Made by a program: the position numbers and the translations under genes
In this document: one piece after another, positions 1 through 64,000 of the stretch
How positions within the stretch are numbered: the stretch's first letter is position 1
Layout: each line of letters starts with the position of its first letter
The notes under the pieces: model-generated
Seen by the model: the letters and a program-made list of their open reading frames with translations, nothing else
The model's database searches: none
Told to the model about the DNA's origin: nothing
DNA from: a virus
Reading direction: 5' to 3' (one strand)
Length of the DNA: 64,000 nt
Virus record (IMG/VR): IMGVR_UViG_3300035698_009252
Coordinates: 32,001-96,000 of that record

Positions 1-175
1 TATGGGCCAAGAACCGCTCAACCTGAATGCCGGACATATAGTCGTAGCCATCCCGCGTGAGGATGTCCTGGGTAATAACCTTGCCCTCCAAGGCTTTTAT
101 CTCAAGGGCCTGCGCCAGTGCACGAGCCAAAGAACTCTTACCAGTCCCCGCGCATCCCATTATTCCGATTTTCAT
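1..175 (-). CDS. P-loop nucleotide kinase/ATPase (runs off the left edge)
   Basis: Not in ORF track; manual translation MKIGIMGCAGTGKSSLARALAQAL... has an N-terminal Walker A (GxxGxGKS); ATG overlaps the upstream stop (ATGA). Confidence 0.75.
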   Translation of the reverse strand, partial: MKIGIMGCAGTGKSSLARALAQALEIKALEGKVITQDILTRDGYDYMSGIQVERFLAH

Positions 176-753
176 TTTTGGCTCCTGAGAATCAATACGA
201 TATCCGGCTCACTCGACCATACATCTTCCAAACAATAACCCCTTTTCTCAAACAACTCAAGCATCCATAAATCAAGATGAATGCGTTCACCATGAATTCG
301 GTAATCCCTGGCGATGGCGCAAACCAGACCGCCATGTGCAATACGAGTCTCGGCTTGGTCCATCACCATCCCCAAACTACGCAAATAGTTAGCCCTATGC
401 ATGTTCAGGACCACGTCCCTCGGGTTATCCAACGCAGGGGCAGAGGCGTAATAGGGAGGATGGAATAGAACTCCGCCGATATCACGGTCCGGCCCAGTGA
501 CTGTTGAATCGGCAGCCACAATACGGCTATCTATGGGATTGAGGGTTTGAGACAGAAGTTGAATGCCAATTTCTTCAGCAAAATCCAGGAACCAGCTCCT
601 TCCAACACGACCCGCAAATGGCTCCCAGATGACCGGCTCCCCCTCTTCTTCCAAGACAACCCCCACAAACTCTTCAAAGATAACAGGATTCATCTGGGAC
701 GCAGCCAGGCTGTAACCACCTTCATCCCGAAGAATGGTTGCAACGCGCCTCAT
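172..753 (-). CDS. putative amino-(N6A/N4C) DNA methyltransferase
   Basis: WEPFAG (SAM-binding motif I-like) and FHPPYY (motif IV-like); start placed at ATG 753. Confidence 0.6.
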   Translation of the reverse strand: MRRVATILRDEGGYSLAASQMNPVIFEEFVGVVLEEEGEPVIWEPFAGRVGRSWFLDFAEEIGIQLLSQTLNPIDSRIVAADSTVTGPDRDIGGVLFHPPYYASAPALDNPRDVVLNMHRANYLRSLGMVMDQAETRIAHGGLVCAIARDYRIHGERIHLDLWMLELFEKRGYCLEDVWSSEPDIVLILRSQK

Positions 754-770
754 CTCGTAATACGTCTTCT

Positions 771-1715
771 TCACACCAACCGAGCAGCTTCTTTTAGCAG
801 GCTTGCAAACCCCCACTCCAAAAAGAATGCCTTCAAAGCGTCCACGTCTTTCGGTGGACAACGGGGTTTGGGGACTTCGGGCAAGATGTCCATCTGCTTG
901 AGAGACTTGGCCAACCGGAGCCGGGGTATCTGGTCGAGAAGCACTTGCTCCTTTTTGCCTCGTTTCGGCTTGCTTTCAATGAAGGCTATGATGGCGTCAA
1001 TGTCGCCGTGCTCCATTACGTACTGGCAAGCCGTTTTCGGTCCCCACCCGTCCACACCAAAGATGTTATCCTTGGAGGGGCCGATTTCACCCATAAGGGC
1101 ACCCGCATCCACCCATAAGTGAGGCGCAAAGCCGAACTCCAACTCAAAACGTTGATTGCTCCAAATCTCCTTTTTCATCGCGTCATAGACAATGGTGTTG
1201 GCATCCATAATCTGCATGAAGTCCTTGTCTGTAGACACAACCACGCTGTCAGCGTCCCAGTCGGCATACGTCCGGGCATACGTGTAGATGATATCGTCCG
1301 CCTCAGCACCCGGCACCGCCACCTCAAGGCAACGCACCAGTGGCAAGCCGTACAGAAGTTCCCGCATCTGTTCCCGGAAGCTAACCATATCAGGGTCGTC
1401 CTTCTTCTCTTCCTGGGCTTCCTTGCGGGGTTGCTTATACGACGATGGGATAAGCCCAGTCTCTACGGCAGCCTGGGATTCATTCAACCGCCGCTCGTAT
1501 CCACGGTCCCAACAAATGACCCGAAAGTGTTCCGGGTACTTCTTGTGAAGGTGAATGAGTTGCCGGAAGAACCCAAAAATCATATTCACCTCCTTGCCGT
1601 GATGAGACAAGGAAGCGACAGATGTTCCATCGGGCCTTCGTTTGCGACCGGCCCAGAAGACCCGATGGGCCATGTTGTTTCCGTCAATCAGTAGTAATTT
1701 GGGGCCATTAGGCAT
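771..1715 (-). CDS. 5'-3' exonuclease / flap endonuclease (Pol I N-terminal-like)
   Basis: LLLIDGNN, EADDII, STDKDFMQ, and KDNIFGVDGWGPKTA helix-hairpin-helix motifs. Confidence 0.92.
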   Translation of the reverse strand: MPNGPKLLLIDGNNMAHRVFWAGRKRRPDGTSVASLSHHGKEVNMIFGFFRQLIHLHKKYPEHFRVICWDRGYERRLNESQAAVETGLIPSSYKQPRKEAQEEKKDDPDMVSFREQMRELLYGLPLVRCLEVAVPGAEADDIIYTYARTYADWDADSVVVSTDKDFMQIMDANTIVYDAMKKEIWSNQRFELEFGFAPHLWVDAGALMGEIGPSKDNIFGVDGWGPKTACQYVMEHGDIDAIIAFIESKPKRGKKEQVLLDQIPRLRLAKSLKQMDILPEVPKPRCPPKDVDALKAFFLEWGFASLLKEAARLV

Positions 1716-2868
1716 CTTGCACTTCCACTACTGCTGGTGTGTCGATGGCATCCTGGTCCACAGTATCCGCTACCGGCGTCCTTGTAGGCCGCTTGACTTC
1801 CTTGCCTGCGGTTTTCTTATTGTCGACCACCGTCGGGGCATCTTTCGCCCCGCCAGCCAACAGCGCCTTGTGAGCCTCCAAAGCCGTGCGAATCTTTTCT
1901 GTCATTTTCTCGTCCTGACGCATCATGTCCAGAACGTAAGCGCGGCCCTGTCCAAGCTGTTCGCCGTCATACGAGAACCACGAACCACGCCTCACAACCA
2001 AATCGTAAGAAATGGCGTCGTCGAGAATGGCCGCAACGGTATCAATTCCAATGCCATAGGTGATACAGAACTCTGCCACCCGGAACGGAGGGGCAACCTT
2101 GTTTTTCTTCACCTCGGCCTTGGTCTTGGAGGAAACAATAACGTCCCCTTCCTTGATAACCCCCGTGCGGACAAAACGGACACGAATGGAAGCATAATGC
2201 TTGAGAGCGTGACCCGCCGGAGTTGTCTCCGGGCTGCCCCACTTTACCCCAATCTTTTCACGGACCTGATTCGTCCAGATAATTGAGGCTTGGCGACGAC
2301 CGGCTTCCGTGGTCAACCTGCGAAGGGCTGCCGACATCATACGGGCTTGTGCACCCACCTGGACGTCACCAATATCACCTTCCAGCTCTTCCTTTGTGGT
2401 CAAGGCTGCCACCGAGTCGACAACCATAAGGCCCACGCCTTGCTTGACCAGCTTGTCAAGCACGTTCAGGGCCTGAACACCGTGTTCCGGCTGATTGACG
2501 ATAAGGAAGCGGGTATCCACACCGATTGCCTGGGCATACTCCTCGTCAAAGGCATACTCCGAGTCAATGAGCCCTACGTCCTCGTTAGGAAACAGCCGTT
2601 GGTGCCCGGCAATTGCATGCAAAGCTGCCGTGGTCTTGCCTCCCATTTCCGGCCCATAGAACTCAATAAATCGGCCTTTCGGCCATCCACCGCCCGTGGC
2701 ATCATCCAACTGGGGACAACCAGACGGCCATCGGGTAATAGACACGGTATCCCGCGACCCGAGCCATGTAACAGCGTTGTGGTCTTCCCCACCAAAGTCG
2801 CCGTTGTTTATCGCCCCACATATCCGGGAGATTCTTTCTTCTCGGGTTTCTTCTTTCTTCTTAGCCAT
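1708..2868 (-). CDS. recA: RecA recombinase
   Basis: GPEMGGKTT Walker A, VVDSVAAL, QARMMSAALR, NQVREKIGV, KNKVAPPF. Confidence 0.97.
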   Translation of the reverse strand: MAKKKEETREERISRICGAINNGDFGGEDHNAVTWLGSRDTVSITRWPSGCPQLDDATGGGWPKGRFIEFYGPEMGGKTTAALHAIAGHQRLFPNEDVGLIDSEYAFDEEYAQAIGVDTRFLIVNQPEHGVQALNVLDKLVKQGVGLMVVDSVAALTTKEELEGDIGDVQVGAQARMMSAALRRLTTEAGRRQASIIWTNQVREKIGVKWGSPETTPAGHALKHYASIRVRFVRTGVIKEGDVIVSSKTKAEVKKNKVAPPFRVAEFCITYGIGIDTVAAILDDAISYDLVVRRGSWFSYDGEQLGQGRAYVLDMMRQDEKMTEKIRTALEAHKALLAGGAKDAPTVVDNKKTAGKEVKRPTRTPVADTVDQDAIDTPAVVEVQDA

Positions 2869-2879
2869 AACAATTCCTT

Positions 2880-2909
2880 AAAAAGAAGGGGCAGCCCGAA
2901 GGCTGCCCC
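2880..2909 (-). terminator. intrinsic terminator
   Basis: GGGGCAGCC-TTCG-GGCTGCCCC followed by TTCTTTT on the minus strand. Confidence 0.85.
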
Positions 2910-2913
2910 ATAG

Positions 2914-3120
2914 TCACAACAACTCCACTCCGGCCTTCTCTGCGCACTTCTCGCGCAATGGGCACTCCCTGCACTCCGAGTGTTCGGGCTGAATAGTGCC
3001 AAAACACATATAGTCTTCCGGTTTTGCCTTGGAGAAGTCATAGTCAGCGCCCGGCTTGGGTGTTGCCTTTGCCTCCTCCGTAGTCGACCTCCCCTCCGGC
3101 GCGGGAGAGGCCGGAATCAG
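2914..3120 (-). CDS. -1 frameshift extension of the SSB gene, ending in a Cys4 motif
   Basis: A_AAA_AAC slippery site then a predicted pseudoknot; the -1 frame is open for 68 codons, LIPASPAPEG...YMCFGTIQPEHSECRECPLREKCAEKAGVELL*, and stops just before the terminator. Confidence 0.7.
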   Translation of the reverse strand: MIPASPAPEGRSTTEEAKATPKPGADYDFSKAKPEDYMCFGTIQPEHSECRECPLREKCAEKAGVELL

Positions 3121-4133
3121 TTTTTTTCCGGTCCCCCTTCGACCGGCGTGCGTGTTATCTTCTTGGCGGGTACTGTCCCGGCCAACAAGGAGTCGTCATC
3201 GACCTCATCCTCGGCGACGGCGGCCTTTACGGCTGCTTCCTCGGCATCTGTCGGGGCGGCATCTGCCGGAACGGCATCTACCGGGGCACTCACGGCTGCT
3301 GGTGCTGCGGCGGGTGCTTCCTCCTCCGGGGCCTCGTTGATTTCGAGCAGGTCCCTGTAGTCGGAATGTAAGGCGTCGATGATGCGGGACACCTCAACGT
3401 ACTTGCCGCAAATGACTTTCAGGTCATGCCGCGTGAGTTGCTTTTCCTCATCCGTGAGAGGCGTCACCTTCGCCGAAGGCGGCTTCGTGTTCTTGTCAAT
3501 CACGGCCTGCGCCGAGTACGCCGTACGCGTCCCGTTGTGGCCCTTATTGACACAGATGTCCAGCCCTTCCTCCACGTCGGAGATGTCAAAGCCCATCTGG
3601 TCAAAGATGCCTTCGATGTCGTCCCACGCTTCCATGCCAATGCTGGCAATCTTGAAGCCGAGCACTTTCTGCTCGTTGCCGTCTTCCACGGACAGGACAA
3701 ACGGGTCGTCCCGGTCGAGGATGTTCCACTTCAATTGCGTGCGGGCGTTGCAATCCCGACGCAGCTTCTCGAAGATTTTCTTCTCCTCTTCGGTGCATTC
3801 GTCCTTGAGGACCTCATGGGCAATCTTGTTGAGGCGGCAAATGGGGCATCCGCCGCGCTTGCCTTCCTCCGCCTGGATATCCCAATCCAAACAGTTGATT
3901 ACCTGGGGCATCTTGTCGCTGCCCGTAAATGCCACCGGCTGGCACAACCCCCGCTCTGACCGCTTGGGTGCCGGAGCGATGAAGTGTGTCTTGGTCTCAA
4001 GGAATTCTCCCGCCAGCCGGACGATATTCTCGCCGTCCTTCCAGGTGTGAAAAATACCCCTCAACCTGCTTCCGCCGCCGCCCTTTGGACGACTAGCCCT
4101 AAGTTTCCTGATTTTATCTACTGTCGTGCTCAT
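3117..4133 (-). CDS. single-stranded DNA-binding protein (T4 gp32-like)
   Basis: ENIVRL, CPIC, GLDICVNKGHNGTRTAYS, acidic Ala/Pro-rich tail; lies between recA and a UvsY-like gene. Confidence 0.7.
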   Translation of the reverse strand: MSTTVDKIRKLRASRPKGGGGSRLRGIFHTWKDGENIVRLAGEFLETKTHFIAPAPKRSERGLCQPVAFTGSDKMPQVINCLDWDIQAEEGKRGGCPICRLNKIAHEVLKDECTEEEKKIFEKLRRDCNARTQLKWNILDRDDPFVLSVEDGNEQKVLGFKIASIGMEAWDDIEGIFDQMGFDISDVEEGLDICVNKGHNGTRTAYSAQAVIDKNTKPPSAKVTPLTDEEKQLTRHDLKVICGKYVEVSRIIDALHSDYRDLLEINEAPEEEAPAAAPAAVSAPVDAVPADAAPTDAEEAAVKAAVAEDEVDDDSLLAGTVPAKKITRTPVEGGPEKN

Positions 4134-4211
4134 TCCTACTGCCTCCTTGGCCTTTATTGCCTTTTCGCCTTAACAGCGCCTACGCTGCCTCACAACTACC
4201 TACTATACTCC

Positions 4212-4856
4212 TCATCCAACCTGCCGTGCCCGATTTTTTCGGATGACCTGCCGAACTCTATCCATCCGGGATGATGATAACTCTCCCGGCGTACTCCTGC
4301 CTCCTCCTTTCTCCTTGTCGTCACCCATGATGCTTCCGCTTCCACTCCGCCGTTCATCGCTATCGATGGAGACGTACTCCCTCAACGAGAATGACTTCTG
4401 CTTCCACGCCTCGCACCACACATCCAAAGTGTCATACTCTTCCCGTGCCTTGTCTTCTCTGGCTTCCCACTTCTCAATCTCGGGCTCATTGTCCACGATA
4501 AATCGGGCTTTTACGTCTTCAACTTTGATGTTTGATTTCGCGGTTGTGCCCGACTCAACTGCTGCCTTGGCCAGCGCGTATTGCTTTTTCTCCCACCGGT
4601 CCTTGGCTCTATGGATATTGTCAAAACGCCTCTTTGCTGCTTTCTTGAGGGTGAGGAAGTATGCCATTGCTGCGGGCTGCATGGCTACGTGCTGGTCAAG
4701 CGAGCCCTTCGTTATGTCAAGAAGGTCCCGATGTGCCATTTCCAACTTGATACCGGAAAGTTCTACATCCCCCAACCCGTCACATGTCGCCGCGATATTC
4801 TTAAGTACTGTCATTCTCTGCCTCCTTGCCTTCTGTTGCCCATTTTGCCGATTCAC
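4212..4856 (-). CDS. UvsY-like recombination mediator
   Basis: Helical protein with KVEDVKARFI...WKQKSFSLRE pattern; next to SSB and recA. Confidence 0.55.
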   Translation of the reverse strand: MNRQNGQQKARRQRMTVLKNIAATCDGLGDVELSGIKLEMAHRDLLDITKGSLDQHVAMQPAAMAYFLTLKKAAKRRFDNIHRAKDRWEKKQYALAKAAVESGTTAKSNIKVEDVKARFIVDNEPEIEKWEAREDKAREEYDTLDVWCEAWKQKSFSLREYVSIDSDERRSGSGSIMGDDKEKGGGRSTPGELSSSRMDRVRQVIRKNRARQVG

Positions 4857-5526
4857 GCTCGAATGTTTCTATACGCCTTCTGAACTCACCCAATATTATA
4901 CGCTTGGAGCCGTACCCGGTGAGCAAGTTTTTTACCTCTTCGCGTTTTTTTTCGTTCCCGGCCTCTTTTGCCGTCCTCAAAAGGACACGTCCGCGACTAA
5001 TCAGAGCCATCCCCTCTTTGCGATTCAGCTCTTCGCGGTGCCGTTTCTTCATTTTGTCCCGGTTTGCAAACCTGAACTTTTCTATTACAAAATTGCTGCA
5101 CGCTTGCTTGATGTTCGGCGGACAGAACTTGGGATTTTCAATGTAAAAGTCCTCAAACGCCCACTCCAGGAACTCGTCAATGGTGAACCCATCAACCTCA
5201 AGACCCGCGACTGTCTGGTTTATCAACCGGCTATCGACAGGCGTAATGGAATGAACGTACTCGTAATCCGTAAACTGTAAATACCGGGACTTAAAGATGA
5301 CGATGAACCGTCGACGGTCCTTATCCGCCTTTTTCTTTGGAGAAATTTTGTGGGTCTCCTCAAAGACTTGCCGGTCACAAGCATCCGTCAGAAGCTCTAC
5401 GTAATGATAGATTTCCGGCACCTTGTCTATTCCCATCTGCCGAGCCAATATACAGACAGTTGTCTCGAACCCGCTAACGGGGCTCTCTGGTACCGGATTC
5501 CTCGTCTTGACATCTTTTTTGTTCAT
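4801..5526 (-). CDS. hypothetical protein
   Basis: 241-aa ORF overlapping both neighbours in the operon. Confidence 0.7.
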   Translation of the reverse strand: MNKKDVKTRNPVPESPVSGFETTVCILARQMGIDKVPEIYHYVELLTDACDRQVFEETHKISPKKKADKDRRRFIVIFKSRYLQFTDYEYVHSITPVDSRLINQTVAGLEVDGFTIDEFLEWAFEDFYIENPKFCPPNIKQACSNFVIEKFRFANRDKMKKRHREELNRKEGMALISRGRVLLRTAKEAGNEKKREEVKNLLTGYGSKRIILGEFRRRIETFERESAKWATEGKEAENDST

Positions 5527-5959
5527 AAATGTACCGCTTGACCCTTTTTACCAGGGCATCGTCCTTGTCAAAAAGCAACGGGAGAAGGGAATCTGCGTTT
5601 CCCGACCGACGCAACATGGAAATGGCCTCCTCCCGGACAAGGCCATCCTCGGAGCTAATCATTCTTCCAAGAGCCATGGCCCCCTCTCCTCGTTCTCCAA
5701 AAACGTGAAGCATCTCCCGCAAAACGACAGAATCTTTCTCCCTTAATGCGGCATCCAGAAGAGGCGTAACATCTCCCAATTTTCCAATAATCCTCGCAAC
5801 AGCCCGACGAGTCATCGAGTCCCCCGAGCCAAAGTGCTTGGCCAAGAACTGCACGTTGACATTCTTACACCTTAACACGTCTCGGACATGCCGCTCGGAA
5901 AGGGTTCCATCAGACATGGCCCGGTCACAAGCTATCACGGCTCTCTCAGCAAATCCCAC
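5474..5959 (-). CDS. HEAT-repeat-like protein
   Basis: Repeated D-x-x-(V/T)-R-x-x-A helices (DSMTRRAVA, DSVVLREML, DGLVREEAI, DALVKRVK). Confidence 0.65.
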   Translation of the reverse strand: MGFAERAVIACDRAMSDGTLSERHVRDVLRCKNVNVQFLAKHFGSGDSMTRRAVARIIGKLGDVTPLLDAALREKDSVVLREMLHVFGERGEGAMALGRMISSEDGLVREEAISMLRRSGNADSLLPLLFDKDDALVKRVKRYIYEQKRCQDEESGTREPR

Positions 5960-6959
5960 GTGTAATACTCCTCAGTGCTCGCCAGAACAAATCGTCCACT
6001 TCCCCTTCAAGGTTCTTATACTCCTCAACCAGCTTTTCCTGCGTGGTAATTCCTTGTTCGTACAAAAAAGAAGCCCGGCCCTTGTTGATACCGGGGAGTC
6101 GGCACAACGGAACCAGGTGAGATGGAATCCCGCGCTTACACCTCCAGCCCAGTTCATCAAGAAAAGCGCCCTTACCCCACTTCATCACCTTGTTCAAATC
6201 ACACAATGCTTGACAAATACGCTCACTATCGCGCCTGAGTGCGAGAGCCTGATTCCGCATCTTGCCGACCGGGTGACCACCCAGAACGTACTTCCACAGT
6301 GTCGCGGTTACGAGTGTTCCCTTGGACTTTTTCAGAGCAGGAGGAATTGCGTTCCGGCACTCTTCTACAACACCCCAATACCCATCCCCGAAATCTCCGG
6401 CCATCCTGGTACAAGGAACCGTCCCCAAGGCCCATGCGACGGCCATATCATCTCCCTCCAGGCCCAGATTGAAGATGGTGTCAAAGTTATCCCTCCATGC
6501 CCAAATATCTGCCGGGTGGAAATAAAGCCGGACTGCAATCTGCCCCAAGGGAGTAATCTCTGTTTCTCGACCCTTCCGAACAACAGCCTTTACCTCCCGA
6601 AGCACCGAGAACACCTCGTCGAAATGGGGTTTTATTCCTTGTACAGACCCCAGGCTTCTCCGGTACCACGCATCCGCCGTTTTCTCATCCACAACCACTT
6701 GAGATTGTATCTCGGGTAGAACGTGAAAAGCCATTACCCCAGCATCTCCCAAGGAAGATATGACTTGGAAGCTTTCGCTGCTGTCCATCCCCTGCCGGAC
6801 ATCGTCTTCTAGTTCAGATTCAACGACAACCGTTGCGCGGCAGACGGCCCCACCATGCTTCCTGCCCCCTCGGCCCACCATCTGTTTGATTTCCGATACG
6901 GGGACAGCTTGCCTTGCACGTTTCGCCCCTACAACTATAACTCTATCTGCCACTACCAA
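5946..6959 (-). CDS. Hel308/Ski2-like helicase, C-terminal half
   Basis: Begins ADRVIV...EIKQMVGRGGR (motif VI); winged-helix-like TPLGQIAVRLYFHP; HhH-like LCRLPGINKGRASFLY. Confidence 0.82.
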   Translation of the reverse strand: MVVADRVIVVGAKRARQAVPVSEIKQMVGRGGRKHGGAVCRATVVVESELEDDVRQGMDSSESFQVISSLGDAGVMAFHVLPEIQSQVVVDEKTADAWYRRSLGSVQGIKPHFDEVFSVLREVKAVVRKGRETEITPLGQIAVRLYFHPADIWAWRDNFDTIFNLGLEGDDMAVAWALGTVPCTRMAGDFGDGYWGVVEECRNAIPPALKKSKGTLVTATLWKYVLGGHPVGKMRNQALALRRDSERICQALCDLNKVMKWGKGAFLDELGWRCKRGIPSHLVPLCRLPGINKGRASFLYEQGITTQEKLVEEYKNLEGEVDDLFWRALRSITRGIC

Positions 6960-7381
6960 TGCCTCGATTCACCCTCTGTCATTCCCACCATGTGTTGTCC
7001 TGCTGTGGCATAGACACCGTCGGGATGGTCACTGTCGGCCCCCAAACACAATTTCTCTTGCAGGCTCTTCTTGTTGGTCTCCCGGACATTCTCGACTCTT
7101 GTCATCCTGTCCTGTGCATCACCATAGCCGATCATCCCGAAAACAAGATGGATAGGAGTTGCCCACTCCATGAGGTCTAACAGCTTCTCCCTCCACCACC
7201 ATTGCCCCCAGATACCCAGGAAGTGCCTCCAGCCGCCAATACAGCGACACCAGTACCGAAGCCGGGTATACTTCCACCAATGTGAGAAGTCGCCTTCTAC
7301 GTGCCTGTAACACCCGCAGGGGCGTTGTTCTAACAGGTCAATCCAAGCCTGGGCATTCTCTACCGGCATCCAAGGCATCAA
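6953..7381 (-). CDS. hypothetical Trp-rich protein
   Basis: ORF overlapping the UDG gene and the helicase C-half. Confidence 0.45.
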   Translation of the reverse strand: MMPWMPVENAQAWIDLLEQRPCGCYRHVEGDFSHWWKYTRLRYWCRCIGGWRHFLGIWGQWWWREKLLDLMEWATPIHLVFGMIGYGDAQDRMTRVENVRETNKKSLQEKLCLGADSDHPDGVYATAGQHMVGMTEGESRHW

Positions 7382-7940
7382 GACTCTCCTTTACGACGAT
7401 TAACCCCTTCATAAACATCTTACTCTTCTCGGGATGGTTTGTGTTCACCGGACTTGGGTGAAGTAGCGGAATAATTGGGATGCCATACCGAATAGAGAGA
7501 ATCGGCTTGCCATGGTGCTTCATAATCCCATTCATGCCAGTGAGTTGCCGGAATGCCAGGGACCCCAAAGCAACAATCAGCCGAGGTTTCAGAATGGTCA
7601 CCTCCCGGTCGAGAAAGAAGCGGCAATTCTCCATCTCTGAGAGATTCGGCGGTCTATTCATCGGAGTGAAGCACCGTACGATATTGCTAACGTAAAAGTC
7701 TTTCCGAAAAAGCCCAACCTTCTCCGCAGCCTCATTGAAGAACTGGCCGGATACCCCCACAAATGGGATACCCTGTCCTACTTCGTCCCGGCCAGGATTC
7801 TGGCCAACAGCCATAACACGCGCCTGGGTGTTCATGTCAGAGAAGACATTGGACAGGTGCCCATTTATCATCTGCCCACCGACACTACACTTCTGGCAAT
7901 TGAGGCATTCGGCTTTTAGAGATTCGAGATTATCCAACAT
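7338..7940 (-). CDS. family-4 uracil-DNA glycosylase (4Fe-4S type)
   Basis: CxxC, VGQNPG, PFVGVSG, NIVRC..P.NRPP..E...C, LHPS. Confidence 0.9.
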   Translation of the reverse strand: MLDNLESLKAECLNCQKCSVGGQMINGHLSNVFSDMNTQARVMAVGQNPGRDEVGQGIPFVGVSGQFFNEAAEKVGLFRKDFYVSNIVRCFTPMNRPPNLSEMENCRFFLDREVTILKPRLIVALGSLAFRQLTGMNGIMKHHGKPILSIRYGIPIIPLLHPSPVNTNHPEKSKMFMKGLIVVKESLDALDAGRECPGLD

Positions 7941-8835
7941 TTACTCCTGCTCCCAATGTAGAGGTACTCACTAAAACATTCAGCCCCGATGTTCTATCGT
8001 TGAACGCATCTTCCATCTTCGCCCTGACTCCACTCTTGACTGATGCGTTATGAAATGCCGCCCGAATCCCAGCACCTCTCAGCTTTTTGACGATTGATGT
8101 TCCCGTTATCTTCGAGTGCACAAACACCAAGACCTTCCCCGACGACTCCCCAACCAAACGGACGGCCTCGTTTTCTTTTTCCTGATTGTCCCCCACAGGC
8201 AAATAGTCCACTTCTATCTTTGATGGCCTCCACGAACTCACGATACATTTGGTTTGCTTCCCGTTGAGAGTCTTCACCCATCGGGCCAACTCCATCGCGT
8301 TACCCATCGTTGCCGATAGCAAAACGAGCCGGACGGATGGGTTGATAGATGTAAGTCTCATCATTGACACCTCTACGGCCCCTCCCCTGCTCTTGTCATT
8401 CATCAAATGTGCCTCGTCATAGACAACACAAGACAGGCTTCTCATCCAACTCCGATAGGCCCTAGAACGGGTCTTCGCGTCGAAAGATTCACATGTCACA
8501 ACAGCGAGCCGTGCCGCTTCGTGGTCTTCCACCCCGGAACGCGAATCGGTAGACGACAGGACAACGCCATCGCCGTTAAGCTGTGGATTGTCCTTCCACT
8601 CCTGAAACTTCTCAGAGGCCAGACTTTTGAATGGGCACACGTAGGCAACCCGGCAATCCGCCCCCGTCTGGAGGTGAAAGCCGAAGCAACACTCCGCGAG
8701 CACAGTCTTCCCCGCCGCCGTAGCGAAGGACACAACGAGATTTACATCCTCATCCAAGAATGGCACAACCGCCTGTTGCGCCACGTTGTATTCTGCGAAG
8801 GGCGGCGTATAGTAAGAGAACGCCGTCGATTTCAT
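7930..8835 (-). CDS. Hel308/Ski2-like DExH helicase, N-terminal half
   Basis: Q motif, ATAAGKT, PFKSLASEK, YDEAH, LSAT, and STSTLGAGVN (motif V) right at the C-terminus. Confidence 0.9.
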   Translation of the reverse strand: MKSTAFSYYTPPFAEYNVAQQAVVPFLDEDVNLVVSFATAAGKTVLAECCFGFHLQTGADCRVAYVCPFKSLASEKFQEWKDNPQLNGDGVVLSSTDSRSGVEDHEAARLAVVTCESFDAKTRSRAYRSWMRSLSCVVYDEAHLMNDKSRGGAVEVSMMRLTSINPSVRLVLLSATMGNAMELARWVKTLNGKQTKCIVSSWRPSKIEVDYLPVGDNQEKENEAVRLVGESSGKVLVFVHSKITGTSIVKKLRGAGIRAAFHNASVKSGVRAKMEDAFNDRTSGLNVLVSTSTLGAGVNVG

Positions 8836-9260
8836 TACGATAGAGCCGCGAGAACCTCCTCCGCCTGCTCCACAGACTCGATGGAATCAAAGATTCTCTC
8901 GTAGTCCTTTGCCTCGATTTTCACGCGCCCGGTAGCGTTAGACTCCGTCACGAGCACCATCGTCTTGCCGTCTTTGACGAAGAAGTACCCAACGGCCTGC
9001 TTCCCGACTCTATCGGAACGGTCATACTTGCCCTCAAGGCTCTTAAGCAAATGCTTCAACGGCGAAATGGGCTCTTGTTCCTCCGTCCCGGCAGGTTGGG
9101 AATCCGCAGCACTTACAGGCTCTTCTGCGACAGACTCTCCACTCTCGCGTCTACCTGTAGAACGTTCGCATTCTTTCCTGATGTAACACCCCGCGCATTC
9201 CGGCGCAGACATGTCCCACATAACCCCGAAACAATCGGGCTGTTTACCTGCTGTTTCCAT
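8835..9260 (-). CDS. hypothetical protein with N-terminal Cys4 motif
   Basis: DCFGVMWDMSAPECAGCYIRKEC; AAGGAGG RBS. Confidence 0.7.
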   Translation of the reverse strand: METAGKQPDCFGVMWDMSAPECAGCYIRKECERSTGRRESGESVAEEPVSAADSQPAGTEEQEPISPLKHLLKSLEGKYDRSDRVGKQAVGYFFVKDGKTMVLVTESNATGRVKIEAKDYERIFDSIESVEQAEEVLAALS

Positions 9261-9269
9261 ATCTCCTCC

Positions 9270-9995
9270 TTATCTGAACCTCTTCTGCATGAACGGCTGT
9301 ACCTTCTGGTGATAGAAGTTCATTGCCGTACCCCTTCCGACTTCCGAGACCAACGCTGCATGCGCTACGCAAACCCCACCCGGTATTGTCTTATCCTCCG
9401 GGTTGCCGAGTAAAGCATATACGAACGTTTTCCACTCCGGGTATTTCTCCCCCAACTCTCGTACGGCATCGGCAAACTCGCACGACAAGATAGCCCCGTA
9501 ATGAGTCTCCTCCGCTGGCTTGCGCTCCATATCCTCATCAGGATGGGAAACCAAATGGCTCGTAAGCTTCTGCGAACGCCGGTATTCCCTGTTGAGGACG
9601 TTGGAACAAAGACGCCACGCCCAGGTCGAGAACTTAGCCCTCTTGGAATCGTAGGTGTGCAGCTTCTTCCAAATCCGCTGGAAGCACTCCTGTGCCAAGT
9701 CCTCTTGATGCTCGATACAGGTTGTGGAGTACCGCGACGCCAACATCCCGACCATGCGTTCGATAGACTTGCAGAGTGCATCCGCGAAGTATTGCCTTGC
9801 GGGGTGAGGGGGAGCCTCCCCATTACGCTCTGCCACGATGGCAGAGACCATGAACTCTTGTGTGACGGGGAATCGAGTCCCGGCTTCCGGGCAATCGCCC
9901 AGTGAGAACTCCTGGAGACGAATGTCATCCAGCCATGTTTCCAGAATCTCATTTGCTTCTTCTGTGAAGCTGCATACGGTGCCTTTACGCTCCAT
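9270..9995 (-). CDS. sigma-70 family (ECF-like) sigma factor
   Basis: Region 2: EDLAQECFQRIWKKLHTYDSKRAKFSTWAWRLCSN. Confidence 0.8.
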   Translation of the reverse strand: MERKGTVCSFTEEANEILETWLDDIRLQEFSLGDCPEAGTRFPVTQEFMVSAIVAERNGEAPPHPARQYFADALCKSIERMVGMLASRYSTTCIEHQEDLAQECFQRIWKKLHTYDSKRAKFSTWAWRLCSNVLNREYRRSQKLTSHLVSHPDEDMERKPAEETHYGAILSCEFADAVRELGEKYPEWKTFVYALLGNPEDKTIPGGVCVAHAALVSEVGRGTAMNFYHQKVQPFMQKRFR

Positions 9996-10077
9996 AGCGC
10001 CTACCTCCAGTTCGCCGATAATCGGCAGTTGTGTTTGGCCATAAATGGCCGAGCCTAGTTAGTTGCCTACAGTGGAT

Positions 10078-10106
10078 AAGTTACCCATTCATTGCCTGGG
10101 TGTCAA
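10078..10106 (-). promoter_or_regulatory. sigma70-type promoter upstream of the sigma factor gene
   Basis: TTGACA-N17-TAACTT in an intergenic gap. Confidence 0.55.
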
Positions 10107-10124
10107 CAAAATCTGGAATAAAAA

Positions 10125-11252
10125 TTATCGTCCTCCCAGAAAAGCCGAAAAGTCGGCATTCGCAAGGTTTTTCGGGTCCTTTCCCAGTGGAACGTGGCAC
10201 CGAATCAGGGTCCCCTTCCCATAGTTTCTGCTCAACCGTTCCTGCACCCGGTCGGTAATCATGCGCCCGGCACTGTCCCCATCAAACATTAGAGCAACCC
10301 GCTTCGGGGTTATTTCCGTAATAAGTGTGAATTGTCCCTCCCCCAAATAACCGCCCAGAATAGCCACGGCATTCGGGTAGCCCTCCTGCCACAACTTCAT
10401 TACCTCCCTGGGACCTTCTGTAATGAACAAGACATCGCATCCTTTCTCGCAATCGTCAAATCCAAACAGACAACCATCCGGCATGTGAGAATGAGGCCCA
10501 CCTCCCGCTATGAAATTGTCAGCATTGACGGATTTGCGGTAATCCTTGTCCTCCTTGAGGGGGTGCTCATCCAACCACCGCTCTTTGCCAAGGATGTCGA
10601 CGGCACAGTATCCAATCACTTCTCCCTTTTGCACGAAGGGGATAATTACCCGATTCGTATACCTTCCATACGTTCTTAGGAAAATCTTGTGATGGTCAAC
10701 TGTCGCGGATTGTATGTTCGTGGGATTCTTGCCTGGGGGATGCATGAAGAACTGATAAGCCTCGGGCGGCATGTACCTGTTCCCCATATCCCTCTTCACA
10801 CTCGATAGCCCCCGCACAGCTTTTACGTCCTCCCCTTCGACCCCGTGCTCCGAATACATAGATGGAGCAATTCGCTGTCGGAATTTTTTATTCTGTGCTA
10901 ACTGAAGAGACACCTCCGAGACATCCGCATCGGTTTGCATCAAGAATTTGACTGCCTCACGAGGGTGGCAGTCAAGCATCCTGCTTGCTATCCAGACAAG
11001 GTTGCTTCCACGCCCCTCCGTGAAGCAAATGGATTCGCCCGTTTCGGTATTGACGAACCAATTCGGGTCCGAGGACTCCCGGCCAACAAACATGGCATGG
11101 TCCGGGCACTTGGCCCGAACCTCACCGCCATGAGTGGATATCTCTTCAACGCCCAGCTTGTGAAGAATGGGAATAACGTCAACCGATGGCATGAGCCAAT
11201 CGATTTTCTTATACCGCAACCGTTCCCGGACGCTGAGATTATGTTCGGACAT
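10125..11252 (-). CDS. DnaG-type DNA primase
   Basis: Zn-finger-like CPDH...ICF; TOPRIM motifs ITEGP, NAVAILG, FDGDSAG, KDP. Confidence 0.88.
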   Translation of the reverse strand: MSEHNLSVRERLRYKKIDWLMPSVDVIPILHKLGVEEISTHGGEVRAKCPDHAMFVGRESSDPNWFVNTETGESICFTEGRGSNLVWIASRMLDCHPREAVKFLMQTDADVSEVSLQLAQNKKFRQRIAPSMYSEHGVEGEDVKAVRGLSSVKRDMGNRYMPPEAYQFFMHPPGKNPTNIQSATVDHHKIFLRTYGRYTNRVIIPFVQKGEVIGYCAVDILGKERWLDEHPLKEDKDYRKSVNADNFIAGGGPHSHMPDGCLFGFDDCEKGCDVLFITEGPREVMKLWQEGYPNAVAILGGYLGEGQFTLITEITPKRVALMFDGDSAGRMITDRVQERLSRNYGKGTLIRCHVPLGKDPKNLANADFSAFLGGR

Positions 11253-11271
11253 TTCAGCCCCTCATGTGGCC

Positions 11272-12249
11272 TCAGCAGCCCGTGTAGTAACGACGGCGCA
11301 ATACCGGGTCATAAGCCGTGAACTCGTCATTCTCGTTTACGTCCTGCTCGATGAACTCGATAGCGTCCACCATATCCACATCCATACGGACGATGGACTG
11401 AAGAATAAGGGCCTCACGAGTCGCCGGAGTAACCCCATTCCCATCAAAAGACGTAACCGCGTGCAACAGCCGGATAACGACTTCCTGGCTTGGAGCGTTA
11501 CCTTGCTTGTTCAGGGCCGTAATAACCCGCTTGAGGGCCGACGAGACACGGGTCATGGTCAGGTTGTTCAGCCCGAGCAAAACACCGCGCTTGGTTTCAA
11601 CCGGGACACAATCCTGAAACTCGTAAGCATCAATAGCCCCGATGCGATACAAGAGTGACGATGCGAGGAGAATCACCTTGTCTTCGTCCTCCAGCCGATA
11701 ACCGCCCATCGTCTTCAAACACACGTCGGCAACCCGAACAGTACAGGCTAACAAGCCGCCTTGCCGCCCGTAGTGCGTTCCGATACCACCCGGCGCGACC
11801 ACAAACTTGTCGAAGAACTTGGAATTGCCATAGACTTCATCCACGAGCATACCCGCCGTTTCGTCCCCCGTCGACGTTTCCAGTTTCTTCAGCTCCTCCC
11901 GGATTTCATCGAAGCGTTCGGCGCACTGGTCCATGTCATCGTAGACTGGGATGTAGTCGGAAAGGTCGTCCGGCTGCGCCACAATCTCGATATTCTTGGC
12001 GATAATGCTCGGACTACCCATGTACTCCTCGACATTGGCCACCACGAATACCCAGTTCCCTTTCAAGAGCCCATCAATGGTTCCCCAGAACTTCACGAAC
12101 CGGGAGCCGGACTTGTCCCTCAAGACAAGGTCCAGGTAATCCTTTTGTGTTTTGGTCTGCTTGACGAACGCCTTCTCGACGTAATAGACTCCCTCAAACG
12201 TTGTCCCGATGTTTTGATGCCCGATAAGGGCATGCGCCTGTGTTGTCAT
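11272..12249 (-). CDS. YhaM/Cbf1-like OB-fold + degenerate HD-domain protein
   Basis: OB fold (YLDLVLRDKSG..KFW); APGG..HYG..GGLL; HD position reads LLYRIG instead of LLHDIG. Confidence 0.7.
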   Translation of the reverse strand: MTTQAHALIGHQNIGTTFEGVYYVEKAFVKQTKTQKDYLDLVLRDKSGSRFVKFWGTIDGLLKGNWVFVVANVEEYMGSPSIIAKNIEIVAQPDDLSDYIPVYDDMDQCAERFDEIREELKKLETSTGDETAGMLVDEVYGNSKFFDKFVVAPGGIGTHYGRQGGLLACTVRVADVCLKTMGGYRLEDEDKVILLASSLLYRIGAIDAYEFQDCVPVETKRGVLLGLNNLTMTRVSSALKRVITALNKQGNAPSQEVVIRLLHAVTSFDGNGVTPATREALILQSIVRMDVDMVDAIEFIEQDVNENDEFTAYDPVLRRRYYTGC

Positions 12250-12322
12250 CCTGCCTCCTTAGCCTAGTTTTGTGCCAACATTGCCAACATTGCCCGCATT
12301 GCCTTATTATACACTCCAGCCC

Positions 12323-13909
12323 CTATCCGGTGTTGCCCTTTTTTGCCCGAATCTGTCGGATTTTGGATATCATCGTAAAGGAAGCCTTCCTGTGCTCCAT
12401 GGGAATCTGGTCCAGCACCTGGGGTGGCTCTTTTTCCGGGGCAACAACCCCGTCAGCGTCGTCCTGAATCGCAGAAGCCACCTCCGCCGCCTGGGAGTCA
12501 TCCGCGACTCCCCCATCCTTCTGAATGAGATTTTCGGCATCGGCCTCGTTTTTCGGGTCGCCCTTTGCCCCTTCGCCTGGGATTTCCTCAATTCTGCCGA
12601 TTCTTACGCGATGCTTGGCCCGATACCAGAAGGGAGGCCCATCACGATTCTTCTTAACATCACACAGCCAATACACATCCCGCTCCCATTCCTGCCGGTC
12701 AACCTGTTTCTCATCCTTGCCGGTTTCGGTAATGAGCATGAATGTATTAGCCACATGCACTTGGGCCTTGGAGCCGTATACGTCCAGCCTATTTCCTCGT
12801 TTTCCACGCTCCTGTTTCTTCATCACCTCTGTTGCGGCCTGGGTCGGGACAAGAACCGGTAAGCGCAACATACGAGCCAGCTCCTTACAATCGGCAGCCG
12901 CCTTCTTCTGCTCATCGTTCTCTCCCCACGTCTTCTCGATAGGCTTTACGTTAGGCAGATGGTCAATGATGATGAGTCCAATCTTGATGCCTCGGGCTTC
13001 ACACTGCCTGTATGCCTGTTCCGCAAGCGTAATCTCGGTAAACGCAGGAACCTCTTTGATGAAAACACGGCCATGTTTCCAGCTCTGCATAAACCTGCGC
13101 CACTTCTCAAGGTTCTCGTCTGTAATCTCGCCACGCTTGAAGTCCAGATACGGAATCTCCGTGAAGTTTGCATCAAATTTGTGCTCAACTTGCTCCAAGT
13201 ATTCCTCATTAGCCACGTGGAGAACATTTGCTCCAGGATTGAGCATGACCACGTTCATTTCCACTTGCCGAACGAACGTAGATTTCCCGGTACCGGTAAG
13301 CCCGGCAACAAGGGTCAACTCCCCTGGGAATAGTCCTCCCGTCGTATTGTCGAACATGTCGAAGCCAGTCGCCAGGCCCTTGTACTTGTCCGGGTTTTTC
13401 CTCTTATCCAGAAGCGTTTGCTCCCGCTTCTTATAGTCCGTCAACTCTACCAACGGCCTCTCATCCTTGACCCCACTGATAGCAAGAGACTGTCTCTTAA
13501 GAAGGGTCAATGCATCTGCTATCTGCCCTCCCTCAAGAAGAACGTCGACATTCGCCCCGAGCTTCAGGATTTCGCGCCCCGTATCTGCCTCTTCCAACTT
13601 TTGAAGAAGCACCTCTGGTGGGTCTTGCGTCGTTACACCATCAACAAGATTCCATTCCCCAATGAAATACTGCTGGTCACTACCCTCTACCCGCTTTCCC
13701 ACCTCATACTCAAACACCTTCTTGGTTGCTAATTGGCCCGCTGTGTTAATAGACGAGGTTAACACCTCTAGAATGAACTTCCGTTCCACGCTTGTGAAAA
13801 GGTTTTCCTTAACACGGTGAATATAGCGTCGAGACTGAATGACGCTTGTGATAAGAATCTTGAGTAAAGAGCGCTCAAGTTCAACGGTGTAGTCAAATGA
13901 TGTAGGCAT
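12323..13909 (-). CDS. DnaB-like replicative helicase
   Basis: TGFDMFDNTTGGLFPGELTLVAGLTGTGKS, IIIDHL, PTQ, KKNRDG. Confidence 0.92.
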   Translation of the reverse strand: MPTSFDYTVELERSLLKILITSVIQSRRYIHRVKENLFTSVERKFILEVLTSSINTAGQLATKKVFEYEVGKRVEGSDQQYFIGEWNLVDGVTTQDPPEVLLQKLEEADTGREILKLGANVDVLLEGGQIADALTLLKRQSLAISGVKDERPLVELTDYKKREQTLLDKRKNPDKYKGLATGFDMFDNTTGGLFPGELTLVAGLTGTGKSTFVRQVEMNVVMLNPGANVLHVANEEYLEQVEHKFDANFTEIPYLDFKRGEITDENLEKWRRFMQSWKHGRVFIKEVPAFTEITLAEQAYRQCEARGIKIGLIIIDHLPNVKPIEKTWGENDEQKKAAADCKELARMLRLPVLVPTQAATEVMKKQERGKRGNRLDVYGSKAQVHVANTFMLITETGKDEKQVDRQEWERDVYWLCDVKKNRDGPPFWYRAKHRVRIGRIEEIPGEGAKGDPKNEADAENLIQKDGGVADDSQAAEVASAIQDDADGVVAPEKEPPQVLDQIPMEHRKASFTMISKIRQIRAKKGNTG

Positions 13910-15660
13910 TAGAGAAGTTTAGCCAAATCTTTAGGGCCAAGCCGTCGCAAAACCGCATCTTCGGTATTGTCGCCAAGGACTTGAGCCGTGACCCTGTTTT
14001 TATGATAGATGACAGACCTGATACGCTCTTCAATCGTATTCCGGCAAACGAAATTCACCACAGTGACAACCTCTTTCTGTCCGATTCGATGCGCCCGGTC
14101 CTCCCTCTGAGACATAATCGAGGGGGACCAGAAATCATCATAGTTGATAACGTAACTCGCAGCTTGAAGATTCAATCCGGTAGACATCGCATCTGTGCCA
14201 ACCATCATATCGATAGCCAGGTCATCCTTAAAAGTGGCCTGCATATCGGCCCGCTCTTTCTTCGGAGTATCACCATCAATTCTAAGGTAATTCAGACCCA
14301 TGTCATGCATCAAAACCACAAGGATGTCCAGCATCCCCTTATATTGACTGAAAAGTAGGGCTTTGTTCCCATTATGGAGTACTATTTCTTCCAGAATTTC
14401 CTTCAAAGCATCCATCTTTGAGGTTTTCTTGCAAGTGTCATCCACCATTGCCGGGTAGTTACAAAACTGCTTACACCGGATAAGGGCGACGATGGCCTGG
14501 GCATCCTCGGTTGCCTTGTGGCCACCATCAGCAATGGCTTTGTATATCTTCCGCTCCGCCGGGGACAAGAGCACTATACGGTTCTCGTAAATCTTGTCCG
14601 GCAAGTCCTTAAGCACCTCTTTCTTCATACGTCGAATGAAAAACGGCTGAATACGCTCTGTTACTTCGCCCAGCCGCCTATACCCTGTCACCTTGCCCCA
14701 GAAATCAGTTTCCACATGCCGTTGGAAGAAACGGGTTTTTGAGCCAAGAAGTCCGGGAGCTACCCAATCCATGATACTGTGCAGCTCCTCCAGCTTGCCA
14801 TCCATAGGTGTGCCTGTCAGCGCCATTCTAAAATGCGACCGGAGCCTCTTCACATTCCGGGTGCGCTTGGAGGCATGGTTTCTGATAGCCTGCGCCTCGT
14901 CCACGGCCACGAAATCCCACATTCGCCTGCGAACTGCCCCAAGAATTCTACCCCTTTTCTCCGCTGCCGCCTTCATTTTGAGTTTCCGAGCAACCACTTC
15001 CGGCTTGTCGGACTTCTTTGGTTCGTAATTACGGCCCCCAAAGAGGTCCTCCAGAATCAGTTCGAAGTTGACCACGTAGAAAAACACGTCATCCCGAAGC
15101 CACTGTGCGATGCGCTCGTCCGGGGAGCCGTCAATCACTACATACTTCTCATTCGTGAATTTCTCTATCTCTAGGGGCCAGTTGTACTTAAGGGAAGCCG
15201 GGGTGATGCACAAGGCATTACGGGCCATCCCCTTGTCCTTCAGGTAGAGAGCCGTGGCAAGGGCCTGGAGAGTTTTCCCCAGTCCCATTTCGTCGGAATT
15301 AAGGACACCGGTGCCATTGATGATGGCGAACATGATACCATAACGCTGGTAGTTGTACGGGGAGCCGGTCAGCCCCGGCACTCGGAGCCGAATGGGAACG
15401 TCCTGCTTGGACATCTGGTGGAGCCGAATCAGGTGGGCCTCTTTCCCTTCCTGGACCTTGACATGCTCTTCGATATCCGGGGCAACCCCCACGGATGGCA
15501 TGTGTTTCAAAAGGAAACGAAGGTTATAGAGGGTAAATGTGATGCGCCAAACCTTCGATATGGGGTCCCAGTGTCCCCCGATATCGCTAACGATTTTGCG
15601 CTCGTCGTAACAATCCTCTATGACAATTGTGTTGGCACCATCGACGGACAAATACGGCAT
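13909..15660 (-). CDS. SNF2-family helicase/ATPase
   Basis: DEMGLGKT, VDEAQ, LTGTP, FSQY, GLNLQ, QREDRAHRIGQ. Confidence 0.95.
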   Translation of the reverse strand: MPYLSVDGANTIVIEDCYDERKIVSDIGGHWDPISKVWRITFTLYNLRFLLKHMPSVGVAPDIEEHVKVQEGKEAHLIRLHQMSKQDVPIRLRVPGLTGSPYNYQRYGIMFAIINGTGVLNSDEMGLGKTLQALATALYLKDKGMARNALCITPASLKYNWPLEIEKFTNEKYVVIDGSPDERIAQWLRDDVFFYVVNFELILEDLFGGRNYEPKKSDKPEVVARKLKMKAAAEKRGRILGAVRRRMWDFVAVDEAQAIRNHASKRTRNVKRLRSHFRMALTGTPMDGKLEELHSIMDWVAPGLLGSKTRFFQRHVETDFWGKVTGYRRLGEVTERIQPFFIRRMKKEVLKDLPDKIYENRIVLLSPAERKIYKAIADGGHKATEDAQAIVALIRCKQFCNYPAMVDDTCKKTSKMDALKEILEEIVLHNGNKALLFSQYKGMLDILVVLMHDMGLNYLRIDGDTPKKERADMQATFKDDLAIDMMVGTDAMSTGLNLQAASYVINYDDFWSPSIMSQREDRAHRIGQKEVVTVVNFVCRNTIEERIRSVIYHKNRVTAQVLGDNTEDAVLRRLGPKDLAKLL

Positions 15661-15692
15661 CTCATTCTCCTCCCCCGATTATACACCGGGGG

Positions 15693-16160
15693 TCAGCTTC
15701 CGGGCTGAAGAAGATTGAGTATTCCTTCCAAAACCGTATATGTCTTGACTGCCACCGTGGTCAGGGCGACATCGAAGATGTACTGGTCCTCCAGGGAAGC
15801 CGTATCCGCCGGGAGGATATAGAAGAAGCACTCTCCCTCGTCAGCAGCCCCGATGGCCCCCTCCGCAGCAACAGCCGTACTCTTGGTGAAGATGACGGCC
15901 CCACCGGCTTCCTTCCTCACGGTCAAGACAAGCGTGGTTCCTGTCAGGTCCACGACATTAAGGTCTTCGTCTTTGATGTACACCCGGAGCGTCCGGTCGT
16001 TACCAATATACAAGTCTACTCGGAAATGAGGCACGTTCTTCCCTCCTTCTGTCGAATGAAAATAGTTCACCGTCCCGCACATCTGTGTCTCAGGAACGGC
16101 AATGCCTGTCAGCTCCCCCGGACGGAGGAGGCTGGTGTCATAAATGACGTTCGCTCCCAT
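15693..16160 (-). CDS. putative baseplate/structural protein (BppU N-terminal-like)
   Basis: Start reset to ATG 16160; DLYIGNDRTL..VVDLTG..ILPADT..YIFDV pattern. Confidence 0.5.
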   Translation of the reverse strand: MGANVIYDTSLLRPGELTGIAVPETQMCGTVNYFHSTEGGKNVPHFRVDLYIGNDRTLRVYIKDEDLNVVDLTGTTLVLTVRKEAGGAVIFTKSTAVAAEGAIGAADEGECFFYILPADTASLEDQYIFDVALTTVAVKTYTVLEGILNLLQPGS

Positions 16161-16173
16161 AATCGGCTCGCTC

Positions 16174-16464
16174 CTATTCCAAAACCTGTAGTTCCTCGGG
16201 GATGTACTGCTCCAGCGCCTCCTCCAACTTCTGTTGGGCCTGGACGAACTCTTGCTGGGTCTTCCGGGTCTCGTCCCGCAATCTTTCGATTTTCTTCTGG
16301 ATACCTCCTGCCGTATCAGACAGCGCCCGCACCTTCGGGTCATCCTTGTGCTGATATTCAGCCATTACAAGGGCCGAATGCCTGATTTTACCCATCTGGT
16401 CGCCCCTCTGGCGTCCTCGCAAGATGGAAACTTGTTCCGCGTCGTCAATCTGTTGTGGCTGCAT
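16174..16464 (-). CDS. hypothetical coiled-coil protein
   Basis: ATG 16464 with GGAGG RBS. Confidence 0.6.
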   Translation of the reverse strand: MQPQQIDDAEQVSILRGRQRGDQMGKIRHSALVMAEYQHKDDPKVRALSDTAGGIQKKIERLRDETRKTQQEFVQAQQKLEEALEQYIPEELQVLE

Positions 16465-16561
16465 CTCTCCTCCATTCTGATTTCTTCTCGGCTTCCATTC
16501 TATTATACCCCTTCCACCGGATTTACAATCACTTTTTATCACAAATCATCGGTTTCCATAA

Positions 16562-16819
16562 TCACGAACTGGCAACGGCGAGGTCGGAAATCGTCGTTCC
16601 TTCGAGTGTCTTCAGGTCTGCTATGTCGGGCTCTGGGGGAGGAGCGGGCGGATTAGTGTTTGCAATATCCGCAGCATCTTGCTCGACCTTCCATGCTCTC
16701 AGCAAATCGGGCAGTGCTTTCTTTGTTGTGTCTGCCGGGAATACGGGCTGGGCATGGGGATATTCTTCTAGCTCTACTTCTATCCCTAAATCCGATTGTG
16801 TTATTTTGTTTATTTTCAT
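16562..16819 (-). CDS. hypothetical protein (tail-fibre-associated)
   Basis: Translationally coupled to the C1q-like gene. Confidence 0.6.
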   Translation of the reverse strand: MKINKITQSDLGIEVELEEYPHAQPVFPADTTKKALPDLLRAWKVEQDAADIANTNPPAPPPEPDIADLKTLEGTTISDLAVASS

Positions 16820-17400
16820 TATGATACCTTTGTTACGCTAAATGAATTATAGCTATCACCTGTACCCTCTAAAACTTCATTTCCACCGCTGTCCTGATAA
16901 ACCCTTGCTTTGACCGTTTCCCCTACCGCTAAAGCAAAGCTATGAGATAAACTTAATGGAGTATATCCGGGGTTAGAATTAGGCAAACTAGCAATATAGG
17001 GGTCTTGCCCCGTTCCCGAACACTCCAATTTTAAGTAATATCTTTTACCTGTATTTGTAGCTTGCCAAACAACACTCACACTTGCCTGATAAACCCCCGC
17101 TTCTGTGGCTGTAAAAATACCCGTTGCAGGATTATATTCTCCTAAAACATCTTTTTGTTCTTCGTCAAAAAGTATCGTTGTCCATGTATTATTAGCAACA
17201 GTAAAATCTCCTGTTGAAGAATTTATGTTAGCAAATATATGGGATTGTCTAAGCATGCTTACTAGACCACTATCACCATGTACTTGGATAGCTGTTCTGA
17301 CCGTACCACCATCGTTTACCTTTACGAGAACATCTTTATCCTCGATTGGGTTGGATAAAACCAGATCGCCATTACCGTCAAGCACTACACTATAAGACAT
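16819..17400 (-). CDS. C1q-like domain protein (receptor-binding/fibre module)
   Basis: TILFDEEQKDVLGEYNPATGIFTATEAGVY...LAVGETVKARVYQ. Confidence 0.7.
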   Translation of the reverse strand: MSYSVVLDGNGDLVLSNPIEDKDVLVKVNDGGTVRTAIQVHGDSGLVSMLRQSHIFANINSSTGDFTVANNTWTTILFDEEQKDVLGEYNPATGIFTATEAGVYQASVSVVWQATNTGKRYYLKLECSGTGQDPYIASLPNSNPGYTPLSLSHSFALAVGETVKARVYQDSGGNEVLEGTGDSYNSFSVTKVS

Positions 17401-18085
17401 ACCACACACTCCCGTTACAGATCACGTTCACGTTCTGATATTGTGTTGACAAGATGTAGGTTGCTCTGCCGTCTATCGTTTCAGCAGCGTTCCCGTCAAC
17501 TGTTATTACTCCTGTTCCAATGTTCTTTACAGAAAACGCCGCATTCGAGCTGGTAGCAACTGCTGTGAGCGTGACCGTAAAGGTACCATTGCAAAGAATC
17601 GCATCGTCTTCCGCATCCACTGTGTAGGTGCTGGTTTCTGTTCGCTGTGTACGACTGGCAGTGACGTTAGTTATTCCCGCGCCATCGCCATAGTAGATAG
17701 CATTGGTGAGGGTATTATTGCTTAGGTCGATACCTCCTATGTAATCCCAGAACTCGCCATTCCACTCTATAGAGCCAAACGCAGACTCAAATCCCGCAGA
17801 AATGCGTGGGCGCTTGTCTGGAGTAATGAATACAAACTCTATGGAATTTCCACCGCCAGCCTGATACACTCTAAAGGGGGTGTTATTTGTGATGGTAATC
17901 CCCTCAGTCGTACTAGCTCCATTACCCGTTACTATTTGCAAAGTAACGTTAGTCAACCCCGTAGAAATGTCTATATTTAGTACGCCCGTGTTGGTATTCC
18001 ACTGAACAATCTTCCAATCACTCGCATAGAGAGTCGCACAAGTAACAAAGTAAAGGTAAACCAAAACTAGAAGAGTCTTTTTCAT
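17390..18085 (-). CDS. hypothetical beta-rich protein with signal-peptide-like N-terminus
   Basis: [21 protein letters not shown]|S; C-terminal [21 protein letters not shown]...WYVL. Confidence 0.6.
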
Positions 18086-21000
18086 ACGTCCTTCCCAAGT
18101 ACCTGTACTTCTTTAGTACCACCCGATCCATCTGGCACTTCTATAGTCATAATAGCCCAAGAATCATCGTTCACGAATATTCCGCCTTCAAATAGGTTGC
18201 CTTCATCTTGTCCAACATTGCCGTGAATGTTGTACGTCTCCCCCGGACTGGCAACATCAATAGTCCCGTCCGCAATGAGTACATCGCCTGTTGCGTAAAC
18301 AGCGTAAGTGCCATCACATAACCCGACACTTTCCCCTGCGCTGATAAAATATCCCGCGTAACCCGAGCCCCCTAACGCGGCATTGTTGGTGCCACTGACG
18401 AAAAACCCAGCATCGCTCCCGTTTGCTAACGCGGCTGTTTGAGCACCATCGTCAAAATAGCCAGCCTGAGTTGCTCCCCCTTTGTCTGCATACACGCCAT
18501 GTAGAGCGTAAATGCCACCCGTAGTGCTAATGGCTGTGAGCGAGGGATTCTCTATCTCCAGTGTTCCGGTTGTCTTGTAATCGTAAGCGTTCGTACCGCC
18601 GTGAGTAGTGTTGAACCAATACCTAACATCGTGGTCTGGGTTAACCCCGCTAGTATCCCGTGGACTTCCCGCCGAAACGAAGTCTAGTAGGTTATGCTTA
18701 AAATTGTCATCCCCAATAATGTCATTCCAATCACAATCCAAAGCCAGAAGATCAGCACAGGTAACCTTGGGGCACAAGGCGGGCACGTCTCCCGGTAGTA
18801 CATAAGCAATACTGGATAAATCAAGATACTCCAAATCGTGCTTCTGTGAGCTTACCTGTTGACGTACCAATACAAGGTACTTTCCGTCAGCGGTACCTGA
18901 ACCAGAAAAATCAGTTGGCGTATCATCTGCCGTAGTTGTAATGAAATTGTAGAGTCGTAGCTTTGACTGTCCTATCTCGATAGACCTAGATGTAGTAGTC
19001 CACGAACCAGCATCATTAGAATCAATCCGCGCATACGCCTTCGGAGTAACGCCACCTGTACTATAATGGTAATAGGGTATGGCATAATCATTTGCGTACC
19101 TAGTAATCGAATTACTCACTATCAGAGACTCGTATGCACCCGCGTCCTGTAACGCTCCCTCGTTGCGCGAAGCTGCATCAGTAATAAAGTCTAGGCCCTC
19201 TATCCTTTGTATTTCCAAATCTATGTTAGCTATGCCTGACGCCTTACCGTCGGGTCTTACAAAGTCATGGCGAATCTCACCGCCCTTCCAGTACGGCTGA
19301 AACTGTACACAATCCATCGTATTGCCGCCGTCACCAACGGCCTGCCTTTGCACGTCAAACTTGAATAGCTTATGGTATACCAACCCATAGTAATCGGTAA
19401 CCGGGGTGTCGTCCCAATCTTCATGGTCCCATGTGAGTTCATTCACAACCCTGCACGCTACAGGCTCAAGCGACGGGTCATAAGTCATTGATGCTATATC
19501 GGCTGTGTCCGGGGCAATCGTAACGTATACTTCATCATACCCCGCATCGTAATCTGTGTAATCTGTAGTAAACAATGGCGATGATGTAAGGTGCACGTCT
19601 CGCTGTTGCCAATGGCCTTCATGGACATACAGTATTGCCGCCATTGTCGCATGACTGGTTAAAGGCCCATCGGAATCGTAACTAACAACCGTGTGGAAAT
19701 CCAACGCTGTATCAACAATCCCGTAAATAGGATTTATGTCATGGAACATACCATTCTGGTGTTGCGTGACTCCAGTAATCTCGCCCGTGTCATACGCGAT
19801 AGTAGCGATATGTCGAAGCTGCCCAAACGAGTCTGCCTTAAAACCTGTGCCCAGTACGAAACCCCTGCCAAGCATTACCTTGCTATATAGAATCTCGACA
19901 CCGTTTGTGCCGTCACCGCCCTCATCGTAGTCTGTCGATTCGTTGGAGATATCCAGCCAAGCCGAGGTACGCTGGTTCACCCCGTCACTATTCATAAGCA
20001 CGGCATAGACTTCGAGGTTGCCCGTGTAGTCTGATGCAATACTTCCCGCTCCTACTGGGTCGTACTCGTAATCGTATTTCTCTCCGTTGCCACTCATCCT
20101 CCCATTACGAACCCATATGCCCGGACGCACTGTGAACTTTTCTGCGTCGATTGTGCTCTCCTCGACATCCCACATCCGGTCGTTCCCACCCTGGAAGCCC
20201 TGGAGACCCTGGAAGCCCTGGAGACCCTGAAAGCCCTGGAAGCCCTGGAAGCCCTGAAAGCCCTGAGAGCCCCGAAAACCCTGGAAACCCCGATTCCCTT
20301 GGAAACCCTGGAAACCCTGGAGACCATCATTCCCTCCCGAACCCTGGAAACCCTGCAAGCCCTGCAAGCCCTGCAAGCCCTGCAAGCCCTGGAAACCCTG
20401 GAAACCCTGGAAGCCCCGATTCCCTTGGAAACCTTGGAAACCTTGTATGCCTTGAGGCCCTTGAGGTCCTTGGAAACCCTGAGAACCCCGACCCTGAAAA
20501 CCTTGGAAGCCCTGGAATCCCTGGAAGCCCTGGAGACCCTGAAAGCCCTGGAAACCCCGATTCCCTTGGAAACCCCGATTCCCTTGGAAACCCTGGAAAC
20601 CTTGGGGACCCCGCAAGCCCTGGAAACCCTGCAAGCCCTGGAAACCTTGGGGACCTTGCAAGCCCTGCAAGCCCTGGAAACCCTGGAAGCCCTGGAAACC
20701 CTGGAAACCCTGGAAACCTTGGGGACCTTGCAAGCCCTGGAAACCCTGGAAACCATCATTCCCTTGTATGCCTTGAGGCCCTTGAGGTCCTTGGAAACCT
20801 TGAGGCCCTTTAGGCCCTTGAGGCCCCTGGAAACCCTGGAAACCCCGTGGCCCAGGCGGTCCCGGCCCCCCTCCCCCGCTCTCATACCACCCATCTGTTA
20901 TCAGGCCAGGAAGGTCACCAACTTCGGGAGTCTCGAAGTTAGTGATTATTACCGGGCGAGTGAAAATAGGGACAATGTCGAACTGGGGGTCATTGAACTG

Positions 21001-21606
21001 GGGATTGAGTTGAGTACCCTGCAATCCGTACTGGATACCGATATACGGCTGAATGAATCCGCCCGTAACCCACCAGTGTCCCAGGTGCCCCACTGCAAGA
21101 CACAACACTCGTTTGCACAGGTTCTTTTTAACGTCATAATTACTGATGCCGATGGGAAAGATTTCATCTTCGTCGTATACTGTACCCTCATAGGTCTTGT
21201 TGACATTCGTCCAAAACCAAAGGTGAAGGACATTGCTTGTGCGGTCATACGTCAAGCGTGGAGCGTACACCTCGCGCAAGGGCAAAATTGCTTCCGTATC
21301 AAGCGTTGGGCCTTCTTCCGTCTCGTCGGTGACATATGGAACCCAACGATACCCTGAAACAAGTCCCCGGAAATCCTTTCGTGCCCACATCAAGACCCGA
21401 CTGGTCTCATCTACCTCTTGGAGTGGGCTAGATTTCCACTGAAGGCTGTCTTCCCTCGCGTAGCGACGGATTTCCATCCCATCCGTCGCGTCCATCGTAG
21501 TCATCTCGGGAATGAATACCATCGAGTCCCGGTCACTGATTACGACACACTCGGAATGCCGGGACATGTGATAGAAGCTACTCGGGTTTGGATTTATCCA
21601 AGCCAT
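18082..21606 (-). CDS. collagen-like tail fibre protein
   Basis: 1174 aa with a long G-X-Y run ([12 protein letters not shown]); lies after baseplate genes. Confidence 0.8.
20188..20870. repeat. 9-bp tandem repeat encoding Gly-X-Gln collagen triplets
   Basis: ccctggaaa / ccctgcaag / ccctggaag units. Confidence 0.95.
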
Positions 21607-21618
21607 GAATTACACCAT

Positions 21619-22374
21619 TTATTGACAGAACACTAATGCTCGTAGAGGGATACCATCGTCGCCCGAATTGTAGACCCTCACATTTTGACCATCTTCAACA
21701 GTCTCATCTGTGCCATAATACCCCACGGCCACCTCTCCGAGTTTCCCCGTCAAGTCGCCTTCGTACATTCGGGATACTTGTACAAAAGAAATCTTGCGAG
21801 TGGAAGAAAGAAGAAAACCTTTCTTTCCTTCGGACCTGAAATCTACCATTTGGGGGCGCAGCATCGTTCCAGAAGTGGCCATGCTATCCGCATAGACTTT
21901 CCCCTCGGGGCTCTTATCCAGCTTCGGAACATCTCCTGTCAAATCCAGGATAGCCATGAGCATTGCATCATTCACAGTATGTCGCCGGTCCTGGCTATAG
22001 GTGCGAATGGATTGCGGGTTTAACCGAGTTTCCCGAGTCGGGCTCAAGTACAAAAAGTGTTTTTTCTTCCCACTCAGGCCCTCCCAGGAAATATTGGCCC
22101 CTCCACAAAAGTAAACACCCCTCATCACACCCGACGCGGACAAGGCGGACTGTGACGCATTTGCATGCAAATGCACGATAAAGGAGCCTGCCCCCTCATC
22201 AGTCACTTGCCATGCCCCTTCATCAAAAACGCAATTCCGTAAAGACCTGGTTGCGGCCAACAAGATATTCTCCACAAGCTGCCACTTTCGCATCTCCACT
22301 TCCGGGAAGATGCCATCCTTGAGTCCATGGACAGGGATGCCCAGGACCTTTGTTCTGTGCTTATACTTTCTCAT
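21619..22374 (-). CDS. hypothetical baseplate-region protein
   Basis: 251-aa ORF in the tail operon. Confidence 0.6.
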   Translation of the reverse strand: MRKYKHRTKVLGIPVHGLKDGIFPEVEMRKWQLVENILLAATRSLRNCVFDEGAWQVTDEGAGSFIVHLHANASQSALSASGVMRGVYFCGGANISWEGLSGKKKHFLYLSPTRETRLNPQSIRTYSQDRRHTVNDAMLMAILDLTGDVPKLDKSPEGKVYADSMATSGTMLRPQMVDFRSEGKKGFLLSSTRKISFVQVSRMYEGDLTGKLGEVAVGYYGTDETVEDGQNVRVYNSGDDGIPLRALVFCQ

Positions 22375-22571
22375 AATGCCACCTCTTCTCCTCCAACAAG
22401 GCTTTCGCCCACAATGAAAGGTTTGTATTCCTTGGCCCCTTTTGTTGCCTCTTCCTTACGATTCGGCCTCGTCGTGTTAGAACGAACGAAAACGGGGACA
22501 TGAGGCAAATCCCGCAAAACAGCCTGATTCGAATTCTTCCGAAACCATCTCTCACTTCTTAGCCCTCTCAT
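22371..22571 (-). CDS. small hypothetical protein
   Basis: ATG coupled to the upstream stop (TGATG); 66 aa. Confidence 0.5.
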   Translation of the reverse strand: MRGLRSERWFRKNSNQAVLRDLPHVPVFVRSNTTRPNRKEEATKGAKEYKPFIVGESLVGGEEVAL

Positions 22572-25183
22572 CAGAATCCTGCCATCTCTAAATCGGTTGT
22601 CCAAGTCTTCGCCACGAAATCTACGTTGTGTGAGACATTTGTGATAACCAGCAAGCCCCACCGATGGTAAGGCTTGATGTCGGCATTACCAGGAACCGAT
22701 GTCCTCCCCATCGTCATATAGTGAGACGCTTGTGCCTGTGTCCTGTCGGCATAATCAGAAAGCATCTCCTCGTTTACGTACCCCGAAACAGGTAACACCG
22801 CAGCCTTTTCCCAGGGCACTACAGGATTCGTCACCGTACTTCGGATTTGTGTTCTAATTACAGAGGGGGGATTGTCAATTTTTGAGCCCTCCCCCTGGTA
22901 AATCACCTCTTGCCCCATCACGACAATCTTGTTTCGAAGGTTCCCGAACTCCGGCTGCTGGTCATCCGTGACAATCTTTGTATTCGGATAAGACGGCTCC
23001 CAATCAGTCGCCCCTTCGCTATAGATGGGCAATCCTACACTGTTCAGTTCGTAGAAGTAAATCAACCCATCTATCACCAAATAGTTGTGGTTCGTATCCT
23101 CCATCACCTCTTCAAGTGCTGTTCTGACCGTTGTCCCCGATTTCCAATCAAAACGAGCCACATTCACGTCCTCCGAAACAGAAAGCCGGATAGCAACATC
23201 CGCATTGGCCGTGTTGGTAACAAGTCCGGCATACCGGCAAAGGTAGTCGATAGCCGTCCCAAGGGTCTCTCCATCCATAAATGGGGCGTTGATAAGCATG
23301 ATGTCGTCTAACTTCTTCTCCAGTCCCACCAGGGGAACACTCCAAATTGCACCCTGAGAAGACTTGGAATCGGATATGCCCATACCTAATCCCTTAAAGA
23401 TAACTCCTCCGGTACACCCAGAGGGGACGCCCGTCATATCAAAAACAATAGCCCCGATACTTTGCACTGTTGCCGCACCTTGCCCAGCAGGTCCATACTT
23501 ATCAACAACCATTGTTCCACTGGAGCCATCCGTAGAAATCGATACACTGATGTTCTGGACATACTCTTTCCAATTCCCCGAAGTACTCTTATCCCCCGGC
23601 ATCCCTGCTGGAGTCCAGTTGATTTCAAAATTGCCATTGTCATTCAAGACAGGAGACTCTCTCTCTTCTATTATCTCGATGATGGAACCAAACACTTCGC
23701 CATGACGACGACGGAAAAGGGCATCCGGGAACCTCAAATCCCACGAGATGTAATTGTAATGGGTGTCTGTCGGGGAGATAGGTACATACCCGGAATCCAT
23801 CACAGATGGTGCTGGGTCCAACATGCTCGTAGCATTCCTTGTCCAAATGGGATAAACAGCATAGGAAATTGTGATTTCGCCAGGGATATCGTCTGATGAC
23901 AGGAACCACTCGTCAAACGCTCCCCATGGCGAGAAAAACGCCGGGACGTATCCTATTTCGTATTTGCAATTCTTTGCAAAAACCACCAGTTCTGTACCAA
24001 AGTCCACCACTGTGCTCTCTGCCGGGTCAAGCGGAGAATGGGTCTCCTCGTCGCTGGACCATACAAACACTTCGTCTGGCGAAGACGGGTCAAAACCATC
24101 TGACCAGGGCTCTTGCAAAACAGCAGCATCTTTCAGCTTCGGGACATAAACACTGGCCGCCTGAGTCGTTACAATATTGAATGCATTCGTCCGGGCTTCC
24201 TGAATACCACTTGCCACAATAATGCCATTCCAACAAGGATATACCACAACGATGTAAGGGACTTTGCCGTCAATAGCCTCTTGTTGGACAGGGCCTCCCT
24301 TCGTACGCCCCTCCATTAGATTGACACTTACCCAGTTCTTATCATCTTCAACATCCGGCCCTGTCCCTACTCTTACCCTCATTTCGCCAACATCGACCAT
24401 CTCCATTTGAACTTCACCAAATGTAATTGTGAAATCCCACCCCCTTTGGGACACAAGGTGGGGATCGGATACACCGGGCCGCTGTGGAACGACATTCAAC
24501 AAGAGAACAAATGCACCCGTCACCACAAGTGATTCTTCATCGTCCCATCCGTGAAGTAACGGAGGATTGTCTGGGGAATTAAGCGTCATCAAAACAGTAT
24601 TCTCGTCTTCTTTGTCGTCTTTTGGGTCAACAGACACGTAATTGATGCCAGGATACTTTCCCCACGTAGCCCAGTCGATACCCTCCGTTTTACCTACCGG
24701 ACTACCATTGTGCTCTTCAATCAACCAATTAAAGAGTTCCTCCTTCGTGCCCACGACGGAGTCGGAATCCGCGACATAGTAGGCAGCGAAGTTCCCATCT
24801 AAAACAGATTCCTGTGTGTACAATCCATTTTCAGGAAGAATCCATGACGGGATGACAAGCTTTGGCATAACAGAGTACACAGCATTCACAAAAACCGATG
24901 GTGACCGTTTGATGGAATCCCACGCATCCTCCGTGATGAACTCGGGCCGGGGTGATGGGTCGGGAGAAGAGCCGTTTGCAAACGCCCAGGCTTCATCTAC
25001 AGACACTGTCATAAAGAACCGGTCACCCTTGCCTGTCGGGTCAAAAGTATCATGGCTTTGCCCCTCCGAATACATGTAAAATCTCTGGGATTCATACACG
25101 ATTCTCGTAAACGTCTTACGGGTGACCTGGGGGTCGCTCGCCTTGTCAATGACATTTGTGATTGTAGTAACCGGATTCGCCAT
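22571..25183 (-). CDS. putative baseplate hub / tail tip protein
   Basis: Directly after tape measure; C-terminal NLRNKIVVMG...VPGNADIKP...ITNVSHNVD..WTTDLE. Confidence 0.6.
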   Translation of the reverse strand: MANPVTTITNVIDKASDPQVTRKTFTRIVYESQRFYMYSEGQSHDTFDPTGKGDRFFMTVSVDEAWAFANGSSPDPSPRPEFITEDAWDSIKRSPSVFVNAVYSVMPKLVIPSWILPENGLYTQESVLDGNFAAYYVADSDSVVGTKEELFNWLIEEHNGSPVGKTEGIDWATWGKYPGINYVSVDPKDDKEDENTVLMTLNSPDNPPLLHGWDDEESLVVTGAFVLLLNVVPQRPGVSDPHLVSQRGWDFTITFGEVQMEMVDVGEMRVRVGTGPDVEDDKNWVSVNLMEGRTKGGPVQQEAIDGKVPYIVVVYPCWNGIIVASGIQEARTNAFNIVTTQAASVYVPKLKDAAVLQEPWSDGFDPSSPDEVFVWSSDEETHSPLDPAESTVVDFGTELVVFAKNCKYEIGYVPAFFSPWGAFDEWFLSSDDIPGEITISYAVYPIWTRNATSMLDPAPSVMDSGYVPISPTDTHYNYISWDLRFPDALFRRRHGEVFGSIIEIIEERESPVLNDNGNFEINWTPAGMPGDKSTSGNWKEYVQNISVSISTDGSSGTMVVDKYGPAGQGAATVQSIGAIVFDMTGVPSGCTGGVIFKGLGMGISDSKSSQGAIWSVPLVGLEKKLDDIMLINAPFMDGETLGTAIDYLCRYAGLVTNTANADVAIRLSVSEDVNVARFDWKSGTTVRTALEEVMEDTNHNYLVIDGLIYFYELNSVGLPIYSEGATDWEPSYPNTKIVTDDQQPEFGNLRNKIVVMGQEVIYQGEGSKIDNPPSVIRTQIRSTVTNPVVPWEKAAVLPVSGYVNEEMLSDYADRTQAQASHYMTMGRTSVPGNADIKPYHRWGLLVITNVSHNVDFVAKTWTTDLEMAGF

Positions 25184-25185
25184 TC

Positions 25186-28100
25186 TTACCCCATCACCAT
25201 CGGATTGTAACCCGCCTTGCTTAAAGACGCCCTCACCTCAGCAGAGTTGATAACCTCTGCCACCATAGTTGCCATTCTGCCATTCAACGTCGGGTCCTGG
25301 GAGTTAATTCGCAAGTCGCCGGTAATCTTCAATGTCGTTGCCCCACCCGCTACGCCACCTTCTCCGGGTGTCGCCATATGTGCATAATTGGATGTCGACG
25401 AGATTGCCCCTTCAGTCATTCCCGCTCTAGCTTCTCGGCCTTCCATCGTTGCCTGCGAACCAGAAACGTTAGCGGATTCTTTCGCCCCCGCAACTTTCTG
25501 CCAATTCCCCTGAAAGACACCAGCACCCCTGGCAGCGCCACTACTCCCCAAGCCGCTCCCCAGGCCGCCACCACTCCCCATAGTCTTACTGCCCCGGCCC
25601 CCCAATCGGCTGGAAGATGCCCCAAATCGGCTTGGCCCCTTACCTTCCAACATTATACTCGGGCGTCCCGCCTTCGCCTTTGCGATACCACCTATCTCGT
25701 GTCGTGCCAGGAAAGCCTTCCTATCCGCATCAGTAAGAGGCTTCTTCCCTGTCGCCGCTTTCTTCTCATACTTCTCCATTTCGACACGTGCTTTTTCAAC
25801 CCGCTCTGCCTGGTCTAGATGTTTCCACAGTTCTATCTCGGTACCTCTTTCCTGCATCGCGTCAAAGGTTGCCGTCTCCTTCTCATACCGCCGACGAGCT
25901 TTGCTTGGAGGCTCTGATTTAGATAACTGTTTGCCAGGTAACTGTTTGCCCTCAAGAGTCGAAGTTCTCCCGGCAAATGGATTCTGCATCTCCTGGCTAC
26001 GAAGGAAATTACTCGATTTGGAAACCTCCTTCGCACCGTCCTTTGTGTTCTTCTCTATCTTCTTGAGGGCAGCTTCATTCTTTGCAGCAGCCTTGCCCGT
26101 TTTTGCCTGACCCTCTTTGATGGCAGCCTCGACACGCTCGCTTGCACCACCTTCTCCCCCTTCACCTTTCGAGTCAAGGAGGGCAATGGCAATTTCCCTT
26201 GCCACCCCAAGAATGCCGCCGAGTAAGCCATGAGCCCCTTCGTCATGCGTAAACAAAGAACCACTAACGGAAGAATTCTTGTCTATGTTCGTCACGGCAT
26301 CAGCCGTATCCTCGGTATGCTCTTCCGTGTTGTGCATATCCCGCGCCAGTCTCTCCTCTCCCGACAACCTCTTAGGGCCACCCCCTCTCAATCCCTGCAA
26401 CTGTCGCATAATAGACCGGTCTGCTAGATTCCTCACTCCACCCGGACCAGCAGCCATCGGCATCCCCGCCGCATTGTAAGCCCGGCTCCCGGCAACTCCA
26501 CGAATCGCGGATACCCGGTTGACGCCCTTTATCGCACCCATATCACGAAGCTGTCCGAAAGCTGCCCCTAGAATCTTGTCCATCACGTCCTTTTGGACAC
26601 CCACAGACTTCTTCTGCATCACAAACCACGCCTTGCGCACAGCAGTCTCTTGTCGGAGCAAGTCCTGAGAACTATCGCCCGCAGCCCTCATACTCTCAAG
26701 AGTCTGCTGTTCAATGTTATACTTCTCACGAGCAAGAGAAACCATATCTCCCTGGATATCCAGCATTTTGCTGTAATGGGCACCTATAAAACTGAGGTAA
26801 TCCAGTTCATCGGAAAGTCCCTCTTCCTGCAAGGAGATGGTCTGCATTTGGATTGCAGCCCCCTTCTTAATGGCTTCAACCTGAGACTTGATTTCCGTTG
26901 TCTTGATTTTTTCCATCTGGACTTGGGCTTCAACCTCCGCAGTCCTCAGCCGCTCATCAGCCTCAGCCCCCTGATTCGCAGCCCTCAATATGGCCGCATT
27001 CTTCTTGTGCTGTTCAAGCTGGTCCCTTACTGCGTCTCGTTCAATCTTGGCACGAGTCTTCGCTGCCCTTTGCGCCATAGCAACCGTTGCTCCCAAAGAA
27101 TCCATCGCCGCATCTGAAAATTCGGCTAACTCAAACCGGACCTCTGCCATATCCAGGCCCGCCGTTGCCCGGCGTCCCCCAGCGCTACGCATTGCCGAGT
27201 CTATCGCTTCCTGGAGCCCGTCAAAGACTCCATAGAGTCTTTCCTTCGCCGCTGCCGACTCTTTCTCTAGTTCTGCGGTTGATTCGTCTGCCGCCTCAAT
27301 CATACCGGCATAGTAATTCTTCAGTGCTTTTGTAGGAGCATTTCTCTTCGCCTCCTCAAGCCCTGCTTTCTCCCTCTCATTGTCCTGAATCATTCCCTCG
27401 TTATTTTTCAGGATTTCCAAGGAGAGCTTCCTATTCACCTCGTTGCGTTCTGCAATGTTCTTAAGCCCCTTGCCCGTATCCTTATCTACCTCGGCCCTCG
27501 CCTCAATGACCGCAAGGTTACGGCTCGCAATCTTGTACTCCTGGGTATTCGTAGCACTCCTCTTTTCGAACACAGCGATGGCTTCCTTCGCACCTCCCAA
27601 CAGTTTTCCCTCAGCATCGAGCTGTTCTTTCAAATCTATATTTCGTGTGTCTTGTGCCTTTGTTGTGGCACTCCCAGCAGCGACAAGAGCCTCGTATAAA
27701 TCCTTACCCTTCTTCGCCAAATCACCTTGCTTGGCTAATGCCTCTATGGCTTCTTCTTCCCGCTTGGTCACATTGTTAATAATGGAATTGGCACGGATAG
27801 CGATTGTCTCGTGCTCCGCCATGACAGCCGCCGCACCCTCAACGTCACCCTTTAATTGAAGCTCCGCCGCATATGCCGCCCTTTGCGTCATCGCAGTATT
27901 TTTTGTCCACTTTAGCTTTACGGCGGATATCTCAGCCTGCTTCCTCGTCCAAGTGGAAATCTTCTCTTCGTTTTCCCTAATGTTCTTTCCAAGGGAACTT
28001 TGACGTTCTGACAACTTCTTGCGTAACGCCAAGTTTTCCGTTTCCTTCTTGGTTCCGGGAACTAAATCCTTCGATTTCTTATTGGCCTTATCGAGTTCAT

Positions 28101-30924
28101 CGGTGACACCGGCAAGAGAATGTTTCAGGCCAGCAGCATTCCCGCGAAGGCCCCTAATGCTTCCGCCCTCCAAAACTGCCAAACCATCAGACAATCCTTC
28201 AATCTCGTCATTAAGCGCATCCAGTTGGGTTTTTGCGGATTTGCCGATTTTTTCAAAGTCCCCTTCGTTTAACCTGCCCAAGTCCGCTCCACTCCCTCTG
28301 AAGTTTTTCTTGGCGTCGGCAGACAGTCCATTGAAAAGGTCCTTACCAGCCTTCCTGGCTTCCGCTGCATACTTCTCCAATTCATCCCGGCGGCTTTTTT
28401 GCTGCTCTTTAATCTTGGGGAACTGAGCCACGACCTGATTAACCACGTCTATCGCAGCGGAAGCCTCTGCTTTCAATTCCCTCCGCAAATCTGCCCCAGA
28501 CATCGCTCCCGTTTCGCCCGCGTAAGAAGTCCTCTGTCCCTTTATCTGGGACAACATTTCAGCCTGGGCAATCCCTGGCGTTTTCAAAAGCTGTTGTATA
28601 ACCGCACTGATTCCATTGACGAAGGTTTCGGCAGCTTCTAACTCATACTGCTTGAGCTGCGTAAGAGAAATCCGACGTTCCTCATTCGTCATATCGGCGT
28701 CTTTTGCTATTTCCCGACGCCTTTCGGAAAGCCCCTTGTTCAGAAGTTCGAAACGGGATGACGTTGCCTTTGTCGAGTCGGACACAGCCTGATTGAATTC
28801 TCCGAGTGCTCCCCCGAACTCTGTCAGGCTCCGCAAGCTAATCCCCGCAACTTCCTTCTCCATTTCGGACAATTGGACTTTTGTCGTCTCTGCAACCTTG
28901 CCCAAGGCCATTAATTGATGCTCAAAGGCCAATGATGATTTGCGGAATCGGTCCTGGGACGCCTTTACAGCAGCCGCGAGTTTCTCATTGGGCTGTATAG
29001 CCCGTGTCATGGAATCTCTGAACTCGCGTGTTGCCGCAGTATGAAGCATCTCGGCCTTCGCAGCCTCCGTCTTGGCGGCATTGGCCTTTTTCAGATTCTT
29101 CATGTCGAAAATCAGCCATTTGCCAAATCCTACAAGCCCTCCCACGATAACCCCAACAATCCCTCCTACTACCGTTCCCAGAACCGGAACGAATGACCCA
29201 ATAGCCGCTCCGGCAGCGCCCAAGCCCGCAGCAAAACCCGTAATGTTCGCGCCAAGGGTCTTATATTCTGCGGTTACGTCAGCACTCGCCGCCTTCAAAT
29301 CGTGTCCAGATGTACGGTATTCATCCGCCATCTTTTTTGAGCTTCTCGCAGATTTGGCAAAGGCCCAAGACGCAATAGCAAGAGCCGCAATCAAGGTCGT
29401 AACAGCCACTGCTGCCGCAGTCATGCCTGTGACTAATCCCTTTGCCCCCTTCATCATCTTGGCGAACATCGGGCCTATTTTCTTCAGAACCATGGACGTT
29501 GCACCTTTTGGGCCACCACTGGTAATAGACTGCGCTCCACCCGTGGCTAATACTGCCGCCGTCGTAGCATTTTGTGACGCAATCTGGGTACCCATAAGAA
29601 GGTTTGTTGCCCCTATCAATGCCAGACTTCCACCTACTGCCGAGAGGGTCCCCATTGCGTACTTGGAAATCATTGCCAACTTGGGACCAAAAGTTGGCAT
29701 CAAGTTGTTAACCAGGAAATCCTTAATATCTTCCTGTGTCTTATTTGACTTCTGCTGTTCATTCAGCATTTTGACGTCGTCAGAATTTGCAATTCCGGCG
29801 TTTATGCCACCCAACAATCCCGCCGACTGCAACTCCAAGGCAGCGGATATCTTACCAGACTTCGCCAGTGAAAACAGGGAGGCCGCCTGGTCATCCAAGC
29901 TGGCCGTCACACTCAAGTCCGCCTCAAGAGTCGGAATGCTTTCGACAAGTTCTACAAATTCCTTTAGCTTCTCAGTTGGGTCTCCTCCAAATGCTTTTTG
30001 AAGTTTCTTCGCTGCATTCGCCATCCCGGCGACACTGACTACTCCCGTTTCTGCCCCTGACCTGAGAACCTGGTAGAAATCTTTTGACTGTTCCTTTGTG
30101 AGACTCAGTTCGTCGCGAAGCCCTTCCAGTTGCTTGTAATCCGCGCCAACCGTGGTTGCCCCCATAACTTGAGCTTGGACGTTGAATTTGGCAAGAGCTT
30201 TGGCGGCATCAAGATAGCCATCAACAAGCTTCCCGACCTTGTCGAGCAAGTAAACCATCGCGATACCTGCCGCCATCGCTCCCGTTGCGTTCTTTCCGAG
30301 TCCCCCGGCGAAACGCTCCGCCTCTTCTCTCCCCGAGACCATAGATTTCTTGGCTAAATCATAGACACTCGCAACACCGTCGACCTCCCCCGCCAAACTC
30401 TTACTAGATGCCGCGAGTTCATCATTCGCCTTTTTGACGCGGTCCAGCTCTCCCTTCAAATCACTGTTGGAATCCCCCAAATCCCTTTCCGCTTTCGCCG
30501 CCCTCGTCGCCTCCCCGGCCACTTCCCTCATCGAAGAAGCAGCCTGGCCTCCCGATTTCTTAACACTCCCCAGGTCTGACGCGAATGTACCGCTCCCAGC
30601 AGCCGCCCGGCTAAAAGCCATAGACGCGGCGTCCGTAGTTGACGCCAAGTCCATCATGCTGCCCGAAGTGCTCGAAATAACCTTCTTCGCAGAGGTTAAC
30701 CCAGACACAGCTCCCGCAAGATTCTTCGTGTAATCGTCAGTCGCCTTGGCAAAGGTGCTGCTAATTTTAGCCGCATCCTCTTGGGTCTTCGAGAGCTTCG
30801 CTTGCGCCTCATCCGCCTCTTTGGCGGCGGACACAATGCCTCGCAAACTCTCTTCTACCTGATTCGAACTGGCAGAGACAGCATCAGCGACATCTTTTGT
30901 TGCGGGTGCGTTTTGTCTGGGCAC
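25186..30924 (-). CDS. tail tape measure protein
   Basis: 1912 aa, Ala-rich and helical with hydrophobic Gly/Ala segments; follows tube and chaperone genes. Confidence 0.85.
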   Translation of the reverse strand: MPRQNAPATKDVADAVSASSNQVEESLRGIVSAAKEADEAQAKLSKTQEDAAKISSTFAKATDDYTKNLAGAVSGLTSAKKVISSTSGSMMDLASTTDAASMAFSRAAAGSGTFASDLGSVKKSGGQAASSMREVAGEATRAAKAERDLGDSNSDLKGELDRVKKANDELAASSKSLAGEVDGVASVYDLAKKSMVSGREEAERFAGGLGKNATGAMAAGIAMVYLLDKVGKLVDGYLDAAKALAKFNVQAQVMGATTVGADYKQLEGLRDELSLTKEQSKDFYQVLRSGAETGVVSVAGMANAAKKLQKAFGGDPTEKLKEFVELVESIPTLEADLSVTASLDDQAASLFSLAKSGKISAALELQSAGLLGGINAGIANSDDVKMLNEQQKSNKTQEDIKDFLVNNLMPTFGPKLAMISKYAMGTLSAVGGSLALIGATNLLMGTQIASQNATTAAVLATGGAQSITSGGPKGATSMVLKKIGPMFAKMMKGAKGLVTGMTAAAVAVTTLIAALAIASWAFAKSARSSKKMADEYRTSGHDLKAASADVTAEYKTLGANITGFAAGLGAAGAAIGSFVPVLGTVVGGIVGVIVGGLVGFGKWLIFDMKNLKKANAAKTEAAKAEMLHTAATREFRDSMTRAIQPNEKLAAAVKASQDRFRKSSLAFEHQLMALGKVAETTKVQLSEMEKEVAGISLRSLTEFGGALGEFNQAVSDSTKATSSRFELLNKGLSERRREIAKDADMTNEERRISLTQLKQYELEAAETFVNGISAVIQQLLKTPGIAQAEMLSQIKGQRTSYAGETGAMSGADLRRELKAEASAAIDVVNQVVAQFPKIKEQQKSRRDELEKYAAEARKAGKDLFNGLSADAKKNFRGSGADLGRLNEGDFEKIGKSAKTQLDALNDEIEGLSDGLAVLEGGSIRGLRGNAAGLKHSLAGVTDELDKANKKSKDLVPGTKKETENLALRKKLSERQSSLGKNIRENEEKISTWTRKQAEISAVKLKWTKNTAMTQRAAYAAELQLKGDVEGAAAVMAEHETIAIRANSIINNVTKREEEAIEALAKQGDLAKKGKDLYEALVAAGSATTKAQDTRNIDLKEQLDAEGKLLGGAKEAIAVFEKRSATNTQEYKIASRNLAVIEARAEVDKDTGKGLKNIAERNEVNRKLSLEILKNNEGMIQDNEREKAGLEEAKRNAPTKALKNYYAGMIEAADESTAELEKESAAAKERLYGVFDGLQEAIDSAMRSAGGRRATAGLDMAEVRFELAEFSDAAMDSLGATVAMAQRAAKTRAKIERDAVRDQLEQHKKNAAILRAANQGAEADERLRTAEVEAQVQMEKIKTTEIKSQVEAIKKGAAIQMQTISLQEEGLSDELDYLSFIGAHYSKMLDIQGDMVSLAREKYNIEQQTLESMRAAGDSSQDLLRQETAVRKAWFVMQKKSVGVQKDVMDKILGAAFGQLRDMGAIKGVNRVSAIRGVAGSRAYNAAGMPMAAGPGGVRNLADRSIMRQLQGLRGGGPKRLSGEERLARDMHNTEEHTEDTADAVTNIDKNSSVSGSLFTHDEGAHGLLGGILGVAREIAIALLDSKGEGGEGGASERVEAAIKEGQAKTGKAAAKNEAALKKIEKNTKDGAKEVSKSSNFLRSQEMQNPFAGRTSTLEGKQLPGKQLSKSEPPSKARRRYEKETATFDAMQERGTEIELWKHLDQAERVEKARVEMEKYEKKAATGKKPLTDADRKAFLARHEIGGIAKAKAGRPSIMLEGKGPSRFGASSSRLGGRGSKTMGSGGGLGSGLGSSGAARGAGVFQGNWQKVAGAKESANVSGSQATMEGREARAGMTEGAISSTSNYAHMATPGEGGVAGGATTLKITGDLRINSQDPTLNGRMATMVAEVINSAEVRASLSKAGYNPMVMG

Positions 30925-30937
30925 GGCCTCGTCTCCT

Positions 30938-31720
30938 TTATGTCAATAAGATATCCTTCTCCAGGATGGTGAGAACGACATCCAAGATGGTCGTATGCGT
31001 TTTATAGACCTTCTTGAGCGCTTCGTCACTCAAAGAACCATTCTCATCATGCGAAAGTTCAACCTTCTCCCCGTCCGGGCCACGAAGGCTCCAATCCTTG
31101 AGGTGCCACACCAACATGAAATTCCTGAGCTGGAGCCTGTCGATGAGCACCTGCTGGGCTTCTTGCCGGTACACGCCACAACGCTGCCGGTACGATGACA
31201 TATCCTCATAACTTGGCACCGTAAATTCAAACCACTCCTGGACATGGGTAAGGTACTTGAACTCCTTATAGTCGATGCCAAGCCCCGTCCGGGAGACGCT
31301 GAGCACCTGGCCGTCTTTACGGCCACAAAGGATATCCACCTCCACCTTGTGTCTCTTGTCCTCATCGACGAAGAAAGAAGGCGCTGCCGGTTCCCCTTCG
31401 AGGTCCCCATCTTCGGCGTCTTTCTTAGCCATAGCCATCGCTTCCGGGTTCTCCGTGGACTCCTTTACTCCCAATCGGGAGGCATCATCCTTGTCCTTCG
31501 GAACCGCCAAGTCCTTTTCCGCCCCGGCAAGGGCCTCAGAAGGCTCAGGAACGGCCTCTTCCGGCTCTACGGGTGTACTTGTGCCTTCTGCCGAGTCTTG
31601 CGGTTCTGCGGCATCCTGGGGCGTTTCCGGGGTCTCTAACGCCACCTTTTCGGTGTCTGGAGCCGTTTCCTCGGGGGTGTCCTTGGTTTCCTGTTGCACC
31701 TGGTCTTCTTTATCACTCAT
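30938..31720 (-). CDS. putative tail assembly chaperone (paralogue 3)
   Basis: HLKDWSL motif shared with 32531 and 33240; acidic N-terminal extension. Confidence 0.55.
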   Translation of the reverse strand: MSDKEDQVQQETKDTPEETAPDTEKVALETPETPQDAAEPQDSAEGTSTPVEPEEAVPEPSEALAGAEKDLAVPKDKDDASRLGVKESTENPEAMAMAKKDAEDGDLEGEPAAPSFFVDEDKRHKVEVDILCGRKDGQVLSVSRTGLGIDYKEFKYLTHVQEWFEFTVPSYEDMSSYRQRCGVYRQEAQQVLIDRLQLRNFMLVWHLKDWSLRGPDGEKVELSHDENGSLSDEALKKVYKTHTTILDVVLTILEKDILLT

Positions 31721-31733
31721 TTTCATCTCCTTT

Positions 31734-32534
31734 TTATGATATGACAATGCCATCCGAAGCATCTGAGATTGAAGCCGTCTCGAATGAGTGGCTAAACATC
31801 CCCAAATCACTTGGACCATTGAATGTGTATCCCTCTGCCGTTGTAACTCCCGTCAACGAGAAAGTCTGCGTCATTATCTTGATGACGTTGTAGGACAGTT
31901 CCGAATAGGTAGTCACCTGGAGAGAGTAAGACACAAGCCCTGCTCTCATATATTTCGGTTCCTGCCCTGCCGTGTTGCCATACATTGGTACCACATCTTG
32001 TGTATATGAAAACGACCAATCCCGTATATCATCTCCGCCGGACCACCAATACGCCGCCGGTTGATTGCTCGGGTCAGAATCATAATCCAAGATGTAACTG
32101 TTAGTGACAGCGCCCCCGGCAATCTTATCATTTATCCCCATAAAAGAGACGCTACAATTGATGAGGCCCCCTGGGGACCCCGAAAGGGACACCGTCTGGG
32201 ATAGACAATTTTCCATGAGATAGTGGTTTTCTCCATCATGGATTCCCACATCGAATTCCCAGTTTCGGTCAAGTATCCGGTCAACCTTAATCACATTGTT
32301 TATCGCATACGTGCTTACATCGAAGTTTAACGAGCCAGTAAAGGTGCTGGTTCCCAGTGCATGAAGAACACGGCCTCGCTTCTGCATTGTCCCATCGAGG
32401 ATGGACGGCAAGTCAAGCATATCAAGCGTCGACGGGGCAACTGCCCGGTCAAAGCTGCCACCCGTGACAACGACCTGCACGCCAAAGATGGTCGCACTGC
32501 CACCATAACCCAGTCTTTTTGCTGAGGTTGTCAT
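31734..32534 (-). CDS. tail tube-like protein (paralogue 3)
   Basis: LGYGG N-terminus and DWSFSYTQDVV motif shared with 33853 and 34779. Confidence 0.55.
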   Translation of the reverse strand: MTTSAKRLGYGGSATIFGVQVVVTGGSFDRAVAPSTLDMLDLPSILDGTMQKRGRVLHALGTSTFTGSLNFDVSTYAINNVIKVDRILDRNWEFDVGIHDGENHYLMENCLSQTVSLSGSPGGLINCSVSFMGINDKIAGGAVTNSYILDYDSDPSNQPAAYWWSGGDDIRDWSFSYTQDVVPMYGNTAGQEPKYMRAGLVSYSLQVTTYSELSYNVIKIMTQTFSLTGVTTAEGYTFNGPSDLGMFSHSFETASISDASDGIVIS

Positions 32535-33265
32535 TCGACTCTCCGGCCACGAGAAAGCCGCGTGTGCCCTCCCGAAGAAATTTTTGTAGGAGACCCCTTC
32601 CGGGTCTTTGTGCGCTGCCTCATGGAGTCCCCTTCCTTACGAGTCATCACCTTGAGCATCAGATATTCCTTGAAAGGCAAAACCGGCAACTCTCCCTTAT
32701 TCAGACCGAACTTTTCCCAGAAGCTCCCCAGAGTGCAGAACATACTCACAGCCTCGCATGCATTCGACACTCCCTGAGTATTCTCCGAGAACAAAATAGA
32801 ACTTTGACGTTCTATGCGGTTCTCGTCCTCCTCGCTAATGATGGTTGTCTGATAAAATTTATCCAGAAGGGCTTCCAGAAGGGGGCCACAAACATTCCCT
32901 ACATGGTCATAACACTCAGAAGTCATCCATCCGCTCTCCCGCTTAATCGGGATGGGCAATGACCACGATAGAAGATTTTTCTTCAACATGAGTCTACGGT
33001 ATTCATTGGGTTCGGAGACCATAACGGATTGTTGCCCATCCCCAATAGGAATGGACCGAGTCGATGCTCGCTCTACGGCATAATTGTCCCCAAATGTGAA
33101 CGTACCGAATACTGCTTTCACCTCTTCTTCCCCATCCTTACCGCTGGGCAAGCACATGCCCTCATGCCAAATCACAGGAACCTTGACCGTAACCCGGTCC
33201 GGGTCACGTATCATTTCCCAGGCTTCGCGAGCCTTGGCATCAACCGTTGTATTCGAGAATTTCAT
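32531..33265 (-). CDS. putative tail assembly chaperone (paralogue 2)
   Basis: NLLSWSL motif; C-terminal LPFKEYLML. Confidence 0.55.
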   Translation of the reverse strand: MKFSNTTVDAKAREAWEMIRDPDRVTVKVPVIWHEGMCLPSGKDGEEEVKAVFGTFTFGDNYAVERASTRSIPIGDGQQSVMVSEPNEYRRLMLKKNLLSWSLPIPIKRESGWMTSECYDHVGNVCGPLLEALLDKFYQTTIISEEDENRIERQSSILFSENTQGVSNACEAVSMFCTLGSFWEKFGLNKGELPVLPFKEYLMLKVMTRKEGDSMRQRTKTRKGSPTKISSGGHTRLSRGRRVE

Positions 33266-33728
33266 TCATCCCGTCCAATATTCGTCGAATGATGTTCGGA
33301 TGCAACTTTTTGAAATTGTTCCACGATTCATCCGTCAGGGTGTCATTCACCCGGTGAATTTTCAGCCTCGGGTTGTCTTTATCAAAAGTCCAGGATTGCA
33401 AGAGTTTCTGCACCTTGAGCCGGTCCAAGAGGTCTGTATCTACCAGGTGCACCCTTCTTGCCGTGTCAAACGACGTAGCGGATTTGCGGAGCATCACAAT
33501 CTCATCATAATTCCATACCCGGAAAACGACCTTATGGGTTGAAATCCCCTTCCCCTTACCTGGCACGACAACCCATCGATTATCAACGGACCGCAAGTGT
33601 ATCTCCACCTCGAATGTGTGCTCCGGTGTAACCTCATACTTCCCCGGCGACATCAAAGCCTCATCCACCCGAGGACCTTCCGGTTTGGGTTTTGTTTTCG
33701 TATTCTGTTTCTGTTTTACAGTTGCCAT
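33240..33728 (-). CDS. putative tail assembly chaperone (paralogue 1)
   Basis: LLQSWTF...LTDESWNNFKKLHP. Confidence 0.55.
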   Translation of the reverse strand: MATVKQKQNTKTKPKPEGPRVDEALMSPGKYEVTPEHTFEVEIHLRSVDNRWVVVPGKGKGISTHKVVFRVWNYDEIVMLRKSATSFDTARRVHLVDTDLLDRLKVQKLLQSWTFDKDNPRLKIHRVNDTLTDESWNNFKKLHPNIIRRILDGMNEILEYNG

Positions 33729-33742
33729 GGCTATTCCCTCAC

Positions 33743-33796
33743 AAAAAAAGCGCAGAAATCCACCAGGTCGGGATAGACCTGTGGCGCTCTACGCTT
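33743..33796 (-). terminator. intrinsic terminator/attenuator after the tube genes
   Basis: AAGCGTAGA...CCACAGGTC-loop-GACCTGGTGG...TCTGCGCTT ending in a T7 run. Confidence 0.6.
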
Positions 33797-33852
33797 ATCG
33801 CTCATTTCATTTCTCGTTAATATTGTCGGACTTTTGTCCGGGGTGAATTGCC

Positions 33853-34746
33853 TTACGGCACCAATTCTATTTCATAGACAGTATACTCAACATCCAGAGC
33901 CGTTACTCCGTCCGGCGGTTGCAAATCGTCTTGCTCTGTGTTGTGTTCACATCGCTTCAACCTCAACTGCACATTGTCCCCTGTCGGATAATCACCGACG
34001 GTCACGGTTATCTCGGGAATCGAATCCCCAAGGAAATCTGAGGCGATGTACGAACCGGAGAATACCACCATCAAAGGTCCCACTGCCAGATATTTCGGAG
34101 GCTGAGAAGAAGTATTGTGCTCGCATGTGAAGAACTTAACTACATCTTGAGAGAAACTCAACGACCAAGTTGTAAATTCGTAGTCCTTTGTGCCAACGGT
34201 TATGTTTGTACCCCAGAACGGCAACGGAGAGTTGTTCAAGGGGTTCAGTTGGTAAGGGTACTCCTGACTGGGAGGGCAAATGGCCGTGCCTCCTGAGCCG
34301 GGAGGGTAATTCCCGGACTTCTCTGGGTCGAAATCGCCGTAAGTATATGCAGACCGGTCCAAAGCTACAAATTGGACGGAACCATCCATCAAGGAGTTTT
34401 CAGAAGCCGAAATGGTGATGTTGTTGAACCACGTGTGCTCGTAGAGCTGGTCGTTGGCGTTACGAGTGCTAAACCAAACCGGTTTGCTTGCCTGTCTGTC
34501 AAAGAGCCAACCAACAACAACATCACGAAAAAAGTTGATGTCTACTTCGAGACTCAGGCTTCCATCGTAAATCGCATAGTCGTAGTTGTACGGAAGCCCG
34601 AGTCCCATCTCGCCTGGCGGGCTAGAGATTTTCCCTCCGTAGCCCGCCATCGATTCGAGACGAGGACGCGCCCTTGGAACGGACATGCCAGTTCCAAGGG
34701 CGAACTTGTCGTCAACCGTGACCCAGCCTTCGTAGCCGAGACCCAT
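33853..34746 (-). CDS. tail tube-like protein (paralogue 2)
   Basis: MGLGYEGWV; TWSLSFSQDVVKFFTC. Confidence 0.55.
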   Translation of the reverse strand: MGLGYEGWVTVDDKFALGTGMSVPRARPRLESMAGYGGKISSPPGEMGLGLPYNYDYAIYDGSLSLEVDINFFRDVVVGWLFDRQASKPVWFSTRNANDQLYEHTWFNNITISASENSLMDGSVQFVALDRSAYTYGDFDPEKSGNYPPGSGGTAICPPSQEYPYQLNPLNNSPLPFWGTNITVGTKDYEFTTWSLSFSQDVVKFFTCEHNTSSQPPKYLAVGPLMVVFSGSYIASDFLGDSIPEITVTVGDYPTGDNVQLRLKRCEHNTEQDDLQPPDGVTALDVEYTVYEIELVP

Positions 34747-34778
34747 GTTCTTTTATCCCTGCTTACACGCAGACGACA

Positions 34779-35909
34779 TTACATCGAGATTTCGGGTGTC
34801 GCCGAGTAAGCGTTTGCCCCGTAATTGGACATAAGGAACGGCGGAAGCACGTTATCCGCGCCATCGCAACGGCCACCCAACCCCTTCAGGTTGAATGTCC
34901 GGTTTGTCACCGCATCCTGTCCCTGGATTCCGTAGTCATCCCCTTCGATAACACACGCGGGAATGGCCATGAAGCTGTCATTCGTACCATCATTGATGGA
35001 GACACGGAAGATGGTGTTGTTAGCGAACAGGTATGGGCTCGTAATCGTGCCCGTGTGTGCTGGCCCCAGAATCGGGTCAAAGACACCGCCCTGGTTGAAC
35101 AATACCACGCTACCCGTCACATCCATCGGCCCCATCATCACTGCCGTCGGCAAACGACTGCCGTTGCAAGTGTATACGAGGACCTGGTTCTGTGCCACGT
35201 CGACACTCCACTCCACCGTCTCCGTCCCGGACTGAATCTCCGTCTCCGCCGCAAACGGTACCCACGGAGCCGGAGTCGTGGTCGTTCCCGCGATAATCCT
35301 CAACTCCGTCTGGGTCCTCCAGAACGGAATCGGGTTCACGTTCGTGCCACCGGGATTCAATGGATTCGTCGTGTCCAGGGTGAGGCAGGAATCCGCAATC
35401 ACACCGAACTTCTGTGAGAGGTAGGTGTACTGCGAGAAGTCCGTACCACCGATGGGGTCCGCTTCTGCCCGATTCAGGGCGAGTGCGCCCAACGAGCACG
35501 TCAAGAACGACCCCTCCGAGGTGGAGAAACCCGCTGACGTGTTGTAGATACCGCCCTGCACTGGGGATACGACTGAGTTGTCATAAGTGTACACCCGAGC
35601 ACCGTCCGGCGAGATTTGCATGTACGCCGAGTACGCCCTGTTACGGATGCACCACCCGTCAACCCACTTCCAAATGAACCCACTTGCGCCGAACTGCATC
35701 TCAATGTCGATGTTACCCTCATAACGCAGGGCGCTATCGGCATAGTGCGCGGACGTAGCTGCATTGTACCAGCCCGAGCCCCACACTGCTGTCGAATAGA
35801 TGGGCTCCAGCATCAGATTTACGCTCGCCCCTGTCGCCAAGAGTACAGCATCTGTGCCTGTGCCACCATTCTCCGCAATTTTCACAAATCCTTGATAACC
35901 CATGCCCAT
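34779..35909 (-). CDS. major tail tube-like protein (paralogue 1)
   Basis: MGMGYQGFV; EWSVDVAQNQVLVYTC; GGAGG RBS. Confidence 0.6.
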   Translation of the reverse strand: MGMGYQGFVKIAENGGTGTDAVLLATGASVNLMLEPIYSTAVWGSGWYNAATSAHYADSALRYEGNIDIEMQFGASGFIWKWVDGWCIRNRAYSAYMQISPDGARVYTYDNSVVSPVQGGIYNTSAGFSTSEGSFLTCSLGALALNRAEADPIGGTDFSQYTYLSQKFGVIADSCLTLDTTNPLNPGGTNVNPIPFWRTQTELRIIAGTTTTPAPWVPFAAETEIQSGTETVEWSVDVAQNQVLVYTCNGSRLPTAVMMGPMDVTGSVVLFNQGGVFDPILGPAHTGTITSPYLFANNTIFRVSINDGTNDSFMAIPACVIEGDDYGIQGQDAVTNRTFNLKGLGGRCDGADNVLPPFLMSNYGANAYSATPEISM

Positions 35910-35926
35910 GACTATTTCCTCCTATT

Positions 35927-36721
35927 TTACAGCACTACTTGTCGTTCTTTGAGGTTCCTTACCTCTATTGCGTCTCCAACCGTTCCGGTCGAACCAGCAG
36001 GAGCAAAAGCCGCCCCCGTCACGTCAAGGAACCTGTCTGCCGAAGTCCCAACCGAAATTGATGCCCCCGGAGCACTGCCACCAGGAACCGTCACATCAAT
36101 AGTTGTAGGGTTGTTATTCACGTCTTTTACCGTCAACCTCAAATCCAAATCTGTTCCGCCCATCGTGCCGACCACAATCCGAAGCTGTGTCGCTGCGAAG
36201 TAACTGCCATTTGCCGGATTGAGCCCACTTCCATCTCCGTAATTAATGCCATCCGTAAAGCTGATTACCGGCCCTGCCGCCACACTTACATCGGCAAACT
36301 TGTCATCCCCCTCCGAGAACACATGCACCGCGAGCATGTACGAACCCTGCGTCGCCTGGTACAACTCGGCGAAGTATTGGCTAACCCGCTCATCTTTCGC
36401 ATCGAGGTATCCATCCCATCCTCCAACCTGTAGCGGGTCTCCATTCGAGTCCTTCCTCGTAAAATGTCCATTCATACCAGAAACGATGTTCCGTAGGGTT
36501 GTCCCTACCACCATCTCTGTCGGTGCTAAATCATCATCTACGGCCTTATATGGCCCCAAACACGGGATTTCTACATCCGGGTCGCCCGTGTCTGTTATCG
36601 TCTCCCAGTAGTATTCCGTTCCCTGTGCCTCTATTACGACGGACACCGCTTTCATTTGCCCGTACTGATAGGCAGCCCTATCGGCTACCCTCAGCAGAGT
36701 CGCAACGTCAACCAATGGCAT
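35927..36721 (-). CDS. hypothetical virion structural protein
   Basis: Start reset to MPLVDV; beta-rich C-terminus. Confidence 0.6.
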   Translation of the reverse strand: MPLVDVATLLRVADRAAYQYGQMKAVSVVIEAQGTEYYWETITDTGDPDVEIPCLGPYKAVDDDLAPTEMVVGTTLRNIVSGMNGHFTRKDSNGDPLQVGGWDGYLDAKDERVSQYFAELYQATQGSYMLAVHVFSEGDDKFADVSVAAGPVISFTDGINYGDGSGLNPANGSYFAATQLRIVVGTMGGTDLDLRLTVKDVNNNPTTIDVTVPGGSAPGASISVGTSADRFLDVTGAAFAPAGSTGTVGDAIEVRNLKERQVVL

Positions 36722-37013
36722 TTGACAACTCTCTCTCGTACCCCACGACTTTCTTTCGAATATTTGCGACGACGGCCAACGCCTTGCTTGCCTCATTCGC
36801 CACTATATCCGAGAAATCAGCCATCTCCTGCAATCCCTCTTTGTACTTCGAAGTTGTCACCGTGCCACCCAGGAAAAAGTTCTCGGCTTTCCGAAGTTCC
36901 ACAATGGCCTTCCGAATTAGCGCAAACCGGCCTGCCATCTTCGTAAAAGCAGGGACAGTGTTAAGCCTTCCGTAGAAGGGCAACAGACTGATTCCTGACC
37001 TTCGTCGCCTCAT
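36708..37013 (-). CDS. hypothetical protein (possibly joined to 36961..37203 by a frameshift)
   Basis: Overlaps the upstream ORF in the +1 frame; start uncertain. Confidence 0.45.
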   Translation of the reverse strand: MRRRRSGISLLPFYGRLNTVPAFTKMAGRFALIRKAIVELRKAENFFLGGTVTTSKYKEGLQEMADFSDIVANEASKALAVVANIRKKVVGYERELSNAIG

Positions 37014-37203
37014 TCTTCAACCTCATTAACTCTGATTCTAGAGCGTTCAACCCGCTCAGAACAGTACCAACTTCTTCCCGCCCCGCATCACCGTCCTGAA
37101 GAATATCCAATACCTTCAACGCCCGGCGATTTGCCTGGTACGGTCCTTCTCCGACCTTGATTGTCTGGTCGTATCTTTTCTGAAGCAATTCGCTGTTTCG
37201 CAT
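36961..37203 (-). CDS. hypothetical protein
   Basis: Directly downstream of the conserved promoter-like motif. Confidence 0.6.
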   Translation of the reverse strand: MRNSELLQKRYDQTIKVGEGPYQANRRALKVLDILQDGDAGREEVGTVLSGLNALESELMRLKNEATKVRNQSVALLRKA

Positions 37204-37213
37204 GTTTGTCCAT

Positions 37214-37239
37214 CCACCTATGGTGCTTATATCAAAGAA
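37214..37239 (-). promoter_or_regulatory. conserved phage promoter-like motif, copy 1
   Basis: TTCTTTGATAT-N7-ATAGGTGG. Confidence 0.7.
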
Positions 37240-37242
37240 TTA

Positions 37243-37791
37243 TCACACCTCGACCTCTATGGGCCTGACGATAGATGGGGAATTTGTATCCCCAATCTGC
37301 CACATAGACTCCGGGAAAGGCTCGTGAATTAAGGCGAACCACGAGAACTCCGCAACCCGCATGGTCCCATCTCGCGAAGCACCGTACGAGATATCCTCCA
37401 CCAAGCTGTCCAGGATATACGTATCCACGAGCCCCATGCTCGAATCCCAACGGGTTTCGTTCTGAACCAGGAGCTGTAAATTCTGAGGGCTCGTCATTAT
37501 CTCACCAAGGATGGTTGCCAAGGTGGTTATGTACTCCACCCCATATTTCTCCTTGGAATTAGAGACTGTCAGGGTACAAGTGAAGGTGTATCGGGGCCTT
37601 TGAGCCCGTGTCGTAGCCCACTGATTTGCCCCTGTCCCCGGCTCAATCTCGAAGCTGGGATAAGCCTTAATGGGAAGGGTCTGGCGCATCCCCTCCAAAA
37701 CGGTAAGCCGCCGCGAGCCCTGAAACTCCCGAACAACTCGGTTGATTTGCTGTTCGTTCCTGTTCAACAGGCTTATCACGGTTTGAATCAA
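37243..37791 (-). CDS. putative tail terminator/completion protein
   Basis: Position in the head-tail region; YPSFEIEP..FTCTLTV pattern. Confidence 0.45.
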   Translation of the reverse strand: MIQTVISLLNRNEQQINRVVREFQGSRRLTVLEGMRQTLPIKAYPSFEIEPGTGANQWATTRAQRPRYTFTCTLTVSNSKEKYGVEYITTLATILGEIMTSPQNLQLLVQNETRWDSSMGLVDTYILDSLVEDISYGASRDGTMRVAEFSWFALIHEPFPESMWQIGDTNSPSIVRPIEVEV

Positions 37792-37827
37792 ATTGTGTGG
37801 ATTCGTATAGATGGCGTCACCTTTATC

Positions 37828-38229
37828 CTATTCCGGGAACTCGACCCGCAACGACTGTGCCACCTTCTTCATCTCCAAAGCCGCCTGAAGGTCATCCTCA
37901 AGCCCTTCCTCTACAAATACTCCTACTGTCTTTATGCCATAACGATTCGCAATATGAGAAGCTCTATGCGTCAATTCCCGGACAATCGCAACCTTGGCGT
38001 CATGGGCTGTGAAGCCAACATCTATGGTCATCTCGTCCGGGGAATCTTTCCGCAAGAGGAAGGTTTCGATTTCCTCGTTAGCCCGGATACGTTCAAGAAG
38101 TCGCTGTACCTCGAAATGGATTTCATTGTAGGCATACTTCTCTACGCCATCCTGCCGAGGAATGTGAATCGACACCAAGAACGGAATGAGGTTATTGGCT
38201 TCCTGCTCGATTGCTGCTACCAGTTTCAT
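37828..38229 (-). CDS. hypothetical protein
   Basis: Coupled ORF (TAATG). Confidence 0.6.
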   Translation of the reverse strand: MKLVAAIEQEANNLIPFLVSIHIPRQDGVEKYAYNEIHFEVQRLLERIRANEEIETFLLRKDSPDEMTIDVGFTAHDAKVAIVRELTHRASHIANRYGIKTVGVFVEEGLEDDLQAALEMKKVAQSLRVEFPE

Positions 38230-38714
38230 TAGAAGTCTTGCTCCGGTATTGATGGTGGCTGGAAGTTCGGAGGTATCGTCCGAGAGAAATGACTCTTACG
38301 CCTCTGCCCCGGAATCCTGTGATTATACCTCTTCATGGCGAATATCTGCCGTCGTGAGTCCTCAATGTACGTCGTCGCTTGCTCCGTTGTGTTCTGAGAG
38401 AGCTGCTGGAATTCATTGAGCAGAAGCAACGCTGCTGACCAATACCGAGCGGCTCGGCGTAAATCGCCAGGGAAAAGGGGCTTCGTCGTCCCATCCGGCA
38501 TAACCCGGTTCATAGACGTGAGAGGGGTGTGATAGAGTTCGTCCAGGACAGCATCGATTTCCCGATCCACCATCTCCTGGTACTTGTTGACATCCGGTTC
38601 GTCAAGCGTGGCCAGCTTACCCTCGTCGATATCCATGACACTCAAGACAGACTGGACGTCGCTCCATGCCCCCGAATAGTATTCTTCGCCGGTCGTTGGA
38701 CTCAAATCGGCCAT
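38229..38714 (-). CDS. putative head-tail connector (Mu gp36-like)
   Basis: VDREIDAVLDELYHTPL...PGDLRRAARYWSAALLL. Confidence 0.5.
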   Translation of the reverse strand: MADLSPTTGEEYYSGAWSDVQSVLSVMDIDEGKLATLDEPDVNKYQEMVDREIDAVLDELYHTPLTSMNRVMPDGTTKPLFPGDLRRAARYWSAALLLLNEFQQLSQNTTEQATTYIEDSRRQIFAMKRYNHRIPGQRRKSHFSRTIPPNFQPPSIPEQDF

Positions 38715-38995
38715 ATCGTATCTCCCCTGCGAGCCTCACTTATCCCAAGAACACCCTCTGCAATTCTTTCCACCCGAGCATCTGGCATCTTCTCTCTGAT
38801 TCGGCGAGCAATTTTGTCTGACCCGGTCAAGCTTCTGACGACAACATCAAACTCCGACGCTCCGGCACGCTTCCCGTCGGTAACGATGAATCCTTCCTTC
38901 CGCACCCGGTAAACCTCCCGGCGCACTTCTGTAAGGAACATCGTTGACGTGATAAGGTCACCGATTTCCGCAATTTCTTCAGATAAATCCTTCAT
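38702..38995 (-). CDS. hypothetical protein
   Basis: Coupled ORF. Confidence 0.6.
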   Translation of the reverse strand: MKDLSEEIAEIGDLITSTMFLTEVRREVYRVRKEGFIVTDGKRAGASEFDVVVRSLTGSDKIARRIREKMPDARVERIAEGVLGISEARRGDTIWPI

Positions 38996-39384
38996 GGTGT
39001 TTGGTCGTAAATGATGTAAAACAGCTCAACCCCTCCAACGATGTTTGATACCGCATAGAGATTCGCAGCCGCAATCCCGATTCTAACAAGCTGCTCATCC
39101 CCACCATACAGCCGGATGAGCGGATAAAGTGTTCCCCCCGTATAGTTCCCGATATCTATGTAATCTGTCGCCGTGGTCGACAAACTCTTAAACACAGACC
39201 AACCTGGAAGGAGAACGCTTCCCGGCTCAATCAGGACGTCCACGTTCGTGATGGTCATTGTGTTTCTGATAAGGCGAGCGGATGTTGACTCCTGGTCCGC
39301 TTTCAAAGTCTGCGATGCGTAGGAATCGTTAAGAGAACCATTTGCCAACGCCATCTGTAATTTGTATGTAATTTCTAAAGACAT
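38992..39384 (-). CDS. hypothetical virion protein
   Basis: 130-aa beta-rich ORF. Confidence 0.6.
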   Translation of the reverse strand: MSLEITYKLQMALANGSLNDSYASQTLKADQESTSARLIRNTMTITNVDVLIEPGSVLLPGWSVFKSLSTTATDYIDIGNYTGGTLYPLIRLYGGDEQLVRIGIAAANLYAVSNIVGGVELFYIIYDQTP

Positions 39385-39394
39385 ATTTACACCT

Positions 39395-40192
39395 CTACAT
39401 CCATTGGTTAGGCTTGAAGCCCCGCAATCTTCCCGTTAGGAATGGGATTCCGTGCGCTCCCCTTGAGCCACCCATTCCCCGAATCGCATCGTAATAGAAA
39501 GTCGTTGGAGGGGAAAGGTAATTGCCCGACTTGAATTTCTCATTGTCCATCGCCCTATCAGCCCGCGACTCGGCGTTCGACTTCAGGGTCTCAAACTGAC
39601 TGGCAATATCCCCACCGCCACCCTCAATATCGTTCGGCCCGATGGCAAAAAGCAGTCGGTACTTCCACAAATCGTAATCCAGCAGCAATTTCTCCATACA
39701 CTGGGCAAAAGCCAGGTCCGTCATCACGCCGTACCAGAACGTTGGGGCAGTGGCCACCGTATAGCCCGTGGGAGGCCCGTATGCACCGGCATTGATGATT
39801 TGAACGGCACACTTGAAGAACCCCTCAAGGACAGCCACCGGGAAGTAGTCAAACCAGTATGTGCAAAGGACTTCCTCCCTGGGACGGCCATCGCCTCCTA
39901 CCGTTACCGCCCCTGCCTGGAATGTTCCATAGGAGTACCCGACGTTCGTAACGCTTGCTGACGCCAGCTCCTGGCCCATCTTCCATACCCGCAACGGGGC
40001 ATCTTGGAGCCAATTGCCGAAGGTCACCTGCCACGTCAAGTTGTCATCCGGGCTCAAATTGCACGGTTCGTCGTGAATGTGAATCTGCCGAAATGACATC
40101 AGCCGAGGTGTCAAGTACTCATCAATCAGCACGTTGAACTGACTGCTGCTTGCTACCCCGGTTGGTATGTAAGTGCCTGCGAAGACCGCCAT
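39395..40192 (-). CDS. putative neck/head-completion protein
   Basis: 265 aa; position and helical C-terminal half. Confidence 0.45.
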   Translation of the reverse strand: MAVFAGTYIPTGVASSSQFNVLIDEYLTPRLMSFRQIHIHDEPCNLSPDDNLTWQVTFGNWLQDAPLRVWKMGQELASASVTNVGYSYGTFQAGAVTVGGDGRPREEVLCTYWFDYFPVAVLEGFFKCAVQIINAGAYGPPTGYTVATAPTFWYGVMTDLAFAQCMEKLLLDYDLWKYRLLFAIGPNDIEGGGGDIASQFETLKSNAESRADRAMDNEKFKSGNYLSPPTTFYYDAIRGMGGSRGAHGIPFLTGRLRGFKPNQWM

Positions 40193-40204
40193 GATTCCTA
40201 CTCC

Positions 40205-40615
40205 TTAGAACGCTCTTAGGTCCACCCTTCCCGATTCGGAACCGAAGGTATTTGAGAAAATCTTGTCATCATTGGGATGCCATCCGAACATCTTCAAGAA
40301 TTCCTGAAGGCCACGCGGCCCTTCGCCGTGGTAGCCAAAGCTGAACCCATTAAAAGTATGGGTTTCGGTGCTGCCATCCACCACCCACCTGAACCGTGCT
40401 TCCGTAATCCATTCAATGTGTTTGCTGTCGTAGGTAAAGGTCCCGTCGACCAAGAGATATCCAGCCTCCTTGATGCGCCGTGCATTTTCAAGGCTGTCGC
40501 GAGTCGCCCCTTCCCGCTTGAGCTGCAACATCTTCACGACCTGGAAGTCGCTTTTGAGAGCGACCAATTCCTTTGCCACCCCCAAAAGTTCTTTTGCCAC
40601 GGCTTGTCTGTTCAT
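40205..40615 (-). CDS. leader-family protein
   Basis: MNRQAVAKELLGVAKELVA. Confidence 0.8.
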   Translation of the reverse strand: MNRQAVAKELLGVAKELVALKSDFQVVKMLQLKREGATRDSLENARRIKEAGYLLVDGTFTYDSKHIEWITEARFRWVVDGSTETHTFNGFSFGYHGEGPRGLQEFLKMFGWHPNDDKIFSNTFGSESGRVDLRAF

Positions 40616-40962
40616 TACCAACCTCTCATGTATTCGGATATCTCATCACCGTACTTGCGCCAAAGTCGCCTAATCGGGGGAGCATTCAGCAGAAAATGCC
40701 CCTTAGCCGCTTCCAAGAATAGATAAACAGCATCTTTCCCCTTCGTCCCCCACTTGCCGTTCAGTTGCTTTTTAACAGCCGCTAAAGAGTCGACGACCTG
40801 CTTGACAATCGGGGCGGTATTCGGTCTGTCATCAACCGAAGCAAGAGCCCACTTCTCAAGACTCACATACAGCTTCGAAAGACGTTCTCGGGCCATTGGG
40901 TCGTCATCCGCAAACATCTCGGCAATCTCTACCAGTTCCTGTGCAATTGCTTCTCTTTTCAT
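40615..40962 (-). CDS. leader-family protein
   Basis: MKREAIAQELVEIAEMFA. Confidence 0.75.
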   Translation of the reverse strand: MKREAIAQELVEIAEMFADDDPMARERLSKLYVSLEKWALASVDDRPNTAPIVKQVVDSLAAVKKQLNGKWGTKGKDAVYLFLEAAKGHFLLNAPPIRRLWRKYGDEISEYMRGW

Positions 40963-40976
40963 ATCGCCCTCAATAT

Positions 40977-41555
40977 TTAGAACATCTTCATAAGGGATTT
41001 GGCATAAACCAACGTCAAAGCCCCCATAACCATACCCTCTTCATTGTTGTCGTCCTCGGCATCTAAGAGCATCATCCGCCCTTTGCGACGCATCGAGTCC
41101 AGCTTACCCTTGTCCATCCCTGACAACTTTTTGTAGACGGCCTTTGAAATCCTGTCTATCTCGGAACTGCTAAGGGATACTTCCAAATCCATATCCTTAA
41201 GAACGGATTTCAGCTTCCCCGCCGACAATAGCCCGGCACTATCACTCCGGTGTGCCAACTCGTCCTTGAGCATCCGTTCGATTATCTGATTAACATCACG
41301 GTCAGTCGTGTTGGCACGAGAAGGCGTCTGGAGCGCCCCCCTCGTCCCAACTTGGATATCCCACCAAACCCTTGTCCCGAGACTCCTGTCCGCCGGATTC
41401 CTTACGACATAGACATGGACCCCATCAATCTCTCCGGCCCAAGCATACGCGCCAAGACCTATATCCATTTTCCGAAGTCCCCTCAGAAAGTTCGGAGCCG
41501 CCATCAGTTCCTTAGCAACCCTCACCAACTCTTTTGCTACTGCTTGTCGGTTCAT
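40977..41555 (-). CDS. leader-family protein
   Basis: MNRQAVAKELVRVAKELMA. Confidence 0.8.
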   Translation of the reverse strand: MNRQAVAKELVRVAKELMAAPNFLRGLRKMDIGLGAYAWAGEIDGVHVYVVRNPADRSLGTRVWWDIQVGTRGALQTPSRANTTDRDVNQIIERMLKDELAHRSDSAGLLSAGKLKSVLKDMDLEVSLSSSEIDRISKAVYKKLSGMDKGKLDSMRRKGRMMLLDAEDDNNEEGMVMGALTLVYAKSLMKMF

Positions 41556-41566
41556 TACGTCCCCCC

Positions 41567-41956
41567 TCAGCTCACATAGGCTGTCACGTCGTACCGGTCC
41601 AGCGGGTCATCGACACTACCGGCCCCCGCCGCAATTACGACTCCGTACAGCACGGTACGACGGCCCTTTTCATTATTGAAATACACTTCGAACTTCCACG
41701 TCTTGCTCTCGGGGACCCCGTCCCGGTTATTGGTATAGAAGTTGTCCGTCATCGCCCAGTCGAATGCGGCAGAATCCAGGGTCTTCCAAATCTGGTTAAC
41801 CCAGCGCCAATCGGTATCCCGGAGAAGCCCCTTTGGAGAGTTACGATGAATCACCTTGTTCACCTCGCGCCGGGCCTTGACATTCTTCATACCGGTGAGG
41901 GAGTTCTCATCTTCGGCCAGGTTCTCGGCGATTCTTATGATTCGTTTTAGGTCCAT
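41567..41956 (-). CDS. leader-family protein (short variant leader)
   Basis: MDLKRIIRIAENLA; TGATG coupling. Confidence 0.7.
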   Translation of the reverse strand: MDLKRIIRIAENLAEDENSLTGMKNVKARREVNKVIHRNSPKGLLRDTDWRWVNQIWKTLDSAAFDWAMTDNFYTNNRDGVPESKTWKFEVYFNNEKGRRTVLYGVVIAAGAGSVDDPLDRYDVTAYVS

Positions 41957-42855
41957 CAGTGCCCCCATCCCAGTGCTGTTTGATATTTCGGCTTTCCGTC
42001 CCACAGGGTAGCGTGGGCATATGAATTGATACGAACCGAGTTGCCAGGACTCACGCGCTTTCTCATTTTCGGGCCAGTGAATTTGCCAGGAGCCGCTGAG
42101 ACATAAGCGGCACCTCTCTCCTCCTTGACAATCTTGGACCCTATTTCCCGGATAATCACGCTCTTTTCGCCCGCCTCGACGACCTCGTAGAAATCGATAT
42201 TGGTCTGGTCATAGCCCCACGAGGTGTACAAAATCGAGCCCACCACCAACCCGTGCTTGAATTCGTTCCGTTCCTTCTGGCGCTTCTGCTTGTCCTTGAG
42301 CCGCCCCTGGCGCTGCTCAATAGTCTCATTCACCTTCTTTTCAAACCGGTTCATATCCCGGAACCGGAAATGCCACAAGGGTTTCTGTGCCCGGCCCTGG
42401 AACGCAACACCGTAAAGATTGCCGTTCTGCTCATAGCTCCACGCCTCAATGTCCACGTCCGAGGGTATTTTAACTTCCTGGATGTTCTGATGGCGTGCCG
42501 GATTCGGACGATAGAACTCCCGCTTTTGAACCATCCGAAGTGCGGTCCTCTCTCTGGAGGAAGCAAAATACACCCTGCGAATGTCTTTCAGGAGCCTCCG
42601 AACCTTCTCCGGGGTCACGCTGTTCAGTCTCCCCGCGTCAATTGTGTAATCGTCACCGTCGAACAAGTCCCAGCGGCCACTGTCCTTCTCGATGAATACA
42701 CGCATCCCCTTCTGCCTGCGACTGATATACTCAAGGCCGTTACCCGCGTCCATGTTCGCCCATGCCCGGCTCACATCAAAATCGGGGTCACCACGACGAG
42801 CCATCAAGTCCTTCGCTACGGCCACCAACTCTTTTGCCACTGCTTTCACATTCAT
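41956..42855 (-). CDS. leader-family protein, multi-domain
   Basis: MNVKAVAKELVAVAKDLMA; C-terminal SWGYDQTNIDFYEVV domain. Confidence 0.8.
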   Translation of the reverse strand: MNVKAVAKELVAVAKDLMARRGDPDFDVSRAWANMDAGNGLEYISRRQKGMRVFIEKDSGRWDLFDGDDYTIDAGRLNSVTPEKVRRLLKDIRRVYFASSRERTALRMVQKREFYRPNPARHQNIQEVKIPSDVDIEAWSYEQNGNLYGVAFQGRAQKPLWHFRFRDMNRFEKKVNETIEQRQGRLKDKQKRQKERNEFKHGLVVGSILYTSWGYDQTNIDFYEVVEAGEKSVIIREIGSKIVKEERGAAYVSAAPGKFTGPKMRKRVSPGNSVRINSYAHATLWDGKPKYQTALGWGH

Positions 42856-42862
42856 AGTTCTC

Positions 42863-43273
42863 TTACCTTACGTTGTAATCGGCTTCTTTGGTCTCTTCCG
42901 AAAACGACTTGAGTTTGTACTTGGGGCTGTACTTCGTCTGCAAACGGGGCAATAGCTTATCCGCGTTTGCCTGGGTCCCGGCAATCACCTTCAACTTAGC
43001 CGATGTCACAAACCGACTGCCACGGTACTGTCCCAGGGAAATCTTCAGTTCGACGACCCTTATGCCACTGGCCGTTAAATCGTCCGTTAGGGCCTTTGTG
43101 ATGTCCACAACGGCCTGGTCTTCCCACTGGTTCTTGAGTTTCTTGGCCTTCAGGCGAATATCGAAAAAGACGCCCGCAAACAAATCGGTTGGGCGCTCTT
43201 TCGAGAAAAAGAACGAGGCAGCAACAGCCTCTGTGGCCGCGACTTGCCTCGTTATCCTTTTGATTCTCTCCAT
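42863..43273 (-). CDS. hypothetical protein (variant leader)
   Basis: MERIKRITRQVAA; follows promoter motif copy 2. Confidence 0.7.
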   Translation of the reverse strand: MERIKRITRQVAATEAVAASFFFSKERPTDLFAGVFFDIRLKAKKLKNQWEDQAVVDITKALTDDLTASGIRVVELKISLGQYRGSRFVTSAKLKVIAGTQANADKLLPRLQTKYSPKYKLKSFSEETKEADYNVR

Positions 43274-43283
43274 GATGGTGTCT

Positions 43284-43309
43284 CCACCTATAGAGAGAAT
43301 ATCAATGAA
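43284..43309 (-). promoter_or_regulatory. conserved phage promoter-like motif, copy 2
   Basis: TTCATTGATAT-N7-ATAGGTGG. Confidence 0.7.
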
Positions 43310-43339
43310 TTATCACACCACGGAGCACATCACGCGAAG

Positions 43340-43990
43340 CTACCCAGCAAATCGATTGCCCTTAGATGAGTTGTCCTTCAACCACAAGGGTTGAAGATTT
43401 TCCAATGCCCAGCACTCTCGGAACTGCTCATCATCTGGATTCTGCATGGAGAACCAACTTTTCGGCACAACATGGTCAACCTGCCACCCTTGCTTGCCTC
43501 CATAATTGTCCCAACTCATGCCATCCGAGAACTGCCCCTTCAAGTGGGCCATTAGCTCTTCCAATGTAAAATCGACCAGCTCTTCCCAATGACGACCGCC
43601 TTTGGAACTCCCGCCGTTTAGATGGTCACGCAAAGAATACCACACCTGGAAACCCACCCGCCGGGAGATTCGGATGCCTGGCTTACTCGTATATCGGCGA
43701 GAGGCGGCTGCTTGCAGTTCACGAGTCCGTGGCCGCTTCCCGTACTCCTTCGCATACACCCGTTGCCGGGCATTCCTCCGTTTTCGGAACTCCGGGTCGG
43801 CAGCATTCTTTCGATAACGAGCTAAAGCAGAAGCCTTCCGGGCCTCCTTGTTCTCCTGGTAACTCTGTTTACAATGCGCCTTGGCACAATCTCGACACCA
43901 GTTGAACAAGCCATCTTTGGCCTTACTATCCTTGCCGAACTCAGATACTACATCCTTCGGATGACCACATTTGGTACACCGTTTTTCCAT
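43340..43990 (-). CDS. HNH homing endonuclease-like protein
   Basis: N-terminal CxxC...CxxC; MSWDNYG..WQVDHVVP...NLQPLWLKDNSSKGN. Confidence 0.85.
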   Translation of the reverse strand: MEKRCTKCGHPKDVVSEFGKDSKAKDGLFNWCRDCAKAHCKQSYQENKEARKASALARYRKNAADPEFRKRRNARQRVYAKEYGKRPRTRELQAAASRRYTSKPGIRISRRVGFQVWYSLRDHLNGGSSKGGRHWEELVDFTLEELMAHLKGQFSDGMSWDNYGGKQGWQVDHVVPKSWFSMQNPDDEQFRECWALENLQPLWLKDNSSKGNRFAG

Positions 43991-43999
43991 AATATGCCT

Positions 44000-44025
44000 C
44001 CATCTATGGTCGGCATATCAAAGAA
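44000..44025 (-). promoter_or_regulatory. conserved phage promoter-like motif, copy 3
   Basis: TTCTTTGATAT-N7-ATAGATGG. Confidence 0.7.
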
Positions 44026-44028
44026 AAC

Positions 44029-44364
44029 TCAGTGAAAGCACATGAGACAGGCGGAGGGCATCAATAGTATCCATGAGACCACGGCGAAGCACATGCTCTT
44101 CAAACTACGAATGCTACTCACGAACTTCTGAGCCTTGACCGTCCCGGCACCGCCGAAAAACTGGGTTTTGGCGTGCCGGATATGTTCTTCGCGCATTTCG
44201 AAGACAAACACAACCTTCCGGTTTCCATTCGGGGACTGACCCGTCTCAGTCGTTACGAGAGGGAAATCCAGCGAGCACAAATAGGCCGCAAAATAAATGT
44301 CCGAAGTCCTATAGAGCTTCTTTTTAGCCTCAGACGCCCCGGACGTCTCCGTTTCCGTAGTCAT
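44029..44364 (-). CDS. DUF5659-like small protein
   Basis: YRTSDIYFAAYL...KVVFVFE...SIRSLKS. Confidence 0.6.
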   Translation of the reverse strand: MTTETETSGASEAKKKLYRTSDIYFAAYLCSLDFPLVTTETGQSPNGNRKVVFVFEMREEHIRHAKTQFFGGAGTVKAQKFVSSIRSLKSMCFAVVSWILLMPSACLMCFH

Positions 44365-44490
44365 GCCGCCGCCTCCCTTACCTGTTCGATTTCGTATTGC
44401 CATCTGTGAGAGAGTCAGAACGAACAGTGATGACATTTCCGCAACTCCCGAATCTTTGGCCTGTAAGGTCATTGAATCTGGCTTTTCTTT

Positions 44491-44778
44491 TCACTTGGCC
44501 TCCCTCACATCGCCGCCGCCGTAATCGTAAGCCACGGTTTCCACTGGGGCTTTGCGCCCCTTCATCCGTTTTGCTGCCTTCGCGTTGCCATTCCGCATGG
44601 ATTCTCCGAAGGTACTTTTCCGGTTAATACCACCGTCAATCGCTAAAGCGAACGCGCTGAAAACGCGGGAGGCTCGGCCCCCGCACTTGCCACATTTGAC
44701 AGTGCGGGGAGCCTCACCCATACGAAACGGCTTTTCTGCTCGCGTTTCGCAACCGTTGCACTCGAACTCGTACAGCAT
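44491..44778 (-). CDS. FmdB-like zinc-ribbon protein
   Basis: MLYEFECNGC...CGKCGG.ASRVFS. Confidence 0.75.
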   Translation of the reverse strand: MLYEFECNGCETRAEKPFRMGEAPRTVKCGKCGGRASRVFSAFALAIDGGINRKSTFGESMRNGNAKAAKRMKGRKAPVETVAYDYGGGDVREAK

Positions 44779-44781
44779 GGC

Positions 44782-45906
44782 TTACTCCGAGGCTACGGCT
44801 GTTCTGGTCACCTTCGTTGCCGTTTTGGCCTTGTTTTTCGACCCTCTCGGCCTACCCCTGCCCCGTCGAGGCGCTACTGCCGTTTTCCCGCCCGATTCGA
44901 GCTTTTCAAGGCGAGCCATAACAGCAGCCATGCCACCCTTCAACTCATCGTTCTCGGCCCGTAGAACGGCATTCTCGGCCTCTACAGCCACCTGAGCCCC
45001 TGCTTCCTTGGCCATGTCCGCCTCAAGGGCTTCCACGTCCGCATCTGACACAGTTGTGCCGGAAACGGCGAGCTGGGTTTCCCCAACGATTGAGGACGCG
45101 TCCGTGCCGCCAAGGACTTCCGTTGCCGCTTGCAGCTCTGGCGGGATGTCCTGGTCGATGACAGCCGCCGCCGTGGTGCCATCGGGGACTTCCACACCGG
45201 CCCGCTTGCGTGTCATTTCGACGTGCTTCTTGCGAACCTCGGCCTCGGCCCGCTTGCTTTCGGCATTGGCATCGGCTTCTTCCCGACTGGGAAGGTGTTG
45301 TCCCGCGTTCATGGGGATTTCGCTCCTGCCCACTCCCATACCAAGGCTGTCGTCATGGACCACCGGCATCGCCGCTCTCTGGCGCTTGAGAGCGACACGC
45401 TCGGCCATCGAAGCCATGTCGGTCTTGTCTGCCAAGTCGGCAAGCCTTTCCTCGACAGTCTCGTCGCCCTTGATGACTTCCATGGTCCTGTTGGCCGTCC
45501 GAGCACGGGCATCTGCACGCGAGGCTTCCTTTTCGGCCTGGTGGACCTTAGAGACTTGCGTATGGCGGATGTCAATGACCGGGTGGTCCGATGAATCATC
45601 CTGAACGATAGGCAAATCGTTGTTGGAACGACGAGGAGGGGCGTCCACAATCGTAGGAGCAATGCCTTTGACTTCGTCAAGCATCTCCGGCGAATATGGT
45701 ACAACCCAAGGGTCATCCGGGGTTTTCAGGGCTTGACGCTGGAGGATTTCCAGGTCACGGGTATCGTCGAACTTGCGTCCGTCGACGATGAGGATACCAC
45801 GCTCCTCATCGAGTTCAAGGACAGTCCCTCTTCCGAAGGTCTCCTTGATGTATCCGAGGTGCATTTGACTCGGAATAGTTAGAATCCATTTCGAATTCAT
45901 ATCCAT
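44782..45906 (-). CDS. hypothetical protein with acidic linker and basic C-tail
   Basis: 374 aa; AT-hook-like RGRGRPRG near the C-terminus. Confidence 0.7.
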   Translation of the reverse strand: MDMNSKWILTIPSQMHLGYIKETFGRGTVLELDEERGILIVDGRKFDDTRDLEILQRQALKTPDDPWVVPYSPEMLDEVKGIAPTIVDAPPRRSNNDLPIVQDDSSDHPVIDIRHTQVSKVHQAEKEASRADARARTANRTMEVIKGDETVEERLADLADKTDMASMAERVALKRQRAAMPVVHDDSLGMGVGRSEIPMNAGQHLPSREEADANAESKRAEAEVRKKHVEMTRKRAGVEVPDGTTAAAVIDQDIPPELQAATEVLGGTDASSIVGETQLAVSGTTVSDADVEALEADMAKEAGAQVAVEAENAVLRAENDELKGGMAAVMARLEKLESGGKTAVAPRRGRGRPRGSKNKAKTATKVTRTAVASE

Positions 45907-45978
45907 CTCCTCTATATGGTGTTATATTTCCAGGCTTTTCGCCTGACTCCCAGCGCACCATGCGCCGAAATCTCTCTA

Positions 45979-46539
45979 TCAACCGAGTTTTCCGGCCAAC
46001 TCAACAAGCATGCCATATTCAACCGGGTCTCGGAAAGCATCTTTTCCATCTTTTATGAGGGCCTTGACACGGTCCTTTACTGCATCCGCGCAGCCCTCGT
46101 AAAAGTATTTCTTCTGTTTGTCTATGGCGTCAAAAAGGTCATCATCCCCCAGCAAGGAATAGAGGGCGTCGCTAGGGTCGGTCTTCAAGCTGCTGGGCTC
46201 ATCACCCTGCCGCATGTTGTTGACCATCTTGACGATTTTATCAACGTCCCTGGAGTTGTTCGGTAACGCCCATGTCCCAGCAACTCGCGTGCTTCCCAAT
46301 TTCCCGTTCCAGGGATGGCGTATCTTCAATCGTTTCATTCCGACGCCGACGGCATCTTTAAGGTCAATGATATTACGGATGCCGCTCATCTCAGAGATAT
46401 ACCGTATCAGGCGGTCTCCGTCCCGACGGGATATACCCAAGTCAGTGACATATCTCTCAATCTGGCCCTCCGTAATACCGGACGAGACGAGAGCTTCGGC
46501 AACGGTTATCAGCCGCTTTGCTATCTTCTGGCTATCCAT
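45979..46539 (-). CDS. leader-family protein
   Basis: MDSQKIAKRLITVAEALVS. Confidence 0.75.
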   Translation of the reverse strand: MDSQKIAKRLITVAEALVSSGITEGQIERYVTDLGISRRDGDRLIRYISEMSGIRNIIDLKDAVGVGMKRLKIRHPWNGKLGSTRVAGTWALPNNSRDVDKIVKMVNNMRQGDEPSSLKTDPSDALYSLLGDDDLFDAIDKQKKYFYEGCADAVKDRVKALIKDGKDAFRDPVEYGMLVELAGKLG

Positions 46540-46604
46540 TTCGTTTCCCTTACAGACCAGGGCCAAGGCCAGAAAATATCCTGGCCCAGCCCATCGCCGT
46601 CAAG

Positions 46605-47018
46605 TTACGGAATTGTCACAATAGAACCACCAACGCCACCGAAGTTCGCGCCCGTGCCGTACCGGCGATTGCCTGTTGCGGCAATCAGGGTGTCGGACAA
46701 CGTCTTCTCTGCGTCCGTCATGGGGATTTTGTCGAGGTCCCGACCTACAGCTCCCAGCATCTCCACCAGGACGTACGTCGGCTCGCTGTCGATGTCCCCC
46801 TGATAACTTGAAGCGGCTGCCGTTACGCTCTTCTTGTTGAACGTCGTTTCTAACCATGACCGCGTACCCGTCTGAGTCTGCGGGTTCCAGATGGCCTTCA
46901 GGAACGTCTTGACTGCTGCCAATTCGACTCCCGTGGGCTCTGTGATTCTTGCATTGCGGGCAATGTTCCATACCCACCGTGAATACTGCCACCAACTACC
47001 TGTCGTGCTACCGGCCAT
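46605..47018 (-). CDS. hypothetical protein
   Basis: AAAGGAGG RBS; 137 aa. Confidence 0.7.
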   Translation of the reverse strand: MAGSTTGSWWQYSRWVWNIARNARITEPTGVELAAVKTFLKAIWNPQTQTGTRSWLETTFNKKSVTAAASSYQGDIDSEPTYVLVEMLGAVGRDLDKIPMTDAEKTLSDTLIAATGNRRYGTGANFGGVGGSIVTIP

Positions 47019-47137
47019 GACTGGCCTCCTTTCGCTTTTCTGCTCTTAGAGGTCTCGCAAGCGATAACCTCAACATGGTCGCGTTAGTGCTCCATGCCGA
47101 CCCGTATGAGCATAGGGTCAAATCCATCTGACTTCCC

Positions 47138-47416
47138 TTATTGAAATGTGTCCGGGTCCTTGAACGCATCAATGGTCTGACGCACTTCATTCGCCGTCCC
47201 CATGTTCACATCGGACGGGTCTGCGTCATCCATCTCCCGAACCAACGCTTCGCGGGCCTGCATCATCGCCTTAAACGGTTTGTCGGCCTTGGTCAGATAG
47301 TCCTGGTAATCCGTCCAGGCTTCATCTGCCTTCTTCAAGGCACGCACCAAGCCACCGGCTGCCGCAAGTTCTCTTGCCACGGCCACTAACTCTCTTGCTA
47401 TACGCGCATCGTTCAT
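47138..47416 (-). CDS. leader-family protein
   Basis: MNDARIARELVAVARELAA. Confidence 0.8.
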   Translation of the reverse strand: MNDARIARELVAVARELAAAGGLVRALKKADEAWTDYQDYLTKADKPFKAMMQAREALVREMDDADPSDVNMGTANEVRQTIDAFKDPDTFQ

Positions 47417-47423
47417 ATCGAGT

Positions 47424-47642
47424 CTACATCTGGCTCAAAGCCCTTGCGATGTCCTTTTCCAGCCTAACCACCTTACGGTTTCTCATCTTCCTCGGGACAC
47501 CCCCGAGGGCTTTGAGGATATCGCTCTTCAATTCTTCTTGGACTTCAGGAGACAAGTCTCCGATTCCTCCTGCAAGCCGCTCGGCAGCCGTCAAGTCCTT
47601 CGCTACGGCCACTAACTCCCGAGCTATACGTGCGTCGTTCAT
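47424..47642 (-). CDS. leader-family protein
   Basis: MNDARIARELVAVAKDLTA. Confidence 0.8.
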   Translation of the reverse strand: MNDARIARELVAVAKDLTAAERLAGGIGDLSPEVQEELKSDILKALGGVPRKMRNRKVVRLEKDIARALSQM

Positions 47643-47864
47643 TTACCATTCCAGAGAGTTGTTCTTAACGGTTAAAGTCCGTGGCTTGACGTCCTCGATG
47701 GCCTTCGTCCTGCTCTTCTTTATCCACCACTTGCCCTTGTACTTGAACCGCTGGCCACTTCTCAGGTCCGGCCATGACGGACGGCCCCGGTCCATCTGAG
47801 GAGCCTTCGCCGTCAAGTCCTTGGCCACTGCTACCAGCTCGCGTGCTATACGTTGATTATCCAT
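47643..47864 (-). CDS. leader-family protein
   Basis: MDNQRIARELVAVAKDLTA. Confidence 0.8.
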   Translation of the reverse strand: MDNQRIARELVAVAKDLTAKAPQMDRGRPSWPDLRSGQRFKYKGKWWIKKSRTKAIEDVKPRTLTVKNNSLEW

Positions 47865-48118
47865 CAGGAAACCTCACTATTAAATCTTATGTGCAACTTG
47901 CTTTGTATCGCGTCGAGGTAATTCGTGGCGTCCAATCGGCCATGAAACTCATCCGCCATGTCAATCTCCCGGCCATAAACATCATAATCTATACCATCCT
48001 CGTCCAACAAGTCTGTCACCTTCTTCAGGTCCATTGTAGACCGGACACGAATCGTGATGGATGCCGTCAGCTTGCGTGCCACGGCTACCAATTCGCGTGC
48101 TATCTGTTGCCTGTTCAT
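47864..48118 (-). CDS. leader-family protein
   Basis: MNRQQIARELVAVARKLTA. Confidence 0.8.
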   Translation of the reverse strand: MNRQQIARELVAVARKLTASITIRVRSTMDLKKVTDLLDEDGIDYDVYGREIDMADEFHGRLDATNYLDAIQSKLHIRFNSEVS

Positions 48119-48480
48119 GACCTCCGATAGATGACGCTCAATGCCGCATTGAGTTCTTCGTCGCTTCCGTTAAATCCATTGGAGACGACGAACAGAGTCT
48201 TTTTCTTCATGTCGATGCGTGCCCGGTCATCGTAAATACGGCGCTGCTGGAACTTCCCGACAATTTCCGGCATCGCTCGAAGAATCTTTATGGCATCTTT
48301 CGCAGCCAATTCCTCCAGCTCGTCGGCAGCGTCCTGTACGAAAAAGAGGTGACCCTTCTCCACAGGCACCCGCGTCTCCCAGACGATGTTGCCATAAGAG
48401 ATGTATCTTTTCACAGAGGACAGCGCCGTCAACTCTCGGGCTGCTGCGACCAACTCTCTGGCTATCTGCTGGTTTTTCAT
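48115..48480 (-). CDS. leader-family protein
   Basis: MKNQQIARELVAAARELTA. Confidence 0.8.
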   Translation of the reverse strand: MKNQQIARELVAAARELTALSSVKRYISYGNIVWETRVPVEKGHLFFVQDAADELEELAAKDAIKILRAMPEIVGKFQQRRIYDDRARIDMKKKTLFVVSNGFNGSDEELNAALSVIYRRS

Positions 48481-49073
48481 AGAAGAAACTTCCTCTCATC
48501 CCTGATGTAGCTGCGAAGCTCTCTATCCGAGATGCTCATCTCTTCAATCTCTTCCGCGAGAAAATCATCGTTCTTGACGATACGAAGAATGGCCGAATCG
48601 CTTTTGTTCTTGTTCATCATAACGATTGCACCAAAGACACCCGTAGCATCGCCACTGAAACTGCCCATGCTGCTCGCTATCCTCTCGTAGTCGTGCTCAC
48701 CCGCCTCTGCCTTGCCCATTTTCACAACGGCATCTGCGGGGACCGCCGCGTACTTACCTATCTTCAACCACTTCTGGCGTTTTCCCGATACCTTGAACTT
48801 GCTGCCGATAGGAATATCCCTCCACTGCTTCTGCATCTTCGGGGGACCCTTTCGGGAAGCTTCTAGTCGGCGAATCTTGGAGTCACTGTAACCGATTTTC
48901 TTCAGGAACGCTCGGGCCTCGTCCTTGTTCATTCCACCCATGACGTTGGCCATGGCATCGTTCATCTTGAGCGTCTTGAGGGCGATAGCCCTCTGGTGAC
49001 GCTCCGGGACAGACAAAGCCGTAAGCTCTCTTGCGACTGCCACCAACTCGCGTGCTATCGCTTGCCTATCCAC
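48477..49073 (-). CDS. leader-family protein
   Basis: GTG start, (M)DRQAIARELVAVARELTA. Confidence 0.8.
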   Translation of the reverse strand: MDRQAIARELVAVARELTALSVPERHQRAIALKTLKMNDAMANVMGGMNKDEARAFLKKIGYSDSKIRRLEASRKGPPKMQKQWRDIPIGSKFKVSGKRQKWLKIGKYAAVPADAVVKMGKAEAGEHDYERIASSMGSFSGDATGVFGAIVMMNKNKSDSAILRIVKNDDFLAEEIEEMSISDRELRSYIRDERKFLL

Positions 49074-49074
49074 G

Positions 49075-49332
49075 TCAGTATGCCTTCCTGGCCTTTTTAA
49101 GCCCCTCAAGGAGCCCATCCATCAAGGGTGGCATGAATTCGTTGACCCAGAGTTCGCCGGTCGGATTGAGACGGTCGTCATCAGACAGTTTGGCCGACTT
49201 CTTGAGAAGCTCGGTATGCAGCTTTACGGCAAGTTTCTCGCCATACTGGCGTGCCACCTTGTGCCAGAGGTCTTCGGCGGTCAACTCTTTTGCGGCTGCC
49301 ACCAGTTCTTGAGCTACTTGCTGTCTGTCCAT
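49075..49332 (-). CDS. leader-family protein
   Basis: MDRQQVAQELVAAAKELTA. Confidence 0.8.
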   Translation of the reverse strand: MDRQQVAQELVAAAKELTAEDLWHKVARQYGEKLAVKLHTELLKKSAKLSDDDRLNPTGELWVNEFMPPLMDGLLEGLKKARKAY

Positions 49333-49347
49333 AACATCCATCTCCTC

Positions 49348-49373
49348 CTACCTATGACGGCTGTATCAAAGAA
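49348..49373 (-). promoter_or_regulatory. conserved phage promoter-like motif, copy 4
   Basis: TTCTTTGATAC-N7-ATAGGTAG. Confidence 0.7.
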
Positions 49374-49384
49374 TAAATGCCCAT

Positions 49385-49855
49385 TTACGAGAGCAAATCG
49401 ATTTCCATCACGCCACGAGAACGCGCCACGGCTACGGCCTTTGCCTTCGCCTGTGCATAGTTGCCAGAGAAGAACACCTCATCACCATCGATGTTGAAAG
49501 CCCATGAACCATAGCCACGTGGCCTCTTGCCGTAACTGTTTTCGAATTGCTGGGTATTGACCCGGACTCCGGCAACCCTGGACCGGTCCGAGACTCGGGA
49601 GGCTTTGTCACGCCCCTGCCACGATGTAAGCCGTTTCTTGGCTTCTTTTTCAACCTTGGCAAGCATCTCCTCTACGATTCTGGCATCTCCCCGCAGAATT
49701 TCATCTTCCCCGGCCAATTCCCATATCACACCTCGAAGGGCACGCAAGACCAGGTCAACGCGCCCATTGGCCTTGTTTACAAGTTTACGGGCGTCAGCTA
49801 CACCAATCCCCGCAGAGAGGTTTCGGGCAATTGTGGCTATGCGTTCTTCATTCAT
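49385..49855 (-). CDS. leader-family protein (variant leader)
   Basis: MNEERIATIARNLSA. Confidence 0.7.
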   Translation of the reverse strand: MNEERIATIARNLSAGIGVADARKLVNKANGRVDLVLRALRGVIWELAGEDEILRGDARIVEEMLAKVEKEAKKRLTSWQGRDKASRVSDRSRVAGVRVNTQQFENSYGKRPRGYGSWAFNIDGDEVFFSGNYAQAKAKAVAVARSRGVMEIDLLS

Positions 49856-50559
49856 AGCTGTTTCTCAATATCCGCCAAGGTCTTGTCCAGGCCCTGAGCC
49901 GATTCAATCATCTCCTTGAGATTTTCCCTGGCCCGGTCAATGGCACTGCCAACATCCCTGCCATTCTTCAGCATCCCCAAGGCTGCCATCGTGATGTCGA
50001 ACGTGATGTTGTACGACTTGTGAACTTCCTTAAGGAGAAGCTCGGCAGCCCGGATATCGCCCGGCGGTACATTCGCAACGAGTTCCCAGAAATTGAATTC
50101 GCCTTCGTTCAAGACGCGCTCTCCACGGGTGCCCCGAATCTCCCAAATGCCGTCATCATACTTGCGAAGAACAATCCATGAACCCCATTCGGGGTGTTGC
50201 TTGTTCCTGATGATAACCCGTTCTTTCACGTTCTTCGTAGTCAAATCTTCGGCCACAAGCTGCCGCGCTACTGCCAAAAGCCTGCGTGCTACCTTGTCAT
50301 TGGCTGTCATGGGGCTTCCTTTCTCGTATCCCAAACGGTCCAACATCTTCACTATCTCCCGTGTCGTACCGAACAAGCCATACCACGTCCACATGTGGTA
50401 AGCACCCCCATTCCGGCGCTTACGGCCCTTGTAAAAGTATTCCTCAGTCGTCCCGACACTGTCTTCCACCTCGTCCAGGTCTTTCGAGATGTTAGTCGGG
50501 CTTTCGTCCCCTGTGGCCCAAATCACCAGGCCATTGGCTTTTATGTAGTAACCCTTCAT
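49852..50559 (-). CDS. protein with an internal leader copy
   Basis: Internal NDKVARRLLAVARQLVA; start placed at MKGYY. Confidence 0.7.
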   Translation of the reverse strand: MKGYYIKANGLVIWATGDESPTNISKDLDEVEDSVGTTEEYFYKGRKRRNGGAYHMWTWYGLFGTTREIVKMLDRLGYEKGSPMTANDKVARRLLAVARQLVAEDLTTKNVKERVIIRNKQHPEWGSWIVLRKYDDGIWEIRGTRGERVLNEGEFNFWELVANVPPGDIRAAELLLKEVHKSYNITFDITMAALGMLKNGRDVGSAIDRARENLKEMIESAQGLDKTLADIEKQL

Positions 50560-50572
50560 CTCATTAACCTCA

Positions 50573-51028
50573 TTATCGTTGCGGCGGGACAATAATTGTA
50601 ATCTTATCTCGGGGCCTAAGCCCGAGGCCCTGGACAACACGCTCCATGTCTCCGACTCGAATCACGAGTCTTTGTTCGGACTGGATTGTCAATCGGTTCG
50701 ATTCCAGTAGTGAAATTTTTCGGGTGCTCTCGTTGAATACGGCAAGTTGTTCCTTCTGCTCCATCGTCTGCCCATAATGCCCTAACGAGAAACTACGAGT
50801 TCCACTGATAGGCGGGACCCGTTCAACCCAATCCCCACGCTGTCCCGACCAGGAAAACAGATGGCCCCGTTCGGAACGAATGACTGTTCCCTTTAGGAAT
50901 CTCATATACCACGAGCCGAAACCAATCCTGAAATCCTTCACCGCCAGGAAATGGCCCAATGGCAATTCTGCCGCCACAAGTTCCCTTGCAACCGTCACCA
51001 GTTCCTTTACTATTCCCTGGTTGTCCAT
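50573..51028 (-). CDS. leader-family protein
   Basis: MDNQGIVKELVTVARELVA. Confidence 0.8.
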   Translation of the reverse strand: MDNQGIVKELVTVARELVAAELPLGHFLAVKDFRIGFGSWYMRFLKGTVIRSERGHLFSWSGQRGDWVERVPPISGTRSFSLGHYGQTMEQKEQLAVFNESTRKISLLESNRLTIQSEQRLVIRVGDMERVVQGLGLRPRDKITIIVPPQR

Positions 51029-51423
51029 TACCTTCTCCAGAAGCCCGCTCTCTTGCCAATAGCATCCAGCGCCCTATAAATGTCCTTTGGGCTTGGTATG
51101 TCTTCGTTAAATTTCTTACGGACGTTACGTATGATGCTGCCGTTGACCCATCCATCCACCGAAATAAACCATGGCTTGTTGACCGGCTTGAACAGGCTTA
51201 TGCGAACCTGGACGCCGTCCTTGCCACCCGCGCTATCCAGAATAAACCGAACACCACCAACGAACTTCTCTGGCCTCTCTATGACATACCCACGCGACTT
51301 GGCTTCAACCAGAAAATGCGTTGCTCCATCCACGAAGGCATCCATCCACTCGTCGGAAACAAGCCCGGCCATCAAGTCCCTTGCCACGGCCACTAATTCC
51401 CTAGCTATCTTGCGGTTGTCCAT
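51028..51423 (-). CDS. leader-family protein
   Basis: MDNRKIARELVAVARDLMA. Confidence 0.8.
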   Translation of the reverse strand: MDNRKIARELVAVARDLMAGLVSDEWMDAFVDGATHFLVEAKSRGYVIERPEKFVGGVRFILDSAGGKDGVQVRISLFKPVNKPWFISVDGWVNGSIIRNVRKKFNEDIPSPKDIYRALDAIGKRAGFWRR

Positions 51424-51668
51424 CAGTTCTGCTCCCTCCACGCCTTGTCCAGGTAATCGGCAATCTCGTCGATGTCCTCCGCCATCCCCCGAAGCCTACG
51501 AAGAACTTGTCTCAATTCGAGTTGCTTGGCCGCGTTCTGAAGCGTTTTTAGGGAGAATAGAATGCGCTGACTGGCGCTATGGATATCATTGACGTCGGGA
51601 TTAGACTGACCAGCCGTCAAGTCCTTAGCCACGGCTACCAACTCTCTTGCCACTGATTTACTGTTCAC
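51423..51668 (-). CDS. leader-family protein
   Basis: (M)NSKSVARELVAVAKDLTA. Confidence 0.8.
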   Translation of the reverse strand: MNSKSVARELVAVAKDLTAGQSNPDVNDIHSASQRILFSLKTLQNAAKQLELRQVLRRLRGMAEDIDEIADYLDKAWREQN

Positions 51669-51937
51669 GAATCTACCTCTTTTATCGCCTTGCGGACATC
51701 ACTGTCGGCCTTCGTCACGGCCCGAGTCAGCTTGCCCATTGCGGTGTTGATTTTCCGGGTGTACTCGGGAGGTTCCTTGAAGGTGTAAGAGTCCTCGGAG
51801 AACCAAAGAGCACCGACATCCTCCGCAAGTTGTTGAAGTGTCTCAACAGCCTGTCTCCGCTCATCCCACGGGTTACGGGCAGCCGTCAACTCCCTCGCCA
51901 CAGATACCAACTCTTTTGCCACGAATTCGTCGTTCAT
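51665..51937 (-). CDS. leader-family protein
   Basis: MNDEFVAKELVSVARELTA. Confidence 0.8.
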   Translation of the reverse strand: MNDEFVAKELVSVARELTAARNPWDERRQAVETLQQLAEDVGALWFSEDSYTFKEPPEYTRKINTAMGKLTRAVTKADSDVRKAIKEVDS

Positions 51938-52326
51938 CGAAATCTCCTCGCCACTTTGAGAAGTGTATCTTTTATCCACTTTGCCGCATAAGCAGCAATT
52001 TCATTCCTTCGGTGTGGCTCCACATATCGGAAGGTTTCCCTTGCCTGTTCTCTACCACCCGGCACCTTTTTCGTCGAGAAAATGACCTGCCACTCCCCTG
52101 AATCAGACACTCTGTCACCGAAATCAGTCTGGGCAACATCATCGTCGAACCAGATATGGGCATAGAGAGGAATGTCCAGCCCCGACACATTGAACTCAAT
52201 GGAGACGTGCTTGCCGGGCCGGATTTTCAAAAGGGCCGGAGCCATGCTCCCGGCCTTTCGAGGACGAGATACAGACAAGTCCTTGGCCACTGCTATCAGC
52301 TCGCGTGCAATCTTCTGTTCGTTCAT
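51934..52326 (-). CDS. leader-family protein
   Basis: MNEQKIARELIAVAKDLS. Confidence 0.8.
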   Translation of the reverse strand: MNEQKIARELIAVAKDLSVSRPRKAGSMAPALLKIRPGKHVSIEFNVSGLDIPLYAHIWFDDDVAQTDFGDRVSDSGEWQVIFSTKKVPGGREQARETFRYVEPHRRNEIAAYAAKWIKDTLLKVARRFR

Positions 52327-52333
52327 AATTCCT

Positions 52334-52747
52334 CTATCTTATCGCGCTCTCCAACATGTCGATTATATCCTGGTCGTAATCGTTCCGGCTTGACTCAACA
52401 TCCTTCGGATTCCTCGACATCTTGCGCACGGAATCCCGAAATTCACTGTAATCCGTATCCTCTCCGATTGAGTTTGCGATGTGCCTTCCATCCCTCCAAT
52501 CTCCATACAGAACGATGTCTATATCCTCATACCCCTTGGAGCGGAGCGCATCTACCCACGCTTTAATAAGGTCATCCCGGTTGTCATGGGACAGCATATC
52601 GCGACTGCCCCAAAACCCCATACCACCAGACATTTTCTTGCCTAGTTTGAAAATTTCCCGGTATGACAGTTTTCTCGCAACCCGGCTTCCAGCCATCAAC
52701 TCCCGTGCCAGGGCTGCCAGTTCTTTCGCCAAATCATCCGACTTCAT
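52334..52747 (-). CDS. leader-family protein
   Basis: MKSDDLAKELAALARELMA. Confidence 0.8.
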   Translation of the reverse strand: MKSDDLAKELAALARELMAGSRVARKLSYREIFKLGKKMSGGMGFWGSRDMLSHDNRDDLIKAWVDALRSKGYEDIDIVLYGDWRDGRHIANSIGEDTDYSEFRDSVRKMSRNPKDVESSRNDYDQDIIDMLESAIR

Positions 52748-52748
52748 T

Positions 52749-53189
52749 TTACCAATCTCCCGGTTTCTCAAGGTCGTACTTGTCGGCAAGCCACTCGGTG
52801 AACTCTTTGGGGCTCTCGCCACTATCATACCCCGTACGGAACTGGCTTTCAGAGAAAATGTCATTCCTGGCCAGCATGTAATCCTTCTGCATGATGGCAA
52901 TCACTTTGTCTTGCCACTCCCGGTACGACATGCCCTGCTTCTTGGCCACATCCAGCATCGGAGAATAGACATAAGCTGCCACGCCGAGTTCGGCAATTAC
53001 CCGCTCCGTCCTCAAGAGCTTACTCTTAAAGGCACGAGCTTCGTCCTGCAAACCCGCCTTGTTCAAATCACCAACGAGTTTGGAACAGGCTTGAACGAGA
53101 TTCCGGCTGGCTTGCTCCACCTCACGGCCACGGTCGTTTTTACCCGCCACACGGCTTGCGATTCTCGAAAAACGGTCTTCTTTGTTCAT
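52749..53189 (-). CDS. leader-family protein (variant leader)
   Basis: MNKEDRFSRIASRVA. Confidence 0.7.
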   Translation of the reverse strand: MNKEDRFSRIASRVAGKNDRGREVEQASRNLVQACSKLVGDLNKAGLQDEARAFKSKLLRTERVIAELGVAAYVYSPMLDVAKKQGMSYREWQDKVIAIMQKDYMLARNDIFSESQFRTGYDSGESPKEFTEWLADKYDLEKPGDW

Positions 53190-53199
53190 CGGGTTCACC

Positions 53200-53829
53200 T
53201 CAATCCACTGCACAATATTGATGATACGGTATTCCAGCCTTGGACATCGAATTCAGAACTTCCCCGAATGTTGCTCGCTTTATCCAGCTCTCGTTGTCCG
53301 TTGCCCAACGATAGAACATCTTGATTGACGTCTTTTTCGCGCCACGAACTGTCGGGATGCAGGTCGGCTCGTTGAACTTGTCATCCTTGTCACGGACCGA
53401 GAACGTATCAAAATTGGCTTCGATGGAGACGTGCTTGCCATCTATCTTGATGGGGGCAAACCCACCAGGCGGAACATCTACACCCCGGAGAACGCGCTCG
53501 TCTGTATTGGCGCTGTTGTAACTTGACGCCTCGTTGATAGCCTCGACGCCCTTCTCCATGATTTTGACGGCCTGCGCGTAATTCCGGGCGCGAGCCAAGT
53601 CATCCATCATGTCCTCGACTTCGGCCTTAGCGTCGTCGGCATAATCCAGGTCGTAAGCGGAGAACTGGTTGCACCTCTTACCACGCTTGCCCGCATTGGT
53701 CAAGTCAGTCACCTGGACTGACGAGCGGTACCGATGGATACGGATGGAGCCCTGCTCGACAGTCTTGCCGACACTTAGGCCACCAAGAAGGCTCTTTGCG
53801 ATTTTCAGGAGTACCCGAGCTTCGTCCAT
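53200..53829 (-). CDS. leader-family protein (variant leader)
   Basis: MDEARVLLKIAKSLL. Confidence 0.7.
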   Translation of the reverse strand: MDEARVLLKIAKSLLGGLSVGKTVEQGSIRIHRYRSSVQVTDLTNAGKRGKRCNQFSAYDLDYADDAKAEVEDMMDDLARARNYAQAVKIMEKGVEAINEASSYNSANTDERVLRGVDVPPGGFAPIKIDGKHVSIEANFDTFSVRDKDDKFNEPTCIPTVRGAKKTSIKMFYRWATDNESWIKRATFGEVLNSMSKAGIPYHQYCAVD

Positions 53830-54200
53830 TAGATGTAGCCCCTCTGTCCAGGCTCTTCGTTCTTGATATAGTCGGCTTTGCCCTTAATGGCCTCAACCAA
53901 CTTCATCACCTTTTCCTCGTCACCCTCGATGCCGATGTAGCTGGCGTAATCCGGCTCGGGGCTACGTTTGCCGTTGTAGTACTCACCGGAGATGGGGTCA
54001 TTCGCGGTAACGACTAGGATGCCTGGACCCTTCCAGACCCATCCCTTGCTCGTCTTCCGGGGCCTTGTACTCACGCCGACACTCTTGAGAGCCTGAATCC
54101 ACTTGGATGCCCGGATTTCGGTCAAGTCAAACCCGTGCTCATACGCTGTAAGCTTCCGGGCCACCCGTATCAGTTCTCTCGCGATTTTCTGCGTTGTCAT
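53829..54200 (-). CDS. leader-family protein
   Basis: MTTQKIARELIRVARKLTA. Confidence 0.8.
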   Translation of the reverse strand: MTTQKIARELIRVARKLTAYEHGFDLTEIRASKWIQALKSVGVSTRPRKTSKGWVWKGPGILVVTANDPISGEYYNGKRSPEPDYASYIGIEGDEEKVMKLVEAIKGKADYIKNEEPGQRGYI

Positions 54201-54204
54201 ACTC

Positions 54205-55179
54205 TTAGCCCCTTGTCATCTTGATACGTTCGTACCCCTTGCGTTCCTTCGTCCGCAGGTGTTTTTCACAAGCGGCAATCGCCTTGGTCAAACTGCTTAC
54301 GGGACCACCGAAATACTTCGCGGTCAAATCGTAGGCCCGCTCGATGATACCGATACGGCCCGAGCAATTCCAGCCAACGTAGACCTCTTCTCCCATGTCG
54401 TTTTCGACCGAGTACACGACATAATAATGGTATTTGTTGGCATTGGCCCTCGGGTCAACAATGACCAGGTAGGACGACCACCTTCGGTCCAAGTCTCGTG
54501 GTCTTGCAGACACACCGCCGTACTCAGCAAGCGTGGCCACAACCTTTATACGCATCTTCTTGGAGAGCGCCGGTGCATAACTCGTCAGGGACTGCTTGAC
54601 TTCCTTATTGCGCATTCTTATGTCCACGTCGCGCCGGATGGGCTCCCAGTCAGCCTTTTTGACCTTCTTCTTGCACTTGACACAATAGCCAGTCTGCTCC
54701 AGGACCTTCGTGCCACAGTCCGGGCACTTGAAAGTTTCAGCCGCCTTTTTGACCTTTTTCTTGCACTTGACACAGAAACCAGTCTGCTCCAGGACCTTCG
54801 TTCCGCAGTCCGGGCACTTGAAAGTTTCAGCAGCCTTCTTGTCCTTCTTTTCCTTGTCCTTCAGGAAATCGGGCTTGGGCTCATTCTCCTTGCCATCATT
54901 GTCCTTATCCTTGTCCTTCCACTGCTTCTTGAAGGCTTCGGGGACCTCACCTTTCCCAGACACCAATGCCTCGGCGATGGCAACCAGACGTTCGGAGACG
55001 GAGGACTTCTTGTCCTTCTTTTCCTTGTCTTTCAGGAAGTCAGGCTTCGGCTCATTCTCTTTGCCGTCGTTGTCCTTATCCTTGTCTTTCCACTGCTTCT
55101 TGAAAGCCTCGGGGACTTCACCCTTACCTGCCAGCAACCTTGCCACCGCTATCAGCTCTTTCGCTATACGTCTATTCAT
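54205..55179 (-). CDS. leader-family protein with duplicated charged module, two zinc ribbons and a WGR-like domain
   Basis: MNRRIAKELIAVARLLA; 2x CPDCG..CVKC; NANKYHY..SGRIG..KERKGY. Confidence 0.8.
   Translation of the reverse strand: MNRRIAKELIAVARLLAGKGEVPEAFKKQWKDKDKDNDGKENEPKPDFLKDKEKKDKKSSVSERLVAIAEALVSGKGEVPEAFKKQWKDKDKDNDGKENEPKPDFLKDKEKKDKKAAETFKCPDCGTKVLEQTGFCVKCKKKVKKAAETFKCPDCGTKVLEQTGYCVKCKKKVKKADWEPIRRDVDIRMRNKEVKQSLTSYAPALSKKMRIKVVATLAEYGGVSARPRDLDRRWSSYLVIVDPRANANKYHYYVVYSVENDMGEEVYVGWNCSGRIGIIERAYDLTAKYFGGPVSSLTKAIAACEKHLRTKERKGYERIKMTRG
54653..54832. repeat. 90-bp tandem duplication (zinc-ribbon module x2)
   Basis: Near-identical units 54653-54742 and 54743-54832. Confidence 0.9.
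54835..55130. repeat. 171-bp-period duplication (leader + Lys/Asp-rich module x2)
   Basis: GKGEVPEAFKKQWKDKDKDNDGKENEPKPDFLKDKEKKDKK occurs twice. Confidence 0.9.
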
Positions 55180-55472
55180 GTCAATTCTCCTATGGCACGC
55201 TCTAGCGCCTTTTGCGTTTTCTCCAAATTATCTACTTCGCGAGTCAGTTTTGACAACTTTTGCAGGGCCTTCCGGTCAAGTGTCGCATCCACGGCGTTGT
55301 TTATACGGGACCGGAGTGAGTGAACCATCAACTTCAATGGCTCGGTATCCTCTTGAGCCCATTGCATATAGCGAGCGACATCCATCACCTTGACCCCTGT
55401 CAATTCCTTCTTACCGGAGATAAGTTCCTTGGCTATGGCCACCAGTCTGCGTGCTACACGTTCTCTATTCAC
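55176..55472 (-). CDS. leader-family protein
   Basis: (M)NRERVARRLVAIAKELIS. Confidence 0.8.
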   Translation of the reverse strand: MNRERVARRLVAIAKELISGKKELTGVKVMDVARYMQWAQEDTEPLKLMVHSLRSRINNAVDATLDRKALQKLSKLTREVDNLEKTQKALERAIGELT

Positions 55473-55484
55473 GTCAATTCTCCG

Positions 55485-55889
55485 TTACAGCATTCTCTTT
55501 ATTGCTCTCTCAAGTCTACCCACGTCCATTACCCTTTTCAGCTTGACGGAAACCAGGAACGGGTATCCTTGTTCCCTCGGGCGGAGCGCCCGAATCCTCC
55601 CGCTATTCGCAAATATGGACAATCCCGCCTTCCCCAAGACATCTCCCAGTCTGGCAAAAACACGTTCGGCCTCCTTCTCTACCTCTCCCTGCATGTCTAA
55701 CGTGTCGATGGCATCCAGGTCCTCTCCCCGCAAGTAATCCCCCTCGGGGGTGACAATCGTTCTCAGGGCAATAGAATCCTCCGATACCGACACCAGCTCA
55801 AAACTGGGCCACTCTGGCTCGGATGCCGCGACATTCCGCCCAACCAGTTCACGCGCTACAGCAGCCAGTTCCTGTGCTATTTTATCCAT
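55485..55889 (-). CDS. leader-family protein
   Basis: MDKIAQELAAVARELV. Confidence 0.8.
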   Translation of the reverse strand: MDKIAQELAAVARELVGRNVAASEPEWPSFELVSVSEDSIALRTIVTPEGDYLRGEDLDAIDTLDMQGEVEKEAERVFARLGDVLGKAGLSIFANSGRIRALRPREQGYPFLVSVKLKRVMDVGRLERAIKRML

Positions 55890-56573
55890 TTACCGGCCTT
55901 TACTGATTTCAAATCGGTCATTTGCTTTGAACCAAATACGTCCAAGCTGTGAGCCATTCGTCCCGCCAGTCACATGTTCCCAATTCAAATCGACCAGGCC
56001 CCCTATGATACCGTCCTTCAAGATTCTCTCGGTGAAGACCACACTCAGGGTCAGCTTTTTGATGGTCATGCCCATAATACCGACGTCATCCTCCAGCCCG
56101 GTCTCCTCGAAGTAGAGATAGCCACGCTGACGCTTGGGTGCCCCCAATGAGGGCTTGTGTCCGAAAGCACTACGGATGGCCGCTTCCACTTTTCCCTTTG
56201 AAGCCATAAGCGTTTTTACGCGATCTTCCACGGCGGCGTCCTCTATCGCAGACCCACCCACCAAATTCTTGGCCAATCCCACCAATTCCTGAGCCATCTT
56301 GTTATCTTTCATGTTCAATCTCCGAGGGCTTGAAGCCCTTCTCATCGCTTTTTCAACCACCTTTGTCATAATCTTCTCCTGCTCTCGAAGGGGAAGCGAT
56401 TCAAAATCTGTGGGTACATCCGTACGCCTTGTCTTATTGTACAGCTCGCCATACCCAAGGGCCTTGAAAGCCTTATCGATATCCATATGTTTCTCATGGA
56501 ATCGGCTCATAACGTCAACAGCGATATCCTCGGCGCTATCCTCATAGTCTTGCTTCGAGCCACGGGCGTTCAT
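55890..56573 (-). CDS. protein with an internal leader copy
   Basis: Internal MKDNKMAQELVGLAKNLV. Confidence 0.7.
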   Translation of the reverse strand: MNARGSKQDYEDSAEDIAVDVMSRFHEKHMDIDKAFKALGYGELYNKTRRTDVPTDFESLPLREQEKIMTKVVEKAMRRASSPRRLNMKDNKMAQELVGLAKNLVGGSAIEDAAVEDRVKTLMASKGKVEAAIRSAFGHKPSLGAPKRQRGYLYFEETGLEDDVGIMGMTIKKLTLSVVFTERILKDGIIGGLVDLNWEHVTGGTNGSQLGRIWFKANDRFEISKGR

Positions 56574-57613
56574 TTCAACTCCACCATTACGGTAATCCAA
56601 CTCTTCTCCCCATCCCCATAGTTTATGCGGACAATGGCCTGCCGGTATGGAGCAAGTAGCGGCTCAAGTATCTTTTTGAAGTTGTCAGTCTCCCTTTCGA
56701 CCATATCCCGGTACGTGCTATACCCAACATCGCTTTCTCCCTCTTTCGGCAAATCGGACCGATAGGAACCTTTAATACGGGTATTGCCACTGGAAATCTT
56801 CGCGTCATCCTTCATCCAGGGACTCTTCCTGGAAATGGCCGTATCGATGGCGTTGCTAACGCCCTTCGCTATTTTCTCCCTATTCGCAATGGCATCCGTC
56901 TCGCCCTTCAATCCACTCCACCCCTTCAGGGCCTCCAACATCTTCTGAGCCGCTTGTTTAGGGGACATTGACGTTGGTGTGCCATAGCTGCCAAACACTA
57001 CCCCAGGCCCCTCTGCCGATGTGGTATTTTCGGTAAGCGTAATTTCACGCTTCATCCCATCCGAATTTCTTCCATCAACGCGCAAGATGACCTGGTACAT
57101 CACCCCGGATGGATAGTCCTTCTTCTGCCACGGAATCACTTCCAGGGCCTTCGGGTCTTCCAGTTTCGAGCGAATAATGCGAACGACGGACTGGGAGAAT
57201 TTCTTAAGGGCCGGAGGAATGGCCTTTTTGGAAAGGGTTTGGACCACCTTCTGGGCCTGGCCGATTTGCCTGGTAAACCGCTTTATCATCACGTCGGCAT
57301 CTTTAACAGCCCGCTGTACGGTCTTGTCTTCGGGGAAGTTCGTCAGGATTTGCTGCACTTCCTTCTGCACCCGGTAAGCCGATTGAATGCCATCCTGGGC
57401 CTTCTTGAGCACGACAAACTGGCCATCCACCTCCGGGTCGAGACCTGCCTGGAAGTGCATGGAAAATGTCCCGATGGTGTCGTCGATATTGTCGGCCAAC
57501 TCATCAAGAGTACCCAAAGTGCGTAGAAGCCCCTTCAGGAGCCCTTTAGAGGCATCTGCTTCAAGCCGCCGGGCAATATTTGACATGCGTACTGGAAAGG
57601 CAATTTTCTTCAT
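56570..57613 (-). CDS. hypothetical protein (variant leader)
   Basis: RMSNIARRLEA near the N-terminus; 347 aa. Confidence 0.75.
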   Translation of the reverse strand: MKKIAFPVRMSNIARRLEADASKGLLKGLLRTLGTLDELADNIDDTIGTFSMHFQAGLDPEVDGQFVVLKKAQDGIQSAYRVQKEVQQILTNFPEDKTVQRAVKDADVMIKRFTRQIGQAQKVVQTLSKKAIPPALKKFSQSVVRIIRSKLEDPKALEVIPWQKKDYPSGVMYQVILRVDGRNSDGMKREITLTENTTSAEGPGVVFGSYGTPTSMSPKQAAQKMLEALKGWSGLKGETDAIANREKIAKGVSNAIDTAISRKSPWMKDDAKISSGNTRIKGSYRSDLPKEGESDVGYSTYRDMVERETDNFKKILEPLLAPYRQAIVRINYGDGEKSWITVMVELK

Positions 57614-57616
57614 TTT

Positions 57617-57862
57617 TTACTCGTTTGTCAGAGCCGGGAACACGTCGTAATCGTTCTGCAAAGACTTTACCGCTTCCCCAACCTTATCCGCCGGGATTTC
57701 CCCGGTGACCCTCTGGCCCCTCACTTTCAAGCGGGCTGACGGGAAGTCCGCAGAAAATGCTTCGGCCTCATCCTGCCCAACGAAGTACAGCTCGACTTCA
57801 ACATTCTGGGATGCAGTCGTCATCCGTTCTGCAATCCTCTGTAACCTGGTATTGTCGCTCAT
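57617..57862 (-). CDS. leader-family protein (variant leader)
   Basis: MSDNTRLQRIAERMT. Confidence 0.7.
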   Translation of the reverse strand: MSDNTRLQRIAERMTTASQNVEVELYFVGQDEAEAFSADFPSARLKVRGQRVTGEIPADKVGEAVKSLQNDYDVFPALTNE

Positions 57863-58485
57863 CTCGCGTTCCTTCCTTGAGTGGTAATACGAATGCCTTG
57901 GGCCATGATTTTGACCAAGCCCTTCTCTGCCAGGCTCTCGATAATGGGGTTGTCTTTGCCGTACTCGCCGAGCCGGTGCCGCAGGAACTCTTGCGCCCGG
58001 TAACTGCTCTTGATGCCTCCAACAATACCCAGAGCCGCCTTCTCGTCCGGGGTGAGGATAACATCGTCATCCGGCTCCGGCATTAACTTGTCGACATCTC
58101 CCGGTCGCACGTAGATACGAAGGAAATTGCCCCGGCCACCAGCTTCCCCGGCAATAACCACGGAACCATTCGGCACATTAAAGGATTCCTCCCGGTCGAG
58201 AGCCCGGTCCTCAAAGGGATTTGAGCCACCCCACGAGCCTTGCTGAGCGTCACTGATGCGACCAGTACTCAAGTCAACCGTCACGGACAGGGCTCTATTC
58301 CCCTCAAATGCCGTCGAAACGGAATACTTTGAGTCGTAGATGACCTCGATGTCCCGTCTGCCGTACCTGAGCCGTTTTAAGGCCCTTTGAACGGCATCAG
58401 GGAGGTCCCTAACGGCTACATGTATTCCACCCATGGCCTTAAGAGAGATTTTCCCTGCAATATGGACAATTCTACGTTCGTCCAC
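57859..58485 (-). CDS. hypothetical protein (variant leader), winged-helix-like C-terminus
   Basis: (M)DERRIVHIAGKIS; LAEKGLVK..IRITTQGRN. Confidence 0.7.
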   Translation of the reverse strand: MDERRIVHIAGKISLKAMGGIHVAVRDLPDAVQRALKRLRYGRRDIEVIYDSKYSVSTAFEGNRALSVTVDLSTGRISDAQQGSWGGSNPFEDRALDREESFNVPNGSVVIAGEAGGRGNFLRIYVRPGDVDKLMPEPDDDVILTPDEKAALGIVGGIKSSYRAQEFLRHRLGEYGKDNPIIESLAEKGLVKIMAQGIRITTQGRNAR

Positions 58486-58496
58486 GGCAGCCCCCT

Positions 58497-58748
58497 TTAC
58501 GCCTCGGCCAATACCTGCTCCAGGGCACCCACCAGGTCTTCAACCGTGGAGTTCGGGCGAATCACGCCAATGCCGAACTGGTTCAGCTTCCGGCGCTTCT
58601 TCTGGCTCAGTTTGTTGAGTTTCGTCCGAAGGTTACGGATACGCCCCGCAAATGCCTCGTCCACTTCCTCGCCGTCATCGGCTGCTGTCAACTCGCGAGC
58701 CAGTGAAAGGAGCCTCTTCGCCGCCTGAATTCTCTTCGTGTTGGTCAT
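58497..58748 (-). CDS. leader-family protein
   Basis: RIQAAKRLLSLARELTA. Confidence 0.75.
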   Translation of the reverse strand: MTNTKRIQAAKRLLSLARELTAADDGEEVDEAFAGRIRNLRTKLNKLSQKKRRKLNQFGIGVIRPNSTVEDLVGALEQVLAEA

Positions 58749-58791
58749 GCTATCCTCCGGCTGTTTTCAGCCATTTCTTGTTCGTGACGGC

Positions 58792-59031
58792 TTACGCCTT
58801 GCCTTGCTGTTCCTCGACAATGGCACCAGGCCGGTCGTCCGGGGGCATAATCACCCCGGCATTATTCCGAATCGTCGAACCGGCATTCGCAGTCTTCTGC
58901 GTTGCGGTTTGAAGCCCCTTCGCAACAACACGAGTTTTGGCGTTGTCAAAGACGGGAGCACCGCCCTCAAACTGCGCCTCTTCGCGCTTGCTTTGAGCTA
59001 CATCTGTTGGGTTCGCCCTGTACGTTGGCAT
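58792..59031 (-). CDS. hypothetical protein
   Basis: GAGGAGG RBS; first gene after promoter motif copy 5. Confidence 0.65.
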   Translation of the reverse strand: MPTYRANPTDVAQSKREEAQFEGGAPVFDNAKTRVVAKGLQTATQKTANAGSTIRNNAGVIMPPDDRPGAIVEEQQGKA

Positions 59032-59063
59032 ACCTTCCTCCTCTGTGTAAACGATGTGAGTTC

Positions 59064-59089
59064 CTACCTATACTCCCAATATCAAAGAA
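59064..59089 (-). promoter_or_regulatory. conserved phage promoter-like motif, copy 5 (head of the leader array)
   Basis: TTCTTTGATAT-N7-ATAGGTAG just after the TROVE terminator. Confidence 0.7.
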
Positions 59090-59109
59090 TTATCATAACA
59101 GAAATGCAC

Positions 59110-59144
59110 AAAAAAAGGCCGCAGGGCTTTACACCCTACGGCCT
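59110..59144 (-). terminator. intrinsic terminator after the TROVE gene
   Basis: AGGCCGTAGGG-loop-CCCTGCGGCC then T7. Confidence 0.85.
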
Positions 59145-59159
59145 CTCCTTCGCGTTGTT

Positions 59160-60965
59160 CTACGCATTTACGGGCGTCTGTGCCGCCCAACCCTTACGAA
59201 TCTGCTCCACAGTGGGCAGAGCAACCTCGTCCTTATCTTCTGTCAGGCCCTCGGTTTGCGCAAGCATTCCGAACACCTTCTCGTTGAACCCGGCAAGCAG
59301 GTTCACGTGGGTGCCCTCGTCCACAATCGTGTCACCGTACCCATTCAGGTTGATGCAGTGCAGCCAAGTCTCCTTGGCCCCCTTACCCGATGCCACGTAC
59401 TTTGCCCAGGTGTCACACACAGCCTTCTCGCTGTTCGGGCTCTCCGAACGGTAGCCACGCGCACCCGTCATGCTGGTGTCATCCCACGCCTGGAGGTCGG
59501 ACAGGAGGATAACCCGGTCAGGAGTCAGCCCCTTCTCGATGAGCCACAGCGGAATCTTGAAGGCGTTGGTGTTGTGACCGTTCACGCCGTCATCCCCAAT
59601 CTTGCGGGCCACATCGAGCACTGTATCAGTCTTCGTCCACATAACCTCGCGGATATCCGTTGCGAAAGCGCACACGTAGGAACGCTCACACCCCTTGGCC
59701 ACGATACCGGTTAGCACGTTTGCCACGTCGGCCACCGTCACCTCGGACTTGTCCGACAGCCTGTTGTTCGACATGGACCTCGAAGCGTCCACGAAGATTG
59801 CCGTGGTACCCGGCAGGGAAACCCCCTCCGCTGCGTAGTTTACGGCCAGCTCGACAGCGGCTTCCAGCTCACCCCGGTCGGCCTGGTCCACACCATCAAC
59901 CTGGAGGGCCTTCGATGCGGACAGGAACCGGAACGGGAGCTGCTTGGACCGCTGCACGGCCTGCTTGCTGGAGATATACGCGGACACCTTAGCGATATGC
60001 TCTTGCGAGACCTTCGCCTGAAGGATGTTCCGCAGGTTCCGCAGCATGGCCATGTAGCCGAGCAGCTTCTCGTCAACGAGGAACTCCCAAACACCCTTCT
60101 TGTCGTCCCCGAACTGGGAAAGCAGAACCTCCCAGTTCACCTTGGACTTGCGAGCAAGTTCCTTGGTGATGTTATCGAAAGCCGTCCGCTTGTTCATGGC
60201 CGCACGTGCCGCCACAATCGGGGCGTCCTTCTCATCCGGGATTGCGCCTGTGATGAAGTAATTCGCGATGGGCTTCGCCACCGGCCAGTCGGCCTTGCGC
60301 TTCACCCACCCAAACACGTCCTTCCACGTCGGGAAGTCCGGGCTGTCATACTTCACCAACCCACGCTCTCCAAAGCCCGAGATGGCGTCCCCCAGGCCGA
60401 AGTTCAGGCCATTGGCCAGAGACTTCATGCCGAAGAAGAACCGGTGAACGAGCAGACACGTCTTAACCTCGTCCGGCCTCTTGACAATGTGCGGGGCGTA
60501 CCGACGCACAAGCGACTTGGTCGCATCGAGCCTGGACGCCACAACAAGGAGCACCTGCGGCGTGAGCCGGATGTACATCTCATTGCGGAGCCAGTTGGCG
60601 ATAGAGAGAAGGTCCTCCGGGTTGTCCCCGGTCCCCACATCGATAGCCGTTGCCACGACCTCGCGAGCCACGTCGTTGAGTTCCTCGCAGGAAGCAAAGC
60701 CATTCAGCTTGCCATCCACGATTTCGAGACGCCGAGCGAGTTGCTCGAACTTGCCGCCCTGCACCCTCTTCGGGACAATGGCGTCACCGTTATAGAACTT
60801 CGGCTCGGCGAAAAACGCCCCACCGGTCATGGTGACCAGCTTGAGTGCCGGGTCCTTAATCTCGAATGCGACGCCGCCTGCGCGGTTTACGGTTGCATTC
60901 GGCTGCTTGCTCGGCTTACGAGCGTTCGCGGACTTGGTCCGCGCCATCTTCTGAAGAGTACTCAT
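59160..60965 (-). CDS. TROVE-domain Ro60/Rsr-like RNA-binding protein with C-terminal vWA domain
   Basis: VNRAGGVAF, RPDE, YMAMLRNLRNI, SKQLPFRFLSA, MIDAS-like VDASRSM, ILLSDLQ; AGGAGGAGG RBS before ATG 60965. Confidence 0.92.
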   Translation of the reverse strand: MSTLQKMARTKSANARKPSKQPNATVNRAGGVAFEIKDPALKLVTMTGGAFFAEPKFYNGDAIVPKRVQGGKFEQLARRLEIVDGKLNGFASCEELNDVAREVVATAIDVGTGDNPEDLLSIANWLRNEMYIRLTPQVLLVVASRLDATKSLVRRYAPHIVKRPDEVKTCLLVHRFFFGMKSLANGLNFGLGDAISGFGERGLVKYDSPDFPTWKDVFGWVKRKADWPVAKPIANYFITGAIPDEKDAPIVAARAAMNKRTAFDNITKELARKSKVNWEVLLSQFGDDKKGVWEFLVDEKLLGYMAMLRNLRNILQAKVSQEHIAKVSAYISSKQAVQRSKQLPFRFLSASKALQVDGVDQADRGELEAAVELAVNYAAEGVSLPGTTAIFVDASRSMSNNRLSDKSEVTVADVANVLTGIVAKGCERSYVCAFATDIREVMWTKTDTVLDVARKIGDDGVNGHNTNAFKIPLWLIEKGLTPDRVILLSDLQAWDDTSMTGARGYRSESPNSEKAVCDTWAKYVASGKGAKETWLHCINLNGYGDTIVDEGTHVNLLAGFNEKVFGMLAQTEGLTEDKDEVALPTVEQIRKGWAAQTPVNA

Positions 60966-61031
60966 AGCGTACCTCCTCCTTCTTTGAAGCGTGCCCAACT
61001 GTAGGGCACCAATTTACATTTCCTGACAAAC

Positions 61032-61065
61032 AAAAAGCCGATGGTCAACTTTTGACCATCGGCTT
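61032..61065 (-). terminator. intrinsic terminator after tRNA-Met
   Basis: Long stem AAGCCGATGGTCAA/TTGACCATCGGCTT with a T-run. Confidence 0.85.
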
Positions 61066-61069
61066 ATCG

Positions 61070-61146
<77 letters not shown>

Positions 61147-61157
61147 AATCATACATA

Positions 61158-61437
61158 AAGCCGATACCAATGGGCACAAAGAGTTGCCGAGGGATATACC
61201 ATGATGGCCACATGGGCCTTTAGGAGTCCCTCTATACGGCTCCGTTTTAGGGGAGACGGCTACGATTGACCCCGTAGCCGAGGCTGCACATAATACCCAG
61301 TGCGGGGTCTCCGTTCCCCAGGACTTGGTAGTCCCCGGTTGGGATATTCGGATGGCTTCAGCGTCCGAACCTACGGACTCCACCAACCAGTGTTACTTTT
61401 CAGTAATGAAGTAACTCTTCATTGAAGCGTATCGCTT
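61158..61437 (-). ncRNA. putative Y-RNA-like RNA with a large structured internal domain
   Basis: Ends pair (AAGCGATAC/GTATCGGCTT; GAAGAGTT/AACTCTTT); many internal stems; just upstream of tRNA-Met and the Ro60 gene. Confidence 0.55.
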
Positions 61438-61495
61438 CTATTTTCTGTTTCAATTCAAAGAACAAACGACTGAAGCGTACCAGCCATCACAAACA

Positions 61496-61789
61496 CTATA
61501 CACCCGGACTCTCGTCCGGCGCAACAGAATTTTCATTTTTTTCATCTTCGTCTGGAATCCCTAATGTATTCCGCAGATATTCCTCGATTTCGTTAACGGT
61601 TGTCAACCGGCCAACATCTCCATCGGGTACAGGCTTTCCAAATTCTTCCTCGAATATCACCAACAATTCCACACAGTCCAGCTCATCGGCACCAAGGCTT
61701 GTTACGAGATGTGCATCATCTTCAATACCTTCAACCGGAATTCCCAGTTGCTCGGCCACGATAGACTTGATTCTGTCGCGAATGCTCAT
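61496..61789 (-). CDS. acyl carrier protein homologue lacking the phosphopantetheine Ser
   Basis: IKSIVAEQLG...LGADELDCVEL...EEEFG...TTVNEI; GGAGG RBS. Confidence 0.85.
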   Translation of the reverse strand: MSIRDRIKSIVAEQLGIPVEGIEDDAHLVTSLGADELDCVELLVIFEEEFGKPVPDGDVGRLTTVNEIEEYLRNTLGIPDEDEKNENSVAPDESPGV

Positions 61790-62035
61790 ACGACCTCCGT
61801 CATTCGGGTGAAGACACAATCCCTTACGGCCCCTTGTGTCTGAAAGTCCCCAAAAGGGGATGGGAAATCCAACCATGAGTTTAAGGGCTGCCTGTTCAGC
61901 ACTTACCGGGACTCTACCAACCCTTCCCGCCGATTCTCTCTACAGACTTTTTCAAACGTTGCGCGTACCTTCATCAGAGAATGTACCGTCATACTTGTCA
62001 TGTTCAGCGTAATCGGCCCGCTGACGGTTGAAAAA

Positions 62036-62211
62036 TGGTGGAGCGTACAGGAATTGAACCTGCGTCGGTTCCAGCCCTCCCGCCAACTACAGTCAAACCT
62101 GCACCGAGGAAAAAAATAAACCTCTGATTGGTACAGGACTCACTGCTTGGTACGAGACTTCGGAATCCCAAGTGACTTTCGTCACCGGCCTTTCCTCTCA
62201 GCCAACGCCCC
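62036..62211 (-). ncRNA. tRNA-like RNA with Ala acceptor identity and a >100-nt insert in place of the anticodon arm
   Basis: GGGGCGT/ACGCTCC-A-CCA acceptor (G3-U70), D-arm TGGCTGAGAGGAAAGGC, T-arm GCAGG-TTCAATT-CCTGT. Confidence 0.75.
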
Positions 62212-62285
62212 TTTCTCAGACTCTTGGCCAGCCTTTCGGCTGTTACCAGTTGACACCGCGTGGAGGTGGTCTGACATCGTCAACC

Positions 62286-62677
62286 TGGACGTGGGGAGAA
62301 TCGAACTCCCGTCCTGGACAGGCTCACCGTAAACCTCTACATGCTTATCCAGCTACTTTCTTTTGCCGCTGGCGGGCCGCACAACAGTCCTTCCCAGAGC
62401 ACCCCGTAATAAACGGTTCTGTTGTAGTACTCATTGGATGACATAGCCCGGCCACCCGCCGGGGTTCTACCTCTGTCGTTGCCGGACATCCCTTAGAGGT
62501 GTAGGGGAGCCGACACCGGGGCTGTTAAGCCGCCAGAGCGCGAGCGCCCTGGACTCCGGGGAATTGAAGAACGTTGCCGTTTACTTCAGTGTTGGAAGGC
62601 TTTTTAGGAGGCCAACCTTACCAACCTCCGCATGCAGTTAACGACTTGCATCTGCCAGTCGAAACCTTGTCACGCCC
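62286..62677 (-). ncRNA. ssrA: tmRNA
   Basis: 5' GGGCGTGACAAGGTTTCGAC; 3' GGACGGGAGTTCGATTCTCCCCACGTCCA; G3-U70; tag ORF 62525-62578 GNVLQFPGVQGARALAA*. Confidence 0.93.
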
Positions 62678-62780
62678 ATATTTTCAAAGAACGACCGTAG
62701 CATTCACCGTCTACCGCTACGAGTCAACATCAAATTATACTCTATCCATTGCTCCAGGGAGCATCAATTCTGAAAAAATT

Positions 62781-63230
62781 ACTAGCAGGCCGGGTTTTCG
62801 CCGACACACTTACCTACCCCACCCTCCACGTAGAGCCATAACTTCAACGGGATAGGGTCATAGGCTTAAAGCTCAGTCCTAATCGTTTGCCCCACCTCCA
62901 ACCGGGAGGCTACGGGTTCTCTATTCCACCCAAGGAAGGCCATTTACATCTGCAAGACAGGCTTGCTCCTCTCTCGCGTCCGGGCTCTCACCGGCACCCC
63001 TGGACTTTGCAACCTACTTCTTTCGGTTCGGCGACCCGTTCGGATTCTAACCTACTAAGGGATTTTTGCGCACGGGGACTATTGGTGCGCGGGGTGTGTT
63101 ACGGCTCCAGCAACATCCAAGGTGTTCCGGTACCGGGTAGTCCGCAAGAAGGGGACAAGACCACATTCTCGCGCTTGCCTGGTGTGTCCGGGCTTGGATT
63201 CGCCTTCACCAGCGCCACACCGCTGCCAGT
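62781..63230 (-). ncRNA. putative ~450-nt structured ncRNA
   Basis: Termini pair ACTGGCAG/CTGCTAGT; no minus-strand ORF; boxA-like element just upstream. Confidence 0.5.
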
Positions 63231-63247
63231 AAAATATCAATGAACAA

Positions 63248-63409
63248 ATCGAGCGACAGGGTTTTCACCTGCACGACGGGTATTTCATCTTTGCTTCAAG
63301 ACTGCGTTTCTTGATTTGGCTTTCGCTCGCCTCAAGGCATTCAGTCAACACCCCGTCTATTTCACCGCATCGCTGCTGGCAGTTTAGCGTCTAATTCCGC
63401 CACGCTCAA
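63248..63409 (-). ncRNA. tRNA-like RNA (Leu-type D arm) with an expanded central domain
   Basis: TTGAGCG/CGCTCGA acceptor; TGGCGGAATTAGACGC D arm; GCAGG-TGAAAAC-CCTGT T-like arm; GACGGG/CCCGTC closes a long arm. Confidence 0.6.
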
Positions 63410-63419
63410 AAACCAATGT

Positions 63420-63988
63420 TGCCTGCCCCGCCCTCACGTCCTCTTACTCTCGGACAGAGGCTTCAGCTTCGCCACGCACCGAGGTCCGGTAATCCGTGAC
63501 AGTAACCCGTCAGACAACAAATCAAAATCAAAGGGCAGGCTTGTTCGCCACAGTCCCAGAGCGGGCCGTTTAACTCCCGCTTTTCTTCCGGCATTGTTCC
63601 TTCTTCTGCAAGCAGAAGTTCACCGGGCCAATTGCAGACTAGCTGCTGGCCGATGCCGAAGCTGAGGCTGTACCTGCCATGAGGCACCGCCGAAGACGTG
63701 GCTGGTTTACGCATCCCAGCCGTAGCCCTGTTTTGCCTCCGCAAATGCGGAGATGGCTTCCCGGATTGTCTCCGGCATGGGGACGACGGTTTCCCGTCAA
63801 TCCTCCACCACCCGGATTTTTGATAAGGTTCCGGGGAACCGCATCGGAAAGGCCGCAACAGCACCCGAAGGCTGCCGTACGACGGTTCCCAACGAAAACG
63901 CCTTTGGGCCAGTCGCACCAGAGATTTGTGCCACACTGTTTTTTTTCTTGGCTCCCGGCGATAGTTCTTACCAACCGGCCCAAAGGTA
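63420..63988 (-). ncRNA. hairpin-dense region, probable ncRNA(s)
   Basis: Successive stems CCTTTGGGCC/GGCCCAAAGG, GGGAACCG/CGGTTCCC, GCCTGCCC/GGGCAGGC; ORFs here lack recognisable features. Confidence 0.4.
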
Positions 63989-64000
63989 AATCTTTCAAAG

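Follow-up and report, generated by a model that had tools for sequence, protein, structure and literature searches.

The window, a stretch of 64,000 nucleotides covering positions 32,001-96,000 of the record IMGVR_UViG_3300035698_009252 (full record 139.6 kb), comes from an uncultured jumbo phage and contains an array of small genes on its minus strand at 40205-58748 (coordinates count from the start of the window unless marked genome). Thirty-three of 38 adjoining genes, all for otherwise unrelated small proteins, carry one tag in some form. In 23 of these minus-strand genes it follows the pattern M-N/D-x-x-x-I-A-R/K-E-L-V-A-V-A-K/R-E/D-L-T-A, an amphipathic helix of about 19 residues at the start of the protein with the consensus MNxQxIARELVAVAKELTA, here called type A. 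Gene by gene, 23 have the tag at residue 1-5, two have an internal copy only, eight have a shortened N-terminal form and five are untagged, an independent count that reproduces the tally of about 33 (23 near-identical leaders, eight short, two internal) in the preliminary description. The tight gene coupling noted there was equally evident, as most intergenic gaps in the array measure -31 to +14 nt. The features of the locus are listed below; type B denotes a second tag found in related phages.

59067..59085, minus: promoter-like motif TTGATA-N7-YATAGG, array head (motif search)
58497..58748, minus: tagged gene, 83 aa, tag offset by 3 residues (HMM 22.0 bits)
57859..58485, minus: 208-aa gene, short form MDERRIVHIAGKI (regex; LR745208 orthologue has type B tag)
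57617..57862, minus: 81-aa gene, short form RLQRIAERM (regex)
56570..57613, minus: 347-aa conserved family, short form (alignment A5: orthologues canonical, short or type B)
55890..56600, minus: 236-aa gene, internal tag near residue 101 (HMM 11.6 bits)
55485..55889, minus: tagged gene, 134 aa (HMM 27.5 bits)
55176..55472, minus: tagged gene, 98 aa (HMM 27.0 bits)
54205..55179, minus: tagged gene, 324 aa (HMM 24.5 and 6.4 bits)
53829..54200, minus: tagged gene, 123 aa (HMM 29.2 bits)
53200..53829, minus: 209-aa gene, short form RVLLKIAKSLL (by eye; LR745208 orthologue has type B tag)
52749..53213, minus: 154-aa gene, short form FSRIASRVAGK (by eye only)
52334..52747, minus: tagged gene, 137 aa (HMM 23.0 bits)
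51934..52326, minus: tagged gene, 130 aa (HMM 29.3 bits)
51665..51937, minus: tagged gene, 90 aa (HMM 31.1 bits)
51423..51668, minus: tagged gene, 81 aa (HMM 30.8 bits)
51028..51423, minus: tagged gene, 131 aa (HMM 33.2 bits)
50573..51028, minus: tagged gene, 151 aa (HMM 29.8 bits)
49852..50559, minus: 235-aa gene, internal tag at residues 87-103 (HMM 22.8 bits)
49385..49855, minus: 156-aa gene, short form ERIATIARNL (regex)
49351..49369, minus: promoter-like motif within array (motif search)
49075..49332, minus: tagged gene, 85 aa (HMM 30.4 bits)
48477..49073, minus: tagged gene, 198 aa (HMM 33.4 bits)
48115..48480, minus: tagged gene, 121 aa (HMM 32.1 bits)
47864..48118, minus: tagged gene, 84 aa (HMM 35.6 bits)
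47643..47864, minus: tagged gene, 73 aa (HMM 36.4 bits)
47424..47642, minus: tagged gene, 72 aa (HMM 31.6 bits)
47138..47416, minus: tagged gene, 92 aa (HMM 28.3 bits)
43340..47018, minus: untagged backbone genes of 137, 374, 95 and 147 aa and HNH endonuclease (conserved in G001, G010, G014, L125)
45979..46539, minus: tagged gene, 186 aa (HMM 24.8 bits), inside the backbone span 43340..47018
44003..44021, minus: promoter-like motif within array (motif search)
43287..43305, minus: promoter-like motif within array (motif search)
42863..43273, minus: 136-aa gene, short form ERIKRITRQV (by eye only)
41956..42855, minus: tagged gene, 299 aa, body phrog_37844 (HMM 26.1 bits)
41567..41956, minus: 129-aa gene, short form KRIIRIAENL (regex; G001 orthologue canonical)
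40977..41555, minus: tagged gene, 192 aa (HMM 30.5 bits)
40615..40962, minus: tagged gene, 115 aa (HMM 23.5 bits)
40205..40615, minus: tagged gene, 136 aa (HMM 28.7 bits)
37217..37235, minus: promoter-like motif, neck/tail module (motif search)

The promoter-like motif TTCTTTGATA-N7-YATAGGTRGA occurs in eight copies, all on the coding strand, among them those at the array head, the three within the array, one preceding the scaffold gene and one in the neck module, so that the earlier remark that it also precedes structural genes holds. The array had further been placed directly upstream of the head-tail genes, which is right for the neck and tail genes; the genes for capsid, protease, portal and terminase fall beyond the window, at a distance of 20-40 kb upstream. 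Between the array and the head operon come a RecQ helicase, RNA genes and a Ro60-like gene, the array itself adjoining the Ro60/TROVE gene and the RNA locus. The capsid protein is HK97-like and related to that of phage G, and a head maturation protease is encoded at genome 114556-115620 (phrog_18299, 3e-11). Among the backbone genes is a match to endonuclease VII (phrog_1035, 4e-18).

A regular expression for the helix matched 24 times on the minus strand, always within 40600-58724, with no match on the plus strand or in the rest of the 139.6-kb record. The HMM built from these matches detected 28 copies at ≥8 bits in the record and none in reversed-sequence controls; the 23 N-terminal copies score 22-36 bits and the two internal-only copies 22.8 bits (49852-50559) and 11.6 bits (55890-56600). 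A second group of weak copies lies at genome 695-5939, far from structural genes. The short form scores <2 bits and is missed by the HMM. Two observations support it. Of the 15 non-canonical genes, 5 have its pattern, [RKQ][IVLM]xx[IVLM][AG]xx[LVIM], no more than 12 residues from the start, where the background rate is 0.56 per 1000 residues, and short and canonical forms alternate between orthologues, as in 41567-41956 (short here, canonical in the relative G001) and in the 347-aa family, which has both.

Identical tag residues share a codon in 39.8% of pairs, where 30.6% is expected, which bears out the synonymous variation between copies seen earlier. Since codon choice is nearly random, conservation of the tag is at the peptide level. 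It is scarcely credible, then, that the conserved 5' coding sequence acts as an RNA or DNA signal, such as an element that helps to start translation or a site where cassettes are exchanged by recombination. Such a signal would fit an element found at the start of nearly every gene, and the close packing of the genes is consistent with translational coupling. However, nucleotide identity across copies is 0.53, 0.65 and 0.37 at codon positions 1, 2 and 3, the near-random codon choice in itself contradicts this explanation, no stretch of DNA identity is long enough for homologous recombination, and the same peptide also occurs internally and at C-termini. These internal and C-terminal copies also indicate that the tag is an interaction helix and not strictly an N-terminal signal.

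The helix has a strong hydrophobic moment (mean muH 0.62, in the top 4% of control 14-mers), a mean hydrophobicity of 0.07 and charged residues every 3-4 positions. A Sec/Tat signal peptide was ruled out, as there is no uncharged core of ≥10 hydrophobic residues and charges recur throughout. The L-x-A ending is found in only about 15 of 22 copies, A-R/K-E is present inside the helix but not invariant, and the end of the tag has neither a T4-type (L/I-x-E) nor any other demonstrable conserved cleavage motif.

After the tag, the proteins differ. BLASTP of bodies against each other with the tag masked gave no pair at E<0.1, in agreement with the preliminary description, and the bodies are soluble, hydrophilic and mostly basic. 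The 324-aa protein (54205..55179) combines two tag-plus-charged-linker repeats with two zinc ribbons and a WGR domain (Pfam DZR 1e-5, WGR 7e-5). Polymorphic toxins of the MuF type and polyvalent proteins were considered and rejected, as an N-terminal MuF or head-morphogenesis domain was absent (Pfam) from 10 window and 148 metagenomic tagged proteins. Relatives hold homologues of only about 6 of the 23 canonical cargo genes, while the untagged backbone genes are conserved.

That the helix is simply the best-conserved element of fast-diverging duplicates in an ordinary expanded paralogue family, with no shared targeting, appears very unlikely. Tandem arrays and a copy number that differs between relatives would be expected of such a family, and in the predicted model of the 347-aa protein (56570..57613; AF2, pLDDT 88.7) a helix of 51 residues has the tag as its free end, so that the tag would run on into a long bundle helix. 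Against this, the bodies show no detectable similarity and vary both in length (72 to 347 aa) and in predicted secondary structure, the peptide is kept while synonymous sites are scrambled, and one body (phrog_37844, gene 41956..42855) has untagged homologues in unrelated Paraglaciecola and Streptococcus phages. Non-homologous tags on orthologous bodies, described next, also speak against it.

Type A copies number from 0 to about 28 per phage among phages whose capsid proteins are 70-97% identical. A related 485-kb phage is without the type A tag and carries a different one, TLRSKLIRLAHxNPxLRPxLLPLL, on 11 proteins; this type B tag, that of LR745208-like phages, is unrelated to type A. Three orthologous body families have type A in some phages and type B in others, at the same position, and thus the tag follows the phage lineage and not the cargo, as a swappable, lineage-specific address. 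Both the type B tag and the exchange of tags on orthologous bodies are, from sequence comparison, new here. In metagenomes (1.84 billion representatives searched) type A is present on at least 290 protein clusters, and its start lies no more than 8 residues from the N-terminus in 134 of 152. No functional Pfam or PHROG match was obtained among tag-bearing clusters. Type A is an undescribed tag specific to one phage lineage: it is absent from Pfam, PHROGs and the literature searched, no cultured relatives carrying it were found, and the possibility, raised earlier, that the leader profile matches an already described domain came to nothing in Pfam and PHROGs.

The tag thus exists, is selected as a peptide, and is modular, lineage-specific and exchangeable between orthologous bodies. 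The overall reading in the preliminary description, a modular docking tag for the capsid or scaffold, stands in its modular part, through peptide selection, unrelated bodies, untagged homologues of one body and tag exchange in a related phage; beyond it, we infer a partner, a destination in the capsid, possible cleavage (put after L-x-A in that description) and a possible effector role. Tentatively, the tag is most likely an address that would load changeable cargo into the assembling phage head. A short amphipathic helix would bind one phage-encoded partner, through which many unrelated, fast-changing accessory proteins would reach one shared place; the tag may dock on the scaffold or the inner capsid surface while the prohead assembles, and the cargo would then be enclosed in the head, possibly trimmed by the head maturation protease, and pass into the host along with the DNA. 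More generally, it is possible, if somewhat doubtful, that huge phages of this capsid lineage share a programmable delivery system in which short helical tags, exchangeable between lineages (A and B so far), are read by a co-evolving head-assembly component, and dozens of quickly replaced accessory proteins are in this way packed into the capsid and injected along with the DNA.

Circumstantial evidence for the capsid comes from head-operon placement, the promoter-like motif common to array, scaffold and neck genes, the head protease and, for type B, the protease tail. In each of the eight phages inspected (G000, G001, G004, G006, G008, G010, G014 and LR745208, the last with its own tag), small tagged genes are part of the protease-scaffold-capsid operon or flank it. 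In three of these phages (G000, G004, G006) a small protein with a scaffold-like N-terminal motif has the tag as its C-terminus. The C-terminal tail of the protease keeps [LM]IRLA[SRK]L, the core of the type B tag, in five type B phages; type A tags match type A protease tails weakly (6.2 and 2.5 bits in two phages, about 0 in three). Within the record, two tagged genes near head genes were observed against about 2.2 expected, which is not a significant enrichment. Counting against the capsid model are this lack of enrichment, the weak type A tail match, the missing conserved cleavage motif at the end of the tag, the separation of the array from the head operon, the weak copies at genome 695-5939 and the non-structural neighbourhoods in which the homologue of one cargo body is found in other phages, while internal and C-terminal copies would fit a general interaction helix equally well.

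Rather doubtful, on the same evidence, is that the helix recruits accessory proteins to another common partner, such as a chaperone (of phage or host), a factory for replication or translation, the nearby Ro60/RNA machinery, or an enzyme by which tagged proteins are modified or degraded at set times. All the evidence for modularity and lineage specificity fits a hub of this kind equally well, as do the N-terminal, internal and C-terminal occurrence of the tag, the adjoining Ro60/TROVE gene and RNA locus, and the position of one body's homologue among DNA-metabolism genes in another phage. Nevertheless, no candidate hub was found, a radical-SAM gene is absent from the fragment and those of relatives are not adjacent to tagged genes, and the tag has no conserved Cys, Ser or Tyr open to modification. 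Such a hub would also leave the head-operon placement, the common motif and the type B protease tail unexplained.

We consider it unlikely that the helices instead bind one another in a coiled coil or helical bundle, so that tagged proteins would form homo- or hetero-oligomers without need of a receptor. Heptad-like spacing of the hydrophobic residues (I1, L5, V8, L12) with Ala at flanking positions would suit this, as would tags in tandem or at both ends of some proteins (P0003, P0009, P0010, P0026) and the tag at the end of the scaffold-like small protein. Yet AF2 of a protein tagged at both ends gave no confident model (pLDDT 44), multi-tag proteins are equally explained by in-frame fusion of neighbouring tagged genes, and self-association alone does not account for orthologous bodies changing to a quite different tag in another lineage. 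Self-association and the capsid model could, however, act together if a scaffold-like adaptor bore the tag.

If the tag is a capsid address, the internal-protein principle of T4 would be widened from 3-4 proteins to a large, fast-changing arsenal and extended to another capsid lineage. Dark-matter phage proteins by the hundred would then become candidate first-minute effectors (counter-defence, host takeover), and foreign proteins could be loaded into phage particles with a compact tag. Even with another destination, a tag that has about 19 residues, occurs on 290 or more protein clusters and is replaced wholesale in a sister lineage defines an undescribed and directly testable sorting code in uncultured jumbo phages.

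In T4, diverse internal proteins are directed to the scaffolding core by N-terminal propeptides of 10-19 residues, which gp21 cleaves off (PMC9026906, PMC3012670). As with this capsid-targeting sequence (IPI, IPII, IPIII, Alt), a short N-terminal peptide is common to unrelated, mostly basic, fast-changing proteins; in T4 its function is cargo-independent and, as here, the phage encodes a prohead protease (PMC9026906, PMC3012670). The tag differs in having no sequence similarity to MKTYQEFIAE and no L/I-x-E cleavage motif, in its internal and C-terminal copies, in the size of its array, with about 25-33 tagged genes where T4 has 3-4, and in the HK97-like, phage G-related capsid, which is not T4-like; packaging and cleavage are putative here. 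PhiKZ-like and SPN3US-like jumbo phages have many different head proteins processed by a prohead protease (PMC5694885, PMC7411985). Their proteases cut at S/A/G-x-E. To our knowledge, there is no report of a single conserved N-terminal helix common to their inner-body and ejection proteins.

RiPP-type leaders, which serve one maturase, likewise precede many hypervariable bodies in gene arrays, but the bodies here are folded proteins of 50-330 residues, without conserved modifiable residues. A RiPP-like/radical-SAM leader was not supported: PF04055 had no match in G000 (43% complete) or G014, and where it did match, in G001, G010 and LR745208, no tagged gene was next to it. Encapsulin cargo-loading peptides are short peptides that dock diverse cargo on the inner face of an HK97-fold shell. 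They are usually C-terminal, have an extended and not a helical form and carry another motif (G-S-L-type); the tag, a helix that sits N-terminally in 134 of 152 clusters, does not have these features.

In HK97 gp4, the herpesvirus protease/scaffold and the P22 scaffold, a terminal amphipathic helix takes the protein into the procapsid. There the helix serves one or two assembly proteins, whereas here dozens of accessory proteins carry it. Type A tags resemble the type A protease tail only weakly, unlike type B, where the protease tail, in the manner of such targeting tails, has the tag core LIRLA.

The small genes of the array (window 40205-58748, minus strand) share a strongly amphipathic helix of about 19 residues, here called the type A tag, on protein bodies of 72-347 residues that are hydrophilic and mostly basic. 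The helix pattern has 24 matches on the minus strand, all within window 40600-58724, and none on the plus strand, and a hidden Markov model (HMM) of the helix copies, applied to the record, picked up 28 copies with scores of at least 8 bits; reversed controls gave none. Counted gene by gene, the tag stands at the start of 23 genes, only internally in two and in a shortened form in eight, while five genes have none, which reproduces exactly the number of tagged genes in the preliminary description. The short form is the tag minus one helical turn. Of the 15 non-canonical genes, 5 have its pattern no more than 12 residues from the start; the background rate is 0.56 per 1000 residues. Orthologues alternate between full and short forms. 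The genes are closely packed, with intergenic gaps of -31 to +14 nt. The tag is a real and statistically solid feature, and it extends more widely than was first described.

Conservation had been placed at the peptide level, and the codons bear this out: identical tag residues use the same codon in 39.8% of pairs vs 30.6% expected, and identity at third codon positions is only 37%. That the conserved element is instead a nucleic-acid signal is scarcely credible at these values. An ordinary paralogue family, in which a common N-terminus would reflect common descent of the whole genes, is highly unlikely; with the tag masked, no pair of bodies shows any similarity, and the sequences after the leader are unrelated, as had been stated.

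The record IMGVR_UViG_3300035698_009252, of which the window covers bases 32001-96000, measures 139,603 bp at 43% completeness (CheckV) and thus represents only part of a jumbo phage; every gene lies on the minus strand. In transcription order, the genes are as follows (L-numbers denote loci).

Outside the window: large terminase, portal, CCA-adding enzyme, head maturation protease (phrog_18299, 3e-11)
Outside the window: two acidic scaffold-like proteins (233 and 375 aa), decoration protein, HK97-type major capsid protein (phrog_2522, 4e-53; L003:14798-15658 = genome 110798-111658)
RecQ helicase with intein, RNA locus with tRNA-Met, Ro60/TROVE gene
Window 40205-58748, minus strand: tagged array
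Neck and tail genes, including a collagen-like tail fibre
Replication genes

Inteins sit in different essential genes depending on the relative: in RecQ here, in the large terminase and head protease of G001 and in the head protease of G008 (loci G001 L112-L115, L209 and L003:6872-9391). An HNH/endonuclease VII-like gene (phrog_1035; window 43340-43990) lies inside the array beside conserved untagged backbone genes. The array had no Megablast match among GenBank phages, and scans for sigma-70 promoters and terminators gave results at chance level.

When a profile made from the 30 N-terminal residues was searched against 1.84 billion representative proteins, at least 290 clusters came up at E<=0.001. 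Of the best 152, 134 have the helix beginning no further than 8 residues from the N-terminus, and the median protein length is 107 residues; 22 have more than one helix copy, and a few proteins have the tag at the C-terminal end. Repeated copies would suit a self-association module, a role that we consider distinctly unlikely. No function was obtained from Pfam or PHROGs for 148 metagenomic tagged proteins, the tag peptide is absent from 50,697 GenBank phage records, and a paper search for tag peptides gave no relevant match.

Among IMG/VR contigs with the same capsid protein, tag copies number 14, 10, 8, 4 and then 1-4, and there are none in the group with 70% capsid identity, Tunturiibacter phage Tunturi_5, Bacillus phage G or the related phage LR745208. 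The major capsid protein itself is unusually conserved, with 70-97% identity across 140- to 485-kb contigs that have few other detectable proteins in common; identity is 48% to Tunturi_5 and 38% to phage G. Capsid-related contigs number several hundred. In readable relatives, homologues exist for only about 6 of the 23 canonical cargo genes, and the untagged genes within the array belong to the conserved backbone; the array therefore represents an accessory-gene expansion within a conserved late backbone.

LR745208, a 485-kb uncultured phage with a capsid protein 69% identical to that of the record, carries a distinct, very highly conserved tag, M(T)TLRSKLIRLAHxNPxLRPxLLPLLKEA (type B), N-terminally on 11 unrelated proteins (LR745208.1 L212-L236, e.g. 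L231:18171-18575, minus strand; also L250-L281). Roughly 24 further large viral contigs have the same tag. In three orthologous body families, one and the same tag position is occupied by type A (or its short form) or by type B, depending on the phage.

Window 57859-58485, minus strand: A/B-swapped body family
Window 53200-53829, minus strand: A/B-swapped body family
Window 56570-57613, minus strand: A/B-swapped body family, 347 aa

This exchange on orthologous bodies is the strongest new result. The tag follows the phage lineage and not the cargo, as would be expected if a co-evolving phage component read it as an address, and it is an undescribed, swappable, lineage-specific address. The body of a 299-aa tagged protein (phrog_37844) also occurs untagged: a Paraglaciecola phage and Streptococcus prophages have it in neighbourhoods that are not structural.

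The record has eight copies of a 25-nt promoter-like motif, TTCTTTGATA-N7-YATAGGTRGA, confined to the coding strand and to genome 69-114 kb. They include one ahead of the scaffold gene, one heading the array, three within it and one in the neck module.

Window 59067-59085, 49351-49369, 44003-44021, 43287-43305 and 37217-37235, minus strand: promoter-like motif
Genome 114199, 99568 and 97885, minus strand: promoter-like motif

In its 3' half the motif is similar to the start region (CTATAGG) of T7-type promoters; a search for T7-type RNA polymerase (PF00940) gave no matches in the 43%-complete fragment, where the controls were silent as well. A second, looser cluster with tag-like N-termini (genome 695-5939, outside the window; HMM 14.7 bits at 2490 and 6.3 bits at 3683) is distant from structural genes and has no promoter-like motif. 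The CCA-adding enzyme (genome 119816-121330) was rejected as a tag carrier, its N-terminus being tag-like by eye and scoring only 0.6 bits with the HMM.

The preliminary description held that the tag loads cargo into the head, and this destination, though somewhat doubtful, is suggested by tagged genes in head operons, the shared promoter-like motif, the encoded head maturation protease and the type B protease tails. Tagged small genes lie within or adjoining the protease-scaffold-capsid block in every readable head operon (the studied record G000, its relatives G001, G004, G006, G008, G010 and G014, and LR745208, where they carry its own type B tag). Three of those operons encode a small protein with a short motif shared with the scaffold in its N-terminal part and the tag at its C-terminal end. 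Five type B phages keep [LM]IRLA[SRK]L, the core of the type B tag, in the C-terminal tail of their head protease; in LR745208, the nine occurrences of LIRLA among 460,000 six-frame residues are in seven tags, one protease tail and one place elsewhere. The type B profile scores 1.5-3.8 bits on these tails, with only 0.4% of control windows reaching at least 2 bits, and below -1.9 on the protease tails of type A phages. In herpesviruses and other phages, targeting to the procapsid is a known role of protease and scaffold tails. The corresponding match of type A tags to type A protease tails was too slight to be counted: two phages gave 6.2 and 2.5 bits, three gave about 0. The scaffold-like proteins of the two lineages have no detectable similarity, whereas the capsid proteins are 69% identical; as a consistency argument, this divergence would be compatible with the scaffold as the co-evolving partner.

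Against the head stand the lack of a conserved cleavage motif in the tag, the occurrence of the helix internally and at C-termini, the non-structural genes between the array and the head genes, and the finding that tagged genes near head genes are not enriched beyond chance in the studied record. Docking onto another, non-capsid hub is considered rather unlikely. A radical-SAM enzyme was rejected as the tag partner, as no such gene is present in the 43%-complete fragment and those of the relatives do not adjoin tagged genes. Loading into the head is most closely paralleled by the T4 capsid targeting sequence, which follows the same logic; the tag does not belong to that system, however, as sequence, cleavage rule, capsid lineage and scale all differ (PMC9026906, PMC3012670).

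The AF2 model of the 347-aa family is confident (pLDDT 88.7) and has three long helices and an alpha/beta domain. One helix, of 51 residues, has the tag as its free N-terminal end, and its partner helices measure 31 and 34 residues; in this predicted structure the tag would fit an exposed docking element. Fold searches found no relative in the PDB (TM <0.3 over the whole model) and, in a viral library, only uncharacterised proteins of the jumbo phages PaBG, Yoloswag, Motura and phiRSL1; GTDB genomes contained no relative of the protein. An ESM Atlas search with a 192-aa protein gave no usable match, and the AF2 model of P0009, a metagenomic protein with a tag at each end, reached only pLDDT 44 and gave no information.

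Tagged proteins vary in architecture. Some relatives of the 347-aa protein have extra N-terminal domains before the tag, e.g. a nucleoside deoxyribosyltransferase-like one. A match to Phage_blade (PF24647) in one metagenomic protein was weak and due to a separate repeat absent from the genome. In the metagenomic proteins P0050, P0004 and P0025, a repeated motif, (E/D)FPTQDA(Y/M)DKY(M/L)K(E/N)HPDAD(K/R)S, which the genome lacks and which scores weakly with Phage_blade, directly follows the tag. The 324-aa protein at window 54205-55179 is built of two tandem units of tag and Lys/Asp-rich linker followed by two zinc ribbons and a WGR domain, and P0010, a 76-aa metagenomic protein, is tag, linker, tag and nothing else.

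Follow-up and report, generated by a model that had tools for sequence, protein, structure and literature searches.

The analysed window is a 64,000-nt stretch of viral DNA, covering positions 32001-96000 of a 139.6-kb IMG/VR virus record with an estimated completeness of 43%. A record of this length at this completeness indicates a huge phage as its origin. An array of RNA genes was found on the minus strand of the window, around a phage tmRNA and in the vicinity of a TROVE/Ro60 gene (Table 1). One member of the array, a 176-nt RNA gene shaped like a tRNA but without an anticodon, is the subject of this study. The phage contig also encodes a CCA-adding-type nucleotidyltransferase. Searches of the contig turned up no member of the SmpB, AlaRS, RtcB, reverse transcriptase or FemAB families; as the contig represents ~43% of the genome, this result carries little weight. 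An Rfam search of positions 62690-63430 gave zero matches.

The stretch was present in public runs from salt-lake metagenomes, in DNA contigs only; the parts left uncovered in some of the runs carry no meaning. The run contigs had zero variants within the 176-nt element, which was letter-for-letter identical in contigs from several salt-lake runs, possibly representing one population. Two RNA runs shared 4% of words with the stretch.

Table 1 RNA gene array and parts of the 176-nt RNA, listed from upstream to downstream on the minus strand. Positions refer to the window, nt numbers to the 176-nt RNA.
Feature	Position	Strand	Remarks
161-nt tRNA-Leu-like RNA	63249-63409	-	most upstream of the array
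~449-nt RNA of no assigned family	62781-63229	-	between tRNA-Leu-like RNA and tmRNA
GTTCTTTGA start/leader motif	62684-62692	-	7 nt upstream of tmRNA
Phage tmRNA	62286-62677	-	Rfam RF00023, 105.9 bits
Predicted HDV-like (theta-type) ribozyme, 70 nt	62216-62285	-	RF02682 match
tRNA-shaped anticodon-less RNA, 176 nt	62036-62211	-	folding, chance tests, covariance model alignment
176-nt RNA: acceptor 5' strand GGGGCGU, nt 1-7	62205-62211	-	pairs 7/7 with nt 166-172, probability 0.81-1.00
176-nt RNA: D arm GGCU-GAGAGGAAA-GGCC, nt 9-25	62187-62203	-	A14, G15, G17G18, A21; pair probability ~0.7
176-nt RNA: anticodon-stem equivalent, GAAA-capped, nt 26-41	62171-62186	-	probability ~1.0; without anticodon
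176-nt RNA: irregular rod, ~103 nt, nt 43-145	62067-62169	-	variable-arm position; 5-nt AAUCA bulge
176-nt RNA: U-rich apical loop UUUAUUUUUUU, 11 nt, nt 92-102	62110-62120	-	on GAGG/CCUC stem, stem probability 0.98
176-nt RNA: canonical T arm GCAGG-UUCAAUU-CCUGU, nt 149-165	62047-62063	-	probability 0.56
176-nt RNA: acceptor 3' strand ACGCUCC, A73 and encoded CCA, nt 166-176	62036-62046	-	CCA at 62036-62039 with A73
U5 run directly 3' of CCA	62031-62035	-	possible transcript end
~230-nt structured stretch		-	downstream of 176-nt element, before ACP-like gene
ACP-like gene		-	at 61496-61789, for a Ser-less ACP-like protein; between ~230-nt structured stretch and Y-like RNA
Y-like RNA	61158-61437	-	downstream of ACP-like gene
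tRNA-Met(CAU)		-	between Y-like RNA and TROVE/Ro60 gene
TROVE/Ro60 gene	59160-60998	-	1.04 kb downstream of 176-nt element, same strand

The tmRNA, its predicted ribozyme and transcript signals

The tmRNA encodes the tag GNVLQFPGVQGARALAA followed by a stop, a tag of the ...ALAA type. Its gene ends at the discriminator A, and the CCA is not encoded. An initial annotation of the sequence had placed the 176-nt element behind the tmRNA, at a distance of some 75 nt. The element does adjoin the tmRNA downstream, but the 74 nt in between are not a spacer: they consist of a predicted HDV-like ribozyme and the sequence GAAA, so that the ribozyme 3' end lies 4 nt from the element start. The match to RF02682 scored 37.8 bits (E 3e-5), below the gathering score of 44. 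Membership in the HDV-like ribozymes is defined by a nested double pseudoknot (P1-P1.1-P2-P3-P4), a C in a GGCYAAG junction and a cut at the ribozyme's own 5' end. Here, the helices P1 (1-7/32-38), P2 (12-17/65-70), P3 (19-21/29-31) and P4 (44-48/53-57) could be drawn, and C59, a C within GGCCAAG, is the candidate catalytic nucleotide. A homologue with 36.1 bits was found in a relative (L029:95-164), with a compensatory change in P1, from A6-U33 to G-C. In other contigs, from run X4, A6G occurred with U33C and C7U with G32A, and there was also a C34U change; P1 pairing was kept throughout.

The ribozyme would cut between 62286 and 62285, right after the tmRNA discriminator. A cut at this place agrees with the lack of an encoded CCA in the tmRNA gene and with the CCA-adding-type enzyme that the contig encodes. 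The arrangement resembles that of theta ribozymes located 3' of phage tRNAs, where a minimal HDV-like ribozyme likewise abuts a CCA-less tRNA-type gene and the phage likewise carries a CCA-adding-type enzyme (PMC10879173). The difference is that the upstream gene is here a tmRNA, which is not mentioned in that paper (PMC10879173). With the ribozyme-tmRNA junction, the concept of theta ribozymes, so far tied to tRNAs, would come to include tmRNA. This parallel concerns the 5' neighbour of the 176-nt element, not the element itself.

The motif GTTCTTTGA had four copies in the window, compared with 0.67 expected. In relatives, it is found 8-20 nt before tmRNA genes and also where Y-like RNAs start. 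In the window it precedes the tmRNA and the Y-like RNA, and there is none before the 176-nt element. From the lack of an own start motif, we infer a single transcript, with the start motif, the tmRNA, the ribozyme, GAAA, the 176-nt RNA as its last unit and the U-run. The ribozyme would cut itself from the tmRNA 3' end and would then form a 5' leader on the 176-nt RNA, to be removed by RNase P. The 3' CCA of the 176-nt RNA is present in the gene. The tmRNA genes of relatives likewise end in a U-run. A simple scan for promoters and terminators called neither for the element, the U5 run included.

Anatomy of the 176-nt RNA

Read on the minus strand, the element has the acceptor stem, with 7 of 7 pairs including G3:U70, as well as the A73, the encoded CCA, the D arm and the T arm that had been annotated initially. 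The elbow nucleotides are complete (U8, A14, G15, GG, A21, C48-equivalent, G53, U54, U55, C56, A58 and C61), the C that partners in the Levitt pair standing immediately 5' of the T arm. The GAAA-capped hairpin, GGUGAC-GAAA-GUCAC, is also present. In the partition function, this hairpin, the acceptor and the rod core all reached probabilities of ~1.0. The minimum free energy was -71 kcal/mol (z = -3.4), a stability not attained by any of 200 shuffles.

The long and stable rod has ~40 irregular base pairs and is almost without breaks. Pairing of nt ~44-51 with 139-145 closes this large domain, and the helix CCUGUACC/GGUGCAGG encloses GAGG-loop-CCUC. The initial annotation had recognized this helix, with a U-rich loop of 12 nt that is actually 11 nt long. 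Other pairings proposed there fared less well. The CGGT/ACCG helix, thought to close the insert, shares two bases with the GAAA hairpin and had a pair probability of 0.00. The UUGG...CCAA pairing (41-44/62-65) has a competitor in CCAA(G)/UUGG (62-65/126-129), which the ensemble favoured.

The frame of acceptor and T arm was, on its own, at chance level, with 2 found and 2.1 expected in 128 kb. When followed by NCCA, it was expected 0.01 times per shuffled window and seen in 1 of 100 shuffles.

A covariance model (CM) built from the 176-nt element only aligned ordinary phage tRNAs end to end, for example the tRNA-Gln in L040 (34 bits) and the T4 tRNA-Ser (24 bits); overall, real tRNAs aligned at 17-34 bits. 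In these alignments, the GAAA hairpin corresponds to the anticodon arm, and ~102 nt of the rod fall into the variable loop. The element thus departs from a tRNA frame in two respects: a tetraloop stands for the anticodon loop, and the variable region has become a rod. Contrary to the initial annotation, the anticodon arm is not replaced by the large domain, which takes the variable-arm position; the anticodon stem is retained in the GAAA-capped hairpin. The D-loop sequence is similar to the D loops of real phage tRNA-Gln and tRNA-Cys. A class II (Ser/Tyr/Leu) origin was considered on account of the long arm; the D loop fits phage tRNA-Gln/Cys equally well.

Compared with canonical tRNAs, the element shares the 7-bp acceptor, the UUCRANY T loop and the D/T elbow nucleotides. 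It differs by a GAAA tetraloop in place of the 7-nt anticodon loop and by its length (176 nt versus ~70-95 nt). Decoding by the 176-nt RNA is excluded, because it has no anticodon. Three-frame translation of the element revealed no tag-like frame and no resume codon, and RF00023 did not match it at E up to 10. The view that the RNA belongs neither to the normal tRNAs nor to the tmRNAs is upheld by the missing 7-nt anticodon loop, the missing tag frame and the absence of an Rfam match. As anticipated, neither ARAGORN with default settings nor Rfam, even at E = 10, assigned a clean class. The 176-nt stretch is a genuine tRNA-derived RNA gene, well formed and sparsely conserved.

Homologues and conservation

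Relatives were collected via Ro60 and comprised 6 viral and 26 metagenomic loci. Among them, a homologue of the 176-nt element was found only in L002, whose Ro60 is 63% identical. The 5' 22 nt were identical at 19 positions, a score reached by none of 300 shuffles. In the hairpin at 4157-4179 of L002, three double changes leave the stem paired. All seven acceptor pairs form there; G3:U70 is retained, and 5:68 has changed from C-G to U-A. Covariation was seen in the hairpin and the acceptor; conservation is weak and limited to a single homologue. No significant match to L002 was obtained for the middle of the element. The L002 copy is split by a 178-aa ORF of the HNH/endonuclease VII type (PHROG E 1.7e-17), and the interruption falls exactly at the rod position. 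The ORF is followed by a degenerate T hairpin and by ACACUCC-A-UCA, with UCA in place of CCA. The L002 copy is related to the element but may be dead.

The closest relative covering this position, L029, has a 77% identical Ro60 and the same tmRNA-ribozyme pair, and the 176-nt element is absent from it. In other relatives, the tmRNA-CCA is directly adjoined by a conserved RNA motif of ~125 nt. Most of the relatives that keep Ro60 are without the element. Its patchy presence across relatives indicates that the RNA array is modular and that the element is one of its dispensable cassettes.

No additional copy was found in the 26 metagenome loci fetched by Ro60, nor by a model search across the whole contigs of the relatives. 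Exact and degenerate patterns for the rod and for either end of the element, scanned against IMG/VR, returned the L002 contig only, or nothing, and a second copy of the rod was found neither in the pattern scans nor in the contig search. The 5' pattern also matched three species-representative genomes (L035-L037), which had no tRNA-like 3' part; these matches were taken as chance. BLAST of the stretch from tmRNA to element gave no match to GenBank phages. The U-rich loop might read A-rich RNA or bind a protein, as had been suggested initially; no complementary target emerged in the 139.6-kb contig, where the matches to the element were 10-13-mers at chance level only.

A sporadic distribution of this kind, with the element absent from L029 and a homing-type endonuclease gene in L002, would also be expected of a decaying relic. 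According to this explanation, a phage tRNA or the duplicated tRNA-like end of a tmRNA lost its anticodon loop, gained an insertion and persists without function as the last part of the tmRNA operon. That the array is modular, with parts that come and go between relatives, agrees with it. However, no decay is visible: the acceptor pairs at all seven positions, the T loop is canonical, the elbow and CCA are intact and the rod is stable. The frame with CCA is also far from chance (0.01 expected per shuffled window). The identical sequence in several salt-lake runs points in the same direction, a weak point as the runs may have sampled one population. We consider a relic unlikely.

Possible charging and roles, and related RNAs

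The acceptor end contains the complete alanine identity set, that is G3:U70, A73, G2:C71 and G4:C69. In E. coli tRNA-Ala, the latter three are minor determinants. The G3:U70 pair is the major determinant for AlaRS, which reads the acceptor stem and not the anticodon (PMC3985003), and alanylation of tmRNA depends on G3:U70 alone (PMC3985003). Because the identity set is complete and AlaRS does not read the anticodon, charging of the 176-nt RNA by the host AlaRS would be plausible, at somewhat less than even odds, and would parallel that of the tmRNA upstream.

We favour the reading that the 176-nt RNA is a non-decoding tRNA mimic, co-transcribed with the tmRNA, released by RNase P, probably chargeable with alanine and serving as a carrier that presents the rod (probability roughly 0.55). 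Its action would be that of a stable mimic of tRNA, not of an adaptor. As a nuclease-resistant carrier, it may display the rod to a protein or RNA partner; a carrier role within the Ro60/tmRNA/Y-like RNA module is the most likely one. Three objections to other roles led to this choice of a stable carrier or mimic with the shape of a tRNA. A tmRNA-like role that depends on SmpB is hard to reconcile with the normal D arm and the hairpin in the anticodon-stem position. A decoy for anticodon nucleases, which had been suggested initially, is improbable for an RNA that lacks the anticodon loop. An obligate partnership with Ro60 is disfavoured, since the Ro60 motif is weak and not conserved and the two genes co-occur only patchily.

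One alternative is a partner of Ro60. YrlA RNAs mimic the T and D arms of tRNAs, and a position within 4 kb of Ro60 on the same strand has been used as their placement criterion (PMC4201824); in M. smegmatis, YrlA is a substrate of RNase P and has CCA added to it (PMC4201824). The element could then be a Y-RNA-like adaptor, a permuted YrlA, with the GAAA hairpin or the rod binding the phage Ro60. It shares the tRNA-like T and D arms with YrlA, it lies 1.04 kb upstream of the TROVE/Ro60 gene on the same strand, within the 4 kb (PMC4201824), and it has a GNCGAAN0-1G motif. This motif is internal (nt 29-36), in contrast to its place close to the 5' end in YrlA, is expected by chance ~0.08 times per 176 nt (an estimate) and is not kept in L002. 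In addition, the ends of YrlA form the Ro60-binding stem and its acceptor is a closed hairpin, whereas the ends of the element form the acceptor stem. The Rfam Y_RNA and YrlA families did not match the element at E up to 10. Most relatives with Ro60 do without the element, and the RNA that regularly accompanies Ro60 is another, well conserved hairpin (CUUCAG...GRGUUACUUC). A Ro60 adaptor is therefore quite improbable.

A second alanine-charged RNA without an anticodon, made in one transcript with the tmRNA and with a hairpin in the place of SmpB, might instead interact with AlaRS, EF-Tu or the ribosome, or serve as an alanine donor for reactions other than translation. This is a long shot, but if true, it would be a new viral route to tap or tune the host aminoacyl-tRNA pool.

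A role closer to that of the tmRNA itself had also been proposed, as a mini ribosome-rescue RNA. In this case an alanine-charged RNA resembling the tRNA-like domain (TLD) would enter stalled ribosomes without a tag, or would titrate SmpB or EF-Tu as a tmRNA modulator. G3:U70, A73, CCA and the position directly behind the tmRNA agree with it, and the long arm points in the direction of the tmRNA connector helix, which exits the TLD in the direction of a class II variable arm (PMC3985003). There is also a precedent in the mycobacteriophage DS6A, which has a TLD-only tmRNA; a similar molecule inhibits tmRNA, perhaps by titration of SmpB (PMC4131195). Like these phage-encoded TLDs, the element has G3:U70, A73, a canonical T arm, no anticodon and a long helix that leaves in the class II variable-arm direction (PMC4131195, PMC3985003). 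However, the D arm of the TLD is deformed and the space of the anticodon stem is left to SmpB (PMC3985003, PMC4131195), whereas in the element a regular D arm and a 5-6-bp hairpin fill the position that SmpB occupies. Moreover, the element has neither a resume codon nor an ...ALAA-like tag frame, no pseudoknot-forming segments were noticed and no Rfam tmRNA model matched. A full tmRNA in the same transcript makes an inhibitor of tmRNA odd. Rescue or modulation of this kind is very unlikely.

Excision of the insert as an intron, leaving an ordinary tRNA, can practically be dismissed: ARAGORN with introns allowed did return a tRNA-Ser(UGA) with an 83-nt intron, unexplained tRNA 'introns' have been reported in Lak megaphages (PMC6784885), and in one relative (L004) the tmRNA gene has a ~420-nt insert in its T loop, but the anticodon stem of the tRNA-Ser model has only 2 of 5 Watson-Crick pairs, for which the model was discarded, its intron lies at 31/32 and not at 37/38, its variable arm is unpaired, the insert (83-105 nt) is too short for group I, no Rfam intron or ribozyme family matched, and the competing GAAA hairpin and rod have probabilities of ~1. 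Splicing to an ordinary tRNA, named at the outset as the finding that would overturn the tRNA mimic, thus did not receive support.

Stable tRNA-like RNAs of phage tRNA clusters have been known since the T4/T5 era, and to our knowledge no function has been found for them. The element is a further, differing example of these RNAs. Those used for comparison were T5 RNA1 and RNA2 (AY543070 30501-30644 and 32959-33083) and T4 rnaC/rnaD (AF158101 70908-71171), annotated as stable, tRNA-like RNAs of unknown function (PMC3014915). Like the element, they lie among phage tRNA genes, are non-decoding and have an acceptor-like closing stem and a canonical T arm around an interior without anticodon; in T5 RNA2, the GCAGG/CCUGU T stem is even identical to that of the element. 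They differ from the element in having no sequence homology to it, its CM matching only true tRNAs in these loci, and, as folded, in having neither the alanine identity set nor an encoded CCA. The element also differs by its place in a tmRNA operon behind a ribozyme and by the large domain at the variable-arm position. When tested against a tRNA-Leu-type scaffold, that of T5 RNA1, its T stem matched the ACAGG/GCAGG-CCUGU type, but its D arm was not of the GGAAUU(GGU)AGAC type.

For this group of RNAs, the element offers new handles: a complete alanine identity set, a defined predicted processing path (ribozyme, RNase P, encoded CCA) and neighbours, Ro60 and tmRNA, that point to candidate binding partners. 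Should the RNA be charged, this would mean that tmRNA is not the only non-decoding aminoacyl-RNA which phages put to use. Should it serve solely as a scaffold, it would illustrate how the shape of a tRNA is exploited by phages for maturing and stabilizing other RNA domains.

Sibling tRNA-shaped RNAs were found nearby and in relatives. The relative with the closest Ro60 (L009, 78% identical) has an 86-nt RNA at L009:287-372, with an acceptor, a D arm, a T arm, ACCA and a UUCG-capped hairpin as anticodon arm. This sibling has C3-G70, which indicates that alanine identity is not common to these RNAs. In the array itself, the most upstream RNA combines a tRNA-Leu-type D arm with a large variable-arm domain and is anticodon-less. 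Local similarity between this RNA and the element was not significant, the score being reached by 52 of 500 shuffles, and the 14-mer GGGGTGTTGACTGA common to both is, by estimate, within chance. The most upstream RNA has a homologue of its own at L023:702-820, in which the acceptor stem covaries.

Additional tRNA-shaped RNAs lacking an anticodon

Two further RNAs had the outline of a tRNA (see table). The tRNA-Leu-like RNA in the window combined a D arm (GGCGGAAUUAGACGC) with a T stem (GCAGG/CCUGU; loop UGAAAAC), lacked a normal anticodon loop and carried a domain of ~85 nt at the variable-arm position. It had no Rfam match, and its acceptor stem covaried in the homologue. The 86-nt RNA came from L009, the relative with the closest Ro60. 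Its acceptor stem with ACCA, D arm and canonical T arm were accompanied by a UUCG-capped hairpin replacing the anticodon loop; the third pair was C3-G70, and ARAGORN did not call it.

Features of the RNA arrays in the window and in related phages (L numbers, relatives' loci; G000:C1, whole 139.6-kb phage contig; element, 176-nt anticodon-less tRNA-shaped RNA)
Feature	Location (strand)	Remarks
tRNA-Leu-like RNA, 161 nt	window 63249-63409 (-)	homologue L023:702-820
tRNA-shaped RNA, 86 nt	L009:287-372	between tRNA-Met and Ro60
Non-coding stretch, ~449 nt	window 62781-63229 (-)	upstream of tmRNA
HDV-like ribozyme, predicted self-cleaving	window 62216-62285 (-)	counterpart L029:95-164
507-aa ORF	G000:C1:120740-121168 (-)	beyond window; PolyA_pol / CCA-adding nucleotidyltransferase family match, 62.5 bits
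Conserved structured RNA, ~125 nt	L016:2416-2539, L031:2508-2632, L002:4788-4915	in part L029:250-290
Stretch, ~230 nt	window 61800-62030 (-)	between element and ACP-like gene; counterpart L031:2640-2760
Small acyl-carrier-protein (ACP)-like gene	window 61496-61789 (-)	PP-binding, 46 bits
ACP-like gene in relatives	L002:5011-5253	also L016, L029, L031, L010, L011
Y-like RNA	window 61158-61437 (-)	also relatives' loci, upstream of tRNA-Met
Type-P5 twister ribozymes, predicted	L006:2182-2270; L004:3460-3536	48.6 and 38 bits, against a gathering score of 37.6
Interrupted tmRNA gene	L004:4049-4872	~420-nt insert within T loop
Large GC-rich structured non-coding regions	L019:800-1200, L021:270-700, L010:4000-4330

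The tmRNA 3' end and CCA addition

The HDV-like ribozyme began at the very base after the tmRNA discriminator, and the tmRNA gene encoded no CCA, either in the window or in L029. Relatives without the ribozyme encoded CCA in the tmRNA gene. Covariation of ribozyme P1 was seen in L029 and other salt-lake contigs. tmRNA is not mentioned in the theta-ribozyme paper (PMC10879173). The match of the 507-aa ORF to the nucleotidyltransferase family is in keeping with CCA-less RNAs trimmed by a ribozyme.

Structured RNAs flanking the tmRNA and the element

Upstream of the tmRNA, a helix (CUGGCAG/CUGCUAG) closed the ~449-nt stretch; the hairpin beside this helix (GUCGG-CGAAAAC-CCGGC) was T-like, and a U-run came after the stretch. 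The stretch included AAAGUCCAGGGGUGCC, which we take to be reminiscent of RNase P RNA; the stretch had no Rfam matches at E up to 10. Directly 3' of the tmRNA, several relatives carried the ~125-nt RNA, absent from the window, with the consensus GAUGAYGGGGAAU...GGGAAACAAAGGCAA...CCUCCGU.GCCCCRUCAUC. The ~230-nt stretch and its L031 counterpart shared UCAGCGGGCCGAUUACGCUGA...AGAGAGAAUCGG, and this stretch is probably a further conserved RNA or leader.

Y-like RNAs, the ACP-like gene and relatives' arrays

Y-like RNAs of the window and relatives shared a conserved hairpin (CUUCAG-N-GRGUUACUUC); upstream of these RNAs lay predicted promoters (TTGCAA-17-TATAGT) and the start motif GTTCTTTGA; they matched neither the Rfam Y RNA nor the YrlA models. 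The ACP-like gene was a constant component of the array. Its phosphopantetheine serine was substituted in the window copy (LGADELD) and likewise missing in relatives. The tmRNA insert of L004 matched no group I intron model at E below 0.1. The twister ribozymes lay in related phages' RNA arrays, one ~100 nt past a tRNA-Met. The GC-rich regions were located between tRNA-Met and Ro60, each with its own GTTCTTTGA start.
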